IMG/VR virus record: IMGVR_UViG_3300020193_000003
Reading direction: 5' to 3' (one strand)
DNA length: 64,000 nt
Source of the DNA: a virus
In this document: one piece after another, positions 1-64,000 of the stretch
How the letters are laid out: the number at the start of each line of letters is the position of its first letter
How positions within the stretch are numbered: position 1 is the first letter of the stretch
Notes under the pieces: generated by a model
The model's database searches: none
What the model was told of the DNA's origin: nothing
What the model saw: only the letters and a program-made list of their open reading frames with translations
Program-made: the position numbers and the translations under genes

Positions 1-357
1 GCGGCGAAAATAGCGGCTGGCGCGATCACCTCGGACAAGATCGCCGATGCGACGATCGACGAAAAAGCCAGCAACTACACGCTCGTTCTGACCGACAAGA
101 ACAAGTTCATCAAGATGAACGTCGATAGCGCCAACACGGTCACGGTTCCGACCAACGCGTCGGTCGCCTGGCCGGTCGGCTCCCAGATCCACGTCATCCA
201 GTACGGTCCGGGCAAGACCGAGATAGTTCCCGTGTCGGGCACGGTGTACATTTATGCGACACCCGGCAAGTTTTTGAGGGACAGATACTCGTCGGCCACG
301 CTGCTGAAGTGCGACACCAACATCTGGCTGCTAATGGGTGACCTCAGTGCGACATGA
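1..357 (+). CDS. Tail-fibre-like protein, C-terminal part (5'-truncated by window)
   Basis: Open frame from base 1 (AAKIAAGAITSDKIADATIDEKASNYTLVLTDKNKF...). The C-terminus YTLVLTDKNK...VPTNASVAWPVGSQI...ATPG...WLLMGDLS is clearly homologous to the C-terminus of the 21425-24502 fibre. Confidence 0.75.
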   Translation, partial: AAKIAAGAITSDKIADATIDEKASNYTLVLTDKNKFIKMNVDSANTVTVPTNASVAWPVGSQIHVIQYGPGKTEIVPVSGTVYIYATPGKFLRDRYSSATLLKCDTNIWLLMGDLSAT

Positions 358-932
358 TGCCGATTCCGGGAATAACTTCTAGCGAAGGCAAGAAGCCTTC
401 GACGCCGACCATCGGCACGGCGAGCTCAATAAGCTCCAACAGCGCCGTCATAAACTTCACGGAATCCACATACATCGGCAAGAGCCCGAGCCCGATTTAC
501 CGGGTCTACAACGACTTCGACACGACCCAGGTCATGGGATTGTGCACTTCGTCGTGTAACAGCATCTCGCTGACGGGCCTCGCTGCCTCGACGTCCTACA
601 CGGTGAAAATGAGGCTGGAAGCCACGTACGGCGTGAATTCCGATTTCTCCAGCACCCTGACTTTCGAGACGATTTCTCCGCCCGTCACTCCTCCCGTCAC
701 CCCGCCCGTCACCCCGCCCGTCACTCCTCCCGTCACCCCGCCGGTCACTCCTCCCGTTTCGCCGCCAGTCAGCCCACCCGTAAGTCCGCCCGTTTCGCCG
801 CCAGTCACCCCGCCGGTCACTCCTCCCGTCACTCCTCCCGTCACTCCTCCCGTCACTCCGCCCACGGAATGTTCTTTCTGCCCACCAGAAACGCCATACT
901 GTGTGAACAACGAACCCCCGTGTTTCGGGTAA
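354..932 (+). CDS. FnIII-like domain plus proline-rich (PPVT/S)n protein with Cys-rich tail; putative virion/fibre-associated
   Basis: ATGA overlap with the upstream gene; PTIGTA...F.....G....Y....GL...TSYTV FnIII-like pattern; 15 PPV[T/S] repeats; paralogous N-terminus (GKKPxxPTIGT) with 20900-21421. Confidence 0.8.
   Translation: MMPIPGITSSEGKKPSTPTIGTASSISSNSAVINFTESTYIGKSPSPIYRVYNDFDTTQVMGLCTSSCNSISLTGLAASTSYTVKMRLEATYGVNSDFSSTLTFETISPPVTPPVTPPVTPPVTPPVTPPVTPPVSPPVSPPVSPPVSPPVTPPVTPPVTPPVTPPVTPPTECSFCPPETPYCVNNEPPCFG
678..857 (+). repeat. 12-bp tandem repeat x15 encoding PPVT x6, PPVS x4, PPVT x5
   Basis: Read directly from the sequence; codons vary synonymously. Confidence 0.95.
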
Positions 933-969
933 TATCAAAAACATAAAATAGGAAGGTAAGATTCAAAAT

Positions 970-1173
970 ATGGCCACACAAAAATTTGCCCTAGTTGTAG
1001 AGGGTGAGGTATTTATGCTCATCAGTTATGACGACACATATCCACTTGCCGAAAGATGGACTGCAGGACTAAAAAGCAACCCAACAATTATTGACTGCAC
1101 AGAAATAGAACAAAACCCGTTAAATGGCTGGATTTGGGATGGGGAAAATTTTTCTGAACCAGAAAATAATTAA
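970..1173 (+). CDS. Small hypothetical protein (GWxWDGxxF C-terminus, fibre-assembly-like)
   Basis: SD-like AGGAAGG upstream; GWIWDGENF motif of the kind seen in small proteins downstream of phage fibre genes. Confidence 0.6.
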   Translation: MATQKFALVVEGEVFMLISYDDTYPLAERWTAGLKSNPTIIDCTEIEQNPLNGWIWDGENFSEPENN

Positions 1174-1175
1174 TT

Positions 1176-1400
1176 ATGAGCGCATGGGGCGACTATAAAA
1201 AAAGAGTAGGCAATGTTCGACCGTGGGATGTCCTGAACCCCGACAAACTAATAGATGAAAAGAACGCCGACCATCGCTATGCCATATGCGAGTCATGCCC
1301 CAGTTTCCTCAAGGTCACCAAACAATGCAAGGAGTGCGGTTGCTTCATGGCGCTCAAAACAAAAATTGCAGAGGCCGTATGCCCCATCGGGAAATGGTGA
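1176..1400 (+). CDS. Small Cys-rich metal-binding protein
   Basis: CxxC...CxxCGC...CPxGKW pattern. Confidence 0.7.
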   Translation: MSAWGDYKKRVGNVRPWDVLNPDKLIDEKNADHRYAICESCPSFLKVTKQCKECGCFMALKTKIAEAVCPIGKW

Positions 1401-2725
1401 TACAACGGGAGCTCAAGTGGGAACTACCCGACGCGCTCAGGGAGCCGCACGTGGTCGGGGATTTCTTCCCGACCGAGATGTTCGAGCGGGTGAAAAAGGC
1501 GGTCGCCGACACCAAGATGGGCACGCCCGAGGGCGGTCAGTTCCACACGATGCTGGCCAGGTGGGAGTCGCCGATCCAGTTCGATCCGGACGTCGAGGAG
1601 CACTGCGTCGCGAGGGCGAGGGAGATATTCGGCGACGACACCCTGCTCAAGGCCTACTTCTTCGCCGTGCGCTACCAGCGCAGGGAGGGTTGCGTGCCCC
1701 ACCTGTGGGAGCACACGGACCAGAACGGCACGCAGACAACGATCGACATCACGGTGGAGAACACCGCCGACTGGGACATCATCGTGGAGGGGCGACGGTT
1801 CAAGCAGGAGCCGAACAACGCCATAATCTTCGCCGGCCAGCAGCACATCCACTCGCGGCCCCCGTACCCGACCGACCGCGAGGACGTGTGGACGACGGTG
1901 CTGTTCCTGCACTTCACGCAGCCCGACCACTGGATACAGAGGGAGCGGGACGGGATACACAGGTACGGCGAGGACGGCGACGTGAGGTTCTTCAACAGGA
2001 ACCGATTCCTCGCCATGCCGGACGCGCCGCTCTCCCAGAAGGTCTGTTCCTGCCACGACTATTCGGGAACTCTCAGGCTGTACGACAAAATAGTCGGGGA
2101 ATTCCACGACTCGGATCCGGAGCTCGTGGACATGTCCGTGACGGGCAAGGAGCAACTCGCCCCAGGGATAGTGAGGTATTCGTTCGCACCGGGTTCGGCG
2201 CGAATCCTCAGGGGATTGATACAGAACTGCATGTTCGGCCAGTGGGAGCCGGCCGAGGTGCTGGTGGACGATCAGCGACCCGGCGTCAACCAACAAGCCA
2301 GGAGGTGCTACAACTACTTCCTGAGCGAGACTCAATCCGGGTGCCACCCGCAGGACCCCATCAGGAGGACCAGCGAGTCGCTCAAGCTCGGTCTGGACAA
2401 AATGATGGAGGATTTCAGATCGCAACATCACATAGAGGAGCTGGTGAGCCACCATTCCGTGTTGCTGAGGTACGAGGAGTCGGATCACTTCCACCACCAC
2501 ATTGACGATCACCCGAAGTTCCCGAGGGTCGTGTCGTCGTCGACGTTCCTAAACGACGACTACGAGGGCGGGCAACTGGAGTTCAAGGAATTCGGGTTGA
2601 CCGTGCGACCGATTGCGGGCACCGTCGTGTTCTTCTGCTCGAGCTTCCCCTACATCCACAGGGTCCTCCCTGTGCAACGCGGAATACGATACGCGATCGC
2701 AAAATGGTATGACTACAAGAAATGA
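1394..2725 (+). CDS. Tandem two-domain Fe(II)/2OG oxygenase (prolyl-4-hydroxylase-like)
   Basis: HTD...HSR in the N-terminal half; HID...FLNDDYEGG...HRV.PV..G.RY in the C-terminal half. Start reassigned to the ATG at 1394, overlapping the upstream stop. Confidence 0.8.
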   Translation: MVIQRELKWELPDALREPHVVGDFFPTEMFERVKKAVADTKMGTPEGGQFHTMLARWESPIQFDPDVEEHCVARAREIFGDDTLLKAYFFAVRYQRREGCVPHLWEHTDQNGTQTTIDITVENTADWDIIVEGRRFKQEPNNAIIFAGQQHIHSRPPYPTDREDVWTTVLFLHFTQPDHWIQRERDGIHRYGEDGDVRFFNRNRFLAMPDAPLSQKVCSCHDYSGTLRLYDKIVGEFHDSDPELVDMSVTGKEQLAPGIVRYSFAPGSARILRGLIQNCMFGQWEPAEVLVDDQRPGVNQQARRCYNYFLSETQSGCHPQDPIRRTSESLKLGLDKMMEDFRSQHHIEELVSHHSVLLRYEESDHFHHHIDDHPKFPRVVSSSTFLNDDYEGGQLEFKEFGLTVRPIAGTVVFFCSSFPYIHRVLPVQRGIRYAIAKWYDYKK

Positions 2726-3590
2726 GCAACGAGCCAGGGAGGATTTGGCGCGCAATCTCAGGTTCATAGAAATAGAGCTGTTCGCTTTTTGCAACAGGAA
2801 GTGTTGGTTCTGTCCGAACTCGGCGATAGACAGACTGTCCAACGAGGACGTGATGCCCGAGGCGACCTACCGCAACATCGTGTCGCAGCTGGGGCAAATG
2901 TCCTTCGCCGGAGAGGTTGCCTTCAGCAGGTACAACGAGCCCCTCTCGAGAAAGGAGTTGTTTCTCGACAGGCTCAGGATCGCCAGGTCGCACCTTCCTG
3001 GGGCGAAGCTGAGAACGAACACTAACGGCGACTATCTCAACAGGGAGTACGTGCACGAGCTCAGGGACGCTGGCCTGAACGAGCTCTTCGTTCAGCAGTA
3101 TCTCGGAAACGAGGAATCGTACGACCACTCAAAAATGAGGTCGGCGATCTTCAGGAAGGTCGACCAGCTGGGTTTCTCCTACTCCGTGGTGTCCGACCTG
3201 CACAACCAGAGGTTCGAGATAAACCTGAACACGGTCGGCATCACGGTGCACGTGAGGGGAAGGAACTTCGAGCTTGAGGGATCCGGTAGGACCGACGCGC
3301 TTAGGAAAATGGTGCGGGAATCCTACGTCCGGACCAGGGCCTGCGACCAGCCCTTCCACAACATGTACATCGACTACAACGGGAACGCGATGGTGTGCTG
3401 CAACACCAGATCCGACGTCCCGGAACACTCTGGTGCGATCATGGGGAACATGAACGAGTCCGAGCTGTGGGAGATATTTTCCTCCGAAAATTACTCGAGC
3501 TGGAGGCTCCATCTCGCCGACGACGGCATAAAAACGGGGATATGTGCCAGTTGCAAGATCGGTCTGTCCGTCAACGAGTTCGTCGGGTGA
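2709..3590 (+). CDS. Radical SAM protein with SPASM/twitch domain
   Basis: CNRKCWFC (CxxxCxxC), YNEPL, TNGDYL; C-terminal C...CC...GN...CxxC. Confidence 0.88.
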   Translation: MTTRNEQRAREDLARNLRFIEIELFAFCNRKCWFCPNSAIDRLSNEDVMPEATYRNIVSQLGQMSFAGEVAFSRYNEPLSRKELFLDRLRIARSHLPGAKLRTNTNGDYLNREYVHELRDAGLNELFVQQYLGNEESYDHSKMRSAIFRKVDQLGFSYSVVSDLHNQRFEINLNTVGITVHVRGRNFELEGSGRTDALRKMVRESYVRTRACDQPFHNMYIDYNGNAMVCCNTRSDVPEHSGAIMGNMNESELWEIFSSENYSSWRLHLADDGIKTGICASCKIGLSVNEFVG

Positions 3591-3592
3591 CT

Positions 3593-4555
3593 ATGCACGC
3601 CAAGCACTCGCAAACGGAACGACCGATCTTTAGGGAGTGGGTCCACTATGACGACCTGACCGTCGTCCCGAACCAACCGATCGCCGTTTACGTGCTTGAG
3701 AACGCCAACATAAGCCCGAACGCCGGGCGATCCGTGAAACTGGAGGGGACGTGGATGGTGGTGACCGACGGTTTCGGTCAGTACGGGCACTTCCTGAGGG
3801 AGGGCGTGGGGGCGTTCCTCTACTGCCGGACCATTTTTCCGGATCTCCAGCCGCTGTTCATGCGGGTCCTCCCGTCGGAGACCAACGAGCAACTGAGGCA
3901 GACGATAGACATGATCTTTGCGCGGATGAGCTCCGGCCTGCCCGAACCGCGACACTACGAGGGTTCGGCGATTCACGAATTCAACTTCAGGATCGAACGC
4001 CTCGTGGTCATGCTCGACAACGGGAGGTTGCTGACCAGCCGTAGCCATCCCAACTTCTGGGAGTGCAGGACGCCGCACATAGCGGGCTGCCTCAGGGACT
4101 ATTTCTCGGATCTCATGACCGAGGACGAGACCGTCGCGCCGAAGATATTCGTCACCAGAAGGCAGCGCAACGCCGAAATCGCCGCCAGGAAACGCAGCGA
4201 CGATCCGTGGTACAGGAACAGGTTCGTGGACGAGGACCTGATGGGCACGGTGGAGCAGGCCTTCTCGGACCACGGGTACGAAATCCTGGATTTCGGGGAG
4301 ATGGCGTTCCCGGAGCAGGTGAGACGCTCCTTCAACGCCACAAATTTCGCGGGCTTTCTCGGCACGGCCTTCCACAACGGCATTTGGTGCCGGGACGGCT
4401 CCGTCTTCTACGGCGTCAAGGTGGGCTCTTACGGGTTCGACTGGGAGCACGACATAATACACACCGTCGCCGGGTCGAAATACTCGCTGATAGACGTCTC
4501 GGACGCAGACGACCCGTCGTCCGCGAGGACCAAGGTGGAGTCCTACATAAAGTAA
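3593..4555 (+). CDS. Glycosyltransferase family 61-like (DUF563-type)
   Basis: YGHFLRE, KIFVTRR, GYEILDFGEMAFPEQV..F.A....G..GTAFHN.IW pattern. Confidence 0.7.
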   Translation: MHAKHSQTERPIFREWVHYDDLTVVPNQPIAVYVLENANISPNAGRSVKLEGTWMVVTDGFGQYGHFLREGVGAFLYCRTIFPDLQPLFMRVLPSETNEQLRQTIDMIFARMSSGLPEPRHYEGSAIHEFNFRIERLVVMLDNGRLLTSRSHPNFWECRTPHIAGCLRDYFSDLMTEDETVAPKIFVTRRQRNAEIAARKRSDDPWYRNRFVDEDLMGTVEQAFSDHGYEILDFGEMAFPEQVRRSFNATNFAGFLGTAFHNGIWCRDGSVFYGVKVGSYGFDWEHDIIHTVAGSKYSLIDVSDADDPSSARTKVESYIK

Positions 4556-5238
4556 AAATCCGCGTGGTACAGATTCATGTCCTCGCGATTCATCTCCTCG
4601 ACCTGCTTCATGAGCGACGACCCGACCAGTTTGTGGACCAAATCCGTGCTGACGAAGTCGTAGTAGGCCGCCCAGGTGAACAGCGGAACGTGGCAGACTT
4701 TCGGTCCCAGCGCCAGATCGTCGATTATCTTGTTCACCAGTTTCAGCGGCGCGTTGTCGGCCCATTCGGGGTAGCTCACCCCCGTGTTCATTCGCTCCAC
4801 CCTGCAGGCGAGCCGAACCGAGGAAAGACGCTTTATCGCCATCGACGAGCTCGACGTCTCGCACCCGTTGGTGAGCATGGTCTGGTAGTTCGGGGTGTGA
4901 AAATTGTGCAGCCAGTGCTCGAACAGATCGAGCGTGTGCATCTCGTTCGGTTGATTTATGAACCGCTGGTTGCGCTTCTCCACGTTCAGCTCGCCGAAGT
5001 CGGTGGCATAGCAAAACTCCGCCGCCGTGCGCCGCACGGGATCCCGCACGAAGCACAGAACGTAGGTTTCCGGCGACGGATCCCTCCAGAAACAGTGATC
5101 CGCAAAATCGTGGTTCGCCGATGCGTCTATTCCGCCGGCGGCCATGCTCGCGTACAGGGGGCGGATGACCGACACGTCGAAAACCGGGTCTATGGTTTTC
5201 GGGATGTGAAAGAAGTAAAACGATCTAAAGCCAGTCAT
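4543..5238 (-). CDS. Sulfotransferase-family-like protein (degenerate PSB loop)
   Basis: FFHIPKT, CFVRDPVRR, NYQ, N.EDM.LY; KTID instead of the usual KTGG/KTAG. Confidence 0.6.
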   Translation of the reverse strand: MTGFRSFYFFHIPKTIDPVFDVSVIRPLYASMAAGGIDASANHDFADHCFWRDPSPETYVLCFVRDPVRRTAAEFCYATDFGELNVEKRNQRFINQPNEMHTLDLFEHWLHNFHTPNYQTMLTNGCETSSSSMAIKRLSSVRLACRVERMNTGVSYPEWADNAPLKLVNKIIDDLALGPKVCHVPLFTWAAYYDFVSTDLVHKLVGSSLMKQVEEMNREDMNLYHADFYFM

Positions 5239-6178
5239 CGACGGTCACGAACTCCGTTATCTCATGCCTAATCGCGTAATCGGATTGCTCACCGTATTCC
5301 GGGGGTAAATCGCGAGGAGTCGACTCATAACCGTATAAATCGGCCATCTGCTGGCTCATCCGTATGTAGAATTTGCCATGAATTTTGACCAAATCCATCG
5401 TATTTTGATGTTTGGCCTGTTCCTTTACTAGGTTGGCCCAGTCGTCGCCGTGCTCCGCCAACCCGGCTTCCCACTGTGGCGTGATTAGCGACGAGGTGTA
5501 TTTCAGGTAAGCGCGGCAAAGGAATTTAGTGCCCTTGGTGACTTGTTTGACGCCGTGAAAATAACAGTCCTCACCGGGCCATCTGGGGTCGCCCGATGGG
5601 AAGACGACTACGTCGCCGGCCCTGGGTTTGAACGTGTAAACCGCATTGCCGACTTCGTAGTTGTCGTTTGGGTATATGGTGCAGGTTAGAAAAAACTTTT
5701 CTCCGGGCCAAAACCACTCTCCGGTATTCCAATCGGTGTGGTACTCCATGGCCCTCCCATTGCCAACGCCGCCGCCCTCCGAGTAGACGGCGAGATTCGG
5801 TTCGGTGATGAACGATCTCGGGTGTAACGGAACGCGGTTGGCGCCAACGTAGTGGTGGATCGCCGAGTGCGCTGCGATCTGGAGGATTGCGAAAATGCCA
5901 ATTTCCTCCGATAGGTGTTCTTCGGTTTGAGGCGTCGCCTCGTTTGAAAACGCATCAAGGTTCGGGGAAGCGTATGCGTTGAATCCGACCGGGGACGCGT
6001 AATCACCGAAGACGAACCAGGGCTTCCACGGTTCATAAAACCGCCCCCGACTGCTCCTCTGCCTGTTGCTTGCAAGCCTTGAGCTTAATTCTTTCGTTGA
6101 GTGCGAGGGGATCAGACCCCTGTAAACCATAACCAACGGCGCTATCTCTTTCGGTTCCACTACGGTAAATGCGGTCAT
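5225..6178 (-). CDS. Fe(II)/2OG oxygenase (P4H-like)
   Basis: YHTD...YPNDNYE...FPS...FHGV..VTKGTK; ATGA overlap start at 6178. Confidence 0.82.
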   Translation of the reverse strand: MTAFTVVEPKEIAPLVMVYRGLIPSHSTKELSSRLASNRQRSSRGRFYEPWKPWFVFGDYASPVGFNAYASPNLDAFSNEATPQTEEHLSEEIGIFAILQIAAHSAIHHYVGANRVPLHPRSFITEPNLAVYSEGGGVGNGRAMEYHTDWNTGEWFWPGEKFFLTCTIYPNDNYEVGNAVYTFKPRAGDVVVFPSGDPRWPGEDCYFHGVKQVTKGTKFLCRAYLKYTSSLITPQWEAGLAEHGDDWANLVKEQAKHQNTMDLVKIHGKFYIRMSQQMADLYGYESTPRDLPPEYGEQSDYAIRHEITEFVTVDDWL

Positions 6179-7017
6179 TCCCCACCTTCGCCCGCCAAGT
6201 AGCCCGACGGCGTCTCTCCCTGGACCCAATCGGCGTAGCCCACTGAGATCATTCTTTGCTTGAAGAAATCACCCCTAGCGTCGCCGCACGCGTCGTGGTG
6301 CAAGTTCGGTATGTGTTGTACGGGTGAAAGGACTTCCGTCGACGGACGCGCCATGTTGTTCGGAAGGCCCTGCGAGAACCACTGCAAGTAGGCATACCTC
6401 ACGCCCTTCGTGACGGCGTTTACTTGGTGGCAACCGCAGAAAGACGAGGAGTAGAAAATTGCGTCTCCCATTTTCGGGCTGACCTTTATTCCCCAAGGGG
6501 CGAACTCGATGTCACCCCCATCGTATCCGTCGTTGAGGATGAGGCCGGAAGTTATCGTGTTGGAGAGCGGGAATTGAAGTAGCGGCACGATCGGATCATC
6601 CCCGTACGGTAGGTCGTTATCGGTGTGCGGTCCGATGTTCTGGCCCGGCATGTATTTTATGATGTACCCCCTGGTTCTCCAGCGAACGCACGCGAGGGCG
6701 ACGGGGAAAAGTCGCATGTAATAAACGACGCATTGATAAAGGGCGTCTTCAAGGCTTATGGCAAATTGTCTGTGCTCCTCGGGCATGCCCTCGTAGAGAT
6801 ATTGGACGTATCTCGTCGGGGCGACATGAAGTTCTTGTTGGTCGTACTCGTATCCGCCGTCGCTAATCACCACGTCCTTCTTGTCTTCCAACTCCGAATA
6901 ACCCTGGGGCGGAGCGTTTTTCTCAACTCCGGACAGGAATTCCGAGAGGATTGATCTGTCAATTTCCGCCGCGTTCTCGAAGAGCACGACGCCGGAACCG
7001 AGATGCTTTACCCTCAT
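6175..7017 (-). CDS. Fe(II)/2OG oxygenase (P4H-like, HxDND subfamily)
   Basis: PHTDND...LNDGYDGG...CHQV..VTKGVRY; start MRVKHLGSG. Confidence 0.85.
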   Translation of the reverse strand: MRVKHLGSGVVLFENAAEIDRSILSEFLSGVEKNAPPQGYSELEDKKDVVISDGGYEYDQQELHVAPTRYVQYLYEGMPEEHRQFAISLEDALYQCVVYYMRLFPVALACVRWRTRGYIIKYMPGQNIGPHTDNDLPYGDDPIVPLLQFPLSNTITSGLILNDGYDGGDIEFAPWGIKVSPKMGDAIFYSSSFCGCHQVNAVTKGVRYAYLQWFSQGLPNNMARPSTEVLSPVQHIPNLHHDACGDARGDFFKQRMISVGYADWVQGETPSGYLAGEGGE

Positions 7018-7907
7018 CACCAGAACCTTTCCGTCAGGCGATGCAGGTGGGAGCTTTTCGTCGGATCCTTTAGGTCGGCGAAGGCCACCAAATCCTCCCT
7101 TAGCGACGGCATGTAAAGATTTGTTGCTTTTTGCGCGAGAACCGGGTCCGATATCGGATCCACGACGAACTCGCCGACTTCCTTGTTGGGCGTGCCGTGG
7201 GCGTACCAGCCGAGATACGAGTATCTGTGGCCGCCCGTGATCGGGAGTACCTCGTGCGCCGCCATGTAGTTGGACGGAAACATAAGCACGCTTCCCCTTT
7301 TCGGCTTGTAGGTGATCCCCAGGTAATTGAAGTGGTGGAGCCCCCCCGTGAAGTTCCTGCCGTCCAGTTGCGATTCGTCGTCCACGCAATCGTTCAGGTA
7401 CATCAAGCACGACACGCTGTTTCTCGTTGCCAGCTGTTGGGTCGGGTGCGGCAGTCCGTACGCATAGTCGGCGCTCGTGTCGGAATGAACGCCCAGGTAC
7501 GAGCCACCCTTCGTAGTCGAATACGAGACCAAGTGACCCTTCACCTTCCACCAGATGACCTTGTACGCAAGCGGGTATCGCCATATGTAGTGAAGCAACA
7601 GTTCATCCCGTGTCTCCTCGAGGAAATCCAACAAACGACGCGTTTCGGGGTCTTCGGTCTGGTGTGCCACCGAACATCTCCGGGGCATTTCGGAGGCGCT
7701 GTCCTTCGTGTAGATGTACTCGCTTTTGTTCAGCAAGACGCGATCCCCACTTTCCGGATCAACCGTCTCCGAGTACATGGTGGGGGCGTCGGCATCAACC
7801 AGTTTTTCCGCCATGTCAAAAGTCGCCGACCAATCAAGCTCAAAGGCCCGCTCAAAGGCGACGACGCCACCTCCGATGTCAACCAGTGAGTGCTCAGTTC
7901 TTTTCAT
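7017..7907 (-). CDS. Fe(II)/2OG oxygenase (P4H-like)
   Basis: VHSD...YLNDC...FTGG...FPSNYMAAHEV.PITGGHRY. Confidence 0.85.
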   Translation of the reverse strand: MKRTEHSLVDIGGGVVAFERAFELDWSATFDMAEKLVDADAPTMYSETVDPESGDRVLLNKSEYIYTKDSASEMPRRCSVAHQTEDPETRRLLDFLEETRDELLLHYIWRYPLAYKVIWWKVKGHLVSYSTTKGGSYLGVHSDTSADYAYGLPHPTQQLATRNSVSCLMYLNDCVDDESQLDGRNFTGGLHHFNYLGITYKPKRGSVLMFPSNYMAAHEVLPITGGHRYSYLGWYAHGTPNKEVGEFVVDPISDPVLAQKATNLYMPSLREDLVAFADLKDPTKSSHLHRLTERFW

Positions 7908-8484
7908 GATTTGACCTCAGCATGAGATCCAAGGCTAGCAATTTCGGTGTGGTCAGGAATGAGGAGATCGCGTACCGGTCGCCGTTTTTGACCTCGGCGA
8001 CACCGTGGGAGAATTGCAAACCGCTTGGCCAGGCAATCATTTGACCCGCCTTGGGTTTTATGCGCAATCCGAGTTGTCCGAAAAATAACTCGCCGCCGTC
8101 GTAGTCGTCGTTTAGATATATGTACATTGCGCCCTCGGTCAGGAATGTCTGCGGTCTTGCGCCGACGACGTAGTTCTCCTCCTCGTCGTGGTGTTCGGAC
8201 AGCGAGGATCCGGTCGGGTACTTTCTGAGGGTGGGTCGGTAAAGCGGCACCATTGTGCGCCCGAAATGCGTGCTCGCCAAAGAGATGGCCTCGTTGAACA
8301 GCATTTGCGTTAGTTCGTGCTCCAATCTTTTGGCCTGGTCCGGCACTCGCTCCTCCCCGGGCTCGTAAAAATCCCTCGGCCAGTCCGCGTGCTTGCTGCA
8401 TGCGCGGTGCAACTCGGCGCACTCGGATCGCCTGTCGATATCCACGACGAGAATGTGCTTTTCGAGCGAAAGATTATCCGACAT
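7894..8484 (-). CDS. Fe(II)/2OG oxygenase (P4H-like)
   Basis: EHHD...YLNDDYDGGELFF...SHGV.EVKNGDRY. Confidence 0.85.
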   Translation of the reverse strand: MSDNLSLEKHILVVDIDRRSECAELHRACSKHADWPRDFYEPGEERVPDQAKRLEHELTQMLFNEAISLASTHFGRTMVPLYRPTLRKYPTGSSLSEHHDEEENYVVGARPQTFLTEGAMYIYLNDDYDGGELFFGQLGLRIKPKAGQMIAWPSGLQFSHGVAEVKNGDRYAISSFLTTPKLLALDLMLRSNHEKN

Positions 8485-9328
8485 GGTCGTTTTGGCGCGA
8501 CTGGATGTGCGTCTTCCTGTTTCGCTCTTCATCGTCGTATTTTGAGGAGAGATGCTTTTCGTAATCGCTTAGCAGATCCTTCATCCAGTATTGCCCGTCC
8601 AGCACGCCGTCGGATCTGGGTTCGGCGACTGGATTTATCCCCTTCTCCTCGTGCGCCGATCCCTGGGCGAACCAGGAGAGATACGAGTATCTCTTGCCTC
8701 CCGTTATTGGGAGTATCTCGTGAGCCCCAAGGTAGTTGGCCGGCAGGAAAACGACGTCCCCCTTTGACGGGGTGATGGTTATGTCGAAGTATGGGACGGT
8801 CATCCTTCCACCAGAAAAGGAGTATGGCACCGAGTCGCTCCCGGGGTCGTCCACACAATCGTTCAGGTAGATCAGGCACGATACGACGTTTCTGGTCGCA
8901 TGCTCCGTGCCCGGGAACTGACCGTACCTGTAGTTGACGTCGTTGTCGCAGTGCAGGCCGAGCGCGGCCCCCCTCTCGTATCTCAGCACGTGCCCGGAGC
9001 TCTTCCACCAGATGCACTGCAGTATTGACGGAAACAGCTCAATGTATTCCATCAGGCAGGAGTAGATGACTCTCTCGCATCGTTCAAAAAATTCCCCCGA
9101 AAGATTCTGGATCCTCACCGGGCTGGAATCAATCATGTCCAGCGAGTATATAAACCCACCTTGATTCACGGCGTGTATCGGTGTCCCCGATTCGTCTCTG
9201 ACGATAGTGAAGTTCCTCGCCTTCCATTCCTCCGCCATTTCGTCGATCATCGGGATCACCGCGTCCTGATCGAATTCCATAGCTTTCGGGAACCTGACTA
9301 CGCCGCCGCCGAGATGCTCCACCTTCAT
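8474..9328 (-). CDS. Fe(II)/2OG oxygenase (P4H-like, HxDND subfamily)
   Basis: LHCDND...YLNDC...FSGG...AHEI.PITGGKRY. Confidence 0.85.
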   Translation of the reverse strand: MKVEHLGGGVVRFPKAMEFDQDAVIPMIDEMAEEWKARNFTIVRDESGTPIHAVNQGGFIYSLDMIDSSPVRIQNLSGEFFERCERVIYSCLMEYIELFPSILQCIWWKSSGHVLRYERGAALGLHCDNDVNYRYGQFPGTEHATRNVVSCLIYLNDCVDDPGSDSVPYSFSGGRMTVPYFDITITPSKGDVVFLPANYLGAHEILPITGGKRYSYLSWFAQGSAHEEKGINPVAEPRSDGVLDGQYWMKDLLSDYEKHLSSKYDDEERNRKTHIQSRQNDHVG

Positions 9329-9338
9329 GGCTGGTTCA

Positions 9339-10385
9339 CTATTCCTTCGTTGTCATCGGTATCGTTTCCGCTATGTGGGTTGATCCGTACTGGGCAACGC
9401 ACCTGTTCTGGAAGACTGGATTGGATCCGGGCTCCATCCCTTCGGTCGGGGCGAACCATATCGAGTACTCGGACTTGCAGTATCTCTCGTAGTCGTCGTA
9501 AATGCTGTCGAACCATACGGGCGGGCACCATTGTTTTGACTCGTTGGTTTCGTAAATCTGTATGTTTGCGGTCTGGTCCGACCCTCCCTGACCGAAGAAG
9601 GTGAGATACGCGTAGCGCGTGCCCTTGGTCATCAGTGACACGCCGTGCGCACATATGTAGTTGGTCGGGAAAAATATGACTTCTCCCGCCTTGGGTTTGT
9701 AATCAATTCCTAGATGTGTGAACCTGAGGTGTCCTCCGACGAAGTTGGTCCCGTCGTACTCGGCTTCGTCGTCCACGCAATCGTTGAAATAGCACAAAGC
9801 GCCGGCAGTTTGCCTGAGGGCTACCTGACCGCGGGGCATGTACCTCACCCCGTTGGTTACTTTGTAGTTGGTGTCATTGTCAGAGTGAATGCCGAGCCTT
9901 CCGCGATCGTTGTAGCGCAGTATGTGGCCCCTCGTTTTCCACCATAAACTTCCGACGACGAGAGGGAAGTGGTCAATGTACTTCAGGAGGCACTTGTAGA
10001 TTTGATCCTCGAGGGCGACGAAATAATCAATCACGTCCACCGGGGTGTCTCTCCTGACTGGGGCGAGGAGTCTGACGGGCGTCTCGGGAATGTCCGACAA
10101 TCTGTACCTGAAACCGTCCTCGTTTATTCCGTATTCCTCGCCGTCCTCACCCGTGATATAACTCCACCTGTGCTTGTGGGCCTCTTCGGCGCAGGAGTCA
10201 ATGTGCGAGAGAACGAACGGAGCAACCTCGAATACGTTCCTAAACACCATTATCCCGTTCCCGAGATCCTCGCACTCGAGCTTGGAAATCTGCAACAGTT
10301 CCTCATCGCCGATCTTCGGGGTTCCTGGGAGCGCATCATCCATCGTGATCGATGCGTTGTCGTCGTGTCCTCCGCCGTAGCTCAT
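9339..10385 (-). CDS. Fe(II)/2OG oxygenase (P4H-like, HxDND subfamily)
   Basis: IHSDND...YFNDC...FVGG...AHGV...TKGTRY. Confidence 0.85.
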   Translation of the reverse strand: MSYGGGHDDNASITMDDALPGTPKIGDEELLQISKLECEDLGNGIMVFRNVFEVAPFVLSHIDSCAEEAHKHRWSYITGEDGEEYGINEDGFRYRLSDIPETPVRLLAPVRRDTPVDVIDYFVALEDQIYKCLLKYIDHFPLVVGSLWWKTRGHILRYNDRGRLGIHSDNDTNYKVTNGVRYMPRGQVALRQTAGALCYFNDCVDDEAEYDGTNFVGGHLRFTHLGIDYKPKAGEVIFFPTNYICAHGVSLMTKGTRYAYLTFFGQGGSDQTANIQIYETNESKQWCPPVWFDSIYDDYERYCKSEYSIWFAPTEGMEPGSNPVFQNRCVAQYGSTHIAETIPMTTKE

Positions 10386-11011
10386 GGGAGCATTTCCTCG
10401 AGCGCCTCAAGAACGGTCCACGAACCCCCAGCCGCCACCGACTGCTCCGACAGTGGCAAATCCATCCAGTTGAAGCGACCGACCATCTTCCCTTCGGGCG
10501 ACACCAGGAATTTTTCGTAGTTGTGGGGGACCCTCGCCATCGCCTGACCTGCGAGATTCTGACCCTCCGCCGCCGCCGCGGAACCATCAGCCCTGTTGTC
10601 GTCGTATGCCCTGACCATCGGGCCCTTGAGGAATGAGTACAGGGGGTGTTCGTTCTTTCCGTTGACATCGACTTTCACAGAAATTGGGAAGGTGACGAAG
10701 GGGAAGGTCGCCGAGAGAAACTCAGCAATTTCCTGGTTTTCAGCCGGCTCCTGCCTTCCGAATTGATTGCAGGGAACCCCGATGACCGTGAAACCCCTGG
10801 AGGCATATCTCACCTGCAGGGTTTCCATCTCCCAAAGCTGTCTTGCCGTTCTCGCATATGACCACAATCGGCTACACGACGGCGTGTATCCCGCCTTCGT
10901 GGCGATGTTGATGACGAGTGAGAATTTTCCCTTTGCCGCCGCGAGAATGTTTTCCCCGGTGCGTATATCGCGAAGATCTATCTCGTAGGCCGAATTTTGC
11001 GACATGGTCAC
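10382..11011 (-). CDS. Glutathione peroxidase-fold protein lacking the canonical peroxidatic Cys
   Basis: VINIATKAG (normally VNVASxCG), GVPCNQFGRQEP, KVDVNG...HPLY.FLK, NYEKFLV. Confidence 0.85.
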   Translation of the reverse strand: MTMSQNSAYEIDLRDIRTGENILAAAKGKFSLVINIATKAGYTPSCSRLWSYARTARQLWEMETLQVRYASRGFTVIGVPCNQFGRQEPAENQEIAEFLSATFPFVTFPISVKVDVNGKNEHPLYSFLKGPMVRAYDDNRADGSAAAAEGQNLAGQAMARVPHNYEKFLVSPEGKMVGRFNWMDLPLSEQSVAAGGSWTVLEALEEMLP

Positions 11012-11307
11012 TCCCTAAAAGCCGTGAATTCGCACAGGGCGAACTCTCCTATTTGGATTATTCCGGCCATGTTCGACTCGTCGGTCAGTGCACCGGTGAG
11101 CCAGACGTCAGTCGTCATCGGTATTTTCACGGGTATCCTCGCCGAGAAAGAACCGTCCTCCCCCGCGACGAGACCGTCAAACGGCACCTCGCCACGCAAG
11201 TGGGACGCTCGGCACTCGGCGTCGTACCTGAGGTCAAGGAAATACGTTTCGGGTCCGAAGGGCGTTTTAACGGTGGCGGTCCATTTTCCACTTATATCCA
11301 TGGGCAA
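11008..11307 (-). CDS. Small beta-rich hypothetical protein
   Basis: ISGKWTATVKTPFG N-terminus; GTGA overlap with the downstream gene. Confidence 0.6.
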   Translation of the reverse strand: MPMDISGKWTATVKTPFGPETYFLDLRYDAECRASHLRGEVPFDGLVAGEDGSFSARIPVKIPMTTDVWLTGALTDESNMAGIIQIGEFALCEFTAFRE

Positions 11308-11363
11308 ATCCTACATCAGTCGTCGGCTTGTGCGTTTCTGATTATCTTTTGCTCGGGAGCAAA

Positions 11364-11981
11364 TTACTCATCCAACAGTGCGCTTATTTGCGAACGCATC
11401 TTATCGTACACGATGTCCGGGGGTGCGCATATTCCTTCATCGTGGGCAAAAGACAGAAGGGCCCCGTTGTGCCATCTATACGACCTTTTCCCGTCCTTGG
11501 ACACGATGAACTTCTCAAAGTTGCCGTATATCGGCGCCTCCTCCCCGAGAGGATTCAGTGCCTGGTAAACGGGATCCGCAACTCTCCCGTCCGTTTCGTC
11601 TCCCCTGTCTCCCCTTGACACGGTCATGACGGCGAAGGGAAACGTGACTCCGTATTTGCTTCTGGCGAAGTCCTCGGCCATGACGGCGTTTCTCAGGCCG
11701 CCCTCGAATTCGCCGTAGGTTATGTCTTTCCCGCAATAGTCGTTGGTGGGAATGGCTACCACGGAAAAATCTCTGGCCGAGAACTCCTTGTGGAGGCTCT
11801 CGAGGATGGCGAACTGCGGAGCATTCCCGCAGTCTCCGGTCACGTTGACGAAAAGCGTGACCTTGCCCTCTCGTTGTCGCATCAGGTCGTGCGCTCCGCC
11901 GATGTCGCTCAACGACGCTTCGTAAACGGATCGCTCGTATTTGAACTCGCAGAAACCAGTCACGTCGCTATCCGCAGACAT
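11364..11981 (-). CDS. Glutathione peroxidase-fold protein
   Basis: GKVTLFVNVTGDCGNAPQF..LE.L, VVAIPTNDY, YGVTFP, GNFEKFIV. Confidence 0.82.
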   Translation of the reverse strand: MSADSDVTGFCEFKYERSVYEASLSDIGGAHDLMRQREGKVTLFVNVTGDCGNAPQFAILESLHKEFSARDFSVVAIPTNDYCGKDITYGEFEGGLRNAVMAEDFARSKYGVTFPFAVMTVSRGDRGDETDGRVADPVYQALNPLGEEAPIYGNFEKFIVSKDGKRSYRWHNGALLSFAHDEGICAPPDIVYDKMRSQISALLDE

Positions 11982-11985
11982 GTTT

Positions 11986-12711
11986 TTACCCCTTCAACAG
12001 CACCGTCGTCCCATAGAAGCTGGGCAAGTGGTAGGTCTTGCCGTGCGCCCGGAGTCTGTCATGCATATCGTAATACTGGTGCCAGCGGTACTCCGGCGAG
12101 TAGATCGCCGAGCTGTCGTTGGCGGACAAGATGACCACCGTGCCGCCGGGCTTCACGCCGTCAATCATTGCGTCGCAGAAATCGGGGTCGCTGGCCCAAG
12201 TGGATGCCACGGACAGGATCATGTCGAACTTCGGGGTTCTGTCCTCGAGTATCTCCGATTTGTCGTAGACCTTGTAGCCGACGGTCGTTCCAGGGGTCCT
12301 GTTTTTGCGATTCTCTTCGAACAGGTATAGCGATGCATTGTTCAGGAAATTGAGTTCTATGTCATCGAAGGTCCCGGCGACGAACAAAGGGTCACACGCA
12401 CCCATCAATGACTCCGGCGAGAATACGGACGACGGCTTGACCATGTCGAGAATCATCCTGACCCCGACCACTTGGCCGAAGAAAAGGCTGAACGTCTCTT
12501 CGGTCAGCCTGTTCGCGAAAAGGAAGTAATTCGTTACCTCATGCAGGCCGCGCGCAATAAAACGCGAGTCGACGTTGGCTTCGGCCATTGTGGTTCTGCA
12601 CCGAGTTACGAAGTCCTGGAGCTCCTGCCTGGTGTCTTCCGAGACTACGGTTTTGCCGACGGAGCCCAACTCCGCGGACACCATCGCCATTCTCAGGAGT
12701 TGGGGATTCAT
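11986..12711 (-). CDS. Possible class I SAM-methyltransferase-like protein
   Basis: FDMILS...(L/V)KPGG-TVVI motifs in the C-terminal half; no clear GxGxG motif I. Confidence 0.4.
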   Translation of the reverse strand: MNPQLLRMAMVSAELGSVGKTVVSEDTRQELQDFVTRCRTTMAEANVDSRFIARGLHEVTNYFLFANRLTEETFSLFFGQVVGVRMILDMVKPSSVFSPESLMGACDPLFVAGTFDDIELNFLNNASLYLFEENRKNRTPGTTVGYKVYDKSEILEDRTPKFDMILSVASTWASDPDFCDAMIDGVKPGGTVVILSANDSSAIYSPEYRWHQYYDMHDRLRAHGKTYHLPSFYGTTVLLKG

Positions 12712-13040
12712 TGTGCACCGGCGAATCTGGCGATCTGGATGTCAAAGTATGACCACCTGAGTTCCTTGACGAGCTTCTCGTACTCCTTCTTCATGTAGTA
12801 AATGCCAGGCGACGCGGCCGTCGTCGCATTGACGCTCTCGCCAAAAGATTGTCTGTCTATGCCGGGGATGAGTGTTTCCCTCAGTGCATCTATGGCTTCG
12901 TCAATCGTCGTCGTTGCGAGATTTTCGGCTGGTATCCCGGACATGAGCATGATCTTCGCCATTGAGTACTCGAGGTCGGCTTCGTTCTCCGAAGCATCGT
13001 AGAGCCTGTCGGGCGACCCCGCTGCACAACTTCTCGGCAT
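12708..13040 (-). CDS. Hypothetical protein (LEYS motif family)
   Basis: Tight operon packing; LEYSMAKI...SGIP resembles 13245-13460. Confidence 0.65.
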   Translation of the reverse strand: MPRSCAAGSPDRLYDASENEADLEYSMAKIMLMSGIPAENLATTTIDEAIDALRETLIPGIDRQSFGESVNATTAASPGIYYMKKEYEKLVKELRWSYFDIQIARFAGAQ

Positions 13041-13043
13041 CTC

Positions 13044-13241
13044 TTACTCCTCGGACGCTTGGATCTCTGTTGCGCTTGTGGTTCTAGCACCGCAGGTTAT
13101 CGACCACCCGAAATTCGTGAAGTACGCCCTCGTCGCTGGATCCCATTGCACGATGTCGTCCCTCATCTGCCGGAAGGCGTAGTTGGTGGGTCGTGACTCT
13201 AGGGGAGTTTCGAACGTCAGCGGGACCGACAATTTTTTCAC
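13044..13241 (-). CDS. Small hypothetical peptide (65 aa)
   Basis: GTG start 3 nt after the upstream stop; fills the operon gap exactly. Confidence 0.6.
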   Translation of the reverse strand: MKKLSVPLTFETPLESRPTNYAFRQMRDDIVQWDPATRAYFTNFGWSITCGARTTSATEIQASEE

Positions 13242-13244
13242 GGC

Positions 13245-13460
13245 TCACTCCCCGTCTATGGCGACGTAATTCTGGACCATCTTCTTGAGGGCTTCATGCA
13301 TCGGGAACGCAGGATCGGCCGCGTCTGTCTCGTGATCGTATGAATCGTTGATCGACTCAGGATCGACTCCGAGGCTGGCGCATATCACGGCTATTGAGTA
13401 TTCGAGTACGCTCCTGGCTTCTGCCTTGGCCGCCGCTAGTTTCTCCGCCGATAGGGCCAT
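13245..13460 (-). CDS. Small helical hypothetical protein (LEYS motif family)
   Basis: LEYSIAVICASLGVDP; operon packing. Confidence 0.65.
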   Translation of the reverse strand: MALSAEKLAAAKAEARSVLEYSIAVICASLGVDPESINDSYDHETDAADPAFPMHEALKKMVQNYVAIDGE

Positions 13461-13464
13461 TACG

Positions 13465-13695
13465 TTATTCCGTCTCGGCCAGTTTGTTCTTCAACATCTT
13501 CCAAGCGGCTAGCTCCCTTGCGAGATCAACTGACCTTGGGTTTGATGGGTCGGCGACGAACGAATTTTCGTCAAAAGTGTTCGGATCCATCCCCAGCACC
13601 AGGAGACCCGCTTGAACAGATGTCTCGACGGCCGTCAACGCCTCGTTGATCAGTCTCTTCTTTTCTTCGTTGTCAATCTTTGTCAAGAATTTCAT
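13465..13695 (-). CDS. Small helical hypothetical protein
   Basis: VETSVQAGLLVLGMDP resembles the neighbour's LGVDP; start reassigned to MKFLTK. Confidence 0.6.
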   Translation of the reverse strand: MKFLTKIDNEEKKRLINEALTAVETSVQAGLLVLGMDPNTFDENSFVADPSNPRSVDLARELAAWKMLKNKLAETE

Positions 13696-13750
13696 GTTTG
13701 ATCCCAATCTCGTGTTACGCCAGTATGGCTCGCAACCAATAATACACCTA

Positions 13751-14791
13751 TCATCTGAGCTCCTCGGGATTGATTATTCTTCCCCTCGATTGATTTGCCC
13801 CGATCACGCTGTCGTGGGCGTAGGGTTTTTTCAGACCATCCTCTCCCTCCAAAGTTCTGTTTTGGAACAGCGGGTTCGGCTTCTTGTGGAGCGTGGCCTG
13901 ATCCTTCATGTATTCGACCGCGAGGCAGTATTTCTTGTAGTCGTCGTAGAGCGGGTCAAGCCAGTGCGGATAGCACCACGTCTTCACATCGGAGGGCTCC
14001 CCGACGTCTACGAGAACCTCGTGATGCGGGCTGCCCTGGGCGTAGAAGGTGAGGTAGCCGTACCTGACTCCGGCGGTGACTGTCCTGACCCCGTGGGTTG
14101 CGTAGAAATTGCAGGGGAAGATCACGATGTCGCCCGCTTTGGCTGGGTGCTCAACACCCAGGTACGGAAAAAACAACTCGCCACCGGAGTACTGGTTTGC
14201 CCCGACACGGTCGGGCGACTCCGCGCAGTCATTGAAGTATGCCATTATCGCTACGGTCTGTCGCGCCCCGAGCTGCCCCTTTGGTATGTATCGTTTTCCC
14301 TCGCTGGACCTGTAATTGGTGTCGTTGTCGTTGTGAATCCCCAGGTAGTTGCCAGCAGAGTACCTCAGCGCATGACCCCTGGTTCTCCACCACAACGTCG
14401 GTAGCACCATCGGGAACTCGTCCGTGTACCGAATGACGCATTCGTACATCCTGTCTTCCAGGTACCTGAAGAAGTCCACCATCTCCTGCTCGGTGTGATC
14501 CTCCACGACGTTCAGCACCCTTACCGGGACTTCGTTGACCTGTTCGAGAGAAAACTTGTTTCCGTCCTCGTTTACGGCGTACCTGTTGCCAGCTTCGTCG
14601 ACGTCGTACCTCCACCGTTGCTCGTGGGCCGCCTTGCCCTGCTCGTCTATCCACGGAAGGAGTGTCGCCTGGTTTGGATCGAAGGCCTTCTCGAATACGA
14701 TTACTCCGCCACCCAGGTTTTGGGTGGACAAAGACGATATGCGAGCTATGGCCTCGTCGTCAATTTTGGGGTAGGTTCCCTCGTACCTCAT
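13751..14791 (-). CDS. Fe(II)/2OG oxygenase (P4H-like, HxDND subfamily)
   Basis: IHNDND...YFNDC...YSGGELFF...THGV.TVTAGVRY; close paralog of 9339-10385; ATGA overlap start. Confidence 0.85.
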   Translation of the reverse strand: MRYEGTYPKIDDEAIARISSLSTQNLGGGVIVFEKAFDPNQATLLPWIDEQGKAAHEQRWRYDVDEAGNRYAVNEDGNKFSLEQVNEVPVRVLNVVEDHTEQEMVDFFRYLEDRMYECVIRYTDEFPMVLPTLWWRTRGHALRYSAGNYLGIHNDNDTNYRSSEGKRYIPKGQLGARQTVAIMAYFNDCAESPDRVGANQYSGGELFFPYLGVEHPAKAGDIVIFPCNFYATHGVRTVTAGVRYGYLTFYAQGSPHHEVLVDVGEPSDVKTWCYPHWLDPLYDDYKKYCLAVEYMKDQATLHKKPNPLFQNRTLEGEDGLKKPYAHDSVIGANQSRGRIINPEELR

Positions 14792-15495
14792 GTTGTGGGA
14801 ACCGCTATTACCGGAAGACCCGTCGCGACTGGTCCAATCTGTTTTCCGTCTCCATCCAGGCCAGTTTTTATGCCCTTCGTCCAAGTCCACGGACGCTCGG
14901 TGTTGTTCTTGGTCTTCAGTTGGTCGTACTTGACCCGTTGGTCGATCAACTCCTTGTCGTCCCACAGGTTCTCAACGGAAACCGTCGCCGACGTCATGAC
15001 GGAGTTTTCGTAGACGTTGACGAAACAGAACGGCTCGCCGGCCTTGAAGGTGATCGGTTTTCCAACGATTCTGAGCCTCCAGTTCATCTGTACCTCGTCT
15101 GGCCACCAGTAACTCGGAACGGTTGCGGACAGAGCCTCGGCTTCTGGATGAAAATAATTTGGCGGTCCGGAGAACCATGTGCTGTACCCGGGTTCGGTTC
15201 TTATCACCCAACCCATGCCGAAGGAGATCATTCCGATTATCGAGCAATGAGCCTGCGCGCGCTGGTTCTTGGTGAACTCGCCGGAAAGAATCTTGGGTAC
15301 CGAGTTGCCGCCGTCCCACTGGACGGTGATGTCCTCGGCGACGACCATCTCCCAGCCGAGCACGTTCGCCGTCGTCATCGGAAGGCATTGGTAGGCGTGC
15401 TTTTTGTACGTCTCGTCCATCCATTCTCTTCTGATCCGTGATTGACGAATTTCGCACGGGAACTGCGTGGTTTTCACAAATCGAACGTGGGTCAC
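14788..15495 (-). CDS. DUF6065-like protein
   Basis: R.WMD.T..KHAYQCLPMTTAN.LGW...GPPNY...W...MNW..F.AGEPFC pattern as I recall it for DUF6065. Confidence 0.6.
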   Translation of the reverse strand: MTHVRFVKTTQFPCEIRQSRIRREWMDETYKKHAYQCLPMTTANVLGWEMVVAEDITVQWDGGNSVPKILSGEFTKNQRAQAHCSIIGMISFGMGWVIRTEPGYSTWFSGPPNYFHPEAEALSATVPSYWWPDEVQMNWRLRIVGKPITFKAGEPFCFVNVYENSVMTSATVSVENLWDDKELIDQRVKYDQLKTKNNTERPWTWTKGIKTGLDGDGKQIGPVATGLPVIAVPTT

Positions 15496-16229
15496 CTGTT
15501 GTCCGCCCACTCATCGGTGACGCCACGCGCCGCACGGGGGGCGGCGAGGTTGCCGTACTGGGACGCTTTGCCCTGATTCTTGTCGTTGTAGTCGAACATC
15601 GTCACCGCCGAGTACTTGACCCCAGTCGTGACCGGAAGCGCAGCGTGGGCGTATATGAATGTGGACGGGAAGAAAAGCGTGTCGCCCGCCTCGGGCTTGA
15701 ACTTGAGTTGAAAGTACGGGAAGAACAGCTCACCCCCCTCGTAGTCGTCATTGAGATACATGATCGACGAAATGGTGCAAACGTACGAGAATCCGTGGTC
15801 CGTGTGGACCTGAAAGTGTTGCCCGACGCCGTATCTGACGTAATTTATCGCTTCCATGAAATTCATCTTGACGTTGTACAGTGACTCGTAGTGCCTCAGG
15901 CACGCCGTCAGCGGATTCGTTGTGTCACGCCAAATGTTGGCGATTTCGGCGAACTCGGCGGGAGCCGATTCGGCGTAATTCTGATCTATCTTGCAATCGA
16001 CGCAATCCCTGTATTCTGGCATCCTTTGCTCGTGACCGACCAAAGCCTCCATCCACATGTACGGCGCCGTCTCGCTGTCTCCGATCGTTTTCTCTAGGCG
16101 GTCGATCAGTCCGAGCTCCTTCGGCAACATGTTTCGATAAACGATTATTCCCAATCTCGGGTCGCCGATGTATTCGGCGTTGACGCTCACCTGATTCTCG
16201 GTCGTCGCAGAAGTTTCTGTTTCGGTCAT
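15492..16229 (-). CDS. Fe(II)/2OG oxygenase (P4H-like)
   Basis: VHTD...YLNDDYEGGELFF...FPSTFIYAHAALPVTTGVKY. Confidence 0.88.
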   Translation of the reverse strand: MTETETSATTENQVSVNAEYIGDPRLGIIVYRNMLPKELGLIDRLEKTIGDSETAPYMWMEALVGHEQRMPEYRDCVDCKIDQNYAESAPAEFAEIANIWRDTTNPLTACLRHYESLYNVKMNFMEAINYVRYGVGQHFQVHTDHGFSYVCTISSIMYLNDDYEGGELFFPYFQLKFKPEAGDTLFFPSTFIYAHAALPVTTGVKYSAVTMFDYNDKNQGKASQYGNLAAPRAARGVTDEWADNR

Positions 16230-16325
16230 TGCTCCTCCAGTACGTACAGCATAGTCTGGTTCGTCGCCAGCAACATGGGGTGTATCATTGTTGAATCAAC
16301 GACGGGAACTGGGAGATTTGAACAT

Positions 16326-17225
16326 ATGTTGACACTCGCCGAAGACAGGGATTTGGTCAAGCTGCCAGTCTCAATCTACGATGTGAAGATTTCGTCCGCC
16401 GACGGAAAAACGAAGGATCTGCTCTCCGAGAAGAACGGCAAGGTAACCCTGATTTTCAATGTCGCTGCCGGGTGCGGAAACATACCCCAGCACGGAGTTC
16501 TGGAGGAGCTGAACCAGATTTACGCAGATGAGCCTGACTTCTCCATCGTCGCCGTGGTGGTCGATGATTTCGTCTGTCACGGATATCCGGAGTTCCAGAA
16601 CGGCCTCGACGAATACATAAGGACAAACGATCTGTCCCTTACGGCGGGGGAGATGGCGCAAAAGTATGCCGTGGATAATTTCGGCACCACATATCAGTTC
16701 ACCGAGTTGACCAACGGCAGGTACGACAAGCACACATACGACCCCAACTACCTACCGAACGAAAACAAGACGCAGGACATCCATCCGCTTTGGTACTACC
16801 TCACGGGATGCCACGACGCCGATTTCATGCCGAACGGCGCACCCTACACGGCCGAGCGCGTCCCGTGGTCGGACAGGGACGTTGCGGTCGAACATGGCAA
16901 GCGTTCCCAGCATCCCCTGACCGGCAACTTCACCAAGTTTCTGATCTCCCGGGACGGAACAAGGATTGTCCGATACCAGAACGGATTCCTACTCGGAGAG
17001 AGGGACAAATTCGGCAACTGCTTCCCGTGGGTCAAGGAGAAGTACAAGCCAGACGGCCGGCGAAATCACCTGCCCGGGGGTCACCACGACGAGAACGACG
17101 AGTTCCTGCGCCATTACGACCCCGAAAAGGGTTGTTGGCCCAACAAGCGACAGAGACTCGGAGTGGAGCTATCCCTTGAGATGATCTCCCAGGACATCAA
17201 TTACTTCTTGTCCCTCGGGAACTGA
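16326..17225 (+). CDS. Glutathione peroxidase-fold protein with long insertions
   Basis: GKVTLIFNVAAGCGNIPQH..LEEL, HPLW, GNFTKFLISRDG; GGGAG upstream of ATG 16326 (alternative start 16275). Confidence 0.75.
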   Translation: MLTLAEDRDLVKLPVSIYDVKISSADGKTKDLLSEKNGKVTLIFNVAAGCGNIPQHGVLEELNQIYADEPDFSIVAVVVDDFVCHGYPEFQNGLDEYIRTNDLSLTAGEMAQKYAVDNFGTTYQFTELTNGRYDKHTYDPNYLPNENKTQDIHPLWYYLTGCHDADFMPNGAPYTAERVPWSDRDVAVEHGKRSQHPLTGNFTKFLISRDGTRIVRYQNGFLLGERDKFGNCFPWVKEKYKPDGRRNHLPGGHHDENDEFLRHYDPEKGCWPNKRQRLGVELSLEMISQDINYFLSLGN

Positions 17226-17238
17226 CGTCGACGCGGCG

Positions 17239-18270
17239 TCACCCGACCAGCAGTCTTATCCTGTCCGAGAATTCCGACGCTCTGTTTTCTGGCCACCGCG
17301 ACTCGTCCTCTCCGAGAGCGCGGTAGTGAGTGATTATCGAGTTCCTCGTTCCGTAAAAGTCTTGCGGGACGCCCAGCCCGAGATCTCTCAACGGATACCC
17401 CCCGGAGTGGATCGCATTCCCGTGCCAGATTATGGCGTCACCGACTCTGGGATTGAACTTGAAAATCGTCCTTCCGTCCGAGTTCACCAAATCGTGATAG
17501 TACCTAAAGCAGACATCGCTTTGGCTCGCCAAATTGTGCTCGGTGACGATCGAGCGATCGACTTCTATCAAATGGGAATTCGGCGATATTTCAAAGAGCC
17601 CGCTCGCCGGGTGGTGATCCTCAAGGGCTATGAGCACCCCGAAAAGTCCGGGTTCTTCGGGGGGGAACTGTTCCATTTGGCTATCCCTGTGAAACAGTAT
17701 CTTCGACGATCCGACCCTGGCTTCGACCATCTGGGCCACGTATCGCCGCCCCAGCTTGGCGCAGAAATCGTTTACGAAGCTTGCGCAAACCAATTTTTCC
17801 ACCACCAAAGATTTGGCGAACTCATTCCGGGCTGACAGGTAAGACCGCGAATGATCCCCGCAATCCGATATCTCTTTTGAGTACTCGGATAAGAACTCGT
17901 TGATTAGATCCCTGTCCACGGCGTTGTTGACGACGACGAAGCCATCCTTCACGAACAGTTCGAGCGAGGCAGTTCCGTACCCAAGGCTTGCGATCCTGTA
18001 GTCAACCCATGCCATCTCTCCCACTATGGGGGAGTAGAAAAATCCGTTTATGAAAGTGTTTTTGAAGAAGGTGTTCAGGGCGTGTATCACACCGAGCGGG
18101 TTGTTGGCGCCGAGGCTCGACGCCAGTGCCTCCACGCCGTTCATTTCGATGAATTTCCAGGCGGACACCATCGTCGCCTGGCCCGTCCTGCCCACCGCTC
18201 CGAATTTGTTGGCCAGAGCACCCAACAAAGAGTAGTCGTGGTACGGGATTGACGTGTCTTTCATCATCAC
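17239..18270 (-). CDS. Phytanoyl-CoA dioxygenase (PhyH)-like Fe(II)/2OG oxygenase
   Basis: FHRD...IALED....G.FEISP.SH...GDAIIWHGNAIHSG...R.SIITHY. Confidence 0.78.
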   Translation of the reverse strand: MMMKDTSIPYHDYSLLGALANKFGAVGRTGQATMVSAWKFIEMNGVEALASSLGANNPLGVIHALNTFFKNTFINGFFYSPIVGEMAWVDYRIASLGYGTASLELFVKDGFVVVNNAVDRDLINEFLSEYSKEISDCGDHSRSYLSARNEFAKSLVVEKLVCASFVNDFCAKLGRRYVAQMVEARVGSSKILFHRDSQMEQFPPEEPGLFGVLIALEDHHPASGLFEISPNSHLIEVDRSIVTEHNLASQSDVCFRYYHDLVNSDGRTIFKFNPRVGDAIIWHGNAIHSGGYPLRDLGLGVPQDFYGTRNSIITHYRALGEDESRWPENRASEFSDRIRLLVG

Positions 18271-18344
18271 AGAGTTTTGACGTCTCGTCTCGGGGGGGTT
18301 CTTCGTCGGCTCGAAATCTACGAACGGCAGACTAACATAAGTCG

Positions 18345-18884
18345 GTGGCCCGAATCGGAATCGTTTCCCCGGGGAAGCTGGGGAGATCGCTAGCCCACTC
18401 GATGATTGTTTCGGGTCACGATGTCGCCTGGTGCTCGCAGGACAGATCCGAGGAAACGATTTCGCAGGCGAGGAGAATGAACTTGAGGGAGTTTTCCGCC
18501 CTGGGCGATCTGGCGACTTTCTCCGAATTCATTTTTTGCGTCGGTAGCGGCTCGTGCGGTCCGCTCACGGCGGAAAAGCTGATTCTTTTCGGTTACGCAG
18601 GAACGCTCGTGGATCTCAACAGTCTCTGGGGCGAAAAGTCCGAGGAGGACTTCAGGTACCTAGTTTCCCGCGGCCATTTTTCTTACGTGGAGGGGGCGAT
18701 ACGGGGTTATCCTTACGACGTTTTCTCGGGGGTGCCTGCCGGCGAGAGGATTGTTTTGCTGAGCGGCACGGCCAGCGTTCGGGTCGGCGAACTATTCGCT
18801 GGCGGAACCTGGCTCCCTTTGATATGCGTAGAGCCAGCGAAGTCCGTCAACAGAAAATTGTCCGATCGTCAAACGACCGTGTAG
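18345..18884 (+). CDS. NAD(P)-binding Rossmann protein (6-phosphogluconate/3-hydroxyisobutyrate dehydrogenase N-terminal-like)
   Basis: RIGIVSPGKLGRSLA, VDLNS, YVEGAIRG; lacks the usual C-terminal domain. Confidence 0.65.
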   Translation: MARIGIVSPGKLGRSLAHSMIVSGHDVAWCSQDRSEETISQARRMNLREFSALGDLATFSEFIFCVGSGSCGPLTAEKLILFGYAGTLVDLNSLWGEKSEEDFRYLVSRGHFSYVEGAIRGYPYDVFSGVPAGERIVLLSGTASVRVGELFAGGTWLPLICVEPAKSVNRKLSDRQTTV

Positions 18885-19498
18885 AACGACGGAGTGGTGT
18901 ACCTCTCGCCAGCAGTGATCATCTTCACCCCGTGGAGATAGTGAACGTCGCCGGGGTGCATCACGGCCAGCCCGGGTTTTGGCTTTACGGTGATTCCGTG
19001 GAACGGGTACCACAGCTCCCCGCCCTCAAAATCGTCGTTGTAGTAAAACAGTGAGTTGAGGTCGTAATCGACAAACGCATTGGGATCGCCGTTGTTCAGC
19101 TGCTTGTCGGCGTGGGGCTGTTGCTCGGTTCCGGGACGCCACTTCATTATCACCGGCGGTCTCTTGCTCACTTTGACCTTGTAAAAGTCCTCTATGCATT
19201 TCTGCATTTTGTCAATGTATTTGTCGACCAGCGACCAAACGACCGGGTTTATCCTCTGAAGTATGTCGGTGCTGCACTGGCGGTCTTTCCAGTAGTCGGC
19301 GTCGTACAGACATGTGCCGTCCTCGGCGTACACGCTCTCGGCTTCGTTGTTCCACTCCGTGATGGTCGGGCAAAAATCCTGAATGACCTTCAGATCTTCC
19401 AGGTCGATGAAATTATCCATCACGACTATGTTTTCGCTGCTCGTCCCAAAATGACCCGGCGGAATGTTCCACTGTGACATGAATTCTTCTCTGTCCAT
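18869..19498 (-). CDS. Fe(II)/2OG oxygenase (P4H-like)
   Basis: PHAD...YYNDDFEGGEL...LHGVKMITAGERY. Confidence 0.88.
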   Translation of the reverse strand: MDREEFMSQWNIPPGHFGTSSENIVVMDNFIDLEDLKVIQDFCPTITEWNNEAESVYAEDGTCLYDADYWKDRQCSTDILQRINPVVWSLVDKYIDKMQKCIEDFYKVKVSKRPPVIMKWRPGTEQQPHADKQLNNGDPNAFVDYDLNSLFYYNDDFEGGELWYPFHGITVKPKPGLAVMHPGDVHYLHGVKMITAGERYTTPSFYTVV

Positions 19499-19501
19499 TG
19501 C

Positions 19502-20236
19502 CTAGATCCTAGACCATGAGGGATCCAGCCGAGCCCCTTCGTGGTTGTTCTCCACGAACTCGTACAGCATGCGATCGAGGGTGTTTGTCGCAAGTATCTG
19601 CTCCCGGTGCGCGGCGCAGAACTCCAGGATGCACGCCCTTTTCTCGCCGTCCCTTACGGTCACCTCCGATTCGTCGTTCCTCGCCCCGGTCGCGACCGAC
19701 AAATCAGCAATCAAGGATTTTCTCGCCGACATCGGGTAGACCGTCACCGTGGCCGAACGCTCCCAGGCGATCGAATCAACCCTCAACCGTGCGCTCGTCC
19801 ATCGTTTCCATCTCGGCGACCACAGGGCAAGGTTCCCACCGAGGGGTGCGAGCGACAAGTTCCCGAGCAGGAAAGAAATTTGACGGTTCGCAAAAAACGG
19901 GTAATTACCACCCTTTTCGCAGGACAGCATCGCCCTCGCTAGGGATATTGCGACGTCGTCGTGGTCGTCGTCGCTGATGCAGTGCGACACGGTTGACGCA
20001 AAATGATCAACGGGATCCCTCACGAGGGCGTAGCAGTTTATGCCTGCGCCGTCGAGCGCCGGGAGAATCCCCAGGTGTCCCGTCAGAATCTCCTCGGGCC
20101 CGAGGGCGGCCACCGTCCGCCCACCGGAATAGGAGGCCAGATCGTAGCCCTTTATGCCCGCCCCTCGCGCATGCATCGTTGCGATGACGGACCTGCCCGA
20201 GGTCCTCGGAATATGGCAGAAATATGTTTTATTCAT
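19502..20236 (-). CDS. Sulfotransferase-family-like protein
   Basis: YFCHIPRTSGRSV, GHLG, LVRDPVDH, N.Q, N.LD.MLY. Confidence 0.65.
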   Translation of the reverse strand: MNKTYFCHIPRTSGRSVIATMHARGAGIKGYDLASYSGGRTVAALGPEEILTGHLGILPALDGAGINCYALVRDPVDHFASTVSHCISDDDHDDVAISLARAMLSCEKGGNYPFFANRQISFLLGNLSLAPLGGNLALWSPRWKRWTSARLRVDSIAWERSATVTVYPMSARKSLIADLSVATGARNDESEVTVRDGEKRACILEFCAAHREQILATNTLDRMLYEFVENNHEGARLDPSWSRI

Positions 20237-20867
20237 TGTTTGGCGAATCTTGTTGTTTCCCCGATATGAAAGTTGTAGCTATCCATTTATCATTTGATAT
20301 TGGCATTTTTGCCATATGTGGATGAGTCCACGAAGCCGGAAACATAACAATGGAACCACTTTTTGGCGAATAGCTAAGATCGTGTTTGGTGAAAACTATT
20401 TCCCCTCCAACCTCAACAGTATTCAAATAAACTACAACAGCAATTATTCTCGTGTTTATTGGCTTTGGCGCCCATGGGGCTGAATCCAAATGTTCATTGT
20501 AGTAACCCGCATTTTTTCTATAAACGCCGACGAGAAAACCACTGTTGTACAGATTCGGGCATTCGTTTATCTCGTCAAATTGAGATATGTATTCAGTCAA
20601 ACATGAGTTGACTGATTGTTCAACTTCTTCTTTTATCTTCATGTATTGACCTGGTTTGCATCCAAAAGATTCAATTTTTTCTTTTGTCAAAAGGAAGTCA
20701 AGTGTGTTTTTTGCTGGGTTTGTTTGTCCGCCGAACGTCTTTCCAGTAGAAAGAATTTTGCCAGCATCTCTCAGTGCCAAAAACATCAGCAAGTCGCATG
20801 AATCGACGCTCACGGCGCCATCGAACACCATGATATGTTCTGATTTTTTACCGAGAAAGTACCCCAC
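20229..20867 (-). CDS. Fe(II)/2OG oxygenase (P4H-like), AT-rich gene
   Basis: EHLD...YLNTVEVGGE...FPASWTHPH...PISNDKW. Confidence 0.85.
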   Translation of the reverse strand: MGYFLGKKSEHIMVFDGAVSVDSCDLLMFLALRDAGKILSTGKTFGGQTNPAKNTLDFLLTKEKIESFGCKPGQYMKIKEEVEQSVNSCLTEYISQFDEINECPNLYNSGFLVGVYRKNAGYYNEHLDSAPWAPKPINTRIIAVVVYLNTVEVGGEIVFTKHDLSYSPKSGSIVMFPASWTHPHMAKMPISNDKWIATTFISGKQQDSPNNE

Positions 20868-20899
20868 TCGGCAATGCTACATCCGTTGCCAAATCTCCG

Positions 20900-21421
20900 T
20901 TAGCACGGCCCGTGTTGAGATTTGAAACATGGCGGGAAGTACGGCGGGAAGAAGGGTGGGAAGAACGGCGGGAAGAAGGGTGGGAAGAAGGGAGGGAAGA
21001 AGGGAGGGAAGAACGGCGGGAAGTACGGCGGGAAGAAGGGTGGGAAGAACGGCGGGAAGAAGGGCGGGAAGAACGGCGGGAAATACGGCGGAGTGACCGA
21101 CACCGAAGCCGCCGAACTGTCGGAGGCAACCCCGTAGTTCGTGGTGGCCACCACCGTAAACGTGTAGGCGGTGTTCGAGGTAAGACCGCTGACCGTGATC
21201 GGAGAAGAGGATCCCGTCCCGGTTTTGCCTTCAGGACTGCTCGTCGCCGTGTAGGTCACGGTCCCCTTGCCCGTGTAGCTGGATGCAGTGAAGGCAACGG
21301 ACACCTGCTGCGAGGTGTTGGGGGAGGTGTTGTTTGCGACTGCGTTAGCGGTCGGAGTGCCTATCGTCGGGGCGGTCGGCTTTTTGCCACCGGTATCTTT
21401 CGGATTGGTTCTGCCGGCCAT
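20900..21421 (-). CDS. FnIII-like domain plus (PPFF/PPYF)n proline-aromatic repeat protein
   Basis: PTAPTIGT...VSVAFT...YTATSSP...SPITVSGL...YTFTV.A.. FnIII pattern; 14 PPxF repeats; ends in CFKSQHGPC. Confidence 0.82.
   Translation of the reverse strand: MAGRTNPKDTGGKKPTAPTIGTPTANAVANNTSPNTSQQVSVAFTASSYTGKGTVTYTATSSPEGKTGTGSSSPITVSGLTSNTAYTFTVVATTNYGVASDSSAASVSVTPPYFPPFFPPFFPPFFPPFFPPYFPPFFPPFFPPFFPPFFPPFFPPFFPPYFPPCFKSQHGPC
20924..21091 (-). repeat. 12-bp tandem repeat x14 encoding PPYF/PPFF/PPCF
   Basis: Read directly from the sequence. Confidence 0.95.
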
Positions 21422-21424
21422 AAA

Positions 21425-24400
21425 TTACGCTGATACGTCTCCCACGAGAACCCAAGTATTTTCCGCTCGTTTGATGAGCGTAGCATAAGACCACTGTGTT
21501 CGCAGTTTCAAGCCGGGAGTTGCATTTATCGTTACGCCCGACGTGGCGACGACCGTCGTCTGACCGGCACCAGTTTGGAGAATGTTGATTTGCGAACCAA
21601 CGGCAAATGCAACCGAACTGTTTAATGGAACTGTCAAGTTATTCGCAGAAGCCTTGTTCATCTCTACGATTTTGTTTTTATCAGCCAGCACGAGTGTGTA
21701 ACTGTCTGTCTGCGCATTGGTTGACACGTCCGCCAATTTGCCCAACTCAATCGCAGCCGAAGAATTTATGTCTGCGTTAACAATCGTGCCATCTGCAATC
21801 ATTGCAGAAGTTACCGTCCCAGTATCGGTCGTTTGCACGACTGTTGCGCCGACGGCGATGGTGGCTGTCGAGCCCTCGCCTGCGGTGTGGGTTACGGAAA
21901 TGCCCGTTCCTGCCGAAACATCTGCCATGTAGTTTCCAACCGTGTCGGTTGCGAGGTTGATCGGGTCGTTGACCCACGCCGAACCGTTCCACTTGAGGAA
22001 ATCGCCAGAAGCCGCCGACGTGATGGTGACATCGCCAATATCGTTCAGCGTCGCTGGCGTCAGCGATGCGGCGTACGTCTCGGTTGCTATGTTGTCGTAG
22101 GTTGTTCCGTCCGTGGTTATTTCCCACTTGTCGCTGGTCTCGTTCCAGCGAAGAAGAACATTTGTGGAGGAACCGCGCTCGATTTCGATTCCCGCGTTCT
22201 CCGATGGGGCGCCAGAGGCGTTGCTGTTGAAAACGATGATGTTGTCCGCCAACTCAATCGTCTCTGTATTGACGGTGGTCGTGGTCCCCGAGACGGTCAG
22301 GTTGCCCGTGACCGTCAGGTTGTCGTCGACGGTGACGGTTCCGCCAGCCGAGTCAATCGTGAGGTCGCCTGAAGATGTGTCAATCTCGCCAGCGGCGGTG
22401 AGACCGACCTGGACGGCATCGAGCGTCGCGCCAGCGAACGTCGGGTTGGCATTCGTGGCGACGGATTGACCGATTGCGATGGTTGGCGTTGCCGTTTCTC
22501 CAGAGTTGTCAGTGAGCGTTACGCCCGTACCAGCAACGAGGCTCGCTACGTAGTCACCAGTCGTATCGGTGCCCAGCGCCACCGAGTTGGGCTGAATGGT
22601 CGCGGCAATTGATGCATTTGCACTCCCATTGAACGAAGCCGAGCCAGTTACGTCGCCCGTCAACTCAATTGTTCGCGAGGTGGCGAGCGTTGTTGCCGTG
22701 TCTGCATTACCCGTGACGTTACCCGTCACGTTCCCCGTGACGTTGCCCGCCAAGTTGCCAGTGACGTTGCCCGTCACGTTGCCAGTCAACGGCGCGGTGA
22801 CGCCCGCGAAAGTGACGCTAGAAGCGGTGCCAACTGCTTGGCCAATTGCGATTGTTGGTATTGCGCTTTCGCCAGAATTATCGGTTAGCGTTACTCCAGT
22901 TCCCGCGACCAATGAAGAAACATAGTCACCAGTTGTATCAGTTCCGAGAGTGACGCTGTTTGGTTGAATCGTTGCAGTGATTGACGCATTGGCGGAGCCA
23001 TCGAACGAGGCAGAACCAGCCACGTCGCCAGTCAAAGAAATAGTTCGTGAATTGGCAAGGGCTGTTGCAGTGTCTGCATTACCCGTTACGTTGCCAGTGA
23101 CGTTGCCTGTGACATTGCCCGTAACATTGCCAGCGACGTTGCCCGTGACGTTTCCGGTAAGCGGTGCGGTTACGCTCGCAAAGGTCACACTGGAATCAGT
23201 GCCAACCGCCTGACCGATAGCAATCGTCGGGCTAGAACCTTCGCCAGGTGTGTGAGTGACGGTTACACCAGTTCCGCCAGTTACGTCAGAGACGTAATTC
23301 CCCGTCGTGTCCGTACCGAGGGCAACGCTATTTGCCGCGATTGTTGCGGTAATTGACGCGTTTGCCGAACCGTCAAAAGAAGCCGAACCAGTGACGTCAC
23401 CAGTCAATGAAATCGTGCGTGAGGTGGCGAGGGCCGTCGCGGTGTCTGCGTTACCGGTGACGTTGCCAGTCAACGGTGCGGTGACTCCGGCGAACGTGAC
23501 GCTGGAGCCGGTGCCGACCGCCTGGCCTATCGATATGGTGTTGCCCGTCTTGATTATTCCCGTGCCGGCGTTTATGTTTGCGGTGCCGGTGAACTGGGAC
23601 CAGGAAATGTTGTCTGTTCCGATGACGTGCTTGGCGTCGCTGCCGGATCCCGTGGAGCTTATGATCAAGCCCTGATTTATGTTCGTTGAGCCGTTGCCGA
23701 CGTACACGGCATCGCCGCGAACGACGTTGTCCAGGCTCCCGTCCTGATCCGATGCCCTCGTCAGGACCCAGGCCGTCGAGGGGGAGCTGCCCTGGGCGGT
23801 GACTTGGTAAATTCCGTTGTGGGCGGCATTCGCCTGATCCTTGACGAGAATCCTGTCTCCCGTCGTGGCGTTTACTCCGTCAACCGAGAGTCGCGCTCCG
23901 GACGCTGCGGTCAGCGTGGCCCCGACTCCGCTCGAGCCGTTGTCGTAGGTCGGGGAATTCGGGAGCACGGCGACCGTGGCCAGCTCGACCGAGTCATGCC
24001 AGTTGATTCCGGCCGCGATTGCATCTGCGTAGGCTTTTGTTACGGCGTGTGTTGTTTCGGTTGGTTGTCCGGTGAGAGTCAACGATGCAAAAGTCGGAGA
24101 TGCGGCAGTGCCGACGGCCTGACCGATCGCAATGGTGGGTGTTGCGGCCTCCCCGGAGTTGTTGCTCAGGGTCACGCCAGTGCCAGCGACGAGCGACTCG
24201 ACATACGAGCCGACCGTATCCACGGAGAGATTGACGGCGTCGTTCACCCACGCGGTGCCGTTCCAGCGCAAGAAGTCGCCGTCGGCGGCCGATGTGATCG
24301 TTACGTCGGCAAGGTCGTTCAGGTTGGAGCCGGTGAGGTTGCCGTTGAAGTAGGGCAACGAGTTGAATGCGGTTGAGCCGTTGCCAATCTTGAATTTGTT

Positions 24401-24502
24401 CGTGTCGGTCTCAAGACCGATTTCCCCGGCATAGAGAACTGGGTTTGCGGAAGCCCATGCTGCGGCCGTGGACCTTTTTAGTTGAACGCGTGCTCCAGCC
24501 AT
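21425..24502 (-). CDS. Long tail fibre protein (Mtd/hyaluronidase-type N-terminal domain)
   Basis: RVQLKRSTAAAWASANPVL.AGEIGLETDT.KFKIGNG N-terminus; G/T/A-rich internal repeats. Confidence 0.85.
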   Translation of the reverse strand: MAGARVQLKRSTAAAWASANPVLYAGEIGLETDTNKFKIGNGSTAFNSLPYFNGNLTGSNLNDLADVTITSAADGDFLRWNGTAWVNDAVNLSVDTVGSYVESLVAGTGVTLSNNSGEAATPTIAIGQAVGTAASPTFASLTLTGQPTETTHAVTKAYADAIAAGINWHDSVELATVAVLPNSPTYDNGSSGVGATLTAASGARLSVDGVNATTGDRILVKDQANAAHNGIYQVTAQGSSPSTAWVLTRASDQDGSLDNVVRGDAVYVGNGSTNINQGLIISSTGSGSDAKHVIGTDNISWSQFTGTANINAGTGIIKTGNTISIGQAVGTGSSVTFAGVTAPLTGNVTGNADTATALATSRTISLTGDVTGSASFDGSANASITATIAANSVALGTDTTGNYVSDVTGGTGVTVTHTPGEGSSPTIAIGQAVGTDSSVTFASVTAPLTGNVTGNVAGNVTGNVTGNVTGNVTGNADTATALANSRTISLTGDVAGSASFDGSANASITATIQPNSVTLGTDTTGDYVSSLVAGTGVTLTDNSGESAIPTIAIGQAVGTASSVTFAGVTAPLTGNVTGNVTGNLAGNVTGNVTGNVTGNADTATTLATSRTIELTGDVTGSASFNGSANASIAATIQPNSVALGTDTTGDYVASLVAGTGVTLTDNSGETATPTIAIGQSVATNANPTFAGATLDAVQVGLTAAGEIDTSSGDLTIDSAGGTVTVDDNLTVTGNLTVSGTTTTVNTETIELADNIIVFNSNASGAPSENAGIEIERGSSTNVLLRWNETSDKWEITTDGTTYDNIATETYAASLTPATLNDIGDVTITSAASGDFLKWNGSAWVNDPINLATDTVGNYMADVSAGTGISVTHTAGEGSTATIAVGATVVQTTDTGTVTSAMIADGTIVNADINSSAAIELGKLADVSTNAQTDSYTLVLADKNKIVEMNKASANNLTVPLNSSVAFAVGSQINILQTGAGQTTVVATSGVTINATPGLKLRTQWSYATLIKRAENTWVLVGDVSA
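22460..23530 (-). repeat. Three imperfect internal modules (GNVT)n-ADTATxLAxSRTIxLTGDVxGSASFxGSANASI-...-YVxxLVAGTGV within the fibre
   Basis: Visible in the translation; coordinates approximate. Confidence 0.85.
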
Positions 24503-24957
24503 TAGAGTTCAGTTCCTCCGTCGAATAGGGCGATGGGCCAGTTTGTAACTTCCGCTTCGAGAATGTCCAGCAATTCGTTGCCGCCGTCCACGTCCGAGGA
24601 TGCGAGTCCGCCGCCACTGACCTGTTTCCAGGCGCCGTTGGTCCTGAAGTAGAACTTCTCGTTCGTGTTGTCGACGACCAATGCGCCGTCGGGGAGTGCG
24701 TCGACCGGTGTTCCGCTGACCGTCTTGGTCACCAAACCCAAGAACGCCCTGAATATGTCGTCGGTGGCGAGGGTGTTCGCCGAGTCGCGATACAGGTTCA
24801 CGTCCCCGGTGACCGAGCCGGTTCCCCAGGTGAGTCTGCCGCCGGCCTCAATTTTTAGTCGGGAAAAAGAATCTTCGTCAACAAGAATGGTTATCGCATC
24901 CGACCCAGCAGACGACAACTCTTTGATTGTGATTGGAACTGTAAATTTTTGTGCCAC
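24502..24957 (-). CDS. Fibre-associated protein
   Basis: MAQKF start shared with the neighbouring gene; LYRDSANTLATDD; operon context. Confidence 0.65.
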   Translation of the reverse strand: MAQKFTVPITIKELSSAGSDAITILVDEDSFSRLKIEAGGRLTWGTGSVTGDVNLYRDSANTLATDDIFRAFLGLVTKTVSGTPVDALPDGALVVDNTNEKFYFRTNGAWKQVSGGGLASSDVDGGNELLDILEAEVTNWPIALFDGGTEL

Positions 24958-25009
24958 GACCTCAATCGCTTTCGGTTTCTTCTGATTGACCCCTCGAGGT
25001 CAATGTTTG

Positions 25010-26302
25010 TTAACCAGTTACAACCACCGTGTACGCGTCCGCGGCGGGTGCGGTGGCGAAGGTTACAGTCGCCGTGTTGACGCTGGTTCTTGCCACGTCC
25101 GCAAAGACGGTATCGTATGGAGAATTTGTCTCAACAACCTGAATCGTCAGATTCCTCGTGTTCAGGTTGTGTGTTATGGTAAACGAAGCAGATGAGTTGT
25201 TGCCAATCGTTTGGGTGACGACGCGAGCCAACGAAGGAACGGACGTTGACCTCGTGCCAGCATCCCCGCCAGCGGCGAGGTTTGTTCTCGCGTCGGCTTC
25301 CGACGATGCGTTGGTACCACCATGCGCGATGCCGACATCCGTAGCGGACCACGTGCCGGTGGTGATCGTCCCCAGGGTCGTGATGCTTGATTGACCGACG
25401 TAGGTGGCGGCGATGTCGACCGCGTCTGCGGTGACGGTAATTCTGTTCGCGGTCCCAACGACGTTGATGGTGTTGCCATCCTTGACCAAACCATCACCGG
25501 CAGTAAACGAACCAGTACCTGAGAATTGCGTCCATTCGATTGAATCCGTGCCGACAGTAAGAGGTCCATTGGATGAAATGGCAAATCCGTGGTCTGCGTT
25601 CGTGGTACCTTCTTCAACGAACGTGAACGTGCCGCCCGAAAGTTCGCCAGTGTCCGCGGTTCCGTTGGCGTCTGACGAACGGGAAGCGGCGCCAGCCGCA
25701 ACGGCGACGTAGATGCCGTTTTCGGATGCGGTGCTTTGGTTCTTGACGAGGACTCTGTCTCCGGCGGCGAGGGTCACCCCGTCGATTACGTCGCCAGCCT
25801 CAAGGTCTGTTGCGAGATTGATTGCCGCCGTCGTCGCTGCGCGCACCGACTTCTTGACATCGAGACCCTGGCGGGCAGCGTCAACGTAGGACTTGTTGGC
25901 GGCGTGGGTGTCCTGTGTCGGGGTGCCGACATGAATCCTTCCGCTACCATCACGCTTGGCGAGTGTGCCGCCAGTTATGTCCGCTGTTGCGGCGGTTAGG
26001 TCGTTGAAATGCGCGGCGGTTAGCAAGCCCGCGCTGTCCGCATCGGCAAGATTGAGCGTGATGGTAATCGTGCCGTTTTCTTCGTTGAGTGTTATCGCAT
26101 CTGTGTGCGCGCCACCCTTGACGACATTGTGGAGCATCTTTCTCCACGCGGAACCCGAATAGACCTTGATGGTGTCTTCGGTTGAGTTGTAGATGAGGCG
26201 ACCCTCAAAGCCGTCACCAGGGTCAGACCCAACGACCTCAAACGTGGCATTGATCAGTTGGTTCTGATTAAGGTTTAGATTCGTCAAGAATTTCTGGGCC
26301 AT
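25010..26302 (-). CDS. Tail fibre/structural protein
   Basis: ANKSYVD, IDGVTL.AGDRVLVKNQ...ENGIY, ITHNLNT motifs; domain shared with 21425-24502. Confidence 0.8.
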   Translation of the reverse strand: MAQKFLTNLNLNQNQLINATFEVVGSDPGDGFEGRLIYNSTEDTIKVYSGSAWRKMLHNVVKGGAHTDAITLNEENGTITITLNLADADSAGLLTAAHFNDLTAATADITGGTLAKRDGSGRIHVGTPTQDTHAANKSYVDAARQGLDVKKSVRAATTAAINLATDLEAGDVIDGVTLAAGDRVLVKNQSTASENGIYVAVAAGAASRSSDANGTADTGELSGGTFTFVEEGTTNADHGFAISSNGPLTVGTDSIEWTQFSGTGSFTAGDGLVKDGNTINVVGTANRITVTADAVDIAATYVGQSSITTLGTITTGTWSATDVGIAHGGTNASSEADARTNLAAGGDAGTRSTSVPSLARVVTQTIGNNSSASFTITHNLNTRNLTIQVVETNSPYDTVFADVARTSVNTATVTFATAPAADAYTVVVTG

Positions 26303-26310
26303 TGTTTACC

Positions 26311-26586
26311 TCACGTCAAGTAGGCGTAACCAGAGAAGGGGGCCGTGAATGTCACGACCACCTGCAGGTCACTGCTATATTGTACTTCACCCACGACGAC
26401 AGTATTTGCAGAGTCGACGATGGTTACGGAGGGTTTTCCCCCGAGGGTGTGGTTGATCGTCCAGGTGTCTGAGACCGCTGCCTGGGCGTGGACGTGCCTC
26501 CTTGTGTTTGCGGCGGCCTGCCCAGTCCGGATGACCACCAGATTCGGCTGATCCTCGCTTACGATTACGTTGTTCTGGAAGCTCAC
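26311..26586 (-). CDS. Small structural protein (WxINHxLG motif)
   Basis: HAQ...TWTINHTLG..PSVTIVD...F.GYAYL. Confidence 0.7.
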   Translation of the reverse strand: MSFQNNVIVSEDQPNLVVIRTGQAAANTRRHVHAQAAVSDTWTINHTLGGKPSVTIVDSANTVVVGEVQYSSDLQVVVTFTAPFSGYAYLT

Positions 26587-26969
26587 CTCGTCACCTCCGG
26601 TATGACCGTGAAATCGCCCTGGAGCACCCGCGATACCTCGCCACTAGAGTTTTCTATCTCTAGGTCGTACACGCCGCTCGTGTTCAAAGCGGCCGTGGCC
26701 TCGTCGGATATGTATATCCGTATGGCATTGGAGTCCCCCGCCGGCCTCATTTCAACCTGGCTACCGTTCACCACGGTACCCGACAGGTTGAGCATCGTTG
26801 TCGAGCTCTCCATCGTCCTGCGGACCTGCATCCTGCCCGTGTAGCCCGTGAGGTCGAAGGGCAGGAAGGTCTCGCCGGTCGGGTCGCCCGGGTCGGGGTA
26901 CTCGATCGCGAGCATCCTGACGAAGGTCGCCCCTTGCTCGCAGATCATGTTGTAGACACCAGCCTTCAT
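26583..26969 (-). CDS. Baseplate/fibre Ig-like adaptor protein
   Basis: EQGATF...DLTGYT.RMQVR...YDLEI...RVLQG.F pattern. Confidence 0.7.
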   Translation of the reverse strand: MKAGVYNMICEQGATFVRMLAIEYPDPGDPTGETFLPFDLTGYTGRMQVRRTMESSTTMLNLSGTVVNGSQVEMRPAGDSNAIRIYISDEATAALNTSGVYDLEIENSSGEVSRVLQGDFTVIPEVTR

Positions 26970-27034
26970 CCGAGACCTCTCTAGAAACTCCTAGATGAGA
27001 TTGTAGATTAAGACGGCGTTTTTTGCGGCAGGAA

Positions 27035-27247
27035 TCAGACGACGCTCGGGGAATTCTTGTCTGGGCCCACCTTCTTGAGGCCGAAGCTCATGGCCAGCGA
27101 GGCCACGACGGCCACCGCGGCCACCTTCAGGTTGTCCTGGTTGGTGATGGCGTCGAAGTCCGACCCCGCCACGACCCAGGCTCCCAGCCAGGCCTGCACG
27201 AATGTCTTGACCGCTCTTTCTGCGGATTGCTTGAGGTGATTTGTCAT
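27035..27247 (-). CDS. Holin (r1t-like)
   Basis: AERAVKTFVQA motif plus hydrophobic segments. Confidence 0.8.
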   Translation of the reverse strand: MTNHLKQSAERAVKTFVQAWLGAWVVAGSDFDAITNQDNLKVAAVAVVASLAMSFGLKKVGPDKNSPSVV

Positions 27248-27252
27248 AGGGT

Positions 27253-27513
27253 TTATACCTCCCCTTCGTCACCATTATCCCGGATTTGCCACTTCCCGCG
27301 GGTAATCATGCCCGTCGCGGCGCGCAGGAGCCCGTCCGCCAACCACGGCGTCATTCCGTCCGAGAAGGATATGGCTATGTCGGAGGATTTTCCGTCGACG
27401 ACCTCGGCGACCACGACGAAGTTGGTGACTATCGCGCTTTCGCCGACGCTGCGCGTCATCTCCTCGAACGACCTGCGCACGAAGGCGTCGAACTCCTCGT
27501 TCATCCCGGTCAA
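27253..27513 (-). CDS. Hypothetical protein
   Basis: IVTNFVVVAEV...PWLADGLL; operon packing. Confidence 0.65.
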   Translation of the reverse strand: MTGMNEEFDAFVRRSFEEMTRSVGESAIVTNFVVVAEVVDGKSSDIAISFSDGMTPWLADGLLRAATGMITRGKWQIRDNGDEGEV

Positions 27514-28730
27514 GTCAGCTCGTGCGTTATCTTCACGCCGATCGGTCTTGCTCTATGTATTGCCTCCAGCACGACGGGGGAGGCCTCCCCGATGTCGTCC
27601 TCGCTCGCTCCGTACGTCTGCTCCCACGGCGTCTGGACGAGGACCGTGAAGGGACCTTCGTGCTGAATGTCGATCGTGACCTCCTTCGGTTCCATCATCA
27701 CGCGCTTTACGGACTCGCGCACGGCGGCGAGGCTGCCCGCGTTCATCCCGTAGTAGCCGTACTCGGCCTGCCACCTCAGGAAGTCCCTCGTCACCTCCAG
27801 CGTTCCCAGCGGCGGATCGTTGACGCCCGTGGTGGAGAATCTCAGGGTGTCCGTCCCGTTGAGGACGCTTGCGTCCAGGACGAACGGATTGGAGGGATCG
27901 AGCGTGGAACTCAGCTTGGCCACCGGTTCGGTCCCCGTGAATTGGGTCAGCCACTTGGCCTCGTTCAGCCCCGCGTCGCTGGGCCACACGAGGTTGCTGA
28001 GGGTGGACGGGAGCGATTCGTCGCGCCCGTCTACCACGGTGAAAAACCTGTAGTCGCGGTAGGCCTTCATCGCCTGGTCCATGCCGCTGAAGGCCACATC
28101 GATGAATCGCATCACCGCGGCCGGCGGGTTTTCCGTTCCGTTCCCCTGCGTGAAGTGGTCGGGGATTACCTGGTTCATCTGTCTGGCCGCCTCGGAGTAG
28201 TAGGCCTGGTCGAGCGTTCCGGACAGCACCGGGTTTGCGAAATAGACGACGTCCGAGGCCTCGTTGGGGACCATGGTCACCGTTACGTCTACTCTCGGAG
28301 CCGACAGCGACTGTTTGTTCACGAATATCGGTTCCGTCCTGTACACGCCCCACGACAGATCGTTGAGTGCGGTGGAGCCAGCCGACTCCGGTTGCGGCGT
28401 GACCACGAACGTGGATGTCTCGGATGCCCCAGAAACGGAAGACGTGTCCGAGAGGACCACCTCGATCTGCCCGCCCGACTGCATCTTCGCCGCGAAAACG
28501 AATTCGATCGGGTCCAGATGGTCCTCCGCCTCGAGGATCACCGAGGAAATGGTGAGTTCCACCTGTCCGACGAAGGAGACCTGCATGTAGGAGGCGTCGT
28601 CGGGCCAGAACTCGGATGCCTCGATCTCGTAGTTGTCGTTGTCGGAGAACCAGGAACCCGTCTCGTCCAGCACGGTGAGTTTTTGGGCGGATGCGGGGAG
28701 TCTGTTCCTCACCGCCCTCCCTGTCGTCAC
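27510..28730 (-). CDS. Baseplate wedge (gpI-like)/tail protein
   Basis: Follows baseplate J; WLTQFTG, GS.AAV...V, RP.GVKI C-terminus. Confidence 0.65.
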   Translation of the reverse strand: MTTGRAVRNRLPASAQKLTVLDETGSWFSDNDNYEIEASEFWPDDASYMQVSFVGQVELTISSVILEAEDHLDPIEFVFAAKMQSGGQIEVVLSDTSSVSGASETSTFVVTPQPESAGSTALNDLSWGVYRTEPIFVNKQSLSAPRVDVTVTMVPNEASDVVYFANPVLSGTLDQAYYSEAARQMNQVIPDHFTQGNGTENPPAAVMRFIDVAFSGMDQAMKAYRDYRFFTVVDGRDESLPSTLSNLVWPSDAGLNEAKWLTQFTGTEPVAKLSSTLDPSNPFVLDASVLNGTDTLRFSTTGVNDPPLGTLEVTRDFLRWQAEYGYYGMNAGSLAAVRESVKRVMMEPKEVTIDIQHEGPFTVLVQTPWEQTYGASEDDIGEASPVVLEAIHRARPIGVKITHELT

Positions 28731-30457
28731 AGCGTCACCACCTCTACGCTCGCCCTAGGCAGGAGCCCGGCGTATTTCGCCTGATACCCCGTCACCTGTG
28801 CTCCGGCCGTCAGCTCCTCGACCAGTTTCTCGTTCCCCTTGTCGCTGTTCGGGTACTCGGGGATATCCGCCTCGAAGGACGACACGAAGTCAACGCCCAT
28901 CACGTTGGACGCCGCGGCGACTATCTCGTAGACCCTCACGATGCTCCCGAAATTCGGCCATTCGTTCGGCGAGACCAGCTTCTCGACGGCGTCCTTGACC
29001 GACTGGGCGACCGATGTGGCGCTGAATCCGGGGGAGACGCCTACGGTCAGCTGCACGCCGAGATCGTATGTCCAGGCGTCCAGGATCTTGAAGTCGAGAC
29101 CGGCGGGAACCCTCTCGGCCACGTCCGCCTCTATCGACTCCCTCACGCTCCTGCCGACTGGGGCTCCGTCCTCGCCGCAGACGAAGACGGCGAAATACCC
29201 CGGCTCCTCGTTGTTCTCCATGTAGGAGAGAAGTAGCGAATCCAGCATCACGATGTCGACGAGGGGGCCGGTCGTGTCCGTGTCGGATACGACGTCGGTG
29301 TACGTGACGACCCCGGAGGCGCTCACGGCCAGCGAGTCGTCCGTGGCGTCGAAGGTCCCCGACGGGAAGTCCTCGGCGAACCCGCTCTCCCCGTAGAAGT
29401 CCGGCGTGACGACCCTGTAGATCGTCCCCGGGTAGTCGTCCACTTGGTCCTCGAACGACGACGAAGTTATCACCGTGGCGGCGGTCCCGGCGTGCGACGA
29501 GTTGCCCACGAGCGAAACGGTCCCCGCGACGGTCTGCGCGCCGCTGGTCGCGTTGGCGTAGCTGAGCTGCGTCGAGGACGGAACCGCAGTCACTGCGTGC
29601 GTGCCGTTGTAGCCCGACGGCGTCACCCCCGCGACCGTCACGACATGCCCGACCTGCAACCCGTGGGCCGAGGTGGTCGTGATCGTCGCCGTCGTCCCGT
29701 CGCCTGTCGCCGCCGTCGTCGCCCCGCCGACCTGACCGGACTGGGCCCTGTGCTCGACGGCCTTGGCGAGGTCGTAGGCCTTCACCCTCTTGACTTGTGA
29801 GAATTTCCCGAGAATGTAGTTCTCCACCTGCGTGGCGGTGTTCAGCGTGGCGCTCAGAGACTGAAGGTGGGTGGCGGCCCTGTTTAGGAACTCCGCCTCC
29901 GTCTCGGGGTTCTGTCCCTGGACCACATCGTCCGTGGTGTCGCAGGAGAACACCACCGCGCTCGGGGAGTTGGCCACCAGTTGCGTGCCGACCGAGAAGC
30001 TGGGGATCTGGCCGAGCACCAGCGACTTGAGCGTTGCGCTCACGGTCGTGGAGCCCGTGGGGGCCGTGACCGGCTGGTCGAGAAGGAACGGATACTGAAT
30101 CGTTTCCACCCCGTTGAAGTAGTCGAATGCGTACACGGTGTCCTCGGGGACCGTGTCCCCCGCCACGAACAGCGTGAAGTCGACGTCCACGGTGGACTGC
30201 GTCGCCTCAGATCTCTCCACGCCCATGACCCTGAGGATCCCCTCCATCAGCGAGTCGGGCATCCTGTTGATGGCGCCCATGGTGCTCGCCCCTATCACCG
30301 ATCCGGCTTGCAGGATGGCATCCTCGAGGGTTCCCGGTCTCGGGTTGAACTCGGGCAGGGCGGTCCTTGCGTATTGGACGGCCTGGAGGTACAGGTCCGG
30401 CGGCTGGAGGTCGTAGTCGGTGAGGTCGACGTACTCGCTGAAATCGGGCGACGGCAT
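28727..30457 (-). CDS. Baseplate J-like wedge protein with inserted beta-domain
   Basis: PEF.PR.GTLE..IL, G.ER..A, G..PET.AEFL.R; position in the tail operon. Confidence 0.8.
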   Translation of the reverse strand: MPSPDFSEYVDLTDYDLQPPDLYLQAVQYARTALPEFNPRPGTLEDAILQAGSVIGASTMGAINRMPDSLMEGILRVMGVERSEATQSTVDVDFTLFVAGDTVPEDTVYAFDYFNGVETIQYPFLLDQPVTAPTGSTTVSATLKSLVLGQIPSFSVGTQLVANSPSAVVFSCDTTDDVVQGQNPETEAEFLNRAATHLQSLSATLNTATQVENYILGKFSQVKRVKAYDLAKAVEHRAQSGQVGGATTAATGDGTTATITTTSAHGLQVGHVVTVAGVTPSGYNGTHAVTAVPSSTQLSYANATSGAQTVAGTVSLVGNSSHAGTAATVITSSSFEDQVDDYPGTIYRVVTPDFYGESGFAEDFPSGTFDATDDSLAVSASGVVTYTDVVSDTDTTGPLVDIVMLDSLLLSYMENNEEPGYFAVFVCGEDGAPVGRSVRESIEADVAERVPAGLDFKILDAWTYDLGVQLTVGVSPGFSATSVAQSVKDAVEKLVSPNEWPNFGSIVRVYEIVAAASNVMGVDFVSSFEADIPEYPNSDKGNEKLVEELTAGAQVTGYQAKYAGLLPRASVEVVTL

Positions 30458-30759
30458 CAGAGCACCCCGTAGTCGACGGACAGCGCAGAAATCCCGGACT
30501 GATCCGGACTAGCCAGCGAGATGTTTTTGATGATTATCTCCGGCCAGTAGGCGGCGACGGTGGACCTCAGTCCGGACGGTTCGCCCTTCGTGAAGGTCGG
30601 GTCGGCGGTTCCGAACGCCGGATCGAGTGGCAGTTCGCCCGGCTCGATCTTGACGATCGCGCCGATCAGCTGGTCGTAGAACTCGCGGGAATCCTCACCC
30701 AGCTTCAGGGACGAGCCACCCTTCCTTGCGAAAGTCATGGGCAGCCTGAATGTCGACAC
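30457..30759 (-). CDS. gp25-like baseplate wedge/sheath initiator
   Basis: EPGELPLDPAFG; about 100 aa, immediately upstream of baseplate J. Confidence 0.75.
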   Translation of the reverse strand: MSTFRLPMTFARKGGSSLKLGEDSREFYDQLIGAIVKIEPGELPLDPAFGTADPTFTKGEPSGLRSTVAAYWPEIIIKNISLASPDQSGISALSVDYGVL

Positions 30760-30765
30760 GGTACG

Positions 30766-30774
30766 ATTATCCCA
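30766..30774 (-). promoter_or_regulatory. Extended -10 (TGG-GATAAT) 6 nt upstream of GTG 30759; leaderless-type promoter
   Basis: Minus strand gtggGATAATcgtaccGTG. Confidence 0.45.
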
Positions 30775-30777
30775 CGG

Positions 30778-31218
30778 TCAGTGCGTGTGGGCGGAACTGG
30801 CGTAGGAACCAGGTGCTTGGTAGGGGAGGACGTGGCCGGGTGATTTGGCAATGAGTTCCTGGAGCAGTTCGGCCACCTTGTCGTCCACGTACTTCTTGGT
30901 CGCGGCGTCGTCGTCCTCGACCGGGGGGTCCAGGTTGACCAGCTTGAAGTTCTTGTTTTCCGAGCCCAGCACGACCATCTTCTGCCGTATCCCCTCGGAG
31001 AAGCCGACGATCACCGTCCGCCCGCTCCTTGGTTTTTGTCCGAAGACCTGGCAGGGCCCGAAGATTTTGTTGGTCGCCAGGTTTGGGACGTTGACGTACA
31101 CCCCGGTCTCGTCCGACCGGACCACCGTGCCGACGTAGACCGCGTTCGAGTCCACCCGAACGAAGGAGGCTTTCGACTGGTTGGTGACCTCGAAGTTGGG
31201 TCTGGTCTTGAAGCTCAT
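30778..31218 (-). CDS. Baseplate spike (gpV-like)
   Basis: OB-fold-like YVGTVV...VYV.VP...P..G..V.VGF and terminal HTH (HxH) motif. Confidence 0.65.
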   Translation of the reverse strand: MSFKTRPNFEVTNQSKASFVRVDSNAVYVGTVVRSDETGVYVNVPNLATNKIFGPCQVFGQKPRSGRTVIVGFSEGIRQKMVVLGSENKNFKLVNLDPPVEDDDAATKKYVDDKVAELLQELIAKSPGHVLPYQAPGSYASSAHTH

Positions 31219-32780
31219 GCGTCCTCCTTGGGCGGTTTGTCCTGATTCTTGGGTTTTTGCACCATCACCAGGTTGACGTCGACGGGATCGCTGGTGAACT
31301 CCGAGAAATTCACGTCTTGGACGAGGTACCCGGCGACGAACCTGTCGGGCACGCTCGTCAGGTATATGGTGTGGCCCGGTCTAATTATTCTACCAATCGG
31401 GGAAAGAACGGCGCAGGAACCCGTCCCCTCGAGCCCGTCGTTCTCGCTGACCCTCACCGTCGGCCACGTCGCCAGCTCGAATATCCCGTTGTCCTCCCGC
31501 CAGGTGACCGATCCGTCGTAGGTTATGCTCCCGTCGTCCGCGATGCCTATCGGCCTGCCGCTGAGGACGAGGACGGACTTGGCCCCGCTGTTCGTCTCGC
31601 TCGGGTTGTAGCGGAGGTTGAGGTACCGTTGCTTCTTTCCCTTCTTGTTCTCCTTCTCGGCGAGCCCGAATTTCCACATCAGCCACTGCCCGGAACCGAA
31701 GACGAGGGTGTTGTCGACCTCGAACACGAAGAACTGGCCGTCCGCCCCGCTCTGCGTCAGGACCGTCCAGACGGATTCGTCGGCGTTCTGGTTCTTTCCC
31801 TTGAACACGGTTTGTTGCTTGTTGTTTTTTTCACCCACGAAGTTCATCCCGCATCTCGCCGCCGCCCGCCGCGCGTACTCGTACCCGTTCACGGCCGTTA
31901 TGGATTCCGGTCGCTTGTCCCTCCTCAGCTCCTGCACGCACTTCGGGGCGAACTGGACGCTCGCCTGCGGGTAACCAGCCGAGCCCGCGCTCGACTCGCA
32001 GGAGACGACCTCGAACAGCAAGCCACGGTACCTGTACTCCCTCCTGGGGTCGAAGTACCCGCCCTGGGTCAACTTGTAGTCCCTGTCGTCGTAGATGGCG
32101 GTCAGCTCGGTCGTCATGCTCATCGAGTAGCTGACGCTGAGACTGAGGAGCCTCCCGGAGAGCATGTCCTGGTCCTCCAGCTCGAGGCCGGCCAAGGTGA
32201 ACACCTCCGTGACGAACCGGGAATCCTTGGGTTGCACCAGCGATGGTTGGTTCGAGTAGTTCTTGGTTTCCCACGGCTTCAGGGTCGGGTCCTCGACGAG
32301 GAATTTCGCGAGTCTCTCCTCCTCGAGGAGGTGCAGGGCGAACGCGTAGGCGTCCGCAAGGTACCTGACCTTCGTCTTGCCGTTGGGGAGTTTGAGCGCC
32401 ACGGTCTTGCTGTCGAAAATCCCTAGGTGCAGGCCGTCCTTGAGGAACTTTTCCGTCGCCTGCTTTTCCGTGAGCACGAGCTGCTTCTCTATGTCCAGCG
32501 ACGGCAGGACCACCATGACCTTCTGGCCCTCGAATCTGTCCTTCAGGGTCATCGGTCCGACGGTCACGGAGAGCACCGTCCCGTACTCGAAATCCTCCCC
32601 TCTTTTCTTCGCCAGGGGGACGATGCGTTTCCCGTCGAGGCTCAGTTTGACGGGCCTCCTGCCGCCGAGGTTTATCGTTCCGTACTCCAGCGGCTCCGGG
32701 ATGTTGATCTCAATGCCACTGTCCTCCTCGACGATCGTCTGGGGCGGGGTCGGGTAACCGGCGAATATCGGGGTGGGCAT
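31215..32780 (-). CDS. Baseplate hub (gpD/gp27-like) protein
   Basis: ESVWTVL, FEVDNTLVFG, IRPG.TI.L...GYLV.DV pattern; position. Confidence 0.65.
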   Translation of the reverse strand: MPTPIFAGYPTPPQTIVEEDSGIEINIPEPLEYGTINLGGRRPVKLSLDGKRIVPLAKKRGEDFEYGTVLSVTVGPMTLKDRFEGQKVMVVLPSLDIEKQLVLTEKQATEKFLKDGLHLGIFDSKTVALKLPNGKTKVRYLADAYAFALHLLEEERLAKFLVEDPTLKPWETKNYSNQPSLVQPKDSRFVTEVFTLAGLELEDQDMLSGRLLSLSVSYSMSMTTELTAIYDDRDYKLTQGGYFDPRREYRYRGLLFEVVSCESSAGSAGYPQASVQFAPKCVQELRRDKRPESITAVNGYEYARRAAARCGMNFVGEKNNKQQTVFKGKNQNADESVWTVLTQSGADGQFFVFEVDNTLVFGSGQWLMWKFGLAEKENKKGKKQRYLNLRYNPSETNSGAKSVLVLSGRPIGIADDGSITYDGSVTWREDNGIFELATWPTVRVSENDGLEGTGSCAVLSPIGRIIRPGHTIYLTSVPDRFVAGYLVQDVNFSEFTSDPVDVNLVMVQKPKNQDKPPKEDA

Positions 32781-32789
32781 CTGGGTCGC

Positions 32790-33647
32790 CTATTTCTTTT
32801 CGACCGCTTTATAGTCTTTTTGGTCTTTCAAATCTCTGACCAGCGCGTTGAATAGACTCGAGGCTGTCCACGTGGCCTTGTTCCCAGCTGTTTTGAGGAG
32901 GATGTCCCGCACATTGCTTTCCCCGCCGTATTGGGCGGAGAGCCTGTTCAGACTTGCTATGTACTCGCCCACAGATTCACCCTCTTCAAGTGCGAATCCA
33001 TTCTTGAGGGACTTGAAGAATTTTTCTATCACCCTGTGTGCGTTGCCTGGCCCCTGCGGCTCCCCCGGCTTGCCGGTTACCCCTTGTTTCTTGTCCCTGT
33101 AAGTGAACTTTGGCAGGGTGAGGAACCTCTCGAGCGTGTCGCTCGACTCCGTGCACGACATGCTCACCTGGGCGGAGACCGTCTGCCCGAGCTCGTTGAC
33201 CCGGGTCACCTGGACGGACATCGACTGTATCTTCCACGAGGCGACGGACCCGCCCATCATCTGGTGGACGTTGATGAATATGACCGAGTTGTCCTCGGCC
33301 GCGAAGTTCTGGAGGTTGGCCAGTTCGTCATCGACGGGGTTGCGCACGCCGTCGAGGTGCTTGGCCACGAGGAAGTCGAACGACACCTTCTGCAGCGAGC
33401 CGGCCGTCGGCTGCAGGATCGGCAGCTGCAGTGGTCGCGCGAGCTCGTCAAATTGCACCGCACCCACGTCGTGCGAGAAGTTGTTGAGGCCGAACGGGAA
33501 CTCAAACTCCAGGTCGCCGGCCACCTGCACCATCCTCGGGAGGTTGGCGACGCCACTGTTCGGCGACGTCGTGGGCGGGATGGCGTTCCTCTCCACGACG
33601 ACCTTCGTCGTCGCCGTGAATCTTTCCTTACGTCCTATGAGCGCCAT
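32790..33647 (-). CDS. Tail tube initiator-like protein
   Basis: Directly after the tape measure gene; FEFPF...RP...P.L...W.I.SMSV. Confidence 0.55.
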   Translation of the reverse strand: MALIGRKERFTATTKVVVERNAIPPTTSPNSGVANLPRMVQVAGDLEFEFPFGLNNFSHDVGAVQFDELARPLQLPILQPTAGSLQKVSFDFLVAKHLDGVRNPVDDELANLQNFAAEDNSVIFINVHQMMGGSVASWKIQSMSVQVTRVNELGQTVSAQVSMSCTESSDTLERFLTLPKFTYRDKKQGVTGKPGEPQGPGNAHRVIEKFFKSLKNGFALEEGESVGEYIASLNRLSAQYGGESNVRDILLKTAGNKATWTASSLFNALVRDLKDQKDYKAVEKK

Positions 33648-36600
33648 TTAGGTTCTCTCCCTGTAGGCGCGTTGCTGCTGCTCGAGCGCGGCCACGACCT
33701 GACGGGCGATGGCGGTCTCCGACTGGCCCGGTGCCCCGTAGACGTTCAGGGTGACGTTCTGGTTCATGGTCCCGGCCGTCCCGGCGACGAGGCTTGACCG
33801 CGGGGTTCTGGTGTTGCCGATCGGCGGGACGACGTGCAGGTGCCTGCTGCCGGCCCAGCCGTGGAACTCGGCGAAGCCCCCGGCGTTCGAGATCATCTTC
33901 TGGTACTGGCCGAGGTTGTCCCCGGTCAGGTCGTAGGCCCTCCCGGCGGCGTGGTCGGAGCTCATGGACCAGAGGTTGTCGAAGCGGAGCGCACTGGTGA
34001 CGGTCCGCTTCCCCGTCAGCAAAGAGTTGAACTTTGCGTGGGCCGCCATCGTCCCCCTGAGCGCCCTGGAAGTCGGGGTGTCCCCGACCCGACCCCTGCG
34101 AGGGGATCTGGTGTCGCCCTCCACCAGTTTCAGCGTGTTTCCCGTTGCCTGCCACGTGTAGTTCTTCATGTCGCCCCACCACTTCGGGGCTTCGCCCTCC
34201 CAGATTTCTGGCTTGTTGTCGAAGGCCGTCGTGATCGCGTTGCCTATTTCCTCGGCAAATTTCTTCGCATTTTGGTTCCACACGAGTCCGACGTCTCCCG
34301 CTACCTCGTAGACCTTGGAGGTCTCCGTGGCGAAAATCCCTTCGTCCAGCCGATCGGCACCAACACCAAGACCGGTCGGCTTCATAATTGCGGCTACCAG
34401 CGCCTTTCCGGCTGGGCCGACCTTCGACAGCTTGTCCAGATTGAGATTTCCGCCCTTGTCCAGTAATTGGCCCGTGCTGATGAAATTGAGGAGGTTCGTC
34501 TTCTCCTGGTCGCCAAATTTTTCGTCCCCGAAGATTTGGGTGATGATGCCCTTGAGCCTGTCGGCCGCTCCGAGGTTCTTGAACACGAACCCTTGCTCGG
34601 CCATGCCCCCCAAAATCTGTTGCATGCCGAGGCCCGAGATTTGCGATAGTTGCGTTTCGTACGCCGTTTGGGCCTCTGCCTGACCCTCGTTGGCGAACGA
34701 ACCGAGCAGACCCGCGTCCATCTTTCCGAAAGCTCCCAGATTTCCCTGAGCGAAATCTCTGGTCGCCGAGAGAACGGCGAACAGGTTGTCGGGGTTGTCC
34801 GCCTGCGTGCTGGAGACGAGCAGCCTGGCGTAATCCCTGAAGTCGTCCATCGTGGCCGTTCCGCCCAGGCCCATCAGCCTCTCCTTGCTGGCAGTGAACG
34901 CCTGAACTTCCGCTCGCCTCTTGATCGATTCGTCGAACACGTTCAGCGACGCCGTGCCGATGTCCCTGATCGCCACTTTCATCTCGTCGACGGTCTTGCG
35001 AGTGACGAGGCCCAGCGCCCCGATCTGCTCGGTGAGCGATTTCGTCGGGTCGCCCAGGTCCACGTCCATCTTGGACCCGAGCGCCATGATCTCCTGCTCG
35101 GTCTTCCCGGTCATCTTGGCAAGGTGCCGGACCACGAAATTGCCGCGCTTCATCATGATGTCTGCGACCTCAAACCTGCCGAGACCCTCCTCGGGGAGGA
35201 ACAGCTCGCCCCTTGCGCTTTTGCCCCTCGTCCCGCCCTCCGTGCCGCGCGCAAAGAAGTCCTCGGCCCTTCGTATCCTGGTGTTGGCGACTCTTTCGCC
35301 CGCTTCGTTGATCCTGAATCCGAGATTTTCTTCCTGGAACCCCGCCACCATGGCGTCAAAACTTTTCATCGCCTTGGTGTCGCCACCTTCCGCCTGCTTG
35401 AGGTACTCCTTCATCTTTTTGTATTCCGACTTCTTCATCACGCCGGTGTTCCTCATTCCCTTGAGGATCGTGGATCTGCTGGCGTTGAGGGCCATGTCCA
35501 TTGCGAGAAGTTCGGAAGGCAGCGTTGACGTCGGCATATTCGCAATTTCTCGGTTGCCCGCGACTAGGGTTCCAATGCCCATTTCGGAGATCATCTTCTG
35601 CTGCTTGTCGATCTGGCTGATCCCTCTCTGGAAGCTGCTCCCCCCCGTGGCCTGGACCAACCTGCCCGTTTTCGGGTCGACCCTCGCGCCGACCATGGCC
35701 GCGACGATCTGACCGCTCATTCTTTCGCCGATGCCGGCACCGATCTTTTTGGCCTCCCTCTCGCGGTTGCCCTGCGCCCTGAAGTAGCCGACGATGCCGC
35801 CGATCAGCGCCGAGCCCCCGATGATCGCGGCCTTGGCGACCGGACCAGAAAGTCCAAAGACGGGGCCGAGCGTGTCGGAGATCGTCTTTCCGACGGCGGC
35901 GCCGGCGAGCGCCCCGCCCATCATGGACTTGCCCGTGCTTGTCGATTTCATCAGCGTCAGACCGGCGGCGATTCCCATTCCTCGGGCCCCGAACATCGCC
36001 CCGATTCCGAGGGCGTTGTTGGCGGCCGACCGCATGTCCTTGTCGCCGATCTTTTCCGTCACCCCCGTGGAAAGGAGCATGCCGCCCATCAACCCCATCA
36101 TCGGGTTGAACGTTTTGCGCATGCTCGCCTGGGCGCTCTCGCCCAAGCCCTTGAACATGGCGCCGGTGCGACCCTTGAACTGCTGCCTCGCGAACGCCCG
36201 TTCCGCCGCCCTCTTGGATTTGCCGCCGTCGTCCCTAATTTTGCCAGTTTCCTTGTCGACCCACTTTCCCGCGCCCTGCCTGTCCTTCTCCAACATCTCG
36301 TTGAACGCCGTCAACCTCGCCGTCTGCAGCGCGGTGGCTTGAAAGGGAGCCAAATCTCCCAACCCCATCCCAGCGGCGCCAGCGGCTAGTCGCGCCTGTT
36401 CCAAATCGGCCCCCATCCTCTTGCCGCTGAGGGTCTTGAAAATGCTCTCCCTCGTGACGGGACCCGTGCTCACGCCGTCGAAGGACCCCTGTATGGTGCC
36501 GCCACGCAAGAACTCCCTGAGGGTGCCCTTCCCGTACATGAGGTCCCTCTGGGCGTTCCGCATTTTCATGTGCTGCTCGACGACGGGGGCCTGTGCCGCC

Positions 36601-38855
36601 GCAATCAACTTGGCTTGCTTGTCCGCGGGGAGCATCATGAACGCCGCCGGACCGGCGGCGCCACCACGGCCGACGTAGGTGTTTCTGACATTTTGTTCGG
36701 CTGCTGCCAAATTGTTCCTCAGATTCACCGAGTTGAGGTCGCCACGATCTATAGCGTTGAATGCCTTATCGCCTAACATGTAGGCTCGGTACGCCCCCAG
36801 GTCGGCGAAACCGGTCCTCTCAAAGCCGTTGCTCGCGAACGCCCGCACGTTTTTCCCGAGACCCATCATCTCCGCACCCTTGACCAAGGTTCTGTCGTAA
36901 ACGAAAGTACCCGGGTCGTGGTACGACCTTCCCGCATCCTTCATGTTCTGGACATAGGCCACGTTGGCCGCGACCTCGGCTGGGGTCAGCCTCATGGTGG
37001 CGGCGTTACCCGTGTACCTTGACCTCGAGAACATAGCCGGGATGCCGCCGAACATGCTCCGGGGGGAATTACGCGCCCCGTAGACCGATGCCTGGTTCGT
37101 CAGGTCCTTGACCGTTCCGCCGCCGCCGCCCCTGCGCATCCTGTAGGCCGTCCTGCTTCCCTTGAACCCGCCGAACATCAGGCCGAGGGTGAAGAGCGTG
37201 CCGATGCCCGGTCCGAGACCGCCTCCGACCGTTCCGCTGGGTCCGCCTCCGGATCCGCCCATGCCGAGGAACCCCCCACCGCCCCCCAGTTTGAACGTTC
37301 CGATCCCCCTCACGAGTGACGCCATCCCGTTGATCAGTTTGGTGAGGATGTTCACGATCGAGGTGAGCACGGGCAGGGCCTCGGTGAAGGCGACCTTGAG
37401 CGCGGCGAACCAGTCGCCTATGGCGAAGATCAGCCTCTCGAGGGCGCTCCCCCAGGCCTTGAACTGCTCCTCGTTGTCCTCGGCGAGGTAGCCGAGCTGC
37501 TCGGCGTTCCTGCCGAAGATCCTGAATATGGCGAGCAGCGGACCCTTGAATGTCTCGGTGATTATCCGCGACCCCTCGCGGAACTTCTCAAGGGAGTTCT
37601 TGAACTGGTTGAACGACTTCATGAACGAGGCCGACGTCCTCTTGAACCACTGCGACGCTCCGAACAGCATCGGCAGGTACTTCCTGACGAGGGTGACGGA
37701 GAATTTCTCGAGCGCGTTGCCTATCGTCGTGATCGCCGGGAACAGCTTGTTCTTCCCGAAGAAGGTGAACTCCGGCGCCAGTCTCGCGAACATGTTGCGC
37801 ACGTTCTTGAACAGCCCGTCCAGCACCCTTCGCGCGTCGTTGAGGAACTGTTCTCCGAAGTCGGCCATGTCCGTCGCGAGGGCGACGGTTATCTGCTTGA
37901 ACTGCGCGACGAGTGTCCCCTTCATCGACCCGAACTCGCCGCTGACGCCCGCCTGCTGGGCGAGCTTGCCGCTCGCCATGGACGCCATGATGCTCGCCGC
38001 GTCCTTGCCCTTCGACTTCTTTATCGCCTCCGCGAACTCCTTGCTGACCCCCGACGCGGCCGTGCTCGCCTTGCCGGTGACCTTGCCCTCCTTCTGCAGT
38101 ATCGCGACGAAGTTCGCCATCGCCTGGAACGACTTGGCCTGGTCCTGCGACCTGGCGGTGAAGTCCATGGCGCCGGACAGCGCCTTGGTCTGCGCCCCGG
38201 TGACCCTGCCCTGCTGGGACATCGCCTTGTACGCCTGCGTCAGGTTCATGACGCCCATCGTCGCGAGGTTGGTGTCGGTGTACAGCCCCCTCATCGCGGC
38301 CGCCGCCGCCCCGGTCGCCGAGCCGTAGACGTTGGCGCCCTTGTACTGCCATGCCGAAGCCGCGGCGTTGAACTCCCTGAACGCCGCCACCGCAGTCGTC
38401 GCGGCCACGGCCACCGTGGCCAGCGCGGCTCCGACGGCTCCGAGGGCGAGGTTGTACCCCTTGGCCACTATCTTGCCGGCCTTGAACAACAGGTTGACCG
38501 ACGCGAGCGTCGCCGCCGTTATCACGAACTCGGCGGCGAGGGCGATCAATTGGAAGAAGAGCAGTCTCGCCGCCTTCTTGAAAAAACCCATCACCCTCGC
38601 GCCCGCGGTAAGGTTCTTCTGGAGTCTCTTGCCGGAGTTGTCCAGCGCCGAGAATCTCTTCCTCATCGCGGCCATCGGCTCGTCGGCTTCCCTGGCCGTC
38701 CTCGACATCCGCCTCGTCGATTCCCTGAACCTGTCGCCGGATTCGCTCGCGCGATCGGCCGCCTCGGAGAACGCCTGTATCTCGGCGAGGACCTGCGCCA
38801 TGTCGCGGCGGTTCGCCTCGAAATCTATGCGTATTGTGACTATTTCGTCGGGCAA
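33648..38855 (-). CDS. Tape measure protein with C-terminal LAS/M15-like peptidase domain
   Basis: 1735 aa, A/G/K-rich and helical, after the tail chaperone; C-terminal SDHAAGRAYDL...HLHV. Confidence 0.85.
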   Translation of the reverse strand: MPDEIVTIRIDFEANRRDMAQVLAEIQAFSEAADRASESGDRFRESTRRMSRTAREADEPMAAMRKRFSALDNSGKRLQKNLTAGARVMGFFKKAARLLFFQLIALAAEFVITAATLASVNLLFKAGKIVAKGYNLALGAVGAALATVAVAATTAVAAFREFNAAASAWQYKGANVYGSATGAAAAAMRGLYTDTNLATMGVMNLTQAYKAMSQQGRVTGAQTKALSGAMDFTARSQDQAKSFQAMANFVAILQKEGKVTGKASTAASGVSKEFAEAIKKSKGKDAASIMASMASGKLAQQAGVSGEFGSMKGTLVAQFKQITVALATDMADFGEQFLNDARRVLDGLFKNVRNMFARLAPEFTFFGKNKLFPAITTIGNALEKFSVTLVRKYLPMLFGASQWFKRTSASFMKSFNQFKNSLEKFREGSRIITETFKGPLLAIFRIFGRNAEQLGYLAEDNEEQFKAWGSALERLIFAIGDWFAALKVAFTEALPVLTSIVNILTKLINGMASLVRGIGTFKLGGGGGFLGMGGSGGGPSGTVGGGLGPGIGTLFTLGLMFGGFKGSRTAYRMRRGGGGGTVKDLTNQASVYGARNSPRSMFGGIPAMFSRSRYTGNAATMRLTPAEVAANVAYVQNMKDAGRSYHDPGTFVYDRTLVKGAEMMGLGKNVRAFASNGFERTGFADLGAYRAYMLGDKAFNAIDRGDLNSVNLRNNLAAAEQNVRNTYVGRGGAAGPAAFMMLPADKQAKLIAAAQAPVVEQHMKMRNAQRDLMYGKGTLREFLRGGTIQGSFDGVSTGPVTRESIFKTLSGKRMGADLEQARLAAGAAGMGLGDLAPFQATALQTARLTAFNEMLEKDRQGAGKWVDKETGKIRDDGGKSKRAAERAFARQQFKGRTGAMFKGLGESAQASMRKTFNPMMGLMGGMLLSTGVTEKIGDKDMRSAANNALGIGAMFGARGMGIAAGLTLMKSTSTGKSMMGGALAGAAVGKTISDTLGPVFGLSGPVAKAAIIGGSALIGGIVGYFRAQGNREREAKKIGAGIGERMSGQIVAAMVGARVDPKTGRLVQATGGSSFQRGISQIDKQQKMISEMGIGTLVAGNREIANMPTSTLPSELLAMDMALNASRSTILKGMRNTGVMKKSEYKKMKEYLKQAEGGDTKAMKSFDAMVAGFQEENLGFRINEAGERVANTRIRRAEDFFARGTEGGTRGKSARGELFLPEEGLGRFEVADIMMKRGNFVVRHLAKMTGKTEQEIMALGSKMDVDLGDPTKSLTEQIGALGLVTRKTVDEMKVAIRDIGTASLNVFDESIKRRAEVQAFTASKERLMGLGGTATMDDFRDYARLLVSSTQADNPDNLFAVLSATRDFAQGNLGAFGKMDAGLLGSFANEGQAEAQTAYETQLSQISGLGMQQILGGMAEQGFVFKNLGAADRLKGIITQIFGDEKFGDQEKTNLLNFISTGQLLDKGGNLNLDKLSKVGPAGKALVAAIMKPTGLGVGADRLDEGIFATETSKVYEVAGDVGLVWNQNAKKFAEEIGNAITTAFDNKPEIWEGEAPKWWGDMKNYTWQATGNTLKLVEGDTRSPRRGRVGDTPTSRALRGTMAAHAKFNSLLTGKRTVTSALRFDNLWSMSSDHAAGRAYDLTGDNLGQYQKMISNAGGFAEFHGWAGSRHLHVVPPIGNTRTPRSSLVAGTAGTMNQNVTLNVYGAPGQSETAIARQVVAALEQQQRAYRERT

Positions 38856-38885
38856 GATCGGCTCCCAGCAATCGGGCTTCCCGGA

Positions 38886-39089
38886 CTAGCCAGAGTTATC
38901 CGCTTCTTTTCGTTCCCTCTCGCGGTCCGCAGATATAACTTTAGCACAGGCGTATCTGACCAGCCACTCGTGCAGCGAGGAGTCAAGCAACCTGACGGGG
39001 TCCGTACCCCATAGCTCCCCTAATCGAGCGGCGGCTACGACGCGGTTGTCTTCCGACAACTCCTCGATTAGTTCTTCGTAGGGTTTTCC
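38886..39089 (-). CDS. -1 frameshift extension of tail assembly chaperone (gpGT-like)
   Basis: G GAA AAC at 39089-39083 just before the chaperone stop. The -1 frame is open with no ATG: KPYEELIEELSEDNRVVAAARLGELWGTDPVRLL...NSG*. Confidence 0.8.
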   Translation of the reverse strand, partial: GKPYEELIEELSEDNRVVAAARLGELWGTDPVRLLDSSLHEWLVRYACAKVISADRERERKEADNSG

Positions 39090-39562
39090 GTTGACTCAGC
39101 CTGGATCGTGTCGCCGAAACCGCAGGCGTCGATTATCGCCAGCGCGGCGGCCTCGACGTGCGCGTCGATGCCGAAGAATTTCTGCACGCAGTCCGGGATC
39201 GCCTTGTCGGTGCCCGTCATCTCCAGGATCGGCTTGGATGCGAACCCGACCGGCCACGAGTCGTCGAGGACCTCCTCGCCCTGCAGGAAGACGCCCTTGG
39301 TCGAGTGGGCGACGACGGTGCAGGCGAACTTGGTCGCGTCGAGACCCTTCTGTGTCTCGCTGCCGCACTGCTTCTGCCAGTTGCGGATCTGGGCTTGCGT
39401 GAGGTTCGGGCTGACGAGCAGCTTGACGCCGGGTCGCTCGGGGACCTCGATGTACACCCTCGGTCTCTCCACCTTCTTGGCAATGACGGCCTTCAGCTGG
39501 TCGAGCAGGGTTGGTTCTTGAGCGTTTGTTGGTTGCATGTTTGCTGGTGTGATTTCGTCCAT
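39068..39562 (-). CDS. Tail assembly chaperone (gpG-like)
   Basis: Between tube and tape measure genes; ends ENPTKN with the slippery site. Confidence 0.8.
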   Translation of the reverse strand: MDEITPANMQPTNAQEPTLLDQLKAVIAKKVERPRVYIEVPERPGVKLLVSPNLTQAQIRNWQKQCGSETQKGLDATKFACTVVAHSTKGVFLQGEEVLDDSWPVGFASKPILEMTGTDKAIPDCVQKFFGIDAHVEAAALAIIDACGFGDTIQAESTENPTKN

Positions 39563-39568
39563 GTTGGA

Positions 39569-39577
39569 AACCTAGCA
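39569..39577 (-). promoter_or_regulatory. Extended -10 (TGC-TAGGTT) 6 nt upstream of ATG 39562; leaderless-type promoter
   Basis: Minus strand tgtgcTAGGTTtccaacATG. Confidence 0.5.
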
Positions 39578-39596
39578 CATCGGATCCGTTGGCGGC

Positions 39597-39624
39597 GCAA
39601 CCCCCCGACGATTTACGGGGCTGC
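39597..39624 (-). terminator. Hairpin downstream of the tail tube gene
   Basis: Minus strand GCAGCCCC-N12-GGGGTTGC stem; no U-tract. Confidence 0.35.
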
Positions 39625-39657
39625 TTTATTATCTAGGGTAATTGGACTGCGGAACGC

Positions 39658-40104
39658 CTACGCCTGGATGTTCAGCGGAACGGGTCCGCCCTGGATGGAG
39701 AAGGTCATGGCGTAGGTGGCCGGTGCCCCCGACGACGCGTCGCCGTCCGGCTCGGTGAGCCCGACGAGAAGGGCGTTGTTGTACTGCCTGTCGGCCTTCT
39801 GATCCTCGATGTCGCAGTTGACCTTGTGGATGTAGATGTTGTAGAAGATCCTGCCTATGTGCTGGCGGGCGACGTTCAGGTGCACCCTGTCCGCGTCGTC
39901 GTAGTGCCTGGTCAGCGTGATGTCCCCGACCTCGGATGGGGCGCAGAGGAGTTCCGGGAACTTGCCCCCGCCCACGTAGATCTTCTCCACGGCGGCCGTG
40001 ATCTCCCCGCCGGACACCTGGGCAAAGAAGTTCTGGAAGGCGGGGGCGATCGCTCCGACCGGCTCAAGCTTCGCCAGTATCTGTCGCTGCGTGTATTTTG
40101 CCAT
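39658..40104 (-). CDS. Tail tube protein
   Basis: FAQVSGGEI, GDITLTR, EPDGDASS; follows the sheath gene. Confidence 0.8.
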   Translation of the reverse strand: MAKYTQRQILAKLEPVGAIAPAFQNFFAQVSGGEITAAVEKIYVGGGKFPELLCAPSEVGDITLTRHYDDADRVHLNVARQHIGRIFYNIYIHKVNCDIEDQKADRQYNNALLVGLTEPDGDASSGAPATYAMTFSIQGGPVPLNIQA

Positions 40105-40119
40105 GGTTTAGTCCTCCGA

Positions 40120-41580
40120 CTAGGCTAGTGATGACGTGATGTTGGACTTGGAAATCTCGACCTCGATCGTCTCACCGATGGACGAGATCCTGACTCCGAC
40201 CCTCGCCTTGACCGTCCCGGTGGCGAGTTGAGTGACTGGGTTCAGCTGCGCGTTGACCGTGACCTTGTAGCCCGGGTCCAGCTGCTTGCCTGAGGCCAGG
40301 AACTTGGGGAACAGCGCGCCCGCCGTCGCCAGCGGGTCGAGGATGCCGTAGAGCACCGATTCCACCTCGGCGAACAACGATCCGCGGCCGTCGATGACGT
40401 TGAACACGAGTCGCTCCAGTCTCTCCTCGGCCTGCGAGGTGATGTAGTTCAGTATCTCCCTGGCCGTGATGAACCTGAAGTTTTCCGTGTCCGAGGATGC
40501 AGACCTCGCTCCGTAGATCCTGACGTCTCCGTTGATGACCCTGATCGGGTTCACGAAACCGTCGTTGAGCGTGTTGGATTCCGCCCCGGTGACCGTGTGG
40601 TACGTCCCGAGGGCGAAGGATGAGTTGGTCAGCGATCCGGCGTACGCCGTCCACGGGCCGAGCTCGTTGTGCAGCTTCGCCCTCTTCGCGGCGACGAAAC
40701 CCTCGCACGGGACGGAGAGGACGAGGCCGTTCCTCGTGATCTTGACCCACGGGTAGTACCAGGCGGCGTACTCGGCGCCCTCGTACTCGCTGTGATCGGC
40801 CGCTTCCTGCACCGATTCCGCAACGGTGTTCTCCCTGTCGAATCCGAGCAGGGCGACCCTGTGGGTGTCCACGGCGTGGTCGGTTAGCCCCTCCCAGATG
40901 GTCGTGCCATACAGACCGGGCAGGCAGACCGATCCGGTGCCGAGCGTGTTGGTGAATGCACCGAGCGCCGTCACGTATTGCGCCGAGGTTGGCGCACTAC
41001 CCGCGGCACCGCCCGAGAACGACACGCCGGCCGCCACGGCTGGAATTCCCGCCCCAGCGCCGACAGTCGCCGTCACGTAAAGCGAGGCCACAGCGCTGTT
41101 GTTGATCTCCTCGACCGCGTCTTCCTTGTTTGTCAGCACGGGGGTCGAATAGACGACCACGTCGTCAAGCAGGATCCTGACCCTGAAAGTCTGGCTGGCT
41201 GTCGGTTGCGTCACCTCGGCCTCGAGCTGGGTGTTGGCCCAGGTTCCCTCGCCCGATGCGGTGAGGGTAAGGACGGTTGCGGGCGTTGCGGCGGAGTTGT
41301 TCAAACTTGCCGTCGCGGCTGTCGCGCCTGTCCCGATTGCCCTAGAGACGTAGGCCCTTGAGCCACCCTCCTCGAAGAAGGTCTGGAGCGTCTGGTGGAC
41401 GTATCCACTAGATGTGTAGCCCCCGTAGATGTCCTCAAATTGATCGAGGCTCTGAACCAAGAACGCGGATCCCTCTGGTCCGCGGGTTGTCACACCGGCG
41501 ACGAAGAGCGTTGAAGTTGGCGAGACTGTCAGCGTTGACGGACCACTGACTACCGATGTCGTTAGGATTACTCCAGGCAT
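40120..41580 (-). CDS. Tail sheath protein
   Basis: MPGV, G.TTRGP, FFEEGG..AYV.R, YYPWV, VNPIR, YGAR, LVF. Confidence 0.92.
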   Translation of the reverse strand: MPGVILTTSVVSGPSTLTVSPTSTLFVAGVTTRGPEGSAFLVQSLDQFEDIYGGYTSSGYVHQTLQTFFEEGGSRAYVSRAIGTGATAATASLNNSAATPATVLTLTASGEGTWANTQLEAEVTQPTASQTFRVRILLDDVVVYSTPVLTNKEDAVEEINNSAVASLYVTATVGAGAGIPAVAAGVSFSGGAAGSAPTSAQYVTALGAFTNTLGTGSVCLPGLYGTTIWEGLTDHAVDTHRVALLGFDRENTVAESVQEAADHSEYEGAEYAAWYYPWVKITRNGLVLSVPCEGFVAAKRAKLHNELGPWTAYAGSLTNSSFALGTYHTVTGAESNTLNDGFVNPIRVINGDVRIYGARSASSDTENFRFITAREILNYITSQAEERLERLVFNVIDGRGSLFAEVESVLYGILDPLATAGALFPKFLASGKQLDPGYKVTVNAQLNPVTQLATGTVKARVGVRISSIGETIEVEISKSNITSSLA

Positions 41581-41659
41581 TTACGGTCCTCCGATGCGGG
41601 GGTTTTGTTCACTACGAATAATAGCATTCAGACTGCTTTATAGGTTACACGTTTTGAAA

Positions 41660-42109
41660 TTAGCCATTTTTGTCGTCGCTGGACGCCGCTGGCCGAATCG
41701 CATCCGACGGGGAACCGGTGCCGATGTCTGAAGAGGTTGATTTATCCGGTGCCTCGCTGGCTGCGTCTGCCTCCCGCGGCCACCCCACTGCTGGCCGCTC
41801 GTCAGAAACGACGGGGGCAGCAGGGGCCTCTTCCGAGGGCTTGGATTTTGGGGCAGCCTTCTTCTTGGGCGTCTTGTCTCCGCCCTCGCCCGCTTGTGCG
41901 CCGTTCAATTCCAGGAGGGAACCCCTAGAGATGGCCTTTTTGACCGAGCGACACGATCCGACGACGTATGCCCTATCCCCGGGCAACAGCCAGTCGCCAT
42001 CGTCGCTGGCGAGCACCGCCGTGGAGGTGCAGTTGCTCACCAGCACGTGGCCTGGTTCGGCGAGGGGGTTGTCCCCGCTCGCATCGTTCAGCAAGATGAA
42101 TTTTTTCAT
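41660..42109 (-). CDS. Hypothetical protein with disordered C-terminus
   Basis: Operon position between tail terminator and sheath. Confidence 0.6.
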   Translation of the reverse strand: MKKFILLNDASGDNPLAEPGHVLVSNCTSTAVLASDDGDWLLPGDRAYVVGSCRSVKKAISRGSLLELNGAQAGEGGDKTPKKKAAPKSKPSEEAPAAPVVSDERPAVGWPREADAASEAPDKSTSSDIGTGSPSDAIRPAASSDDKNG

Positions 42110-42730
42110 TTAGTCCTCCGGGTCTGGGATTCCGTCCTCTAATTTTACACTGTCAACACCCAAGTCAAACTGTTCGAAGTCTGCGATCTTCTCCCGGACT
42201 ATTGGCTCCTCTATTTTCAGCTCGTAACCGACATAGGCTCCGGCAAGGTAACGGTCACCCTTCAACAGCGTCAGTTCTGAGTACTCCTCGCTGATCGTCG
42301 ACTCGTCTATCATCGCCTGCCTCTCCGGATTCCTCCTTTTCAGGCACGGGTAATCCATCAGCGCCGATCTGACGACGACTATCAGCCTGTCCCTCATCGT
42401 CGTCACGGATTTCTCCCCCTCCGTGCGCGCCCACACGTAGGTCCTCATGTTGTAGGACACCTCGTACTCCGGGTCTCCGTGTCTCATGTGACCGACCCTC
42501 GTGAATCCGCGGCCGGACAACGAGACGGTGATTATCGTCGGCCAGGCGTCCATCGTCGCTGGTTCGTAGTCCAGGTACTCGGCTGGGTCTGGCATCTCGT
42601 CGTTGGAGGCCGCCCAGTAGTTCCTGTACTTGATGAGTCTCCTCGGAATATCCAGTTTCAGGTAGTCGTTGACGAACTGTTTTGCGAACTGTGGTCCGTA
42701 CATCGCCTCGAAAGCGAGTGCCTCCGTCAT
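42110..42730 (-). CDS. Tail terminator/completion-like protein
   Basis: Position; WPTII.V, Y.MRTYVW.R. Confidence 0.6.
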   Translation of the reverse strand: MTEALAFEAMYGPQFAKQFVNDYLKLDIPRRLIKYRNYWAASNDEMPDPAEYLDYEPATMDAWPTIITVSLSGRGFTRVGHMRHGDPEYEVSYNMRTYVWARTEGEKSVTTMRDRLIVVVRSALMDYPCLKRRNPERQAMIDESTISEEYSELTLLKGDRYLAGAYVGYELKIEEPIVREKIADFEQFDLGVDSVKLEDGIPDPED

Positions 42731-43443
42731 CTCAGCTCCAGCCCGCTCACGCCGTGATTGGCGGCGTACTTGGCGAACACGCTTCCGACCGCCTTCGCGA
42801 AGCCGGGCCGCTCAAAGACCAGCCTTCGCATCGGCATCTTCGTCGTTCCGTACTGGTGCCACGTGGAATATCTGACCTTGTTGCCGAACTCGACGGAGTC
42901 GTCCGTTATCTTGTCCGTGCTCAGCCCTATCGTCAGGCTCTCGAAGAGCTGACCCGTCGCCTGCATTGTGGGCTTGCCTGGGTATCTCAGCACCTTCCAC
43001 GCACCGTAGGCCGGGCTCAGTGGCGCCCAGCCACCAGAGGGGAGACCGTTGCTCAGGAAGTTCTCGGCGAACATCAGCGCCACCTGCGGCTTTATGATCG
43101 TGATCGTGGGCGGAACGCACACCTGCGCGCGCCCGTACATCTTGGCCATCATGGTGTAGACGCCTACGAAGTGCGTGAGCGTCGGGTTGGAGCTGTTGGT
43201 GCGATCGTCGCCCATCTTGTGGATTCTCTTCTCGAGGGTCCTTATTGACCTGACCGTCCTCGCATAGCTCTTGTGATTCACCTTGACGTCTATGCCGAGG
43301 CTGACCCCCCTGCCCCTGACCCCGGAGGTCCGGACGAAGTCGCGGCCAGTCGTGTCGATCGGGGCGGCCTCCCTCACCTTGTCCCCGGTGCTCTTGCGAG
43401 TCCTCTTTATTTGCTTCCTCCGCGGAAACAATTCGTCGACCAT
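42727..43443 (-). CDS. Virion morphogenesis/neck (tail completion S-like) protein
   Basis: WAPLSPAY, TGQL..S, G..V.Y..WHQYGT.KMP.R. Confidence 0.78.
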   Translation of the reverse strand: MVDELFPRRKQIKRTRKSTGDKVREAAPIDTTGRDFVRTSGVRGRGVSLGIDVKVNHKSYARTVRSIRTLEKRIHKMGDDRTNSSNPTLTHFVGVYTMMAKMYGRAQVCVPPTITIIKPQVALMFAENFLSNGLPSGGWAPLSPAYGAWKVLRYPGKPTMQATGQLFESLTIGLSTDKITDDSVEFGNKVRYSTWHQYGTTKMPMRRLVFERPGFAKAVGSVFAKYAANHGVSGLELR

Positions 43444-44306
43444 TACTTGGCGATCCTCCTGCGCCTGAAGATCTTGAGCGCCAGCAGTTCCTTCTCGAGG
43501 AATCCGGTCTCAAGGGTTGACACCCCGCGCGTCGTCAGGTCCTTCACGCCCACGGTGTCGTCGTGCATGTTCTGCATCTCCCTCGTCGCCGCCCTCAGGA
43601 TCATGAGCTTCAGGACCTTGAGCTGCGACCCGTCGAGACCGCCCGAGTACTCGACCGTGAGCACGTCGTTCGGGAAGGCGGCGTACACCTCGAGACCCCA
43701 CGGTAGGACCTTGTAGTCGGAGCCGGTCGCCTCGACCGACCCGCCGCTGGCGTAGGTCTGCCCGGCGACGTCGTGCTCGACGGTGAACGTCGTGTCGGTG
43801 ACGGAGAGTATCTGCTTGTTCTGCAGGTTGAAATTGCTCGGGCTCGCCCCGTAAATCCTGAGGTACTGGCCGACCACGAAGTCGTTGTCCGCAGTGTAGA
43901 CGACGTTCGCCCCGCTGACCGATGCACCGGTGACCGTTGCGTCCCTGCGCATCGCCTCGGCCAGGTTCCTGGGTGGCATCGACGAGCTGCGGATGCTGAC
44001 GCGCGTCACCGCGGCGACGGGGGAGTTGCGGAGGGCGATCATTATCGGACCCCTGATCACGTGACGGATCGGATCGTTCGTCGTGTCAAGACTCCTGTCG
44101 TACATGTACCCGGACTCGCTCGGAACGCCGAACTCGTACGACGAGGTGACGTGGTCCTCCACGAATTCGTCCACGGACACAGGGCGACCTAGGTATGCCT
44201 CAAGCTCGCCCTGCAGGCCCTCGAGGATCATCTCCGCGGCGTCCGTCTGCCTGTTCGTCAGGCTGATGTCCATGAAGGTTTTCAATTCGGCGACCGTTAC
44301 GATCAT
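43443..44306 (-). CDS. Head-to-tail adaptor with inserted beta-domain
   Basis: VTVAELK.FM...LE.YLGRP...VEYSGG...L..FRRRR. Confidence 0.75.
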   Translation of the reverse strand: MIVTVAELKTFMDISLTNRQTDAAEMILEGLQGELEAYLGRPVSVDEFVEDHVTSSYEFGVPSESGYMYDRSLDTTNDPIRHVIRGPIMIALRNSPVAAVTRVSIRSSSMPPRNLAEAMRRDATVTGASVSGANVVYTADNDFVVGQYLRIYGASPSNFNLQNKQILSVTDTTFTVEHDVAGQTYASGGSVEATGSDYKVLPWGLEVYAAFPNDVLTVEYSGGLDGSQLKVLKLMILRAATREMQNMHDDTVGVKDLTTRGVSTLETGFLEKELLALKIFRRRRIAK

Positions 44307-44315
44307 GTCCGTTTT

Positions 44316-44672
44316 TTACTCCCTGGCGTCGCCGCCCCGTCTCCTTCGGTTCCTGAAACCGGCGTTGCGCAATGCTTCGGCGAGTCTGTTCGTGACGGCC
44401 CTGATCGCCCTTCGTATCAGTCCAGGGCGGGCGGTTTGTTCAGCCGGGGTCGTCGCCGGCGGGATCGAAGCCTCCACCGCCCTGTTGATTGCCGAGGTCG
44501 TCGTTTCGTTTTCCCTGATTGGGGGCAACGCTACCGGTGGAAGCGTGGACGGAAGAATGGCTCCCTGCTCCCGCAGCGTGGCCAGCACTCGCCTTAGCTC
44601 CGCCGCGAGCTTCGCTTGAGCCATCGGTGACGAAGGGCTGAGCTCGACAGCCATGGTTTTCTTAGGGGGCAT
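44316..44672 (-). CDS. Hypothetical basic protein
   Basis: GGAGAG SD upstream; Arg-rich C-terminus. Confidence 0.6.
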   Translation of the reverse strand: MPPKKTMAVELSPSSPMAQAKLAAELRRVLATLREQGAILPSTLPPVALPPIRENETTTSAINRAVEASIPPATTPAEQTARPGLIRRAIRAVTNRLAEALRNAGFRNRRRRGGDARE

Positions 44673-44735
44673 TGCGCTCTCCAGTTGTTGGGTTACGCAA
44701 ATTTTACAACAAGAAAGACCTCTCGGTCGGAACGG

Positions 44736-45296
44736 CTACCTGTCGGGGTTCGGTGGCCTCTCGAACTGGGGCCTCTCGTCGTGACTCGCCTCTATTGGGA
44801 TCCACGCCTTGGAGTACGAGTGCTCGGCGACCTTCCTCATTTTGACCAGCGACCCGTCCAGCAGGACCTGGAACTCGTCGGTGGTCATACCGAGGGTCAG
44901 CATCAGGGATTCCCTGCTGTGGGCGCCCGACTTGATTATGGTCCTGACCACGTGCGAGAGTCTTGCGTTCATGACCTGGCCCCTCGCCCTGTTCAGGGTG
45001 ACGTGCATGATCATTGCCTCGGTCTCGGACAGGTTCGGGAAAACGACGACGGGGACGAAGCGACCCTCGATCATGAGTTGCGGCGTCGCACTTGCGAGCG
45101 CGAGCCTCTCGTGACCGTCGACCACCAGAAGCCCCCCGTCCTCGGCCTTGCCGCATGCGACAATCGGGAAGATCCACCCGTACCTGTGCAGCGAAGTGGC
45201 CAGCAGGCTCAAATCGGGTTTGACTATGTAGGTGGCGCGCCACGGGGCGCTCCTCAGGACGCTCGGTTCCAGCTTCTCGTACCGACCCTCACTCAT
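44736..45296 (-). CDS. ParB/Srx-like nuclease-domain protein (IbrB-like)
   Basis: SL.RYGWIFPIV, VVDGHER, HVTLNRARG, YSKAW.P. Confidence 0.8.
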   Translation of the reverse strand: MSEGRYEKLEPSVLRSAPWRATYIVKPDLSLLATSLHRYGWIFPIVACGKAEDGGLLVVDGHERLALASATPQLMIEGRFVPVVVFPNLSETEAMIMHVTLNRARGQVMNARLSHVVRTIIKSGAHSRESLMLTLGMTTDEFQVLLDGSLVKMRKVAEHSYSKAWIPIEASHDERPQFERPPNPDR

Positions 45297-46419
45297 CGCT
45301 TTCCTCTGCGTTCTCCCTCTTCGCTATTCCGAAGGCTTTCGTGCCCGGTCCCATCGGCGTCGGGGAGGCGGCGGTGAACTCGTTCAGCAACAAGGTCCGA
45401 ATCAACCAGTGGATCGGGTAGCTCTTCGGGTCGTTTCGCATCTTCATCCTGAACTTCGCGCAGAACGCCTTTGCGTAGTGACGGTCCGACTCGCTCATCA
45501 TGTGATCGTCTATGCACGCCTTCACCCCGTCCCAACCGTAGCGGGCGTAGCCCATGATCAGCTTCTCGACGTCGTAGTCGGCCCACAGCCTCCGCTGGGC
45601 GTCGATCATCGGCCAAACCCTCTGCAGCTGGTCGAAGAAGAACGGTTCGGTGACCATGAGATCGCCCATCCTCCTCGCCGCCACGCAGTACAGGGGTATG
45701 CCGACCCTCGTGTTCGATCCGGTCATCGCGGCGACGTCGTAGTACTCGCAGTACTCCGCGCCGTGCTCCTCGGCGACGAACCTGAGCACGTCGTCGCTCG
45801 TCCAGTCGTAGATTATCTTCGCAAACCTCAGCGGGAGGTTCCTGGGCGCCTTGTACGGTGCGACGATGTAGTTCTCGTGAAGCTTCTGGACGAGGGACCT
45901 GTACCTGACCATGGATTCGTTCGCCCTCACGCCCGTCAGGAAGGCCGTCCTCCCCTTCTTGCCCTGCATGGTCCAATAGTCGGTGTCCCCCATATCCTTG
46001 TCCCTGCTTAGCCCGAACGATTCCGCGTTTATGGCGAATTTCGGCATCGGCCTGACGAGACGACCCTCCTTCTCCCTCAATCCGGACCAGGTCATCTCGG
46101 TCGTTCTCTTGCCCATTGACCACACCTCAACCCCGACGGAGAGGCAGTACCACTCCATCTCTACCCAGTCATAGTTCCTGACCTTCTCCACGAAATCTAT
46201 GACCATCGGACTGACCATCTCCTCGTCCCTGAATATCGCCCTGACGGGACCGAGACCGCGCTCCTCGTGCAACTCCTTGGCGAGGTGGAGCACGGCCGTC
46301 GAGTCCTTGCCCCCGGAGAACTGCACGCAGACCGTGTCGAACGTGTCGTAGACGTGCCTGATCCTCTTTCTCGCCGCGTCCACGCATGTCATGTCAAGGT
46401 AGAGGCGCTTGCGCGGCAT
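45289..46419 (-). CDS. PAPS-reductase/PP-loop family protein (IbrA/DndC-like)
   Basis: AARKRI..VYD.FD..CVQFSGGKDS, GVRANES..R, IYDW...DV; start reassigned to MPRKRLY. Confidence 0.85.
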   Translation of the reverse strand: MPRKRLYLDMTCVDAARKRIRHVYDTFDTVCVQFSGGKDSTAVLHLAKELHEERGLGPVRAIFRDEEMVSPMVIDFVEKVRNYDWVEMEWYCLSVGVEVWSMGKRTTEMTWSGLREKEGRLVRPMPKFAINAESFGLSRDKDMGDTDYWTMQGKKGRTAFLTGVRANESMVRYRSLVQKLHENYIVAPYKAPRNLPLRFAKIIYDWTSDDVLRFVAEEHGAEYCEYYDVAAMTGSNTRVGIPLYCVAARRMGDLMVTEPFFFDQLQRVWPMIDAQRRLWADYDVEKLIMGYARYGWDGVKACIDDHMMSESDRHYAKAFCAKFRMKMRNDPKSYPIHWLIRTLLLNEFTAASPTPMGPGTKAFGIAKRENAEESDE

Positions 46420-47216
46420 CAGAACTCCGCGTTCGTGCTTATGAAGTCGATCAGCTTGGATGCCGTGGTCTCGCCGACGTATGCGGGGTCGTTCCTCAGG
46501 TACCTGATGAAGTCGTACCATCTCTTTTGTTGCACGGCGTCGTCGAACACGAGCGTGTACTGCACTATCGCCCTCTCCCCGCCCCTGACGCCGACCGCCG
46601 TGCTTCCCCTCGTGATCGCCTCCTCCTTGTCAACCGAGTCCGTCGCGATGTAGTCGATTTCGTCATTTTCGTTTTTCGTCTCGACGATCCGTTCGTCGTC
46701 TGCGGTCTGGAACGGGTTGACTATCACCGCCGGCGTGTACCCGCCCCGGTTGTCGTTCCTTTCGTTGGTGATGATGTCCATGTTTATGGAGGCGACCTCG
46801 AACTCGTCCCAGCCGAGACCGAGAAGCAGGTCCGGATAGTCCGAGGAGATCTCCGATATGAGGTCGAGCACGACCTGCTGGTCGGTGTTTCCCAACTCCG
46901 TCGTCCTGTTGTCGGCGAGGGCGAACGCATGACCGCGACTTTCGTCGACGTCGTAAACGATCGCCGCCATTTTTTTCCATCCCAGCTTCTTGGCGGCGAT
47001 CAGCTGGTGATTGCCGGCTATCACCGAGTACTTTCCGTCCCCGGCGGGCATGACGACTATCGGCTTTATTTGTCCGAACTCCTTGTAGGAGGCGACGATT
47101 GACTCGATGTTGCCGATGCGTGGGTTCTTCTCCATCGGCCTGAGCAGGTCGATGCTGACGGCGAGCCCAGCGAGGGAGGGGTGGATGTTCCCGTCGTCGT
47201 TGTTTTCGTCGTTCAC
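46419..47216 (-). CDS. ParB N-terminal domain protein
   Basis: NPRIGN..SI..S..EFGQ.KPIVV, VIAGNH, ALADNRT. Confidence 0.85.
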   Translation of the reverse strand: MNDENNDDGNIHPSLAGLAVSIDLLRPMEKNPRIGNIESIVASYKEFGQIKPIVVMPAGDGKYSVIAGNHQLIAAKKLGWKKMAAIVYDVDESRGHAFALADNRTTELGNTDQQVVLDLISEISSDYPDLLLGLGWDEFEVASINMDIITNERNDNRGGYTPAVIVNPFQTADDERIVETKNENDEIDYIATDSVDKEEAITRGSTAVGVRGGERAIVQYTLVFDDAVQQKRWYDFIRYLRNDPAYVGETTASKLIDFISTNAEF

Positions 47217-47551
47217 ACTTGTGCCCTGACGTTTGCGTTCAGCGTCCTGAGCGCGTCGATTGAGGTTCTCAGCGACAGCAGCTTCTCCCTCTTCGCCTTG
47301 ACGAGGGCCTCGGAGATCTTGTAGTCGTAGTTCTCGTCGTTCATCTGGTAGTCGGCCCAGGCCTCGCGCTCCTTGATGGAACCCTTGGCGGCGAGGTACG
47401 ACTTCGCCCAGTTCGCCTTGTACTTGGCCTCCTTCTTTGCGGAGTCCATGGAGAGCGTCTCAAAGGCCTCGGTCTCGCCCTCGAGGAGTTCCATCAGACG
47501 AAGGAGTTCCTCCTCAACTTCAACCTGGCTAATCGGAGTACTGCGAGTCAC
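47213..47551 (-). CDS. Coiled-coil hypothetical protein (UvsY-like appearance)
   Basis: Helical; LRT.IDALRTLNANVR C-terminus. Confidence 0.6.
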   Translation of the reverse strand: MTRSTPISQVEVEEELLRLMELLEGETEAFETLSMDSAKKEAKYKANWAKSYLAAKGSIKEREAWADYQMNDENYDYKISEALVKAKREKLLSLRTSIDALRTLNANVRAQV

Positions 47552-48089
47552 TGCACCTTCCTTCGTAGTTGTCAACGGGCGACCAGTCGACCCCGTCGGC
47601 GACGGCTCGGCTTGCCTCGGGCCAATCGTACCTTGCTTCGCCGTGCCTAATCAATGCCATTTCCTCCAGTATCCATGCGTCGCACATGTCGTCGGCGCCG
47701 GGACCGGCCCACGCAATCCCCGTCCTGGCTGAGACGGCGGAAACGACCTCGCTCTTTGAGGAGTTGCCCTTTCCCGTGGCGAATTTGGCCCTCGTCGTCG
47801 GCGCCACCTCAACGAAAGGTATGTTGGCGGAGCAGAGGACGTACCTCACTACCCCGCCGAGCTCGCCGATTGAGAACGCCTGGCCCGAACGGGCGGCGAA
47901 CGCGTAGCCTTCCAGGACGACGGCGGTCACGCGGTGAAAGCGGACGAGCTCCATCACGGTGGTTGATATGTCGATGAGCCTCTGCGTGCCTCTGCTCTTC
48001 GGGATTATTGCGCCCCGGGAATCTCGCACCGACCACCCCGTGGACGAGAGGGACAAATCCAGCCCCATGAACATTTTTTCTTTTGCCAC
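47529..48089 (-). CDS. ruvC: RuvC-like Holliday junction resolvase
   Basis: GLDLSLSSTG, VVLEGY, GELGGVV, P.T..KFATGKGN..K, DDMCDA. Confidence 0.88.
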   Translation of the reverse strand: MAKEKMFMGLDLSLSSTGWSVRDSRGAIIPKSRGTQRLIDISTTVMELVRFHRVTAVVLEGYAFAARSGQAFSIGELGGVVRYVLCSANIPFVEVAPTTRAKFATGKGNSSKSEVVSAVSARTGIAWAGPGADDMCDAWILEEMALIRHGEARYDWPEASRAVADGVDWSPVDNYEGRCSDSQYSD

Positions 48090-48095
48090 GAACGA

Positions 48096-48101
48096 AAACT
48101 A
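48096..48101 (-). promoter_or_regulatory. -10 box TAGTTT 6 nt upstream of ruvC GTG (leaderless)
   Basis: Minus strand cggTAGTTTtcgttcGTG. Confidence 0.45.
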
Positions 48102-48117
48102 CCGCGCTTGGCGGGCT

Positions 48118-48219
48118 GCCCCCGGGGCCTTCCCCAGGGGCACGGCGCCCGATGGGGGCCTAACCCGTCGCGGATTTAACCGCCAGAACGGATCACCCCC
48201 TCCCCTTGTCGAGTTACCT
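48118..48219 (-). ncRNA. Candidate ~100-nt structured ncRNA
   Basis: TACAAT box at 48231-48226; long stem GGGGG-TGATCCGT...GCGG-TTAAAT-CCGC...ACGGGTTA-GG-CCCCC; 3' GC hairpin GCCCCTGGGG-AAGG-CCCCGGGGGC. Confidence 0.5.
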
Positions 48220-48270
48220 GCCACGATTGTATCCTCATGGCTAATACTGAAAAGGGTAATAGTTATACGA

Positions 48271-48675
48271 TTACGTTTTTTTCCAGCCCTCAACGGAAAG
48301 ACCCAATTCAAAGGCTTTTTGCGGATATTTTCCGATTCTTTCATGACACGGCCTGCACACGGCCATGAGATTTTTCTCTTCGAGTATCGAGCCGCCCTGC
48401 GATCTGCGCACGAGCTCGTGGACGTCCTGCGCTGGTTTGCGGATGTACGTGACCCTGCCGTCATCCTTGGCGAACAAGGGGCACGCCTCGCACCATTTCC
48501 TCTCCGTCAGAATCCTTCGGACGACGGCCCGTCGCTCGACGTAAATCGACTCAGTTTTTTTGGAGCGACTCCTGAGTTTTGTTCTCTTCTTCGGGGGCGC
48601 CGAGTCTTTCGAACGCCCAGACTCCGTTGAGCGCTTTGTAGAGTGCTTCATCGGCTGGCGTCGTCTCAATGTCAT
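48271..48675 (-). CDS. HNH endonuclease-like protein
   Basis: CEAC...DVHE...RSQGG...NL.AVCRPCH. Confidence 0.8.
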   Translation of the reverse strand: MTLRRRQPMKHSTKRSTESGRSKDSAPPKKRTKLRSRSKKTESIYVERRAVVRRILTERKWCEACPLFAKDDGRVTYIRKPAQDVHELVRRSQGGSILEEKNLMAVCRPCHERIGKYPQKAFELGLSVEGWKKT

Positions 48676-49099
48676 ACCTCAAAAGATACATCCTGTGGGC
48701 CTCTATGGCGTCACGGCACATCTCGTAGAGATTCTCCCGGTCGGCGCCGGTCGCCTTTTGCAGCGAGATCATGCCGGCGACGTCGGAGACGCGCTTGACG
48801 ACGTAGAACTTGAAGCGATCGGCCTTGGCGATTTTGCTCTCGTAGTACATCTTCGCTTCCACCCCCAGCCTCACGCCGTCCTCGCCGAGACTCAGGTACC
48901 TCTTGTCGTCGGCGATCATGTCCTGCGTCAGGCCCTCGATCTGCCGGTTCAAATTATCCAGCAGGGCGTTGAGTGCCCTCATCCACCTGTCCAGGTTGTG
49001 CGACTGGCAAAGGAACTGCTTGTGCTCGTCCGACGCCTTGTTCTTGACTTCCTGCGCCACCATGTGCGCAAAGGCGTCGTCGCTTATGTAGTGGTTCAT
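48551..49099 (-). CDS. Hypothetical helical protein
   Basis: Start reassigned to MNHYISDD (ATGA overlap with the nuclease gene). Confidence 0.65.
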   Translation of the reverse strand: MNHYISDDAFAHMVAQEVKNKASDEHKQFLCQSHNLDRWMRALNALLDNLNRQIEGLTQDMIADDKRYLSLGEDGVRLGVEAKMYYESKIAKADRFKFYVVKRVSDVAGMISLQKATGADRENLYEMCRDAIEAHRMYLLRYDIETTPADEALYKALNGVWAFERLGAPEEENKTQESLQKN

Positions 49100-49884
49100 T
49101 TTTTTTCCTTCTTCCAATACTCGCATATCGTATCCTTGAAGAAGCACCAATTGCAAAGCTTCGTCGGTTTCGCCGGCCAGTTGTTGTCGTTGAACGACGC
49201 GACGATGGCGTCGTACGTCTCGGTTATGAGCCTGTGCACCTCGTCCAGTTTCGATTGGTCCACGAGCCTGATGAACCGCTTGCCGTCCCTGAGGTACAGG
49301 AGCTCCACCGAGCCGATCGGGCGCTCGGACACCCCCGAGAGGAGCGTCGCGTAGATCATCAGCTGTATGAACTTGTCGTCGACGTACGGCTCGCGCGGTG
49401 TCTTGCCGGTCTTGTAGTCGGATATGCGAACCATCCCATCGTCGACGAACCACCTGTCGATGAAGCCCTTCACCCTGACGCCACCCACCCTGCCGTCAAG
49501 CTCCGTTTCCACGCCGCCGACGGTTACGGCCGATGGTTGCTCGACCCTGAATATGTTCTCCAGGCACCACCACGCCGACCACCTGAATTTTTGCGCTTCC
49601 TTCTCGGGCACGACACCCCTTATCCGGTCCGCCCACTTTCCGTCGGACCACACGGACGTGCTGAGCGACCTCAACGATGTCGCGGTCCTCTGATCGGGGT
49701 CCAGCGACCCGTAGAACGACTCGAGGACGTCGTGGACGAAGTTCCCCAGCAGGGTCGCCTGCGTCGGGGGTTCCTGTATCTGGTTGACGCGGGAGTACTT
49801 GTACTTCAGCGGGCACTGCGAGTACGTCGCCAGCGAGGATGGCGAGACATACTCGGGTAGCTCGTATGGGAGCGGGTCCGACAT
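49096..49884 (-). CDS. PD-(D/E)xK RecB/Cas4-like exonuclease
   Basis: SPSS...CP, G..VH..LE, GFIDR, DYKTGK, QL.IY, CNWC....C. Confidence 0.9.
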   Translation of the reverse strand: MSDPLPYELPEYVSPSSLATYSQCPLKYKYSRVNQIQEPPTQATLLGNFVHDVLESFYGSLDPDQRTATSLRSLSTSVWSDGKWADRIRGVVPEKEAQKFRWSAWWCLENIFRVEQPSAVTVGGVETELDGRVGGVRVKGFIDRWFVDDGMVRISDYKTGKTPREPYVDDKFIQLMIYATLLSGVSERPIGSVELLYLRDGKRFIRLVDQSKLDEVHRLITETYDAIVASFNDNNWPAKPTKLCNWCFFKDTICEYWKKEKK

Positions 49885-49890
49885 GGGGCC

Positions 49891-50532
49891 CTACTCGGAC
49901 TTGATGCGATTCACCTCGGCGATGATGAACTCAAGGTCCTCCACCGACACCGAGTCGATCGATTTCGGCACGGGCTCCCCCTTCGTCCGCTCGTTCCAAC
50001 GCTCACGCATCTTGTTCTTTTGGTCCGGCTCGAGACCCTTGGCCAGCGACACGAACGTGTTCCACAGCGAGACCTTGCCGTCCTGGACCGACTCGGCCTC
50101 GAGGTGTTGCTCGATCTCTATGGCGTCGTCGCTTCGGGCCAGGTACAGCCCGACGCCGAGAGTCTGTGCCGCCTTCTTCAGGGCGTCCGATATGGCGCCC
50201 TTGAACTCGTCACCGAGGTCGAGTATCTGGCCCTGCTTGGTTCGCTTGATCTTCTGCCCGCCGAAACCGTCGCGGGCGATCGGCTGGAAGTCCGTGACGA
50301 AGTACTCGATCCTGACGTGGGCCACGACGAAATCCGGGTCGGCGGCGTCGCGCTCGCAACGAACGATGGTGAAGGACCACTTGTCCACCCCGAGGACCCT
50401 GTTCAGCCTGTTGATCACCTCGCTGACGGGGATATAGGTGAGCGCCGTGCCGCCCTTGGTGACGGTCATCTCCATCTCCTGCGGGAAGTTCTCCGCAAGG
50501 GCGGTGTACAGATTGTTGCTTTGCCCGTTCAT
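49891..50532 (-). CDS. Rad52/22-family single-strand annealing protein
   Basis: LTYIP..EVI.RLN.VLG...W, KGA.SDALKKAA..LGVGLYL. Confidence 0.88.
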   Translation of the reverse strand: MNGQSNNLYTALAENFPQEMEMTVTKGGTALTYIPVSEVINRLNRVLGVDKWSFTIVRCERDAADPDFVVAHVRIEYFVTDFQPIARDGFGGQKIKRTKQGQILDLGDEFKGAISDALKKAAQTLGVGLYLARSDDAIEIEQHLEAESVQDGKVSLWNTFVSLAKGLEPDQKNKMRERWNERTKGEPVPKSIDSVSVEDLEFIIAEVNRIKSE

Positions 50533-51044
50533 TCCTTTGGCCTCCTGACGATGACGCTGGTTTTGCTTTCCTCGGACACCTCACAGTACTCGTCTGCGGT
50601 CACGCCGATCCCCGAGAGCGCCTTCACCCTCCAGTACGACGGCTGCAGGTACTTCAGCATTTCCCTGCCGACCGTTTCGGGCGTCGCCCCGACCTCGCCC
50701 GTGTCAAGGTCCGTAGAGAGTTGGACGATTCGCCTGGACACCACGTCGGCGAGCTCGTCGTGCTTCCATGACTTCCTGTCGTAGGAGGTCCTCTTCTCGA
50801 GCTTCGTGCCGTCGGCGAGGACGACCTCGGGGAGGTCGGCCATCTTTTCGGCGACTATCGCCACCGAGGAGTCGTACAGCACCGACACCTCGAGCTTGAG
50901 GCGGTTGAGCTCAGACAGGTCCGAGCACGCCGATTCGACGGTCACGGAATCGTTGGCCAGGCTCCTCGTCTCCGCGTCTATCGCCATCAGCCTGCTGATG
51001 ACCTCGTTCACGAGCGACGCAATCTTGCTGGTCTCGTTGGGCAT
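50529..51044 (-). CDS. Hypothetical protein
   Basis: RK.W.HD.L, YWRV.AL..IG...DEYC; operon packing. Confidence 0.65.
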   Translation of the reverse strand: MPNETSKIASLVNEVISRLMAIDAETRSLANDSVTVESACSDLSELNRLKLEVSVLYDSSVAIVAEKMADLPEVVLADGTKLEKRTSYDRKSWKHDELADVVSRRIVQLSTDLDTGEVGATPETVGREMLKYLQPSYWRVKALSGIGVTADEYCEVSEESKTSVIVRRPKE

Positions 51045-51070
51045 GTGTCACTTACTCCTCGCTACGTAGT

Positions 51071-52384
51071 TCACACGAGGATAGTGGCGGCTCTCCTAAA
51101 TGGCAAGCCCAAACCTGCCAGGAACATGTATGCGCCGACGGCGGAGTCAACCTGGTCGTCGTGAACTTTGGCCTCGGGAAAGGACGAGAACTCGTCAAGC
51201 CAGTCGGTCATCCAGGGCGCCCTGATGACCCTGACGTTCCCGTTGGCGGCGGCGGCGGAGAACGGTCTCGCCCTCGTCACCTTGTCCCCGGTGGACCTTA
51301 TTCCGATGAAGTCGTACCCCGGAACGACGTACCTTGAGTACTGGTCGACGAGCGCCTTGCCAGAGGAACCCGGCTCCTGCTCCATTCGCACGGACACGGC
51401 GGGCCCGTCCTCGGAGGCGGTTTGCGCGACCAGCTGCTCAACCTTGTCGCCCTTCACCCTCGCCCTCTTCACGTCGAGCACGTAGGCGACCCCGTCCTCG
51501 AAGAGCATGAGGGTTCCGACCGTCCAGTCCGGGTCGGGGTTCGATGCGCTCGGCTCGGTCGCGGCCAAGTCCCAAAACCTCACGGCCCTCGCCGTCGGGC
51601 CCATCTTGGGGACCTCGCTGGAGTCGATCACCACGAACGACGTCCTGTCGAACATCGTTCCGAGCGTCGTCGCCCACCAGTCGCCCTCCTCCAGCCTTCT
51701 CCTCTGGAGCGGGTCCAGCGAGGCGAGCGCTATCCGGTAGGACTCGACGTCGATGCCGGGGTTGTCCGTCAGCTTCGAGGGCACGAAGACCCTCCCCGAA
51801 TCCGTTCCCTCGACGATGAACCTCTGTCTCACCCAGTTGGGGGCGGGGTTGGAGGCCGCCCTCATCCTCAACGGCACCAGGGAGAGGGGGCCCGTCGACG
51901 GTCTCCTGAGGCGGGAGAACAGGTAGCGATAGTCGTTCTCCCTTATCTCGGTGGCCTCGTCCATGCCGATGAACTGGAACTCGGAGCCCTTGTACCTGAG
52001 GTAGTCGTTCTGGTTGTTGAGGTATCCGAACGATATTCTCGCCCCCGACGGGAAGGTGGCCACGTAGGTGTTGCTGTTCCAGTGCACGTTCTCGTGCACG
52101 GCTATCCAGCCACGGAACCTGTCCATGAGCGCCCCGGGCAACGCCAGGTCGGCGAAGGTGCGCCTGAACAGGATCGCCGAATAGCCGGGCACATCGAGGT
52201 ACTGCATGGCCGCCATGAGCAGGGCGGACGATTTTCCACCTCCCGCGGCGCCCCCGAAGAGGCCCTCAAGGCAGTTCGTCCTGAGAAAAACCTTCTGCGT
52301 CAACGAAGGCTCCTCTGGGCAAAACATGGGTTTTTTCGGCTGGAGCCACTCCAGCACCTTCTCCCAATCGACTTCTTCCATCAT
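51071..52384 (-). CDS. terL: Terminase large subunit
   Basis: GGAAGGGKS Walker A, FIGMDE Walker B, ASNP, WDLA, HDDQVD nuclease motifs. Confidence 0.93.
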   Translation of the reverse strand: MMEEVDWEKVLEWLQPKKPMFCPEEPSLTQKVFLRTNCLEGLFGGAAGGGKSSALLMAAMQYLDVPGYSAILFRRTFADLALPGALMDRFRGWIAVHENVHWNSNTYVATFPSGARISFGYLNNQNDYLRYKGSEFQFIGMDEATEIRENDYRYLFSRLRRPSTGPLSLVPLRMRAASNPAPNWVRQRFIVEGTDSGRVFVPSKLTDNPGIDVESYRIALASLDPLQRRRLEEGDWWATTLGTMFDRTSFVVIDSSEVPKMGPTARAVRFWDLAATEPSASNPDPDWTVGTLMLFEDGVAYVLDVKRARVKGDKVEQLVAQTASEDGPAVSVRMEQEPGSSGKALVDQYSRYVVPGYDFIGIRSTGDKVTRARPFSAAAANGNVRVIRAPWMTDWLDEFSSFPEAKVHDDQVDSAVGAYMFLAGLGLPFRRAATILV

Positions 52385-52449
52385 CGCTCCGAGCTTGTCC
52401 GGGTACTACATTATAGGTGTCGGCACAAATTCCAGGACGTAAATCCGCC

Positions 52450-52629
52450 ATGAACAAATTCCAAATAGCTCTCCAGAGGATAGCCACGAGACAATCAGTC
52501 GCTAACTTGCTGATGTCTTCATTTATACTGTTTACGGCAATAGGAACCTTCTTGATCAACCCACCGCTCGGCTTCATCGTATTCGGGGTCACTGCGGGGG
52601 CGGTCGGCTATCTGCTCGGCAAGGAGTAA
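52450..52629 (+). CDS. Small membrane protein upstream of the portal
   Basis: Two hydrophobic segments. Confidence 0.6.
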   Translation: MNKFQIALQRIATRQSVANLLMSSFILFTAIGTFLINPPLGFIVFGVTAGAVGYLLGKE

Positions 52630-52638
52630 TCATAGAAA

Positions 52639-54858
52639 ATGGCGTGGAACTCCCGAACCAACAAGAACCTCGGAACTGACAGGACAAAGGCGCTGAATCC
52701 TGGCGCCCCGGTGGCCTACAACCCATCGCAGGTCGGCAGGCCGTACAGGGACTCGTGGGACATCGAGCGCGCATACCGCGAGGGATTCCAGAAGGTCACC
52801 TGGGTGAATCGTTGCATCGACGCGATTTCCGGGAACCAATCTCGCCTACCCATGATCCTGCGGGAGGACAACAACCCATCGGGGAGAGTGGTCAGGAAGA
52901 CGGACAGGAAGATACTGGACATCTTCAACACCAAGGCGAACATGGGGGAGAACTCGTTCGTGTTCCGCTACAGGTTGTCGTCGCAACTGCTCATGTCGTC
53001 GCGCGGGGCCTTCATCGAGAAGATCAGGGGGCGCGACGGCGAGCTGATCGCCCTCCAGTTGCTCCCACCCCAGCACACCGCCCCGATACCCGACCCGAAG
53101 AAGTTCGTGTCCGGCTTCGAGGTGGACATGCGCAACGGAACGAAGGTGACGCTAAAACCGGACGACGTGGTGTGGATCAGGAAGCCGCACCCCCTCGACC
53201 CGTACCTGTCGCTCACGCCAATGGAGTCCGCTGGCATAGCCATAGAGATAGAGAATCTCTCCAAGCTCTACAACAGGAACTTCCTGCTCAACGACGGTAG
53301 GCCGGGCGGCCTGCTGGTCGTCAGGGGCGAGATAGACGACGACGACAAGGACGAGTTGCGCAACCGGTTCAGGGGAAACGTCGCTAGGGCGGGGGCCGTG
53401 ACCGTGCTGTCCTCGGACGAGGGCGTCGACTTCGTGGACACCGGCCAAAGCCCGAGGGACGCAAACTACGTGCAGATGCGCCAGATACAGAAGGAGGAGA
53501 TTCTCGCCGCCTTCGGAGTCCCCGAGTCCGTGATCGGCAACGCCGCCGGCCGGACGTTCGCCAACGCCGCCGAGGAGCACAAGGTGTTCTGGAACGAGAC
53601 GATGCTCCCCCACCTCGAGACGATCGCGAGGGCCCTGGACGAACTGGACGACCAGTACTACATCGACTTCGACGTGACCGACGTGCCGGTCCTCGTTCTC
53701 TACAAGCAGGAGAGGGACAGGTACCTGATGACCGAGTACCAGACGGGTCTCATCAGCGGCAACGAGTACAGGGAGGGCGCAGGGCGCAAAGTGATCGACT
53801 CCGAGCTGATGAACGCCATGCTCGCCAACCCGAACCTAACCCCGATCGGCTACACGAACAAGAAGTTCGTGCAGCAGCAGATGGGCATCCCCGGCATGGG
53901 CGGGGCGCCACCGCCGGCCGGAATGCCTGGCGGACCGATGATTCCCGGCATGGGGCAAATGCCACCGGTTCCGGGCGCCCCGGCAGTCGAGGGGGTCGCA
54001 CCCGCCCCGCAGGAGGGCATGACGGCGGCGCTGCAGGCGGAGGAGGTCGCGGCAGCGCAAGCCGGGCAGATGGCGCAGGCGTCGGCGTTCGGTGACCAGG
54101 TGACGACGAAATCGCTGTGGGACGAATGGGACGAGAAGGCCGAGAACTCACTCGACAGGTGGACCGAGATACTGGACTCGTCCCTTGAGCGTTTCGTGGA
54201 GCGCCAGCAGAGGGTGATACTCGAGAAAGCCGCCGGCTCCAAATCGAGGAAGTCGCTGGAGGCGGGGAGCCTTGACTACGAGAGCATCTTCGACCAGAGG
54301 ATATGGGATAAGCAGCTGGCGGAGGACATGCGCCCGATCCTCAGCGGGATAATGAACGACGCCGCGACGCTCGTCTCCCAGGAGGTCGGAATGCAGGCCG
54401 AGATAGACGAGAAGGAGGCGGCGGAGCACCTAAAGGAACAGATCGAGAGATTCCAGCAGATGAACGCCACCACCGCCAAGGAAATAGAGGGTGCCGTGCT
54501 GATATCGCTCTCCCTCGGCGACGGCGAGGACAAGATGGGGATGCTGAAGGCCGCCCTGCTGGCGATATTCGTCAACCTGCTGTCCAAGCGGAAGAGGAGG
54601 ACGGCGGAGCACGAGTCCCACACCGCCTACAACGCCGGGGCGTTCTACGCAGGTCGCTCGGTCGGCGCAGCCACGAAAACCTGGGTATCGGAAAAAGACG
54701 CGAAGGTCAGGCCCGAGCACGCCGCCATGCACGGCGAGACGGTGCCGATTTACGAGCCGTTCGTCTTCGGCGGAAACTCCATCAGGTACCCGGGTGATCC
54801 GATGGCGGCGATCAACTTGACGATAAATTGCCGGTGCAAAGTGAGGTTCGGGTTCTGA
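52639..54858 (+). CDS. Portal protein fused to a MuF-like minor head domain
   Basis: HK97-type portal motifs (N.GRPGG, I.AAFGVP, N.YR); P/G/M-rich linker; C-terminal KTW....D.KVRPEH...HG...YPGDP...INCRC. Confidence 0.88.
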   Translation: MAWNSRTNKNLGTDRTKALNPGAPVAYNPSQVGRPYRDSWDIERAYREGFQKVTWVNRCIDAISGNQSRLPMILREDNNPSGRVVRKTDRKILDIFNTKANMGENSFVFRYRLSSQLLMSSRGAFIEKIRGRDGELIALQLLPPQHTAPIPDPKKFVSGFEVDMRNGTKVTLKPDDVVWIRKPHPLDPYLSLTPMESAGIAIEIENLSKLYNRNFLLNDGRPGGLLVVRGEIDDDDKDELRNRFRGNVARAGAVTVLSSDEGVDFVDTGQSPRDANYVQMRQIQKEEILAAFGVPESVIGNAAGRTFANAAEEHKVFWNETMLPHLETIARALDELDDQYYIDFDVTDVPVLVLYKQERDRYLMTEYQTGLISGNEYREGAGRKVIDSELMNAMLANPNLTPIGYTNKKFVQQQMGIPGMGGAPPPAGMPGGPMIPGMGQMPPVPGAPAVEGVAPAPQEGMTAALQAEEVAAAQAGQMAQASAFGDQVTTKSLWDEWDEKAENSLDRWTEILDSSLERFVERQQRVILEKAAGSKSRKSLEAGSLDYESIFDQRIWDKQLAEDMRPILSGIMNDAATLVSQEVGMQAEIDEKEAAEHLKEQIERFQQMNATTAKEIEGAVLISLSLGDGEDKMGMLKAALLAIFVNLLSKRKRRTAEHESHTAYNAGAFYAGRSVGAATKTWVSEKDAKVRPEHAAMHGETVPIYEPFVFGGNSIRYPGDPMAAINLTINCRCKVRFGF

Positions 54859-54887
54859 TTTAGTAAACAGCGTTTGAGTTTACTAAA
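54859..54887. other. Perfect 10-bp AT-rich inverted repeat (terminator or operator)
   Basis: TTTAGTAAAC-agcgtttga-GTTTACTAAA right after the portal stop. Confidence 0.6.
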
Positions 54888-54944
54888 ACGAATACGAAAA
54901 CCTTACGCCAGAAACAATTCTCGTCGTTTATTATGTAACGAGAC

Positions 54945-57900
54945 ATGACCAACCAGCAAACCTCCGACGATCTGGACTACCTCTACAAGTCTCTCAACGG
55001 TCAGATAAACGTCGATGAGGCGCAGGGCATAGTCGAGGCGTTCGTCGCCGGCGTCGGCAACAAGGACGCCGTGGGTGACATCTGTCTGCCGGGGTGCTTT
55101 ACCTCGTCCCTCAAGCGCAGGAAGCCTCGCGTCGTCTGGGGCCACGACTGGAACTCCCCGATCGGCAAGGTGCTCGAGATCTACGAGGTCGGGCCCAACG
55201 ACCCGCGCCTGCCGGCAAAGATGCGCAAGGCGGGCATAGGTGGCCTCTACGCAAGGGTGCAGTTCAACCTCAAGGCGGAGAAGGGCAGGGAGGCTTTCGC
55301 CAACGTGTCGTTCTTCGGCATGGAGCAGGAGTGGTCCATCGGGTACAAGACCCTGGACGCGGTGTTCGACCCGGTGCAGACCGCCAACCTCCTGAAGGAA
55401 GTGGAGCTCTACGAGGTGTCGCCGGTCTTGCACGGAGCGAACCAGCTGACGGGGACGATATCCATCAAGGCGGACGAGGCCGAAACGCAGACCAAGGAGG
55501 GGCAGGAAAAGGCGGGCAAGCCCGTCTTGCGCGACCCCAAGGGCGGACTCACGGCGGCCGGTCGGGCCCACTTCAAGCGCACCGAGGGCGCAAATCTGAA
55601 ACCGGGCGTGATGGGCGCGGCCGACACGCCGGAGAAAATGCGCAGGAAGGGTTCCTTCCTCACCCGCTTCTTCACCAATCCGAGCGGTCCGATGAAGAAG
55701 CCGAACGGCAAGCCCTCGAGGCTTGCCCTTTCGGCCGCGGCGTGGGGCGAGCCGGTGCCGCAGAACGCGTCCGACGCATCCGCGTTGGCGGCGAAGGGTC
55801 GTCGCCTGCTCGAGAGGTACGAGAACTCGAAGAAGAACAAGAAGAAGGACGACGCAGACTCGGTGGAGAACAAGAACTATGTCGCGGCCATCTACTCCGC
55901 CACGAGCGCGCAGCAGAACGAGACGTTCGGCAGGGCATCCGAGCTGACCAGGGCGTTGGCCGCGAGGTTCGGCGGCCCCGTGAGACTGGTGACGGCCGAC
56001 AACGACATAGCGGTGTTCGAGATGGGCGCTGGCGCGTCGGTGGAGACGATGAGGGTCGCGTACCACTACGACGGCGACGAGTTCATGTTCGGCACGGCTC
56101 AGCAGGTGAAGCCCGAGACCGTCTACATCCCGATCAACCAGACGACATCCGGCCAGACGGTCGGCGGGGTCACGACGGGAATAACCCCGAACGTCGGGCA
56201 CCACGCAGGCCACGTCGGTCACGAGGGACACTGCTGTCCTTCCTGCGGAAACGGCGGCAACTGCGACGCATCGGTGGCGCTCACGCGGGGCGAGAGTCCG
56301 AGGATCGCCTTCATGAAACTGAAGTCGCTCGGCGACCAGCTCAACTTTGAGGTCGTGCCGGTCAACGGAGGTTTCCTCCTGAAGGGGTTCGGGTTCCTTT
56401 CCGTCGAGGCGCAGAACTTCGTCGTCAACAAGATAGAGCAGGGAATGAGCCGGAAGTTCGTGAACCCGACGGGGATGGCCATGCGCAGGGGTCTCGGCGT
56501 TCCGAACATAGGTGGTGCCGTGCGCGGTTTCAACGTCGACATGAACCCGTTCACCGCGAGGGACGCCGACCTGGACAAGCTGGTGCTCGAGGGCAACCCG
56601 CTCGTCAACATGGGCCGCGGAGTGCCGGACCCGACGCCGTTCGGGATCCCGGATGGGCCGCGCTTCGGTGATCCGAACATTCCGAGGGTTTCCGACAGAA
56701 TGAATCAAAGACGCCCGCTGATGATGCCGGCGGTGCCCGAGCCGACCGAGGTCCCGGAACCAGCCAAGGAACCAAAGCCGGTGACGGAACCGTCGCCGTT
56801 CGTGCCCAAGCCGAACAGGCCCCCGACCCCAGTTCCGCAACCGGAACCGGAGACGGAGCCGGTCGTGCCCGTTCCCGTGCCCGAGCCGGAGAGAGAGCCG
56901 GTCCCGGTGCGTCCGCAACCAATCAGGCCGACGGTGCCCGTGCGCCCCCTCGTTCCGACTGGCAGGAGGCGTATTCCAAAGAGGTTGGCGGAGGACTTGG
57001 CGCGAGCAGATTCGTTCGACCGCCCGAGCAGGCAGACGAGGCAGCGTCGCCTCAGGGACCAGGGAATCGACGAAATGCGGAGACTGATGCTCCTCGACGG
57101 ACCGGAAGCTGGAATGAGCAACCAGGACTCTCGCCCATTCGTCGGGCGGACGGACATCGAGTCCCGGGAACGGGAATTCTACGAATTGATGCTGGACGAA
57201 CGAAGGGCCGACGACGCACGCACGACTGGCGACACGAGCGTTCTGCGTCCCCGAATACTCGACGATATTTTGGAATATCTCGGAGACGAGAACGAAGACG
57301 ATCCGGATTACGTCCCGTCTGCCGATGAGATCGCCTCTTTGGCGCAGGAATTGGCAGAGGAGGCAGTCGAAAAATTCATAAACGAGGATTATTACGTTGG
57401 CGGCTCGTCCAGCAACCCTGTGTACAGGGGAAGGAACAACAGGGACCTGTGGCCCAGGCGCGACGAAATCTTCAGGAAATTCAGCGGAGGCGACGGGGAA
57501 GCCGGAATGAGCAGAGGCGGAGGCGGCCCCGACGAATTGGCCGACAGATTCCGTCAGGCTCGAGAGGAGAGAGAGCAGCCCGGCAGCAGAGGTCTTGACG
57601 ACGATACGTCGGCAATGTTTAGACAGGCTGAGGATTCTTTGCGCGGAAGTTTCCGTCCGAAGACCAACGAAGTTGATAGGTACGAGTACAGCGACCGAGA
57701 CAACATCAATGCCATGCGGTCGCAGGCCGAAATAATGAGGACGGACTACAACGACGAAGAAGCCGCCCAACTCTTTGAGCAGGCCGCGGACATCCTTGAA
57801 GATCGACTCGCAATGCCCAAGGACGGCGAAATCGTAGACGACGGTACCGAAGTGGAGCGCGAGCTGCTTGAGGCGGAGCGGATTGGGCTTGCGAACTTGT

Positions 57901-60900
57901 CGGCACGACGCGAGAAGATGCGGGATTCCGGGATGTCTCCGGATTATTCGGTCAGATCCCCGAGCTGGCGCGGTCAGGGTGAATTCTGGCTTGACACCTC
58001 GACGGGGAGAATCTTTTACAGGGACTCCACTGACTTCGAGGATGGGGACGGTTTTGACGGGGAATTCGTGGACATAGCGGGGGTGCAGTCGCAAGACGCC
58101 GATTGGATCCGCGAGAGTCTGCTCGCCAATTGGGACTCAATAGGTTTCAACGCCCGGGGCGACTTCGTCTACAGGGGCGTCGACTTCGGGCAGGCGATGG
58201 ATCCCAACGACCCGCCACCGCCGCTTGACAATCGCGGGGAGTTGATACCGAACCAGGAAGTGGTCATATTCAGCGCGGAGCAAATCGCCTCCAGGCCCAG
58301 GACCAGGGACGACGACATCGTCGACGGGGAGATCGTCGACGGGGATGCCGGAATGGCCGGTCCGAACAGGAACAGACGCCGTGGACGCGCCGTGAGAATC
58401 GATTCCGAAGAAACGCTCGAGGAAGTTTTCAGGAGAAGAAGGAACGGGGAAGACATCTCGGACATGATGGAGGACATTGACCTGCCGAATCCGGGAGACC
58501 GTGCCATCACGGACCCACCCCCGGGTGCGGACGCCGGAATGGCCGGTCGTGCCAGGACCAGGGAGGAGAACGCGGACCTGGGGAGAAGGATCTGGTTGGC
58601 AAGGACCCACGACAAGCTGTCGTTGGACGAGGCCGGCCGCCGCTTCAGGACGTCCAGGCAGAGGGCCAGGCAGCTTGAGCTACTCCATCACAAGTACCTG
58701 CGCAACCTTGGTCAGTACCACGCAAACAGGCTCGCACGGGCGATGGTCGACGACCCGATGACCGGTCTCACCGACGCCGAGGCGGATCTGCTCAGGCGAC
58801 GTCTCGACGGCGAATTGCTCGAGGAGGCGGCTGAGCGACTGAGGACGGACAGGTTCGCCATCAGGCGCATGGAGCAGCTCGCCCTCGCCAAGCTGAGGAA
58901 CAGGATGATCGATGATGGTCCGTCGGGTGCGATGGCCCCCAGTCGTGGAGGCAGGGCGGTGGACGCCGCCCGCCCAAAAGCACCAGGGGCCGAAAGGCCC
59001 GGAAGCCGAAGAAGAAGAAACGCAGTTGATCCGAGTTTCATAGAGATCCTCGACTCGCTGAAGGAGTCGGGCGAGGACGGCCTGACCAACGCGCAGAGAG
59101 TGCGACTGGCGGCCCTGATGCGATTCCGTCGTGTGATCAGCAACAAGATAGACCAGTTGATGGTCGGCGGGTCGCGTCGTCGCCGCCTGTCCGCCGTCGC
59201 CCCGGAGGTCGACCAGCTCAACAAGTCCATGCGCGGCCCGTTCTCTTCGCTGGCCGAGGCCGCGAAGATAACCACGGGCAGTCCGAGGGATTTTGTCTCC
59301 TCCGCCATCAAGGTTGCGAACGGTGAGCAGGATCCGCTCGACATTGACGGACCGATAAACGTCCAGGTATTCGAGGCATTGCGGGCCACGAACGACGATT
59401 TCGCCGCTGTCGCCAGGAGCCTGGGCATGGACGAGGAGGTCGTTCGCCTGCGAGCCGCGGCCCACACGTTGAGGTTGCTCGCCTCGGCGATGCCAGTCAG
59501 GATGGGGGTGCACAGGCGCCTGGAGAGCAGCGGTGACGCTCTGACGTCGATTGAGCGTTACATCGTTAGGGCGTGGCTGAACGGAGCATCGGACCTTGAC
59601 ATTGCCGAGAGGATGGGAGACGGATTCGACGCGGCGCGCGTCGGCGCCACGAAGGTGACGGCGCTCACGAAGCTTCGGGTAGACGTGAACTCACCGGAGA
59701 TGCGCAGCAGGGTGGTCGACGGGAGGATCTTCTACGACGAGTTCGGTCTGTTCGTCGAGCTGACCGACGACGCCGGGGTCACTACCTACAACAGGATCGG
59801 CGACGGGCCGATGAGCATGATGGACGACGACGCATCCGGGGGTATGTCGGCCCCCAAGCGCAGGGTCGTGTTTGCGGACTTCGGCGACGGGGGCAGGGAA
59901 TACGTGGTCACGAGGACAGTCCAGAGGGACAGGGCGAACCCGAGCATGGAGTCAGTGATGATGATGCCGGTAAGGGGCGACGACCAGGCGACGGTGTCTA
60001 CGCTCATCGGCAGGCAGCTGTTGGGCGACGATCGCGGGGCGAACCTCGAGTTCCCGGCGATTCTTTTGAAATCGGACGGAAGGATCACTGGCGTGGCCGA
60101 CCTCTCCGGCAACGCGGTTCGCTTCTACGGGTCGCGCGTCATCAACGGATCCACCCCTCGCGTCGCCGAGAGGGTTGACGCGATAAGGGCCAACGACTCG
60201 GCGGCAAGGACGAAGATGGACCAGGACGTCGAGGGCGCCGAGAGGAGGCTGAGGGGTCTCATGAGGGCGCTGGACCACCTGATTAGCACGGGCGACTGGA
60301 TCGGAGGCGATGCGAACGTCACCGGGAGGGTCCCCGAATACGCGACCATGATGAGGTACGGACTCGACTCCGACGACGACGGGACGCCGATCACTCCGCG
60401 CAACAGGACCAAGGAGCAGTTTGAGCTGGACGAGGCGGAGTTCTTCCTGTCCAGGTACCCGAACGCTTCCGATGACAGGGTGGAGCAGCACGTCCAGCAA
60501 GCCACGTCGGACAGACTCGCCCAGGTGAGCAGGAAGGTCGATATCGCAAAGAAAGAGCTCGACAGGCTCCAGCACGTCCGGGACTCCAAGGAGGTCAGGC
60601 GCTCCCAGAACGTCGTTGACCTCGAGACGCTTGACGACGAGACGGCGAGGATGCTCGCCGACGAAACCAGATTCCTTGCGTCCATGTCCGGGCAGGATTA
60701 CGACGCCGCCGGCGTGTCGAAGGGCGCTGACGGTTTCGCTTACGTGGTCCACAAGGGACCGGACAGGCTCTCGGGCGGCGTGCTTGACCCTCGCATGTCG
60801 GCGGGCGTCGCGGGCCGCGCCGGGTCGGTGGCCGGGCAGGGCGACACGAGGGGGGCGAACAGGACCTACGTAGCGAGGTTCCTGCAGTCTGCGGAGGCGA

Positions 60901-63900
60901 AGTCCGACATGGTCAGGCACTCGTCCGACCTCGCCGCGAGGATCGCCCGAGGCGAGGCGGTCGTCACCGCACACCCGTCGATACGTGGGGCGTTGAGGGC
61001 GCAATCCCAGCTCCTGTCGAGGGCATTCGGCGAAGGCGGAGTGCTGAACATGGAGAACTTCGACGAGGCGCGCGTCGCCGCGATCGTCGCGGATGTCAAC
61101 AGGTTCGTCGACGCCCAGAAACGCGACCTCCAGCGCTACCAGAAGATAAGGGATTCGTTGACGAAGTTCGGCGGGAGGGACATGGATCAAATGCTGTCCG
61201 CCGAGTCGGACGCCACGCGTGCGGTCGGTTCCCTTAACTTCTACGGAAGGTACGCCGATTTTGACCTGCCCCGCGACATCGTCAGCTTCTCGCCGGGGTT
61301 CACGGACGGGCTCACGAGAAGGTGGACCCCCGTGGACGAAACGATGCTCGACCGGTGGGAGTTGACGGGCTCGCTGCGCGGCGGGGCGTTCTTGGCGGCG
61401 GGCAGGCTGGACGCGGAGATAGTCAGGGGCGGGCTGCTCGGACCGAGCGGCGAGTCGCAGATAATAGCCCCACTCAAGCCCCTGATCGGAATTTCGACGC
61501 CGGTCAGGATCACGGACGACGTTGCGCCGAGCGACCCGAAGTTCCTGGTGCAGAGCCTCGGCCCGGCCCTGATGGCTAGGGCCATAAAGATGCACAAGCG
61601 CGACGGGTTCGTGGACATTGAGACCGTCCTGACGGACCCGGACTTGGCACCGCAGGGTTACGTCGCGCGAACCGGGGACGCCGAGGCCGGCATGGCCGCG
61701 CTGGAACCGCGCAGGCCGATCCTTGACGAGCGCGGAAGGCTCGACCCGGTTTTGACGCGCGACGAAGCATACCTGGACGACAGGGAGGAGAGGGGTCTGC
61801 CAGATGGACCGATGCAGAGACTCCTCGTCCCGCAGACTCCGTCCACGTTCATCGAGGCCCCTCCTGGTGACCTCACGCCCGAGACGAGGAGGGCTCCGTG
61901 GGCGATCGGGTACACGAGTTCGGAGGCGGACATCGCCATTGGACTGGACGAGGATTACCCGGAACGACTGGTTCACGTCGTGGCACCCTCGGCGTTGCCG
62001 CCAGACAACGCGAAATTCCCCGTGAGCGAGTCGGGCCCGCATCTGATGCTCGACCGGGAACCGCTGGACTTCCTGGTTCACGTGTTGAACGACATCAACC
62101 GCATGACGGTGGAGGAGAGGGAAGCCTCGGAGAGATCGCTCTCGGACAGGGGCTTCGAGATCGAAAGATCGGAGTTCGACCCCCCGGACGATTTCACCCC
62201 GAGAGAACGTCACCCGACCTACCTGGTCGTCGACATCAGGGGCGAGCCGCAACTTCAGGGTCCCACCGGAACCGGGACCACGAGAATCATCAGGGTCAGG
62301 GAAATCCTGAGGTTCAGACTGTCAAGCCAGGCCGACGAATCCCAGCCCGGCGGAGGACCGTTCTGGAGGCGAATCGACCCCGAGGCGGTCGCGAGAGGGG
62401 AACCTGGGAGAACCACGACCGAAAGCTTGGGGTACATGGACTTCGTGATAGACGTCGACCCAACCTACGACGGAGACCTCCTTGACGGCGAGAGAGAGGT
62501 GAGGATAAAACCGGAGAGCATCATCGGGAGAATAGTCTCCGCCGAGGAGTTGTCCGTCAGCTCCCATGTGACGAGGCAGATCTACCAAGGGGACGGCGTT
62601 CGCTTCATGAGGTACCCGCGCCCCTACGGTCGCTCCGGCGGCGACGCAGAGGCAGGGATGGCACTCGCTCCCCGTACGGCCGATCTGGTCGCAAGGACGG
62701 AGAAGTACTTCCCGTCGGACGACAGGAACGACTGGCTGATCCCAGAGTCCGTCATGCCGGACAGGGAACAGGCGGAGCTCCTCGGCCTGCTCCGCGACGC
62801 GCTCGGCGGCAAGGGGCTGACGCTGGGAGGAGAGCAGAGGTGGCGGATGCTCCTGCTCAAGGCTGAGTCCCTCCGTCGCGTGCAAAGCCTGAGGGGCGAG
62901 CTGCCGCACGAAAGGGACGAGATCGGCGTCTCGATGTACGACACGTTCGCGGCCGACACCGACACGGGATACGGGCAGCTCATTCCGTTCGTGGAACCAG
63001 GGACGACGACGCACATTCGTTACGACAAGAGCGGGAACCCAGTCGAGTACATCCCGGTCAGGATCGGCAGGAGCATCGCCGACGCCGCAACGTTCGAGTA
63101 CCACCCCGCGTCTCAGGTCAAGTACGCACTCATTCTCTCTGGCAGGCAGCTTAGGACCTGGAACCACCCCGAGGGAACTGCTCCGGGGGTTTCGCGGCGA
63201 GTAGCGAGCTGGGACGACGAGGGAGTCGAGCTCGACGTCCTCAGCGAGGAGATCCGCTTCCAGGCCTCGCGCACGAGGCAGATGGACGAACTTCTCGGCT
63301 TCACCGGCGACTCTCCGCAGAAAATAATCTTCGCTCTCCGCCGAGCGGCCAGCGACAAATCACCCAGACTCAGGGACAGGTTCGTGTACGACCCCTACGG
63401 ATACGTCGTTCTGTCCGACGCGCCGTGGAGGGAGGAGGACAGCGTCGTCGCCCTGCGCAGGTCCGAGAACTTCGCCGACCTGCAGAGACTGATCGCCGGC
63501 ATAAAGAAGGACGAAAAGTCGGTCAAGGTGACGCAGGTCGTCGGCTACAAGCCCGGCTCAAAGACGAGACCGTCGCTGGTCGACCGGGTCATCCGCTCGC
63601 CCAGGGTGGTCAGCGGCGTGGTGGACGAGATCACGGGGGAGTTCGTGCTCGACGGCAACGGAACCCCGCACGTCGTCGGGTACCTGCCCGACGGATCACC
63701 GATAGCCGTCGAGATCTCCGACTTGGTATACGACCGCGTCTCGCCGAGGCGAGCCGACGACGAATTCTCGCCGTCGAGGAACCGCGCTCCAGGCGGGGAT
63801 GCGGAAGCGGGGATGTCCTCCCCAACGAAGTCCAACCTCTACAACTACATAAGAATGCGGCTGAGGGGCGATGGCGACGACCAGGACAGGGATTACATCG

Positions 63901-64000
63901 AGATATCCAACCTGCCTGGCACCGCGAGGGCGAGGGACGGCGGGGCGTTCGACACGAGCCCGGCGGGAATAATAAGGAGGATCGTCGCCGCGGTCCGCAA
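54945..64000 (+). CDS. Giant prohead protease-led multi-module protein (>=3018 aa, 3'-truncated); putative polyprotein
   Basis: ATG at 54945. No in-frame stop found on reading, and the ORF track lists no terminated ORF in this frame. N-terminal VVWGHDW..PIG, EWSIGY, ELYEVSPV..GAN (HK97-type protease); recurring [DE]AGM[SA]. Confidence 0.9.
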   Translation, partial: MTNQQTSDDLDYLYKSLNGQINVDEAQGIVEAFVAGVGNKDAVGDICLPGCFTSSLKRRKPRVVWGHDWNSPIGKVLEIYEVGPNDPRLPAKMRKAGIGGLYARVQFNLKAEKGREAFANVSFFGMEQEWSIGYKTLDAVFDPVQTANLLKEVELYEVSPVLHGANQLTGTISIKADEAETQTKEGQEKAGKPVLRDPKGGLTAAGRAHFKRTEGANLKPGVMGAADTPEKMRRKGSFLTRFFTNPSGPMKKPNGKPSRLALSAAAWGEPVPQNASDASALAAKGRRLLERYENSKKNKKKDDADSVENKNYVAAIYSATSAQQNETFGRASELTRALAARFGGPVRLVTADNDIAVFEMGAGASVETMRVAYHYDGDEFMFGTAQQVKPETVYIPINQTTSGQTVGGVTTGITPNVGHHAGHVGHEGHCCPSCGNGGNCDASVALTRGESPRIAFMKLKSLGDQLNFEVVPVNGGFLLKGFGFLSVEAQNFVVNKIEQGMSRKFVNPTGMAMRRGLGVPNIGGAVRGFNVDMNPFTARDADLDKLVLEGNPLVNMGRGVPDPTPFGIPDGPRFGDPNIPRVSDRMNQRRPLMMPAVPEPTEVPEPAKEPKPVTEPSPFVPKPNRPPTPVPQPEPETEPVVPVPVPEPEREPVPVRPQPIRPTVPVRPLVPTGRRRIPKRLAEDLARADSFDRPSRQTRQRRLRDQGIDEMRRLMLLDGPEAGMSNQDSRPFVGRTDIESREREFYELMLDERRADDARTTGDTSVLRPRILDDILEYLGDENEDDPDYVPSADEIASLAQELAEEAVEKFINEDYYVGGSSSNPVYRGRNNRDLWPRRDEIFRKFSGGDGEAGMSRGGGGPDELADRFRQAREEREQPGSRGLDDDTSAMFRQAEDSLRGSFRPKTNEVDRYEYSDRDNINAMRSQAEIMRTDYNDEEAAQLFEQAADILEDRLAMPKDGEIVDDGTEVERELLEAERIGLANLSARREKMRDSGMSPDYSVRSPSWRGQGEFWLDTSTGRIFYRDSTDFEDGDGFDGEFVDIAGVQSQDADWIRESLLANWDSIGFNARGDFVYRGVDFGQAMDPNDPPPPLDNRGELIPNQEVVIFSAEQIASRPRTRDDDIVDGEIVDGDAGMAGPNRNRRRGRAVRIDSEETLEEVFRRRRNGEDISDMMEDIDLPNPGDRAITDPPPGADAGMAGRARTREENADLGRRIWLARTHDKLSLDEAGRRFRTSRQRARQLELLHHKYLRNLGQYHANRLARAMVDDPMTGLTDAEADLLRRRLDGELLEEAAERLRTDRFAIRRMEQLALAKLRNRMIDDGPSGAMAPSRGGRAVDAARPKAPGAERPGSRRRRNAVDPSFIEILDSLKESGEDGLTNAQRVRLAALMRFRRVISNKIDQLMVGGSRRRRLSAVAPEVDQLNKSMRGPFSSLAEAAKITTGSPRDFVSSAIKVANGEQDPLDIDGPINVQVFEALRATNDDFAAVARSLGMDEEVVRLRAAAHTLRLLASAMPVRMGVHRRLESSGDALTSIERYIVRAWLNGASDLDIAERMGDGFDAARVGATKVTALTKLRVDVNSPEMRSRVVDGRIFYDEFGLFVELTDDAGVTTYNRIGDGPMSMMDDDASGGMSAPKRRVVFADFGDGGREYVVTRTVQRDRANPSMESVMMMPVRGDDQATVSTLIGRQLLGDDRGANLEFPAILLKSDGRITGVADLSGNAVRFYGSRVINGSTPRVAERVDAIRANDSAARTKMDQDVEGAERRLRGLMRALDHLISTGDWIGGDANVTGRVPEYATMMRYGLDSDDDGTPITPRNRTKEQFELDEAEFFLSRYPNASDDRVEQHVQQATSDRLAQVSRKVDIAKKELDRLQHVRDSKEVRRSQNVVDLETLDDETARMLADETRFLASMSGQDYDAAGVSKGADGFAYVVHKGPDRLSGGVLDPRMSAGVAGRAGSVAGQGDTRGANRTYVARFLQSAEAKSDMVRHSSDLAARIARGEAVVTAHPSIRGALRAQSQLLSRAFGEGGVLNMENFDEARVAAIVADVNRFVDAQKRDLQRYQKIRDSLTKFGGRDMDQMLSAESDATRAVGSLNFYGRYADFDLPRDIVSFSPGFTDGLTRRWTPVDETMLDRWELTGSLRGGAFLAAGRLDAEIVRGGLLGPSGESQIIAPLKPLIGISTPVRITDDVAPSDPKFLVQSLGPALMARAIKMHKRDGFVDIETVLTDPDLAPQGYVARTGDAEAGMAALEPRRPILDERGRLDPVLTRDEAYLDDREERGLPDGPMQRLLVPQTPSTFIEAPPGDLTPETRRAPWAIGYTSSEADIAIGLDEDYPERLVHVVAPSALPPDNAKFPVSESGPHLMLDREPLDFLVHVLNDINRMTVEEREASERSLSDRGFEIERSEFDPPDDFTPRERHPTYLVVDIRGEPQLQGPTGTGTTRIIRVREILRFRLSSQADESQPGGGPFWRRIDPEAVARGEPGRTTTESLGYMDFVIDVDPTYDGDLLDGEREVRIKPESIIGRIVSAEELSVSSHVTRQIYQGDGVRFMRYPRPYGRSGGDAEAGMALAPRTADLVARTEKYFPSDDRNDWLIPESVMPDREQAELLGLLRDALGGKGLTLGGEQRWRMLLLKAESLRRVQSLRGELPHERDEIGVSMYDTFAADTDTGYGQLIPFVEPGTTTHIRYDKSGNPVEYIPVRIGRSIADAATFEYHPASQVKYALILSGRQLRTWNHPEGTAPGVSRRVASWDDEGVELDVLSEEIRFQASRTRQMDELLGFTGDSPQKIIFALRRAASDKSPRLRDRFVYDPYGYVVLSDAPWREEDSVVALRRSENFADLQRLIAGIKKDEKSVKVTQVVGYKPGSKTRPSLVDRVIRSPRVVSGVVDEITGEFVLDGNGTPHVVGYLPDGSPIAVEISDLVYDRVSPRRADDEFSPSRNRAPGGDAEAGMSSPTKSNLYNYIRMRLRGDGDDQDRDYIEISNLPGTARARDGGAFDTSPAGIIRRIVAAVR

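Follow-up and report, generated by a model that had tools for sequence, protein, structure and literature searches.

Proline-repeat fibre-tip genes bracket an oxygenase island in a lake phage and recur with prolyl-hydroxylase-like genes as candidate substrates

An uncultured lake phage carries, at positions 354-21421 of the 64-kb stretch of DNA analyzed here (the window), an island of oxygenase genes with a repeat-tailed fibre-tip gene at each edge. On the left, the C-terminal end of fibre A (1-357, plus strand; the window does not include its 5' part) is directly followed by the gene for fibre-tip protein 1 (354-932, plus strand), composed of GKKPSTPTIGT, an FnIII-like domain, a (PPV[T/S])15 array and a tail with four Cys. 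On the right, the gene for fibre B (21425-24502, minus strand; 1025 aa, with an Mtd_N N-terminal domain, PF18454, E 5e-13) is directly followed by that for fibre-tip protein 2 (20900-21421, minus strand), with GKKPTAPTIGT, an FnIII-like domain, (PP[F/Y/C]F)14 and the tail KSQHGPC, which has two Cys. Both FnIII-like domains (19.2 bits in protein 1, 22.4 bits in protein 2) fall below the PF00041 cut-off of 25 bits. The fibres share one C-terminal domain, as originally predicted (53% identity, E 1e-33). The two predicted arrays were found at 678-857 (plus strand; PPVT/PPVS x15, a tandem repeat of period 12 with 78% DNA matches) and 20924-21091 (minus strand; PPFF/PPYF/PPCF x14, from repeat and codon analysis). 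A window-wide check of arrays and oxygenases confirmed the proposed bracketing: these are the only two Pro arrays in the whole 64 kb, and between them lies every oxygenase gene, 12 in total (11 of PF13640 and one PhyH).

Stops and starts overlap along the island operons, which indicates that the array and enzyme genes are co-expressed with the fibre genes. The arrays are selected at the peptide level, because codon differences between units are mostly synonymous (synonymous:non-synonymous 181:44 for PPV[T/S] and 108:43 for PP[F/Y/C]F) and Ser in the units comes from both codon families. The two repeat proteins had been called paralogous; they show no significant likeness by pairwise BLAST (E 0.3), but adding relatives places them in one family. 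Fibre-tip protein 2 has 174 relatives in IMG/VR. The build of fibre-tip protein 1 recurs in four related loci (L010, L011, L012, and L022), and relatives of the PVT-type protein likewise end in Cys-rich knots.

Nine of the 11 PF13640 genes score above the cut-off and two (5225-6178 and 18869-19498) slightly below it. In translation, all 11 carry HxD...H and a basic residue 10 positions past the distal His, in agreement with the 11 P4H-like genes of the original prediction. A predicted twelfth domain, in the N-terminal half of the two-part oxygenase ox1 (1394-2725, plus strand; C-terminal PF13640, E 6e-14), is unconfirmed: this half has no Pfam match and an HTD...H motif is its sole basis. Six PF13640 genes with overlapping stops and starts stand in tandem on the minus strand at 5225-10385 (5225-6178, 6175-7020, 7017-7907, 7894-8484, 8474-9328, and 9339-10385), and at higher coordinates on the same strand are ox8 (13751-14791), ox9 (15492-16229), the expected PhyH-family oxygenase (17239-18264; PF05721, E 1.8e-11), ox10 (18869-19498), and ox11 (20229-20867; PF13640, E 3e-11), which lies directly downstream of the PPFF gene. 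Oxygenases of the ox10 type directly follow PPxF arrays in relatives; in their alignment (A1) H129-x-D131, the distal H189, and the basic residue R199 are invariant. The model of this array-linked type (pLDDT 91) has as its top fold match the prolyl hydroxylase of chlorovirus PBCV-1 (5c5u, E 3e-10), with P3H1, Bacillus anthracis P4H, LH3, CrP4H, and PHD2 among the further fold matches; an ox10 profile searched against PDB sequences found P3H1 at 1.5e-9. Orthologues of ox1 follow PVT arrays in seven loci (L002, L005, L010-L012, L022, and L201), and a homologue occurs in cyanophage S-SCSM2R.

Two small genes separate the left array from ox1, neither of which had figured in the original prediction. 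The first gene past PVT-type arrays (970-1173, plus strand) was recognized by motif and placement and encodes a conserved protein ending W-DG-x-NF. Similarly placed genes in L002, L005, L010-L012, L022, L201, and L170 share with it, by eye, the motifs FA-[IV]-V-[DE]-GEV and W-DG-x-[NK]-F; phmmer with the window's protein reached L198 and L084 only, and the relatives' versions match one another. The second (1176-1400, plus strand) is a small Cys-rich DUF6171 protein (CxxC...CxxCxC...C...GKW; PF19668, E 9e-7, 29.6 bits, cut-off 27); in 21 loci its gene comes immediately behind an array. Beyond ox1 follow, as predicted, a radical SAM-SPASM enzyme (2709-3590, plus strand; PF04055 and PF13186, with NCBIfam matches at subfamily level only) and a GT61-family glycosyltransferase (3593-4555, plus strand; PF04577, 30.1 bits, cut-off 27). 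L011 encodes a GT61 as well, and L008 one that is fused to a cupin domain.

The remaining genes are more varied. Of two proposed sulfotransferase-like genes, 19502-20236 (minus strand) is backed only by language-model and structural look-alikes (Atlas Sulfotransfer_2 clusters, score 0.96; TM 0.67), gave no match in the Pfam scan and has homologues in 16 loci and, in another comparison, 21 ORFs. The other, 4543-5238 (minus strand), is sulfotransferase-like by its N-terminal YFFHIPKT motif only, with zero Pfam or NCBIfam matches, and the two share nothing but the N-terminal YFxHIP[KR]T. PF00255 and NCBIfam bear out three GPx-fold proteins. Two lie at 10382-11981 on the minus strand (10382-11005, 90.5 bits; 11364-11981, 44.2 bits), with a small gene (11008-11301) between them, and the translation of the first reads NIATKAGYT and lacks the peroxidatic Cys; the third (16275-17225, plus strand) has a long C-terminal extension and scores 26.3 bits, slightly below the PF00255 cut-off (NCBIfam E 1e-10). 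The possible methyltransferase at 11986-12711 (minus strand) is a weak lead: this conserved protein, with homologues in 41 loci, may have a class I or O-methyltransferase fold (Atlas 0.93, TM 0.55, low-confidence model). DUF6065 (14788-15495, minus strand; PF19541, E 1e-43), with an invariant Cys and a predicted dUTPase-like barrel (model pLDDT 78; top folds dUTPases, TM about 0.4), occurs in 52 loci and is among the most conserved island genes. A weak match (PF03807, E 0.009) points to a Rossmann-like NAD(P)-binding protein at 18345-18884 (plus strand).

Co-occurrence of arrays and oxygenases, the check proposed with the original prediction, was examined in both directions. Forty-nine relatives of the repeat proteins were non-redundant and evaluable. 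All 40 of these with an aromatic array have a downstream oxygenase: it lies within 1.5 kb in 37, shares the strand and is within 100 bp in 22, and is of the ox10 type in 38. An ox1-type oxygenase lies within 1.5 kb of six of the seven PVx arrays, whereas neither of two FnIII homologues with a Gly-rich instead of a Pro-rich tail has an oxygenase at the locus or on the whole contig. Conversely, ox10-type oxygenases are encoded in 493 IMG/VR stretches, and a Pro/aromatic array is present in 61 of 68 fetched loci (each at least 6 kb) retrieved through this enzyme; none of 79 control loci has one. The array-bearing loci reach down to 41% enzyme identity, span 31-52% GC and vary in repeat register (PPFF, mixed PFF/PPFF, and xPPxFF). 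The pairing of repeat and enzyme recurs in hundreds of phage contigs.

The cassettes extend beyond the oxygenases. After PVT-type arrays come the small protein, DUF6171, and the two-part oxygenase, to which several phages add a GT61 or GT60-type transferase, and matching cassettes accompany carriers other than FnIII proteins (fibre-fused PVT arrays in L002, L005, and L008; L201; L100/L178; L170). In L008, the GT61-cupin fusion comes immediately after a fibre-fused array and DUF6171. Genes of PF11397 (GT60-type), the family that includes the GlcNAc-transferase acting on Skp1 hydroxyproline, lie inside the cassettes of L002 (E 2e-29) and L061 (E 5e-22), the latter a DUF6171 cassette paired with a short PPYF array. 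Some loci depart from this pattern: in L137 a PPFF x8 array is internal and the 36.8-kb contig encodes zero PF13640 genes, L198 has zero in the 2.3 kb downstream, and seven of the 68 ox10-type loci are without an array. Because PPxF carriers form one clade in the FnIII-carrier tree and PVx carriers a basal grade, the pairing of array type with enzyme type on FnIII carriers may be one inherited event and not repeated co-selection. A weak search for an oxygenase-array fusion protein found none. Together, the comparative data support a functional link between array and enzyme.

The genes present and their order, their conservation, the modelled fold and the catalytic residues are observed, and we put a probability of roughly 0.55 on the reading that the arrays are hydroxylated by the enzymes encoded next to them and that some are then glycosylated. 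Each of the two paralogous tail fibres would carry at its tip a small FnIII adaptor protein whose C-terminal array forms a flexible or rod-like tail. The adaptors would be made from the late operons that also encode the fibres, and during assembly the downstream P4H-type 2OG/Fe(II) oxygenases would probably hydroxylate the arrays, most likely on proline. In the left cassette (array with Cys-rich knot, small protein, DUF6171, ox1, GT61), hydroxylation of the PVT-type array may be followed by O-glycosylation on Hyp or Thr/Ser. In the right cassette, ox10-type oxygenases with a sulfotransferase-like gene would hydroxylate a long, very hydrophobic PP[F/Y]F array, whose new hydroxyls or Tyr may be sulfated. 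The six further tandem oxygenases, the GPx-fold proteins, DUF6065, and PhyH may add hydroxylation sites or serve redox upkeep. The original prediction of arrays as substrates of P4H-like enzymes is thus favored by the two-way co-occurrence, the prolyl-hydroxylase-like fold and the glycosyltransferases within cassettes, while decoration of the virion is a step that we infer. Its view of the whole 20-kb island as a single assembly line is not supported, given the DUF6065 fold, the absence of the radical SAM gene from all 91 related loci and the location of related oxygenases among replication genes in cyanophage S-CAM9. Against hydroxylation of PPxF arrays, Pro after Phe or Tyr is, to our knowledge, not normally hydroxylated in plants. 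The nucleotide-enzyme-like fold of DUF6065 and the S-CAM9 oxygenases also weigh against our reading, as does PBCV-1, in whose virions hydroxyproline could not be detected (PMC7019647).

Another possibility, which we consider unlikely, is that the genes form a secondary-metabolite, peptide-natural-product or 2OG-draining metabolic cluster, placed beside the fibres through regional hypervariability, with the arrays unmodified. Secondary-metabolite synthesis was proposed for the tandem dioxygenase cluster of phage Syn9 (PMC2938197), whose dUTPase-fold Cys protein corresponds to DUF6065 here, and roles in 2OG/nitrogen stress or DNA repair were proposed by Sullivan et al. 2010 (PMC3037559); PhyH, the possible O-methyltransferase, and the sulfotransferase-like genes also resemble natural-product cluster content. 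This would leave unexplained why almost all relatives have an oxygenase as the first gene past the array, often no more than 100 bp away, why ox10-type loci but not controls carry arrays, and why array-less FnIII homologues lack oxygenases; nor did the Pfam scan of island genes show any NRPS, PKS, halogenase, or transporter.

It is improbable that the oxygenases act instead on other proteins, of the host (such as translation factors) or of the virion, with the arrays working, unmodified, as hydrophobic adhesins or as spacers of polyproline type. EF-Tu is a target of P4H-type enzymes in bacteria (title of PDB 5v7y, one of the fold matches), PKHD/PiuC-type enzymes with non-collagen roles are among the top matches, 12 oxygenase genes seem excessive for two arrays, and oxygenases of S-SCSM1 flank fibres without PPxx arrays. 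The two-way co-occurrence and the specific accompaniment of arrays by DUF6171 and glycosyltransferases argue the other way.

For the left operon only, radical SAM-SPASM cross-linking of the PPVT protein in its Cys-rich tail (thioether or similar), RiPP-like and independent of hydroxylation, also seems quite unlikely. The SPASM gene does lie two genes downstream of the four-Cys tail, PVT-type relatives keep Cys-rich ends, and the S-SCSM2R ox1 homologue is near a radical SAM maturase; yet the gene has no relative among 91 related loci where such tails are kept, and its NCBIfam matches are at subfamily level only. The RiPP-like analogy of the original prediction fails on the precursor, a 192-aa folded protein and not a leader-core peptide, which also counts against this reading.

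Nucleic-acid modification, by TET/JBP-like base hydroxylation and then glycosylation with DUF6065 acting on nucleotides, is very improbable: TET-plus-glycosyltransferase systems exist in phages, DUF6065 has a dUTPase-like fold and ox1 has a weak Tet_JBP match (19.6 bits, cut-off 34.9), but PF13640 is the best match for 11/11 genes, prolyl/lysyl hydroxylases top the ox10 fold ranking, the profile search lists TET-type entries only at E > 0.5, and the oxygenase genes sit in the fibre module, away from replication genes.

Hydroxylation and glycosylation of the arrays would resemble several known systems. Mimivirus hydroxylates and glycosylates its own repetitive, collagen-like fibre proteins with the bifunctional hydroxylase/glycosyltransferase L230. 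The GT61-cupin fusion of L008 is a comparable two-in-one, and human LH3 is among the ox10 fold matches; L230 and LH3, however, act on Lys in Gly-X-Y collagen, whereas the phage system lacks a collagen repeat and its enzymes are nearer prolyl hydroxylases. In the Skp1 pathway of Dictyostelium and Toxoplasma (PhyA, then the GT60 GlcNAc-transferase Gnt1), the hydroxyl made by a P4H-type enzyme is likewise the acceptor for a glycosyltransferase, and GT60-type genes stand in the cassettes of two relatives (L002, L061). PPVx and SPPP (L088) resemble the PRP/extensin motifs of plant and algal hydroxyproline-rich glycoproteins. Unlike these systems, the window has GT61, not GT60, GT95 or GT77, there is no secretory pathway and the candidate substrates are virion proteins; GT60/GT61 members can also use Thr/Ser as acceptor.

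The idea of hydroxylation has precedents (PMC2938197; PMC7019647). Iyer, Abhiman, de Souza, and Aravind (2010; PMC2938197) predicted that co-encoded collagen-like/tail-collar proteins of bacterial hydroxylase-sulfotransferase operons are hydroxylated and then sulfated. Their Syn9 cluster shares with the island tandem, unlike 2OG oxygenases and the dUTPase-fold conserved-Cys protein, but no protein substrate was named for the phage clusters; the island differs in having no tryptophan halogenases and in Pro-Pro-x-x fibre-tip arrays linked to specific oxygenase types. Closest is PBCV-1, whose small P4H-type oxygenase (vCPH, 5c5t/5c5u; ~15% identical in sequence to its structural match ox10) acts in vitro on viral Pro-rich repeat peptides (PMC7019647). 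There, a eukaryotic giant virus has a single enzyme not adjacent to the repeats; here, tailed phages encode many paralogues in conserved cassettes directly downstream of fibre-tip repeat genes, with new repeat types (PPxF, PPVT) and accessory DUF6171, GT61/GT60, and sulfotransferase-like genes. A specific candidate substrate class, Pro-Pro-x-x fibre-tip arrays, is here tied to specific phage oxygenase types; because the pairing recurs so widely, these repeats are a testable candidate substrate for many "2OG oxygenase" genes in aquatic phages.

The stretch comes from an uncultured contractile-tailed phage from lake water, with genes for a tail sheath (40120-41580), the large terminase (51071-52384) and the portal (52639-54858). 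A PAPS-reductase-like gene (45289-46521, minus strand; phrog_2302, E 3e-71) also lies within the structural region. We called genes by GC3 and translation, assigned domains with Pfam, and found the anatomy proposed for the island (354-21421) borne out: two operons each pair a fibre with an FnIII-array protein, and the two arrays bracket the oxygenases. In the left operon, on the plus strand, the C-terminal end of fibre A (1-357) is followed by a 192-aa protein (354-932; here the PPVT protein) consisting of GKKPSTPTIGT, an FnIII-like domain, (PPV[T/S])15 and a four-cysteine tail. Downstream lie a small gene (970-1173) and a DUF6171 gene (1176-1400), both missing from the original prediction, then the two-part oxygenase ox1 (1394-2725), a radical SAM-SPASM enzyme (2709-3590) and a GT61 glycosyltransferase (3593-4555). 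The other operon, on the minus strand, runs from fibre B (21425-24502; Mtd_N) to a 173-aa protein (20900-21421; the PPFF protein) with GKKPTAPTIGT, an FnIII-like domain, (PP[F/Y/C]F)14 and a two-cysteine tail, followed by an oxygenase (20229-20867), a sulfotransferase-like gene (19502-20236) and the oxygenase ox10 (18869-19498). The C-termini of fibres A and B are 53% identical (E 1e-33). Eight further PF13640 genes, a PhyH gene, three GPx-fold genes, a DUF6065 gene and several small genes separate the operons, most of them with stop/start overlaps. The window holds only these two proline arrays, and all 12 oxygenase genes sit between them. Between the repeated modules of fibre B lie (GNVT)n stretches, encoded by 12-bp tandem repeats (22710-22788 and 23088-23152, minus strand).

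Among possible substrates of the adjacent P4H-type oxygenases, the arrays are the strongest candidate, a reading to which we assign a probability of roughly 0.55. It draws on the co-occurrence of repeat-FnIII genes with oxygenases, a check suggested in the original prediction, which came out positive in both directions. Among 49 non-redundant loci from relatives with at least 1.5 kb of downstream sequence, an oxygenase lay downstream of every aromatic-array gene (40/40). The distance was at most 1.5 kb for 37 of them and at most 100 bp, on the same strand, for 22; the ox10 type accounted for 38 of the 40. Six of seven PVx-array genes had an ox1-type two-part oxygenase within 1.5 kb downstream. 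Neither of two Gly-tailed FnIII homologues had a downstream oxygenase, and their sampled contigs contained no PF13640 gene.

For the converse direction, ox10-type oxygenases are encoded on 493 IMG/VR stretches, and we fetched 68 such loci, each of at least 6 kb. A Pro/aromatic array was present in 61 of them, even at enzyme identities as low as 41% and over a GC range of 31-52%, compared with 0/79 by the same detector in controls, which were loci retrieved because of proline arrays of other kinds. The repeat register drifts among the ox10-type loci (PPFF, mixed PFF/PPFF, xPPxFF); a strict (PPxx)>=5 pattern misses the distant arrays, which the composition-based detector finds in other registers. 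In two of the seven array-negative loci, the locus edge truncates a short array. Among the (PPxx)6 arrays of any kind that were listed, true oxygenases occurred near the aromatic and PPVT arrays, whereas of some 100 arrays of poly-Pro or other type only 3 had one nearby. Matches of one query, oxL31, to array ORFs as 'oxygenases' were discarded because the query contained an out-of-frame copy of an array. Exceptions to the pairing include loci L137 and L198 (L-numbers denote loci of related or comparison phages) and the seven array-less oxygenase loci. This conserved two-way link joins one type of oxygenase to an easily expressed peptide array, and thus provides a concrete candidate substrate that can be tested experimentally.

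On FnIII carriers, the pairing may also be the legacy of a single event. In a tree of the FnIII carriers every PPxF carrier falls into one clade and the PVx carriers form a basal grade, so that the match of array type to enzyme type on these carriers may reflect one event followed by long synteny; independent support comes only from unrelated carriers and from array-less homologues. Unrelated carriers are found for the PVT-type arrays. These are followed by a small protein with a W-DG-x-NF end, the 75-aa Cys-rich DUF6171 protein and an ox1-type oxygenase, and this order is kept in the window and in L002, L005, L010, L011, L012, L022 and L201, which together span three unrelated carriers and 39-49% GC.

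Returning to the arrays as substrates, differences between array units were mostly synonymous (181:44 and 108:43 synonymous to non-synonymous), and Ser is drawn from both codon families, so selection acts on the array peptide. PVT-type arrays in L004 and L008 are fused straight onto the fibre C-terminal domain, a physical link between arrays and fibre tip. The carrier family has one to five FnIII domains, almost always with a PP[F/Y]F array at the end and PPxFK as closure. The two FnIII-like domains of the window score 19.2 and 22.4 bits against a PF00041 cut-off of 25, and another fibre-adjacent protein, with FnIII followed by SPPP repeats (L088:454-1434), reaches 60 bits. In the FnIII homologues L038:1936-3108 and L057:1749-2918, from smaller phages, a long Gly-rich tail replaces the proline array. 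In L135:3762-5012 a PFFP-type array continues in frame into a Hint/intein-like sequence (GCINEDT...), within which the locus ends.

Nine of the 11 P4H-like oxygenase genes exceed the PF13640 gathering score of 27 bits, with 5225-6178 (26.3) and 18869-19498 (22.7) slightly below. A twelfth P4H-like domain, counted in the original prediction, found no Pfam support, and a Pfam scan detected no domain in the N-terminal half of ox1. By reading of the translations, all 11 have the HxD...H triad that binds iron and, about 10 positions past the distal His, the basic residue that binds 2OG in P4H-type enzymes. In our alignment of the ox10 family, H129-x-D131, H189 and R199 are invariant. The family profile matched P3H1 (1.5e-9) as well as the B. 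anthracis P4H, PiuC-type enzymes, LH3 and the PBCV-1 enzyme. A structural model of ox10 (pLDDT 91) retrieved PBCV-1 vCPH (5c5u) first in Foldseek, along with P3H1, B. anthracis P4H, LH3, CrP4H and PHD2 (TM 0.5-0.68). The modelled double-stranded beta-helix fold of ox10 is thus nearest to protein prolyl hydroxylases, and prolyl hydroxylation is its predicted activity. A weak search found no longer proteins fusing an ox10-type domain to another part. Among cultured phages, the closest relatives of the window oxygenases, 25-37% identical to them, are the 2OG oxygenases of Synechococcus phages.

Glycosylation of the array in the PVT-type cassette is a plausible candidate step. A GT61 gene lies inside the cassette in the window (PF04577, 30.1 bits against a cut-off of 27) and in L011, and a GT61-cupin fusion directly follows the fibre-fused array and DUF6171 in L008. 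The cassettes of L002 (E 2e-29) and L061 (E 5e-22) contain PF11397, a family that includes the Skp1 hydroxyproline GlcNAc-transferase as well as Thr-directed enzymes. Searching PDB sequences with the window GT61 and the GT60-type protein of L002 gave no useful relative, and a search of the literature on PF11397 and DUF6171 returned nothing useful. L088 mirrors the two-operon plan: upstream of its PPFF operon, a first operon (L088:454-2845) encodes a fibre, the FnIII protein, whose SPPP repeats are extensin-like and whose tail is Cys-rich, a GNAT acetyltransferase, DUF6171 and an oxygenase.

The original prediction went further and read the whole island as one pathway. Co-occurrence supports its proposal of the arrays as oxygenase substrates, but a single pathway is not established, given a dUTPase-like DUF6065 protein, an unconserved radical SAM enzyme and, in phage S-CAM9, related oxygenases that sit amid replication genes. 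In its model, DUF6065 (14788-15495, minus strand) forms a barrel resembling dUTPase, and its Cys37 is invariant; the gene accompanies genes of the ox10 type or of the type of ox9 (15492-16229) in 52 loci. It corresponds to the 'dUTPase-fold protein with conserved cysteine' of the dioxygenase cluster in phage Syn9 (Iyer et al. 2010, PMC2938197). Of two supposed sulfotransferases, 19502-20236 has sulfotransferase look-alikes in the Atlas (score 0.96, TM 0.67) and 4543-5238 shares with it the starting motif YFxHIP[KR]T; neither Pfam nor NCBIfam gave a sulfotransferase family match. The possible methyltransferase (11986-12711) stays a lead. The GPx-fold proteins score 90.5 (10382-11005), 44.2 (11364-11981) and 26.3 bits (16275-17225) for PF00255, and the latter two keep the peroxidatic Cys with diverged Gln and Trp motifs. 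In the top-scoring one (10382-11005, minus strand), Ala replaces this Cys (NIATKAGYT). A RiPP-like line is unlikely: the candidate precursor for the radical SAM-SPASM enzyme is the 192-aa FnIII protein of a fibre operon rather than a short leader-core peptide, and relatives of the maturase occurred in 0/91 related loci.

The stretch is present in at least 20 lake-water metagenome runs, with no RNA run among the sequencing runs listed. Neither megablast with the window nor tblastn with the PPFF protein gave a match among 50,697 phage records, and the PPFF protein is absent from every cultured phage of that collection. The nearest virus record, G001, begins at about 33.5 kb of the window, so that the island is outside its span. 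IMG/VR holds 174 stretches encoding PPFF-protein relatives, and fewer encoding relatives of the PPVT protein. Cellular genomes contained only two PPFF-protein matches, both in metagenome-assembled bins and both probably phage contigs. Short-read contigs from four lake metagenomes stop inside the array at 20924-21091 and gave no information on array indels; differently flanked contigs share the array sequence, which indicates that other PPFF-carrying phages coexist in the same lakes.

Few "auxiliary metabolic genes" are as abundant in aquatic phages as those for 2OG/Fe(II) oxygenases, of which a single cyanophage can carry up to 24; as of 2022 their role had not been specifically investigated (PMC9602691), and the cyanophage literature leaves them without an assigned function (PMC9602691, PMC3037559). 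The functions proposed for them are signalling (2OG or nitrogen), repair of DNA, and secondary metabolites (PMC3037559, PMC2938197), the last for the tandem cluster of Syn9 (PMC2938197). Iyer et al. predicted hydroxylation and sulfation of co-encoded collagen-like and tail-collar proteins in bacteria, and did not include the phage clusters (PMC2938197). Cyanophage S-SCSM1 (MK867354.2 210680-219702 = L214:422-9444) has four 2OG oxygenase genes before and three after the fibres ORF244 and ORF245. ORF245 carries a long Arg/Pro-rich insert with RQPR[NS][FY]-type repeats, with the small Cys-rich ORF246 placed between the two fibres and ORF248, a two-domain oxygenase; S-SCSM1 may serve as a cultured model for fibre tailoring. 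In S-SCSM2R (L216:5188-11462) the genes after an ox1 homologue (phmmer 2e-22) encode four glycosyltransferases, of which one is annotated GT25, then a radical SAM maturase and a further oxygenase; the left operon of the window has this very mix of enzymes.

We consider it a rather unlikely, tentative extension that tailed phages of lakes and oceans devote a 'tailoring line' to modifying the tips with which they recognize hosts after translation. Pro, and perhaps aromatic residues too, would be hydroxylated at specific sites, and glycosylation, sulfation or O-methylation would then convert the Pro-Pro-x-x arrays into extensin-like or mussel-adhesive-like rods, and the tandem 2OG oxygenases of cyanophages such as Syn9 and S-SCSM1 would tailor virion proteins rather than serve metabolism. 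Should the arrays themselves be confirmed as substrates of the adjacent oxygenases, this would to our knowledge be the first receptor-binding apparatus of a tailed phage to be enzymatically hydroxylated and glycosylated; many "metabolic" phage genes would shift into virion biology, and modified polyproline materials would gain a new class.

In the window, the predicted system differs in its transferases from the known hydroxyproline pathways. Plant and algal Hyp-rich glycoproteins are made with GT95, GT77 or GT47, whereas the sole glycosyltransferase of the window is a GT61 and its relatives have GT61 or PF11397. The Skp1-type pathway combines a P4H with a GT60; the GT60/PF11397 transferase is missing from the window but present in L002 and L061. 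Hydroxyproline was not detected in PBCV-1 virions (PMC7019647). Virus-encoded hydroxylation of a virus's own repeat proteins is already a known kind of system, of which the predicted phage fibre-tip system is a variant.

Follow-up and report, generated by a model that had tools for sequence, protein, structure and literature searches.

A recurring linker divides a giant, protease-headed phage protein: candidate processing sites in a proposed head-module polyprotein

Organisation of the giant ORF

The 64,000-nucleotide stretch of DNA analysed here (the window) belongs to a contractile-tailed phage in which one gene encodes a 5,106-residue protein whose N terminus is a head-maturation protease. 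This giant ORF lies at 54945..64000 (all coordinates refer to the + strand); no stop occurs in 54945..63998, giving 3,018 aa with the 3' end beyond the window. The first-pass annotation had described a stop-less frame of at least 3,018 aa with the protease first, which agrees with the Peptidase_S78 domain found at the N terminus. The rest of the ORF was recovered as P0003, the full-length protein from the same genome, seen on four contigs. An assembly error is unlikely because the homologous ORF of G001, a 95%-identical IMG/VR relative, runs uninterrupted for 5,467 aa. Directly upstream lies a 739-aa protein in which portal and MuF-like head-morphogenesis domain are fused (52639..54858; PHROG portal match, 7.7e-99; head-morphogenesis families matching aa 494-737).

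The protease domain (prohead serine protease; 55017..55481; aa 25-179) scores 41.3 bits in Pfam against a cut-off of 21 and matches the PHROG head maturation protease at 8e-27. An alignment of 18 relatives shows no variation at H67, S131 (within EWSIGY) or H163; judged from sequence, both catalytic residues, His and Ser, are intact and unchanged throughout. Downstream are DUF6321 (55530..55745; aa 196-267; Pfam 3.5e-27) and a candidate self-release site, NPTGMAM (56463..56483), which is the lineage form of NP-x-[ST]-G-R-M-[GA]. The latter is kept in the protease ORFs of relatives bearing the linkers described below and was not found in those of linker-less relatives. DNA matches, BLAST and alignment further delineate Box X (56544..56639; NPFTARDADLDxLVLEGxxxxNxGRGVPDPTP), which recurs close to the N terminus in four G001 proteins (giants D and J, proteins F and H), as well as in other protease-first giants, and which we infer to be a candidate head-targeting box. 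A Pro/Glu/Val-rich spacer, apparent from the translation (56727..56963), precedes the first strict linker. Pfam polyvalent-protein families (MPTase, LPD) were not detected in the giant ORF.

Linkers and the modules between them

The remainder of the ORF is punctuated by a linker with the consensus G-D-[AG]-E-A-G-M-[SAGT]. Within the 64-kb window, [DE]AGM[SAGT] occurs seven times in the giant's frame and in none of the other five frames, an enrichment over the 0.03 copies expected from protein shuffles (mean 0.03, maximum 2). The Met codons of these strict copies are the ATGs given in the first-pass annotation (57114, 57507, 58353, 58539, 61692, 62658 and 63813). They belong to linker 1, LLDGPEAGMS (57090..57119; Met aa 724; pLDDT about 32); linker 2, SGGDGEAGMS (57483..57512; Met aa 855; pLDDT about 38); VDGDAGMA (58335..58358; Met aa 1137), at a homology breakpoint with L019/P0005; PPGADAGMA (58518..58544; Met aa 1199), where a widely shared sigma-4-like module begins; TGDAEAGMA (61671..61697; Met aa 2250), right after a folded core and a breakpoint in several relatives; GGDAEAGMA (62637..62663; Met aa 2572); and GGDAEAGMS (63792..63818; Met aa 2957). 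The looser copies EQGMS, DSGMS, DGPSGAMA and DASGGMS were also located where they had been placed, the last three within EKMRDSGMS (57912..57938; Met aa 997; RDAGMS in G001), DDGPSGAMA (58911..58937; Met aa 1330; pLDDT about 36) and DDDASGGMS (59823..59849; Met aa 1634; pLDDT about 25-29).

The same linker divides three further giant proteins of the phage. G001 has 27 motif copies where 0.18 would be expected, and every one falls within four giant ORFs (2,457 to 5,467 aa); the motif is absent from the portal and other head-region proteins of this genome. Across 27 linkers A-G-M is invariant and E occupies position -3 in 26. Conservation is asymmetric, extending from -7 to +1 with none beyond +1, as would be expected if a protease recognised its site chiefly through the non-prime residues. 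Motif codons vary and follow the background usage of the ORFs (GAG in 18/26 copies versus 70%), so that conservation is at the peptide level and not that of a DNA repeat, as originally proposed. No paper describing this linker was found in the literature.

Linker flanks are G/D/P-rich upstream and Arg-rich downstream, as noted before, and have a disorder-like composition, with order-promoting residues at 0.177 versus 0.248 +/- 0.016, below all 5,000 random sets. Whether the motifs are buried in folds was addressed with AlphaFold: seven of the eight modelled sites lie in low-confidence linkers (pLDDT below 50) adjoining cores at 80-90, and the weakest, DSGMS, sits at a predicted helix end (pLDDT about 70).

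Linkers appear to divide the full protein into about 16 independently folding, exchangeable modules. The module sizes reported by the first-pass annotation were reproduced; its description of the modules as sequence-unrelated does not hold for all of them, some being repeats ('IIFTAEQL' units in G001). The module starting at the linker with Met aa 1199 comprises two sigma-70 region-4 / LuxR-type HTH units (58542..58904; aa 1200-1320; folded, pLDDT 81-91), a pair whose boundaries the first-pass annotation had placed at motifs. Their Pfam Sigma70_r4 scores (18.7-24 bits) are at or below the cut-off, and Foldseek matches SigF/SigD region 4 and DosR locally at prob 0.95-0.97, though with E above 0.1. 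AlphaFold places a folded core in the 616-aa module (60159..61661; aa 1739-2239), for which fold comparison gave no match. This 500-aa core is a mobile module: 28 cluster representatives have it, embedded at differing places in other giants, and the homologous module is bracketed each time by the host protein's own linker variant. Beyond the window the modules include a DEDD exonuclease; many others have no assigned fold.

Gains, losses and swaps of modules between relatives break at the motifs. G001 carries an extra 124-aa module between two motif copies, exactly at linker 1, and the match to L019/P0005 is interrupted at aa 726, 1130 and 2252. Internal HSP ends fell within 15 aa of a site in 30 of 107 cases (random mean 9.7, maximum 22). 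Exposed linkers at exchange points, shared in trans, are features expected of polyprotein processing sites.

Candidate enzymes and scissile bond

Relatives bear linker variants of their own (GPVGxM, ISGRM, VSGKM, LSGAM, DTGRM; LSSG in distant lineages). In an unbiased pattern search the lineage variants all ended in [GA]-x-M-small (the stronger ones with P from 1e-9 to 1e-32); a small residue after Met is what the lineages have in common, whereas Glu/Asp is limited to the present one. Cutting after Glu or Asp, as first suggested, is disfavoured because these residues are lineage-specific; the rest of that proposal, a self-processing polyprotein, is partly supported by punctuation that is conserved at the peptide level, family-wide, exposed, placed at module exchange points and shared in trans. 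Throughout the family the genes run portal, S78, C, G, with the giants inside this block; two complete relatives have their punctuated giants directly downstream of the portal and S78 genes.

Head proteases of T4, phiKZ and SPN3US cut internal head proteins at short motifs (PMC10052503), and polyvalent proteins have been predicted to be processed by embedded peptidases (Iyer et al. 2017, PMC5512222). The linkers are probably the cleavage sites of some phage protease in head-module polyvalent polyproteins. The reading that we prefer takes the ORF for such a polyprotein, cut at the linkers by S78 in the procapsid; as a whole it is evenly poised between right and wrong. S78 is the likeliest candidate enzyme; that it is the processing protease and cuts after Met has slightly less than an even chance. 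The protein would consist of the N-terminal S78 domain, DUF6321, the box common to head-module proteins and some 16 modules. Acting inside the procapsid, S78 would recognise a small P3, any P2, Met at P1 and a small P1', using the linkers in cis in the giant ORF and in trans in the three other giants. A few genes would thereby yield some 40 separate proteins, the released pieces staying in the head and entering the host with the DNA. The arrangement suggests that one gene may be split into many separate virion proteins; cleavage, enzyme and scissile bond are predicted, and head packaging and injection are inferred from gene position and domain content.

Several observations weigh against S78. 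Its domain is 74-95% identical across lineages that differ in the residues upstream of Met, so that protease-substrate co-evolution is not evident. G004, a 92%-complete relative, has the S78 protease and no such linkers, and neither protein G, the putative capsid protein, nor B and C, which are scaffold-like, contain the motif. The LSSG linker of distant lineages, lacking Met, argues against a cut after Met. HK97 gp4, the type S78 enzyme, cuts the delta domain of the capsid protein at K|SLG; B, D and J have K[AS]LG boxes in their leaders, and these, not the linkers, could be where S78 really cuts.

A less probable though substantial alternative is that the zincin-like HExxH module of neighbouring giants processes the linkers, cutting before Met (P1' hydrophobic, P2' small), while S78 would carry out conventional head maturation only, possibly at sites resembling K|[SA]LG. 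On this view the zincin might be held in check by protein C, a PepSY-like product whose gene separates that of S78 from that of the zincin giant. Such a module accompanied linkers wherever sequence extended far enough: every linker-bearing relative reaching that far has a conserved box 'HY.A.HE.GH..HF......GFD' between aa 400 and 500 in the first giant beyond C, and HExxH is found in proteins E, F and D of G001 and, in one to three copies, in most trans-giants. Zincin type also tracks linker class (HE.GH..HF with G-x-M; KHEI.H or HEWGHWLHF with LSSG), and G004, which lacks linkers, lacks a zincin giant as well. Thermolysin-like zincins have a hydrophobic S1' pocket, which would fit the Leu or Ile also found at the Met position in P0016. 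This co-occurrence is confounded, however, since the zincin is itself a module of giants. No Pfam metallopeptidase family was detected in the HExxH proteins and Atlas leads stayed below 0.8, so that the zincin assignment comes from HExxH and the conserved residues around it. HExxH is missing from the giant ORF and from giant J, both rich in linkers, so that a zincin would have to act in trans, and the zincin giant of G002 carries none of that genome's linkers. Zincin-like MPTases have been predicted to process polyvalent proteins (Iyer et al. 2017, PMC5512222). No zincin carried by a polyvalent protein is known to process one.

It is rather improbable that the linkers remain uncut, serving as flexible joints of beads-on-a-string proteins whose motif has another role, either binding a chaperone, DNA or the inside of the capsid, or forming a junction that tolerates module exchange, much as the VENN motif demarcates CdiA toxins. 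Module exchange at motifs would suit such joints, as would upstream residues that are uniform within a genome and differ between genomes while S78 is nearly constant; the 3,500-aa N4 virion RNA polymerase is packaged uncut (quoted in PMC5512222). Yet an eight-residue motif with A-G-M invariant over 27 linkers is far tighter than a passive joint needs, its asymmetry stopping at +1 is typical of protease sites, and the same gene block encodes two protease classes. A DNA-level recombination signal is unlikely, since the motif codons show no conservation beyond background.

Internal translation starts at the linker Mets (SD-like GAGG plus ATG), or relics of genes fused by stop loss, with modules made separately or as nested products, are very improbable: GAG-GCN-GGN-ATG puts GAGG 5 nt before ATG in 18/27 copies and Met with a small residue next to it looks like a natural protein start, but GAG is at background frequency, ISGRM, VSGKM and GPVGxM lack an SD-like sequence, Met gives way to Leu or Ile in some lineages and is missing from LSSG in others, the upstream residues are conserved as amino acids, and internal starts would yield nested C-coterminal products instead of separate modules.

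Relation to known systems

The closest parallel is with the polyvalent proteins of Iyer, Burroughs, Anand, de Souza and Aravind (2017, PMC5512222), likewise very large and multidomain, with rapidly shuffled effector-like domains that include HTH, nucleases, NUDIX, kinases and HExxH peptidase motifs. Those proteins are encoded near structural genes, are predicted to travel with the DNA and were explicitly likened to RNA-virus polyproteins (PMC5512222). Peptidases of the assemblin type are rare in that survey, however, and 'always at the C termini', whereas here the domain is N-terminal; no recurrent linker or cleavage motif is reported there, whereas a lineage-specific motif punctuates several giants per genome here. 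The present giants also differ in reaching up to 5,467 aa.

T4 gp21, phiKZ gp175 and SPN3US gp245 are likewise assemblin-fold prohead proteases that cut many head proteins at a short P3-x-P1 motif, and their substrates are packaged and ejected, a role presumed for the present modules. These enzymes cut after Glu ([LI]xE, [SAG]xE), whereas here Met is conserved across lineages and Glu is not; they are not fused to cargo, as S78 is here. Self-cleavage apart, the mapped SPN3US cuts all remove N-terminal propeptides (PMC10052503), unlike the division of many modules envisaged here. HK97 gp4 belongs to the same Pfam family, shares the conserved catalytic His and Ser and is likewise encoded directly after the portal gene; it is small, whereas the present S78 domain heads a 5,106-aa protein with a candidate site [GA]-x-M-small.

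Polyproteins of positive-strand RNA viruses (such as those with picornavirus 3C sites) similarly have a protease embedded in a single ORF and a short conserved site at each domain junction, used in cis and in trans. Here, by contrast, the virus is a DNA phage, protease classes and domains are unrelated, cleavage is predicted, and what is released would presumably be virion cargo and not replication proteins. Polymorphic toxins (CdiA VENN, Rhs PxxxxDPxGL) also carry a short conserved peptide where variable modules swap, but with one motif before one C-terminal toxin, compared with up to about 16 motifs per protein here and modules of many kinds.

A protease-first giant in the head gene block

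The reading frame that opens at position 54945 (plus strand) runs to the last base of the window without a stop and encodes 3,018 amino acids within it. The first-pass annotation had described it as open, and its complete product in the same genome (P0003), carried on four contigs of which the longest is 142 kb, is 5,106 aa long. In G001, a relative from IMG/VR about 95% identical to the window, the orthologue is a single unbroken ORF of 5,467 aa, and other lineages also have protease-first giants, of 3,190 to 5,154 aa. With the ORF intact on several independent contigs and in several lineages, an assembly artefact is ruled out.

Pfam places a Peptidase_S78 domain (PF04586) at aa 25-179 (41.3 bits, cut-off 21) and DUF6321 at aa 196-267, the only further matches being a weak Sigma70_r4 and a weak RNase_T; PHROGs returns head maturation protease at 8e-27. 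Residues H67 (VVWGHDW), S131 (EWSIGY) and H163 are invariant in an alignment of 18 relatives, and we equate the first two with the catalytic His and Ser of HK97, from what is generally known of the family rather than from structural superposition. By its sequence the enzyme is a member of the S78 family: the profile match is above threshold, the His and Ser are present, and the gene occupies a head-module position next to the portal. Cultured relatives of the giant ORF exist for this domain only, in the form of annotated actinophage capsid maturation proteases (38-42% identity). Megablast of the giant ORF against 50,697 phage records gave no match, and a PDB sequence search with the protease profile found nothing; searching IMG/VR for the S78 protease identified more than 568 loci.

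The window phage is contractile-tailed, with a tail sheath gene at 40120-41580 on the minus strand. The large terminase subunit (51071-52384, minus) is transcribed divergently from a portal-MuF fusion (52639-54858, plus) that ends 86 nt upstream of the giant ORF. Past the portal, the gene order in G001 is A (the S78 giant), B (repetitive), C, D, E, F, G, H, I and J. The core of this order (portal, S78 ORF, C, G) is conserved family-wide, with G in the presumptive capsid position, which sets the giants within the head-morphogenesis block. Protein G (about 700 aa; G001 61819-63912, L012:5819-7909) is found in all lineages at 30-36% identity, where the major capsid protein is expected (homologues at L068:14140, L070:14226, L083:13885, L087:14143 and L080:15908). 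Searches of Pfam, PHROGs and the PDB found no match for it, and an Atlas feature search gave weak kinase-like neighbours only (0.86-0.90). Pfam and PHROGs were likewise silent on B, C, F, H and I, as were PDB sequence searches on I and F.

Protein B (592 aa; G001 37687-39465, L009:17687-19462) is built largely of tandem repeats, each about 37 aa long (…SLNPGQRGARPDTSNQRAEDARNQGKRPAGRPVDRLPGAGGP…), that look basic and disordered; it may be scaffold-like or DNA-condensing. Protein C (G001 39671-41647, L010:1671-3644), with homologues in all relatives, has a Cys-rich Zn-ribbon at its N terminus, an extended acidic tract, a duplicated 'SYPI..DL.NAI.A.GRAKDK' unit and two repeats that look PepSY-like by eye, for which Pfam gives no match. 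A 32-aa box, NPFTARDADLDxLVLEGxxxxNxGRGVPDPTP (box X; window 56544-56639), is found close to the N-terminal regions of A, D, J, F and H (in G001, D aa 15-119, J aa 106-191, F aa 42-148 and H aa 231-281; loci L010, L015 and L012) and recurs inside some protease-first giants (P0005, P0007, P0008, P0009). It may serve as a head-targeting or docking element. Just before box X, leaders carry K-[AS]-L-G-x-T-I-G-G (in G001, B aa 109, D aa 15, J aa 106; L009:17687-19462, L010:3658-11028, L015:892-16644), with KLKSLG at window 56316-56333. This motif, modestly enriched (10 coding-strand copies and 1 on the other strand), resembles the HK97 maturation site K|SLG, and S78 may use it as a second, classical site.

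A peptide linker at module boundaries

A recurring motif had been noticed in the giant frame from the sequence alone. In its strict form, [DE]AGM[SAGT], this linker occurs seven times in the frame within the window, every copy exactly where it had been reported, as against 0.03 in the shuffled protein; the other five frames of the 64 kb contain none, which confirms the enrichment. G001 has 27 strict copies (0.18 in shuffles), all on the coding strand and all in four giant ORFs: 11 in A, 5 in D (2,457 aa), 3 in E (2,968 aa) and 8 in J (5,251 aa). No copy lies in the portal or in B, C, F or I, while G and H have one off-pattern copy each (EAGMV; EAAMR). Inspection of the N-terminal end of G, the putative capsid protein, and of the scaffold-like B and C likewise failed to find the linker. 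In two complete relatives, G002 (174 kb) and G003 (138 kb), the linker-bearing ORFs all sit together immediately downstream of the portal and S78 genes.

The G001 consensus reads G-G-D-[AG]-E-A-G-M-[SATG]; conservation spans -7 to +1 and does not extend beyond, Arg being common downstream. Codons within the motif follow ordinary usage of the ORFs (GAG 18/26 vs 70% background, and likewise for GCC/GCG and GGN). The linker is therefore conserved as a peptide and not as DNA, as the first reading had held; a DNA repeat or recombination signal is rejected on the same ground.

A search for variants that made no use of the known motif (over-represented 5-mers with one wildcard) recovered a similarly built linker in one lineage after another. 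Its forms are GP[VI]GxM in L022, L024 and G002; GPTASM in L023; ISG[RQK]M in L026 and G003 (17 copies vs 0.1 expected; P = 4e-32); LSGxM in L043 and L045; ISGxM in L048; VSGKM in L064, P0017 and P0026; [IV]TGAM in L041; DTG[RKA]M in P0009 (13 copies); and GL[TS]GA[M/L/I] in P0016, P0019 and P0030. Common to the variants is a core with a small residue (G/A) at -2, any residue at -1, Met and then a small residue, into which the A-G-M-[SAGT] of the window fits. More distant giants have a [SRKF]-L-S-S-G linker, without Met. In a sister lineage (L068, L070, L073, L085, L087, L092 and the 92%-complete genome G004), the S78 protease is present and G-x-M linkers are absent; the large ORF that starts near 16,250 in the six loci carries two to three 'L-[VI]-G-D-Y-x-P' repeats instead.

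The residues around the linkers (12 on each side) are poor in order-promoting types (0.177 vs 0.248 +/- 0.016, below all 5,000 random site sets) and richer in disorder-promoting ones (0.69 vs 0.56). In an AlphaFold model of aa 1590-2300, a core (aa 1739-2239) is predicted at pLDDT 80-90 and both flanking motifs fall below 45; in a model of aa 700-1345, five of six motif Mets lie below pLDDT 50, between folded units. The earlier proposal that linkers lie outside folded domains thus holds for seven of the eight modelled sites and fails for the loose DSGMS site, which sits at a helix end with a pLDDT of about 70. Low-confidence residues make up 32% and 42% of the two models, and a rough hand binomial (low-confidence fraction taken as about 0.4) puts seven of eight at about a 1% chance, which is not overwhelming.

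Comparison of relatives bore out the idea that modules are swapped at motif boundaries. G001 differs from the window by an additional module of 124 aa, lying exactly between two DGPEAGM copies, and by a second insertion, of two repeat units, that closes in a loose ATGMT. Homology to L019/P0005 stops at three motif sites (aa 726, 1130 and 2252). Of the 107 internal HSP ends counted over all relatives, 30 are no more than 15 aa away from a linker (random mean 9.7, maximum 22 in 5,000 trials). Most informative is the 616-aa module of the giant ORF, which has 28 cluster-representative homologues, at varied positions in other giants, flanked on one or both sides by the host protein's own linker variant (VSGKM, ISGKM, LTGRM, LTGAM, GPSAGM, SLSSG, RLSSG or FSSG); the linker variant thus goes with the host genome, and the module can travel. 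Foldseek searches with this module against the PDB and VIA wide gave no informative match (best Z 6.5, a helical hairpin); an ADP-ribosyltransferase identity found no support in the fold searches, where a missing match does not amount to exclusion. Another module with many carriers, about 155 aa long (…PRYPRKPxYG…), occupies P0003 aa 3312-3467, beyond the window, and directly follows a linker in P0011, P0012, P0022, P0024, P0025 and P0032.

Candidate enzymes for the proposed linker processing

As judged from sequences and models, the giants have the hallmarks of polyproteins, namely a short conserved site, exposed, at domain junctions and such as would be used both in cis and in trans. The linkers are probably the sites at which these polyproteins are processed. 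It is well established that head proteases cleave internal or ejection proteins at short motifs, and fold relatives of S78 read P3-x-P1: [VL]-x-A|S in herpesviruses, [LI]-x-E| in T4, [SAG]-x-E| in phiKZ, with SPN3US as a further case (PMC10052503). By analogy, the S78 protease, fused to its cargo and with its catalytic residues intact, would cut [GA]-x-M|[SAGT] after Met.

The assignment of the linkers to S78 is tentative, its chances falling a little short of even. Protease ORFs of linker-bearing lineages have a conserved NP-x-[ST]-G-R-M-[GA] just before box X (NPTGMAM in the window). Protein C carries, at the start of its conserved part, a conserved R-R-L-x-[ST]-M-G-[FYV]-K junction, present also where zincin giants (see below) are missing; its [ST]-M-G, which differs from the linker, is no more than a weak hint that S78 accepts Met. 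Against S78, the domain is 74-95% identical between lineages whose linkers differ, and the enzyme may in reality act on the HK97-like K[AS]LG boxes that the leaders of B, D and J carry. A predicted complex between the S78 domain and a linker segment of 51 aa scored 0.01 and is not evidence either way. Cleavage after Glu or Asp, suggested by the first-pass annotation, is disfavoured because an acidic residue is confined to the window lineage: Glu is absent from the relatives' GPVGxM, ISGRM, VSGKM, LSGAM and DTGRM, and what all share is Met with a small residue. Nor does the site conform to the [LI]-x-E or [SAG]-x-E type of T4 and phiKZ, since positions -5 to -3 are D-[AG]-E and P3 would be Asp.

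It is doubtful, though worth weighing, that the cut is made instead by a zincin-like metallopeptidase encoded within the giants. A 'HY.A.HE.GH..HF......GFD' box occurs in the first giant after C in every linker-bearing relative whose sequence reaches there (G001 E aa 695, F aa 450 and D aa 2287; aa 478 of the ORF at L026:14160; equivalent ORFs of L041, L043, L045, L048, L058, L059 and L064). HExxH is present in G001 E, F and D and in most trans-giants, the zincin subtype tracks the linker class, and G004, which has S78, lacks both the zincin giant and the linkers. A zincin would more naturally cut before a hydrophobic Met, a position also taken by Leu or Ile in P0016, and such a role for MPTases was predicted by Iyer et al. 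(PMC5512222). However, HExxH is absent from the giant ORF and from J, G002 has a zincin giant without linkers, and the co-occurrence is confounded in that the zincin is itself a cargo module. Moreover, Pfam finds no metallopeptidase family, and the box may therefore represent an undescribed one of polyvalent proteins; an Atlas search with the F region gave LPD and zinc-protease leads below 0.8.

Should the linkers be joints that are never cut, which we think improbable, they would still mark domain boundaries in otherwise unannotatable proteins. That linker Mets are internal translation starts is highly improbable and was rejected, as non-SD variants exist, Leu or Ile can stand in place of Met, and the LSSG linker contains no Met at all.

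It seems conceivable, at about even chances, that processing extends to a large family of tailed phages, most of them uncultured, whose virions would be loaded with tens of effectors encoded as a few giant polyproteins (>16,000 aa in each genome), cut by S78 or an embedded zincin at a lineage-specific code ([GA]-x-M|small; LSSG in distant members) that doubles as a standard joint for module swapping. If so, DNA phages would have an equivalent of the polyprotein processing of RNA viruses, and the code would be the first explicit one for the processing of polyvalent proteins. Were the linkers cut, giant 'dark' ORFs could be divided computationally into mature products (about 16 from the giant ORF, about 40 per genome), giving hundreds of module families over the more than 568 related metagenomic loci. 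Cutting would explain how very large cargo leaves through the tail, as small pieces, and would provide a standard joint for shuffling anti-host modules. It would also make the long-standing prediction of release testable, with defined substrates and two candidate enzymes, and yield a short, portable, orthogonal protease/site pair of use as a tool.

Relation to polyvalent proteins and other genes

The giant ORF comprises about 16 modules, which are inserted, lost and exchanged between relatives. Such joining of unrelated domains in one huge phage polypeptide of variable architecture is a trait of polyvalent proteins, and the recognisable modules are of the kinds described for that class: sigma-4/LuxR-type HTH pairs, a DEDD exonuclease and, at the end of J (G001 70892-86647, L015:892-16644), NUDIX (8e-10) and Zeta_toxin kinase (6e-18) domains, each bounded by linkers. 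Sister giants contain many HTH domains, NUDIX, Zeta_toxin and HExxH motifs. Pfam finds no MPTase or LPD in the giants, and Atlas leads to LPDs score below 0.8.

Polyvalent proteins of phages, and their predicted processing by embedded peptidases, were described in 2017 (PMC5512222). In that survey, assemblin-like peptidases are rare and always C-terminal, whereas the head protease is N-terminal here, and a recurrent site is not reported (PMC5512222). In phage SPN3US, every mapped cut except self-cleavage removes an N-terminal propeptide (PMC10052503). A literature search for the linker motif, DUF6321 and protease-first giant phage proteins found no description of them. What appears new is an explicit, lineage-specific punctuation code common to several giants per genome, a head protease at the N terminus of a giant, and the scale, with more than 16,000 aa of giants per genome.

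Punctuated giants are not always head-linked: an 89 kb contig (L097, JGI 3300042881) encodes an LSSG-punctuated protein of 2,057 aa (P0025), with RNase_T and HEWGHWLHF, whose neighbours are WhiB, ribonucleotide reductase, ThyX and SSB genes, with no head module. The WhiB gene on this contig, and the fact that actinophage proteases are the closest among cultured phages, hint at an actinobacterial host. Elsewhere in the window, a PAPS-reductase-like gene (45289-46521, minus; PHROG 3e-71) and two ORFs containing regions that resemble 2OG-Fe(II) oxygenases (6175-7584 and 9339-10385, both minus) are candidates for auxiliary or DNA-modification functions.
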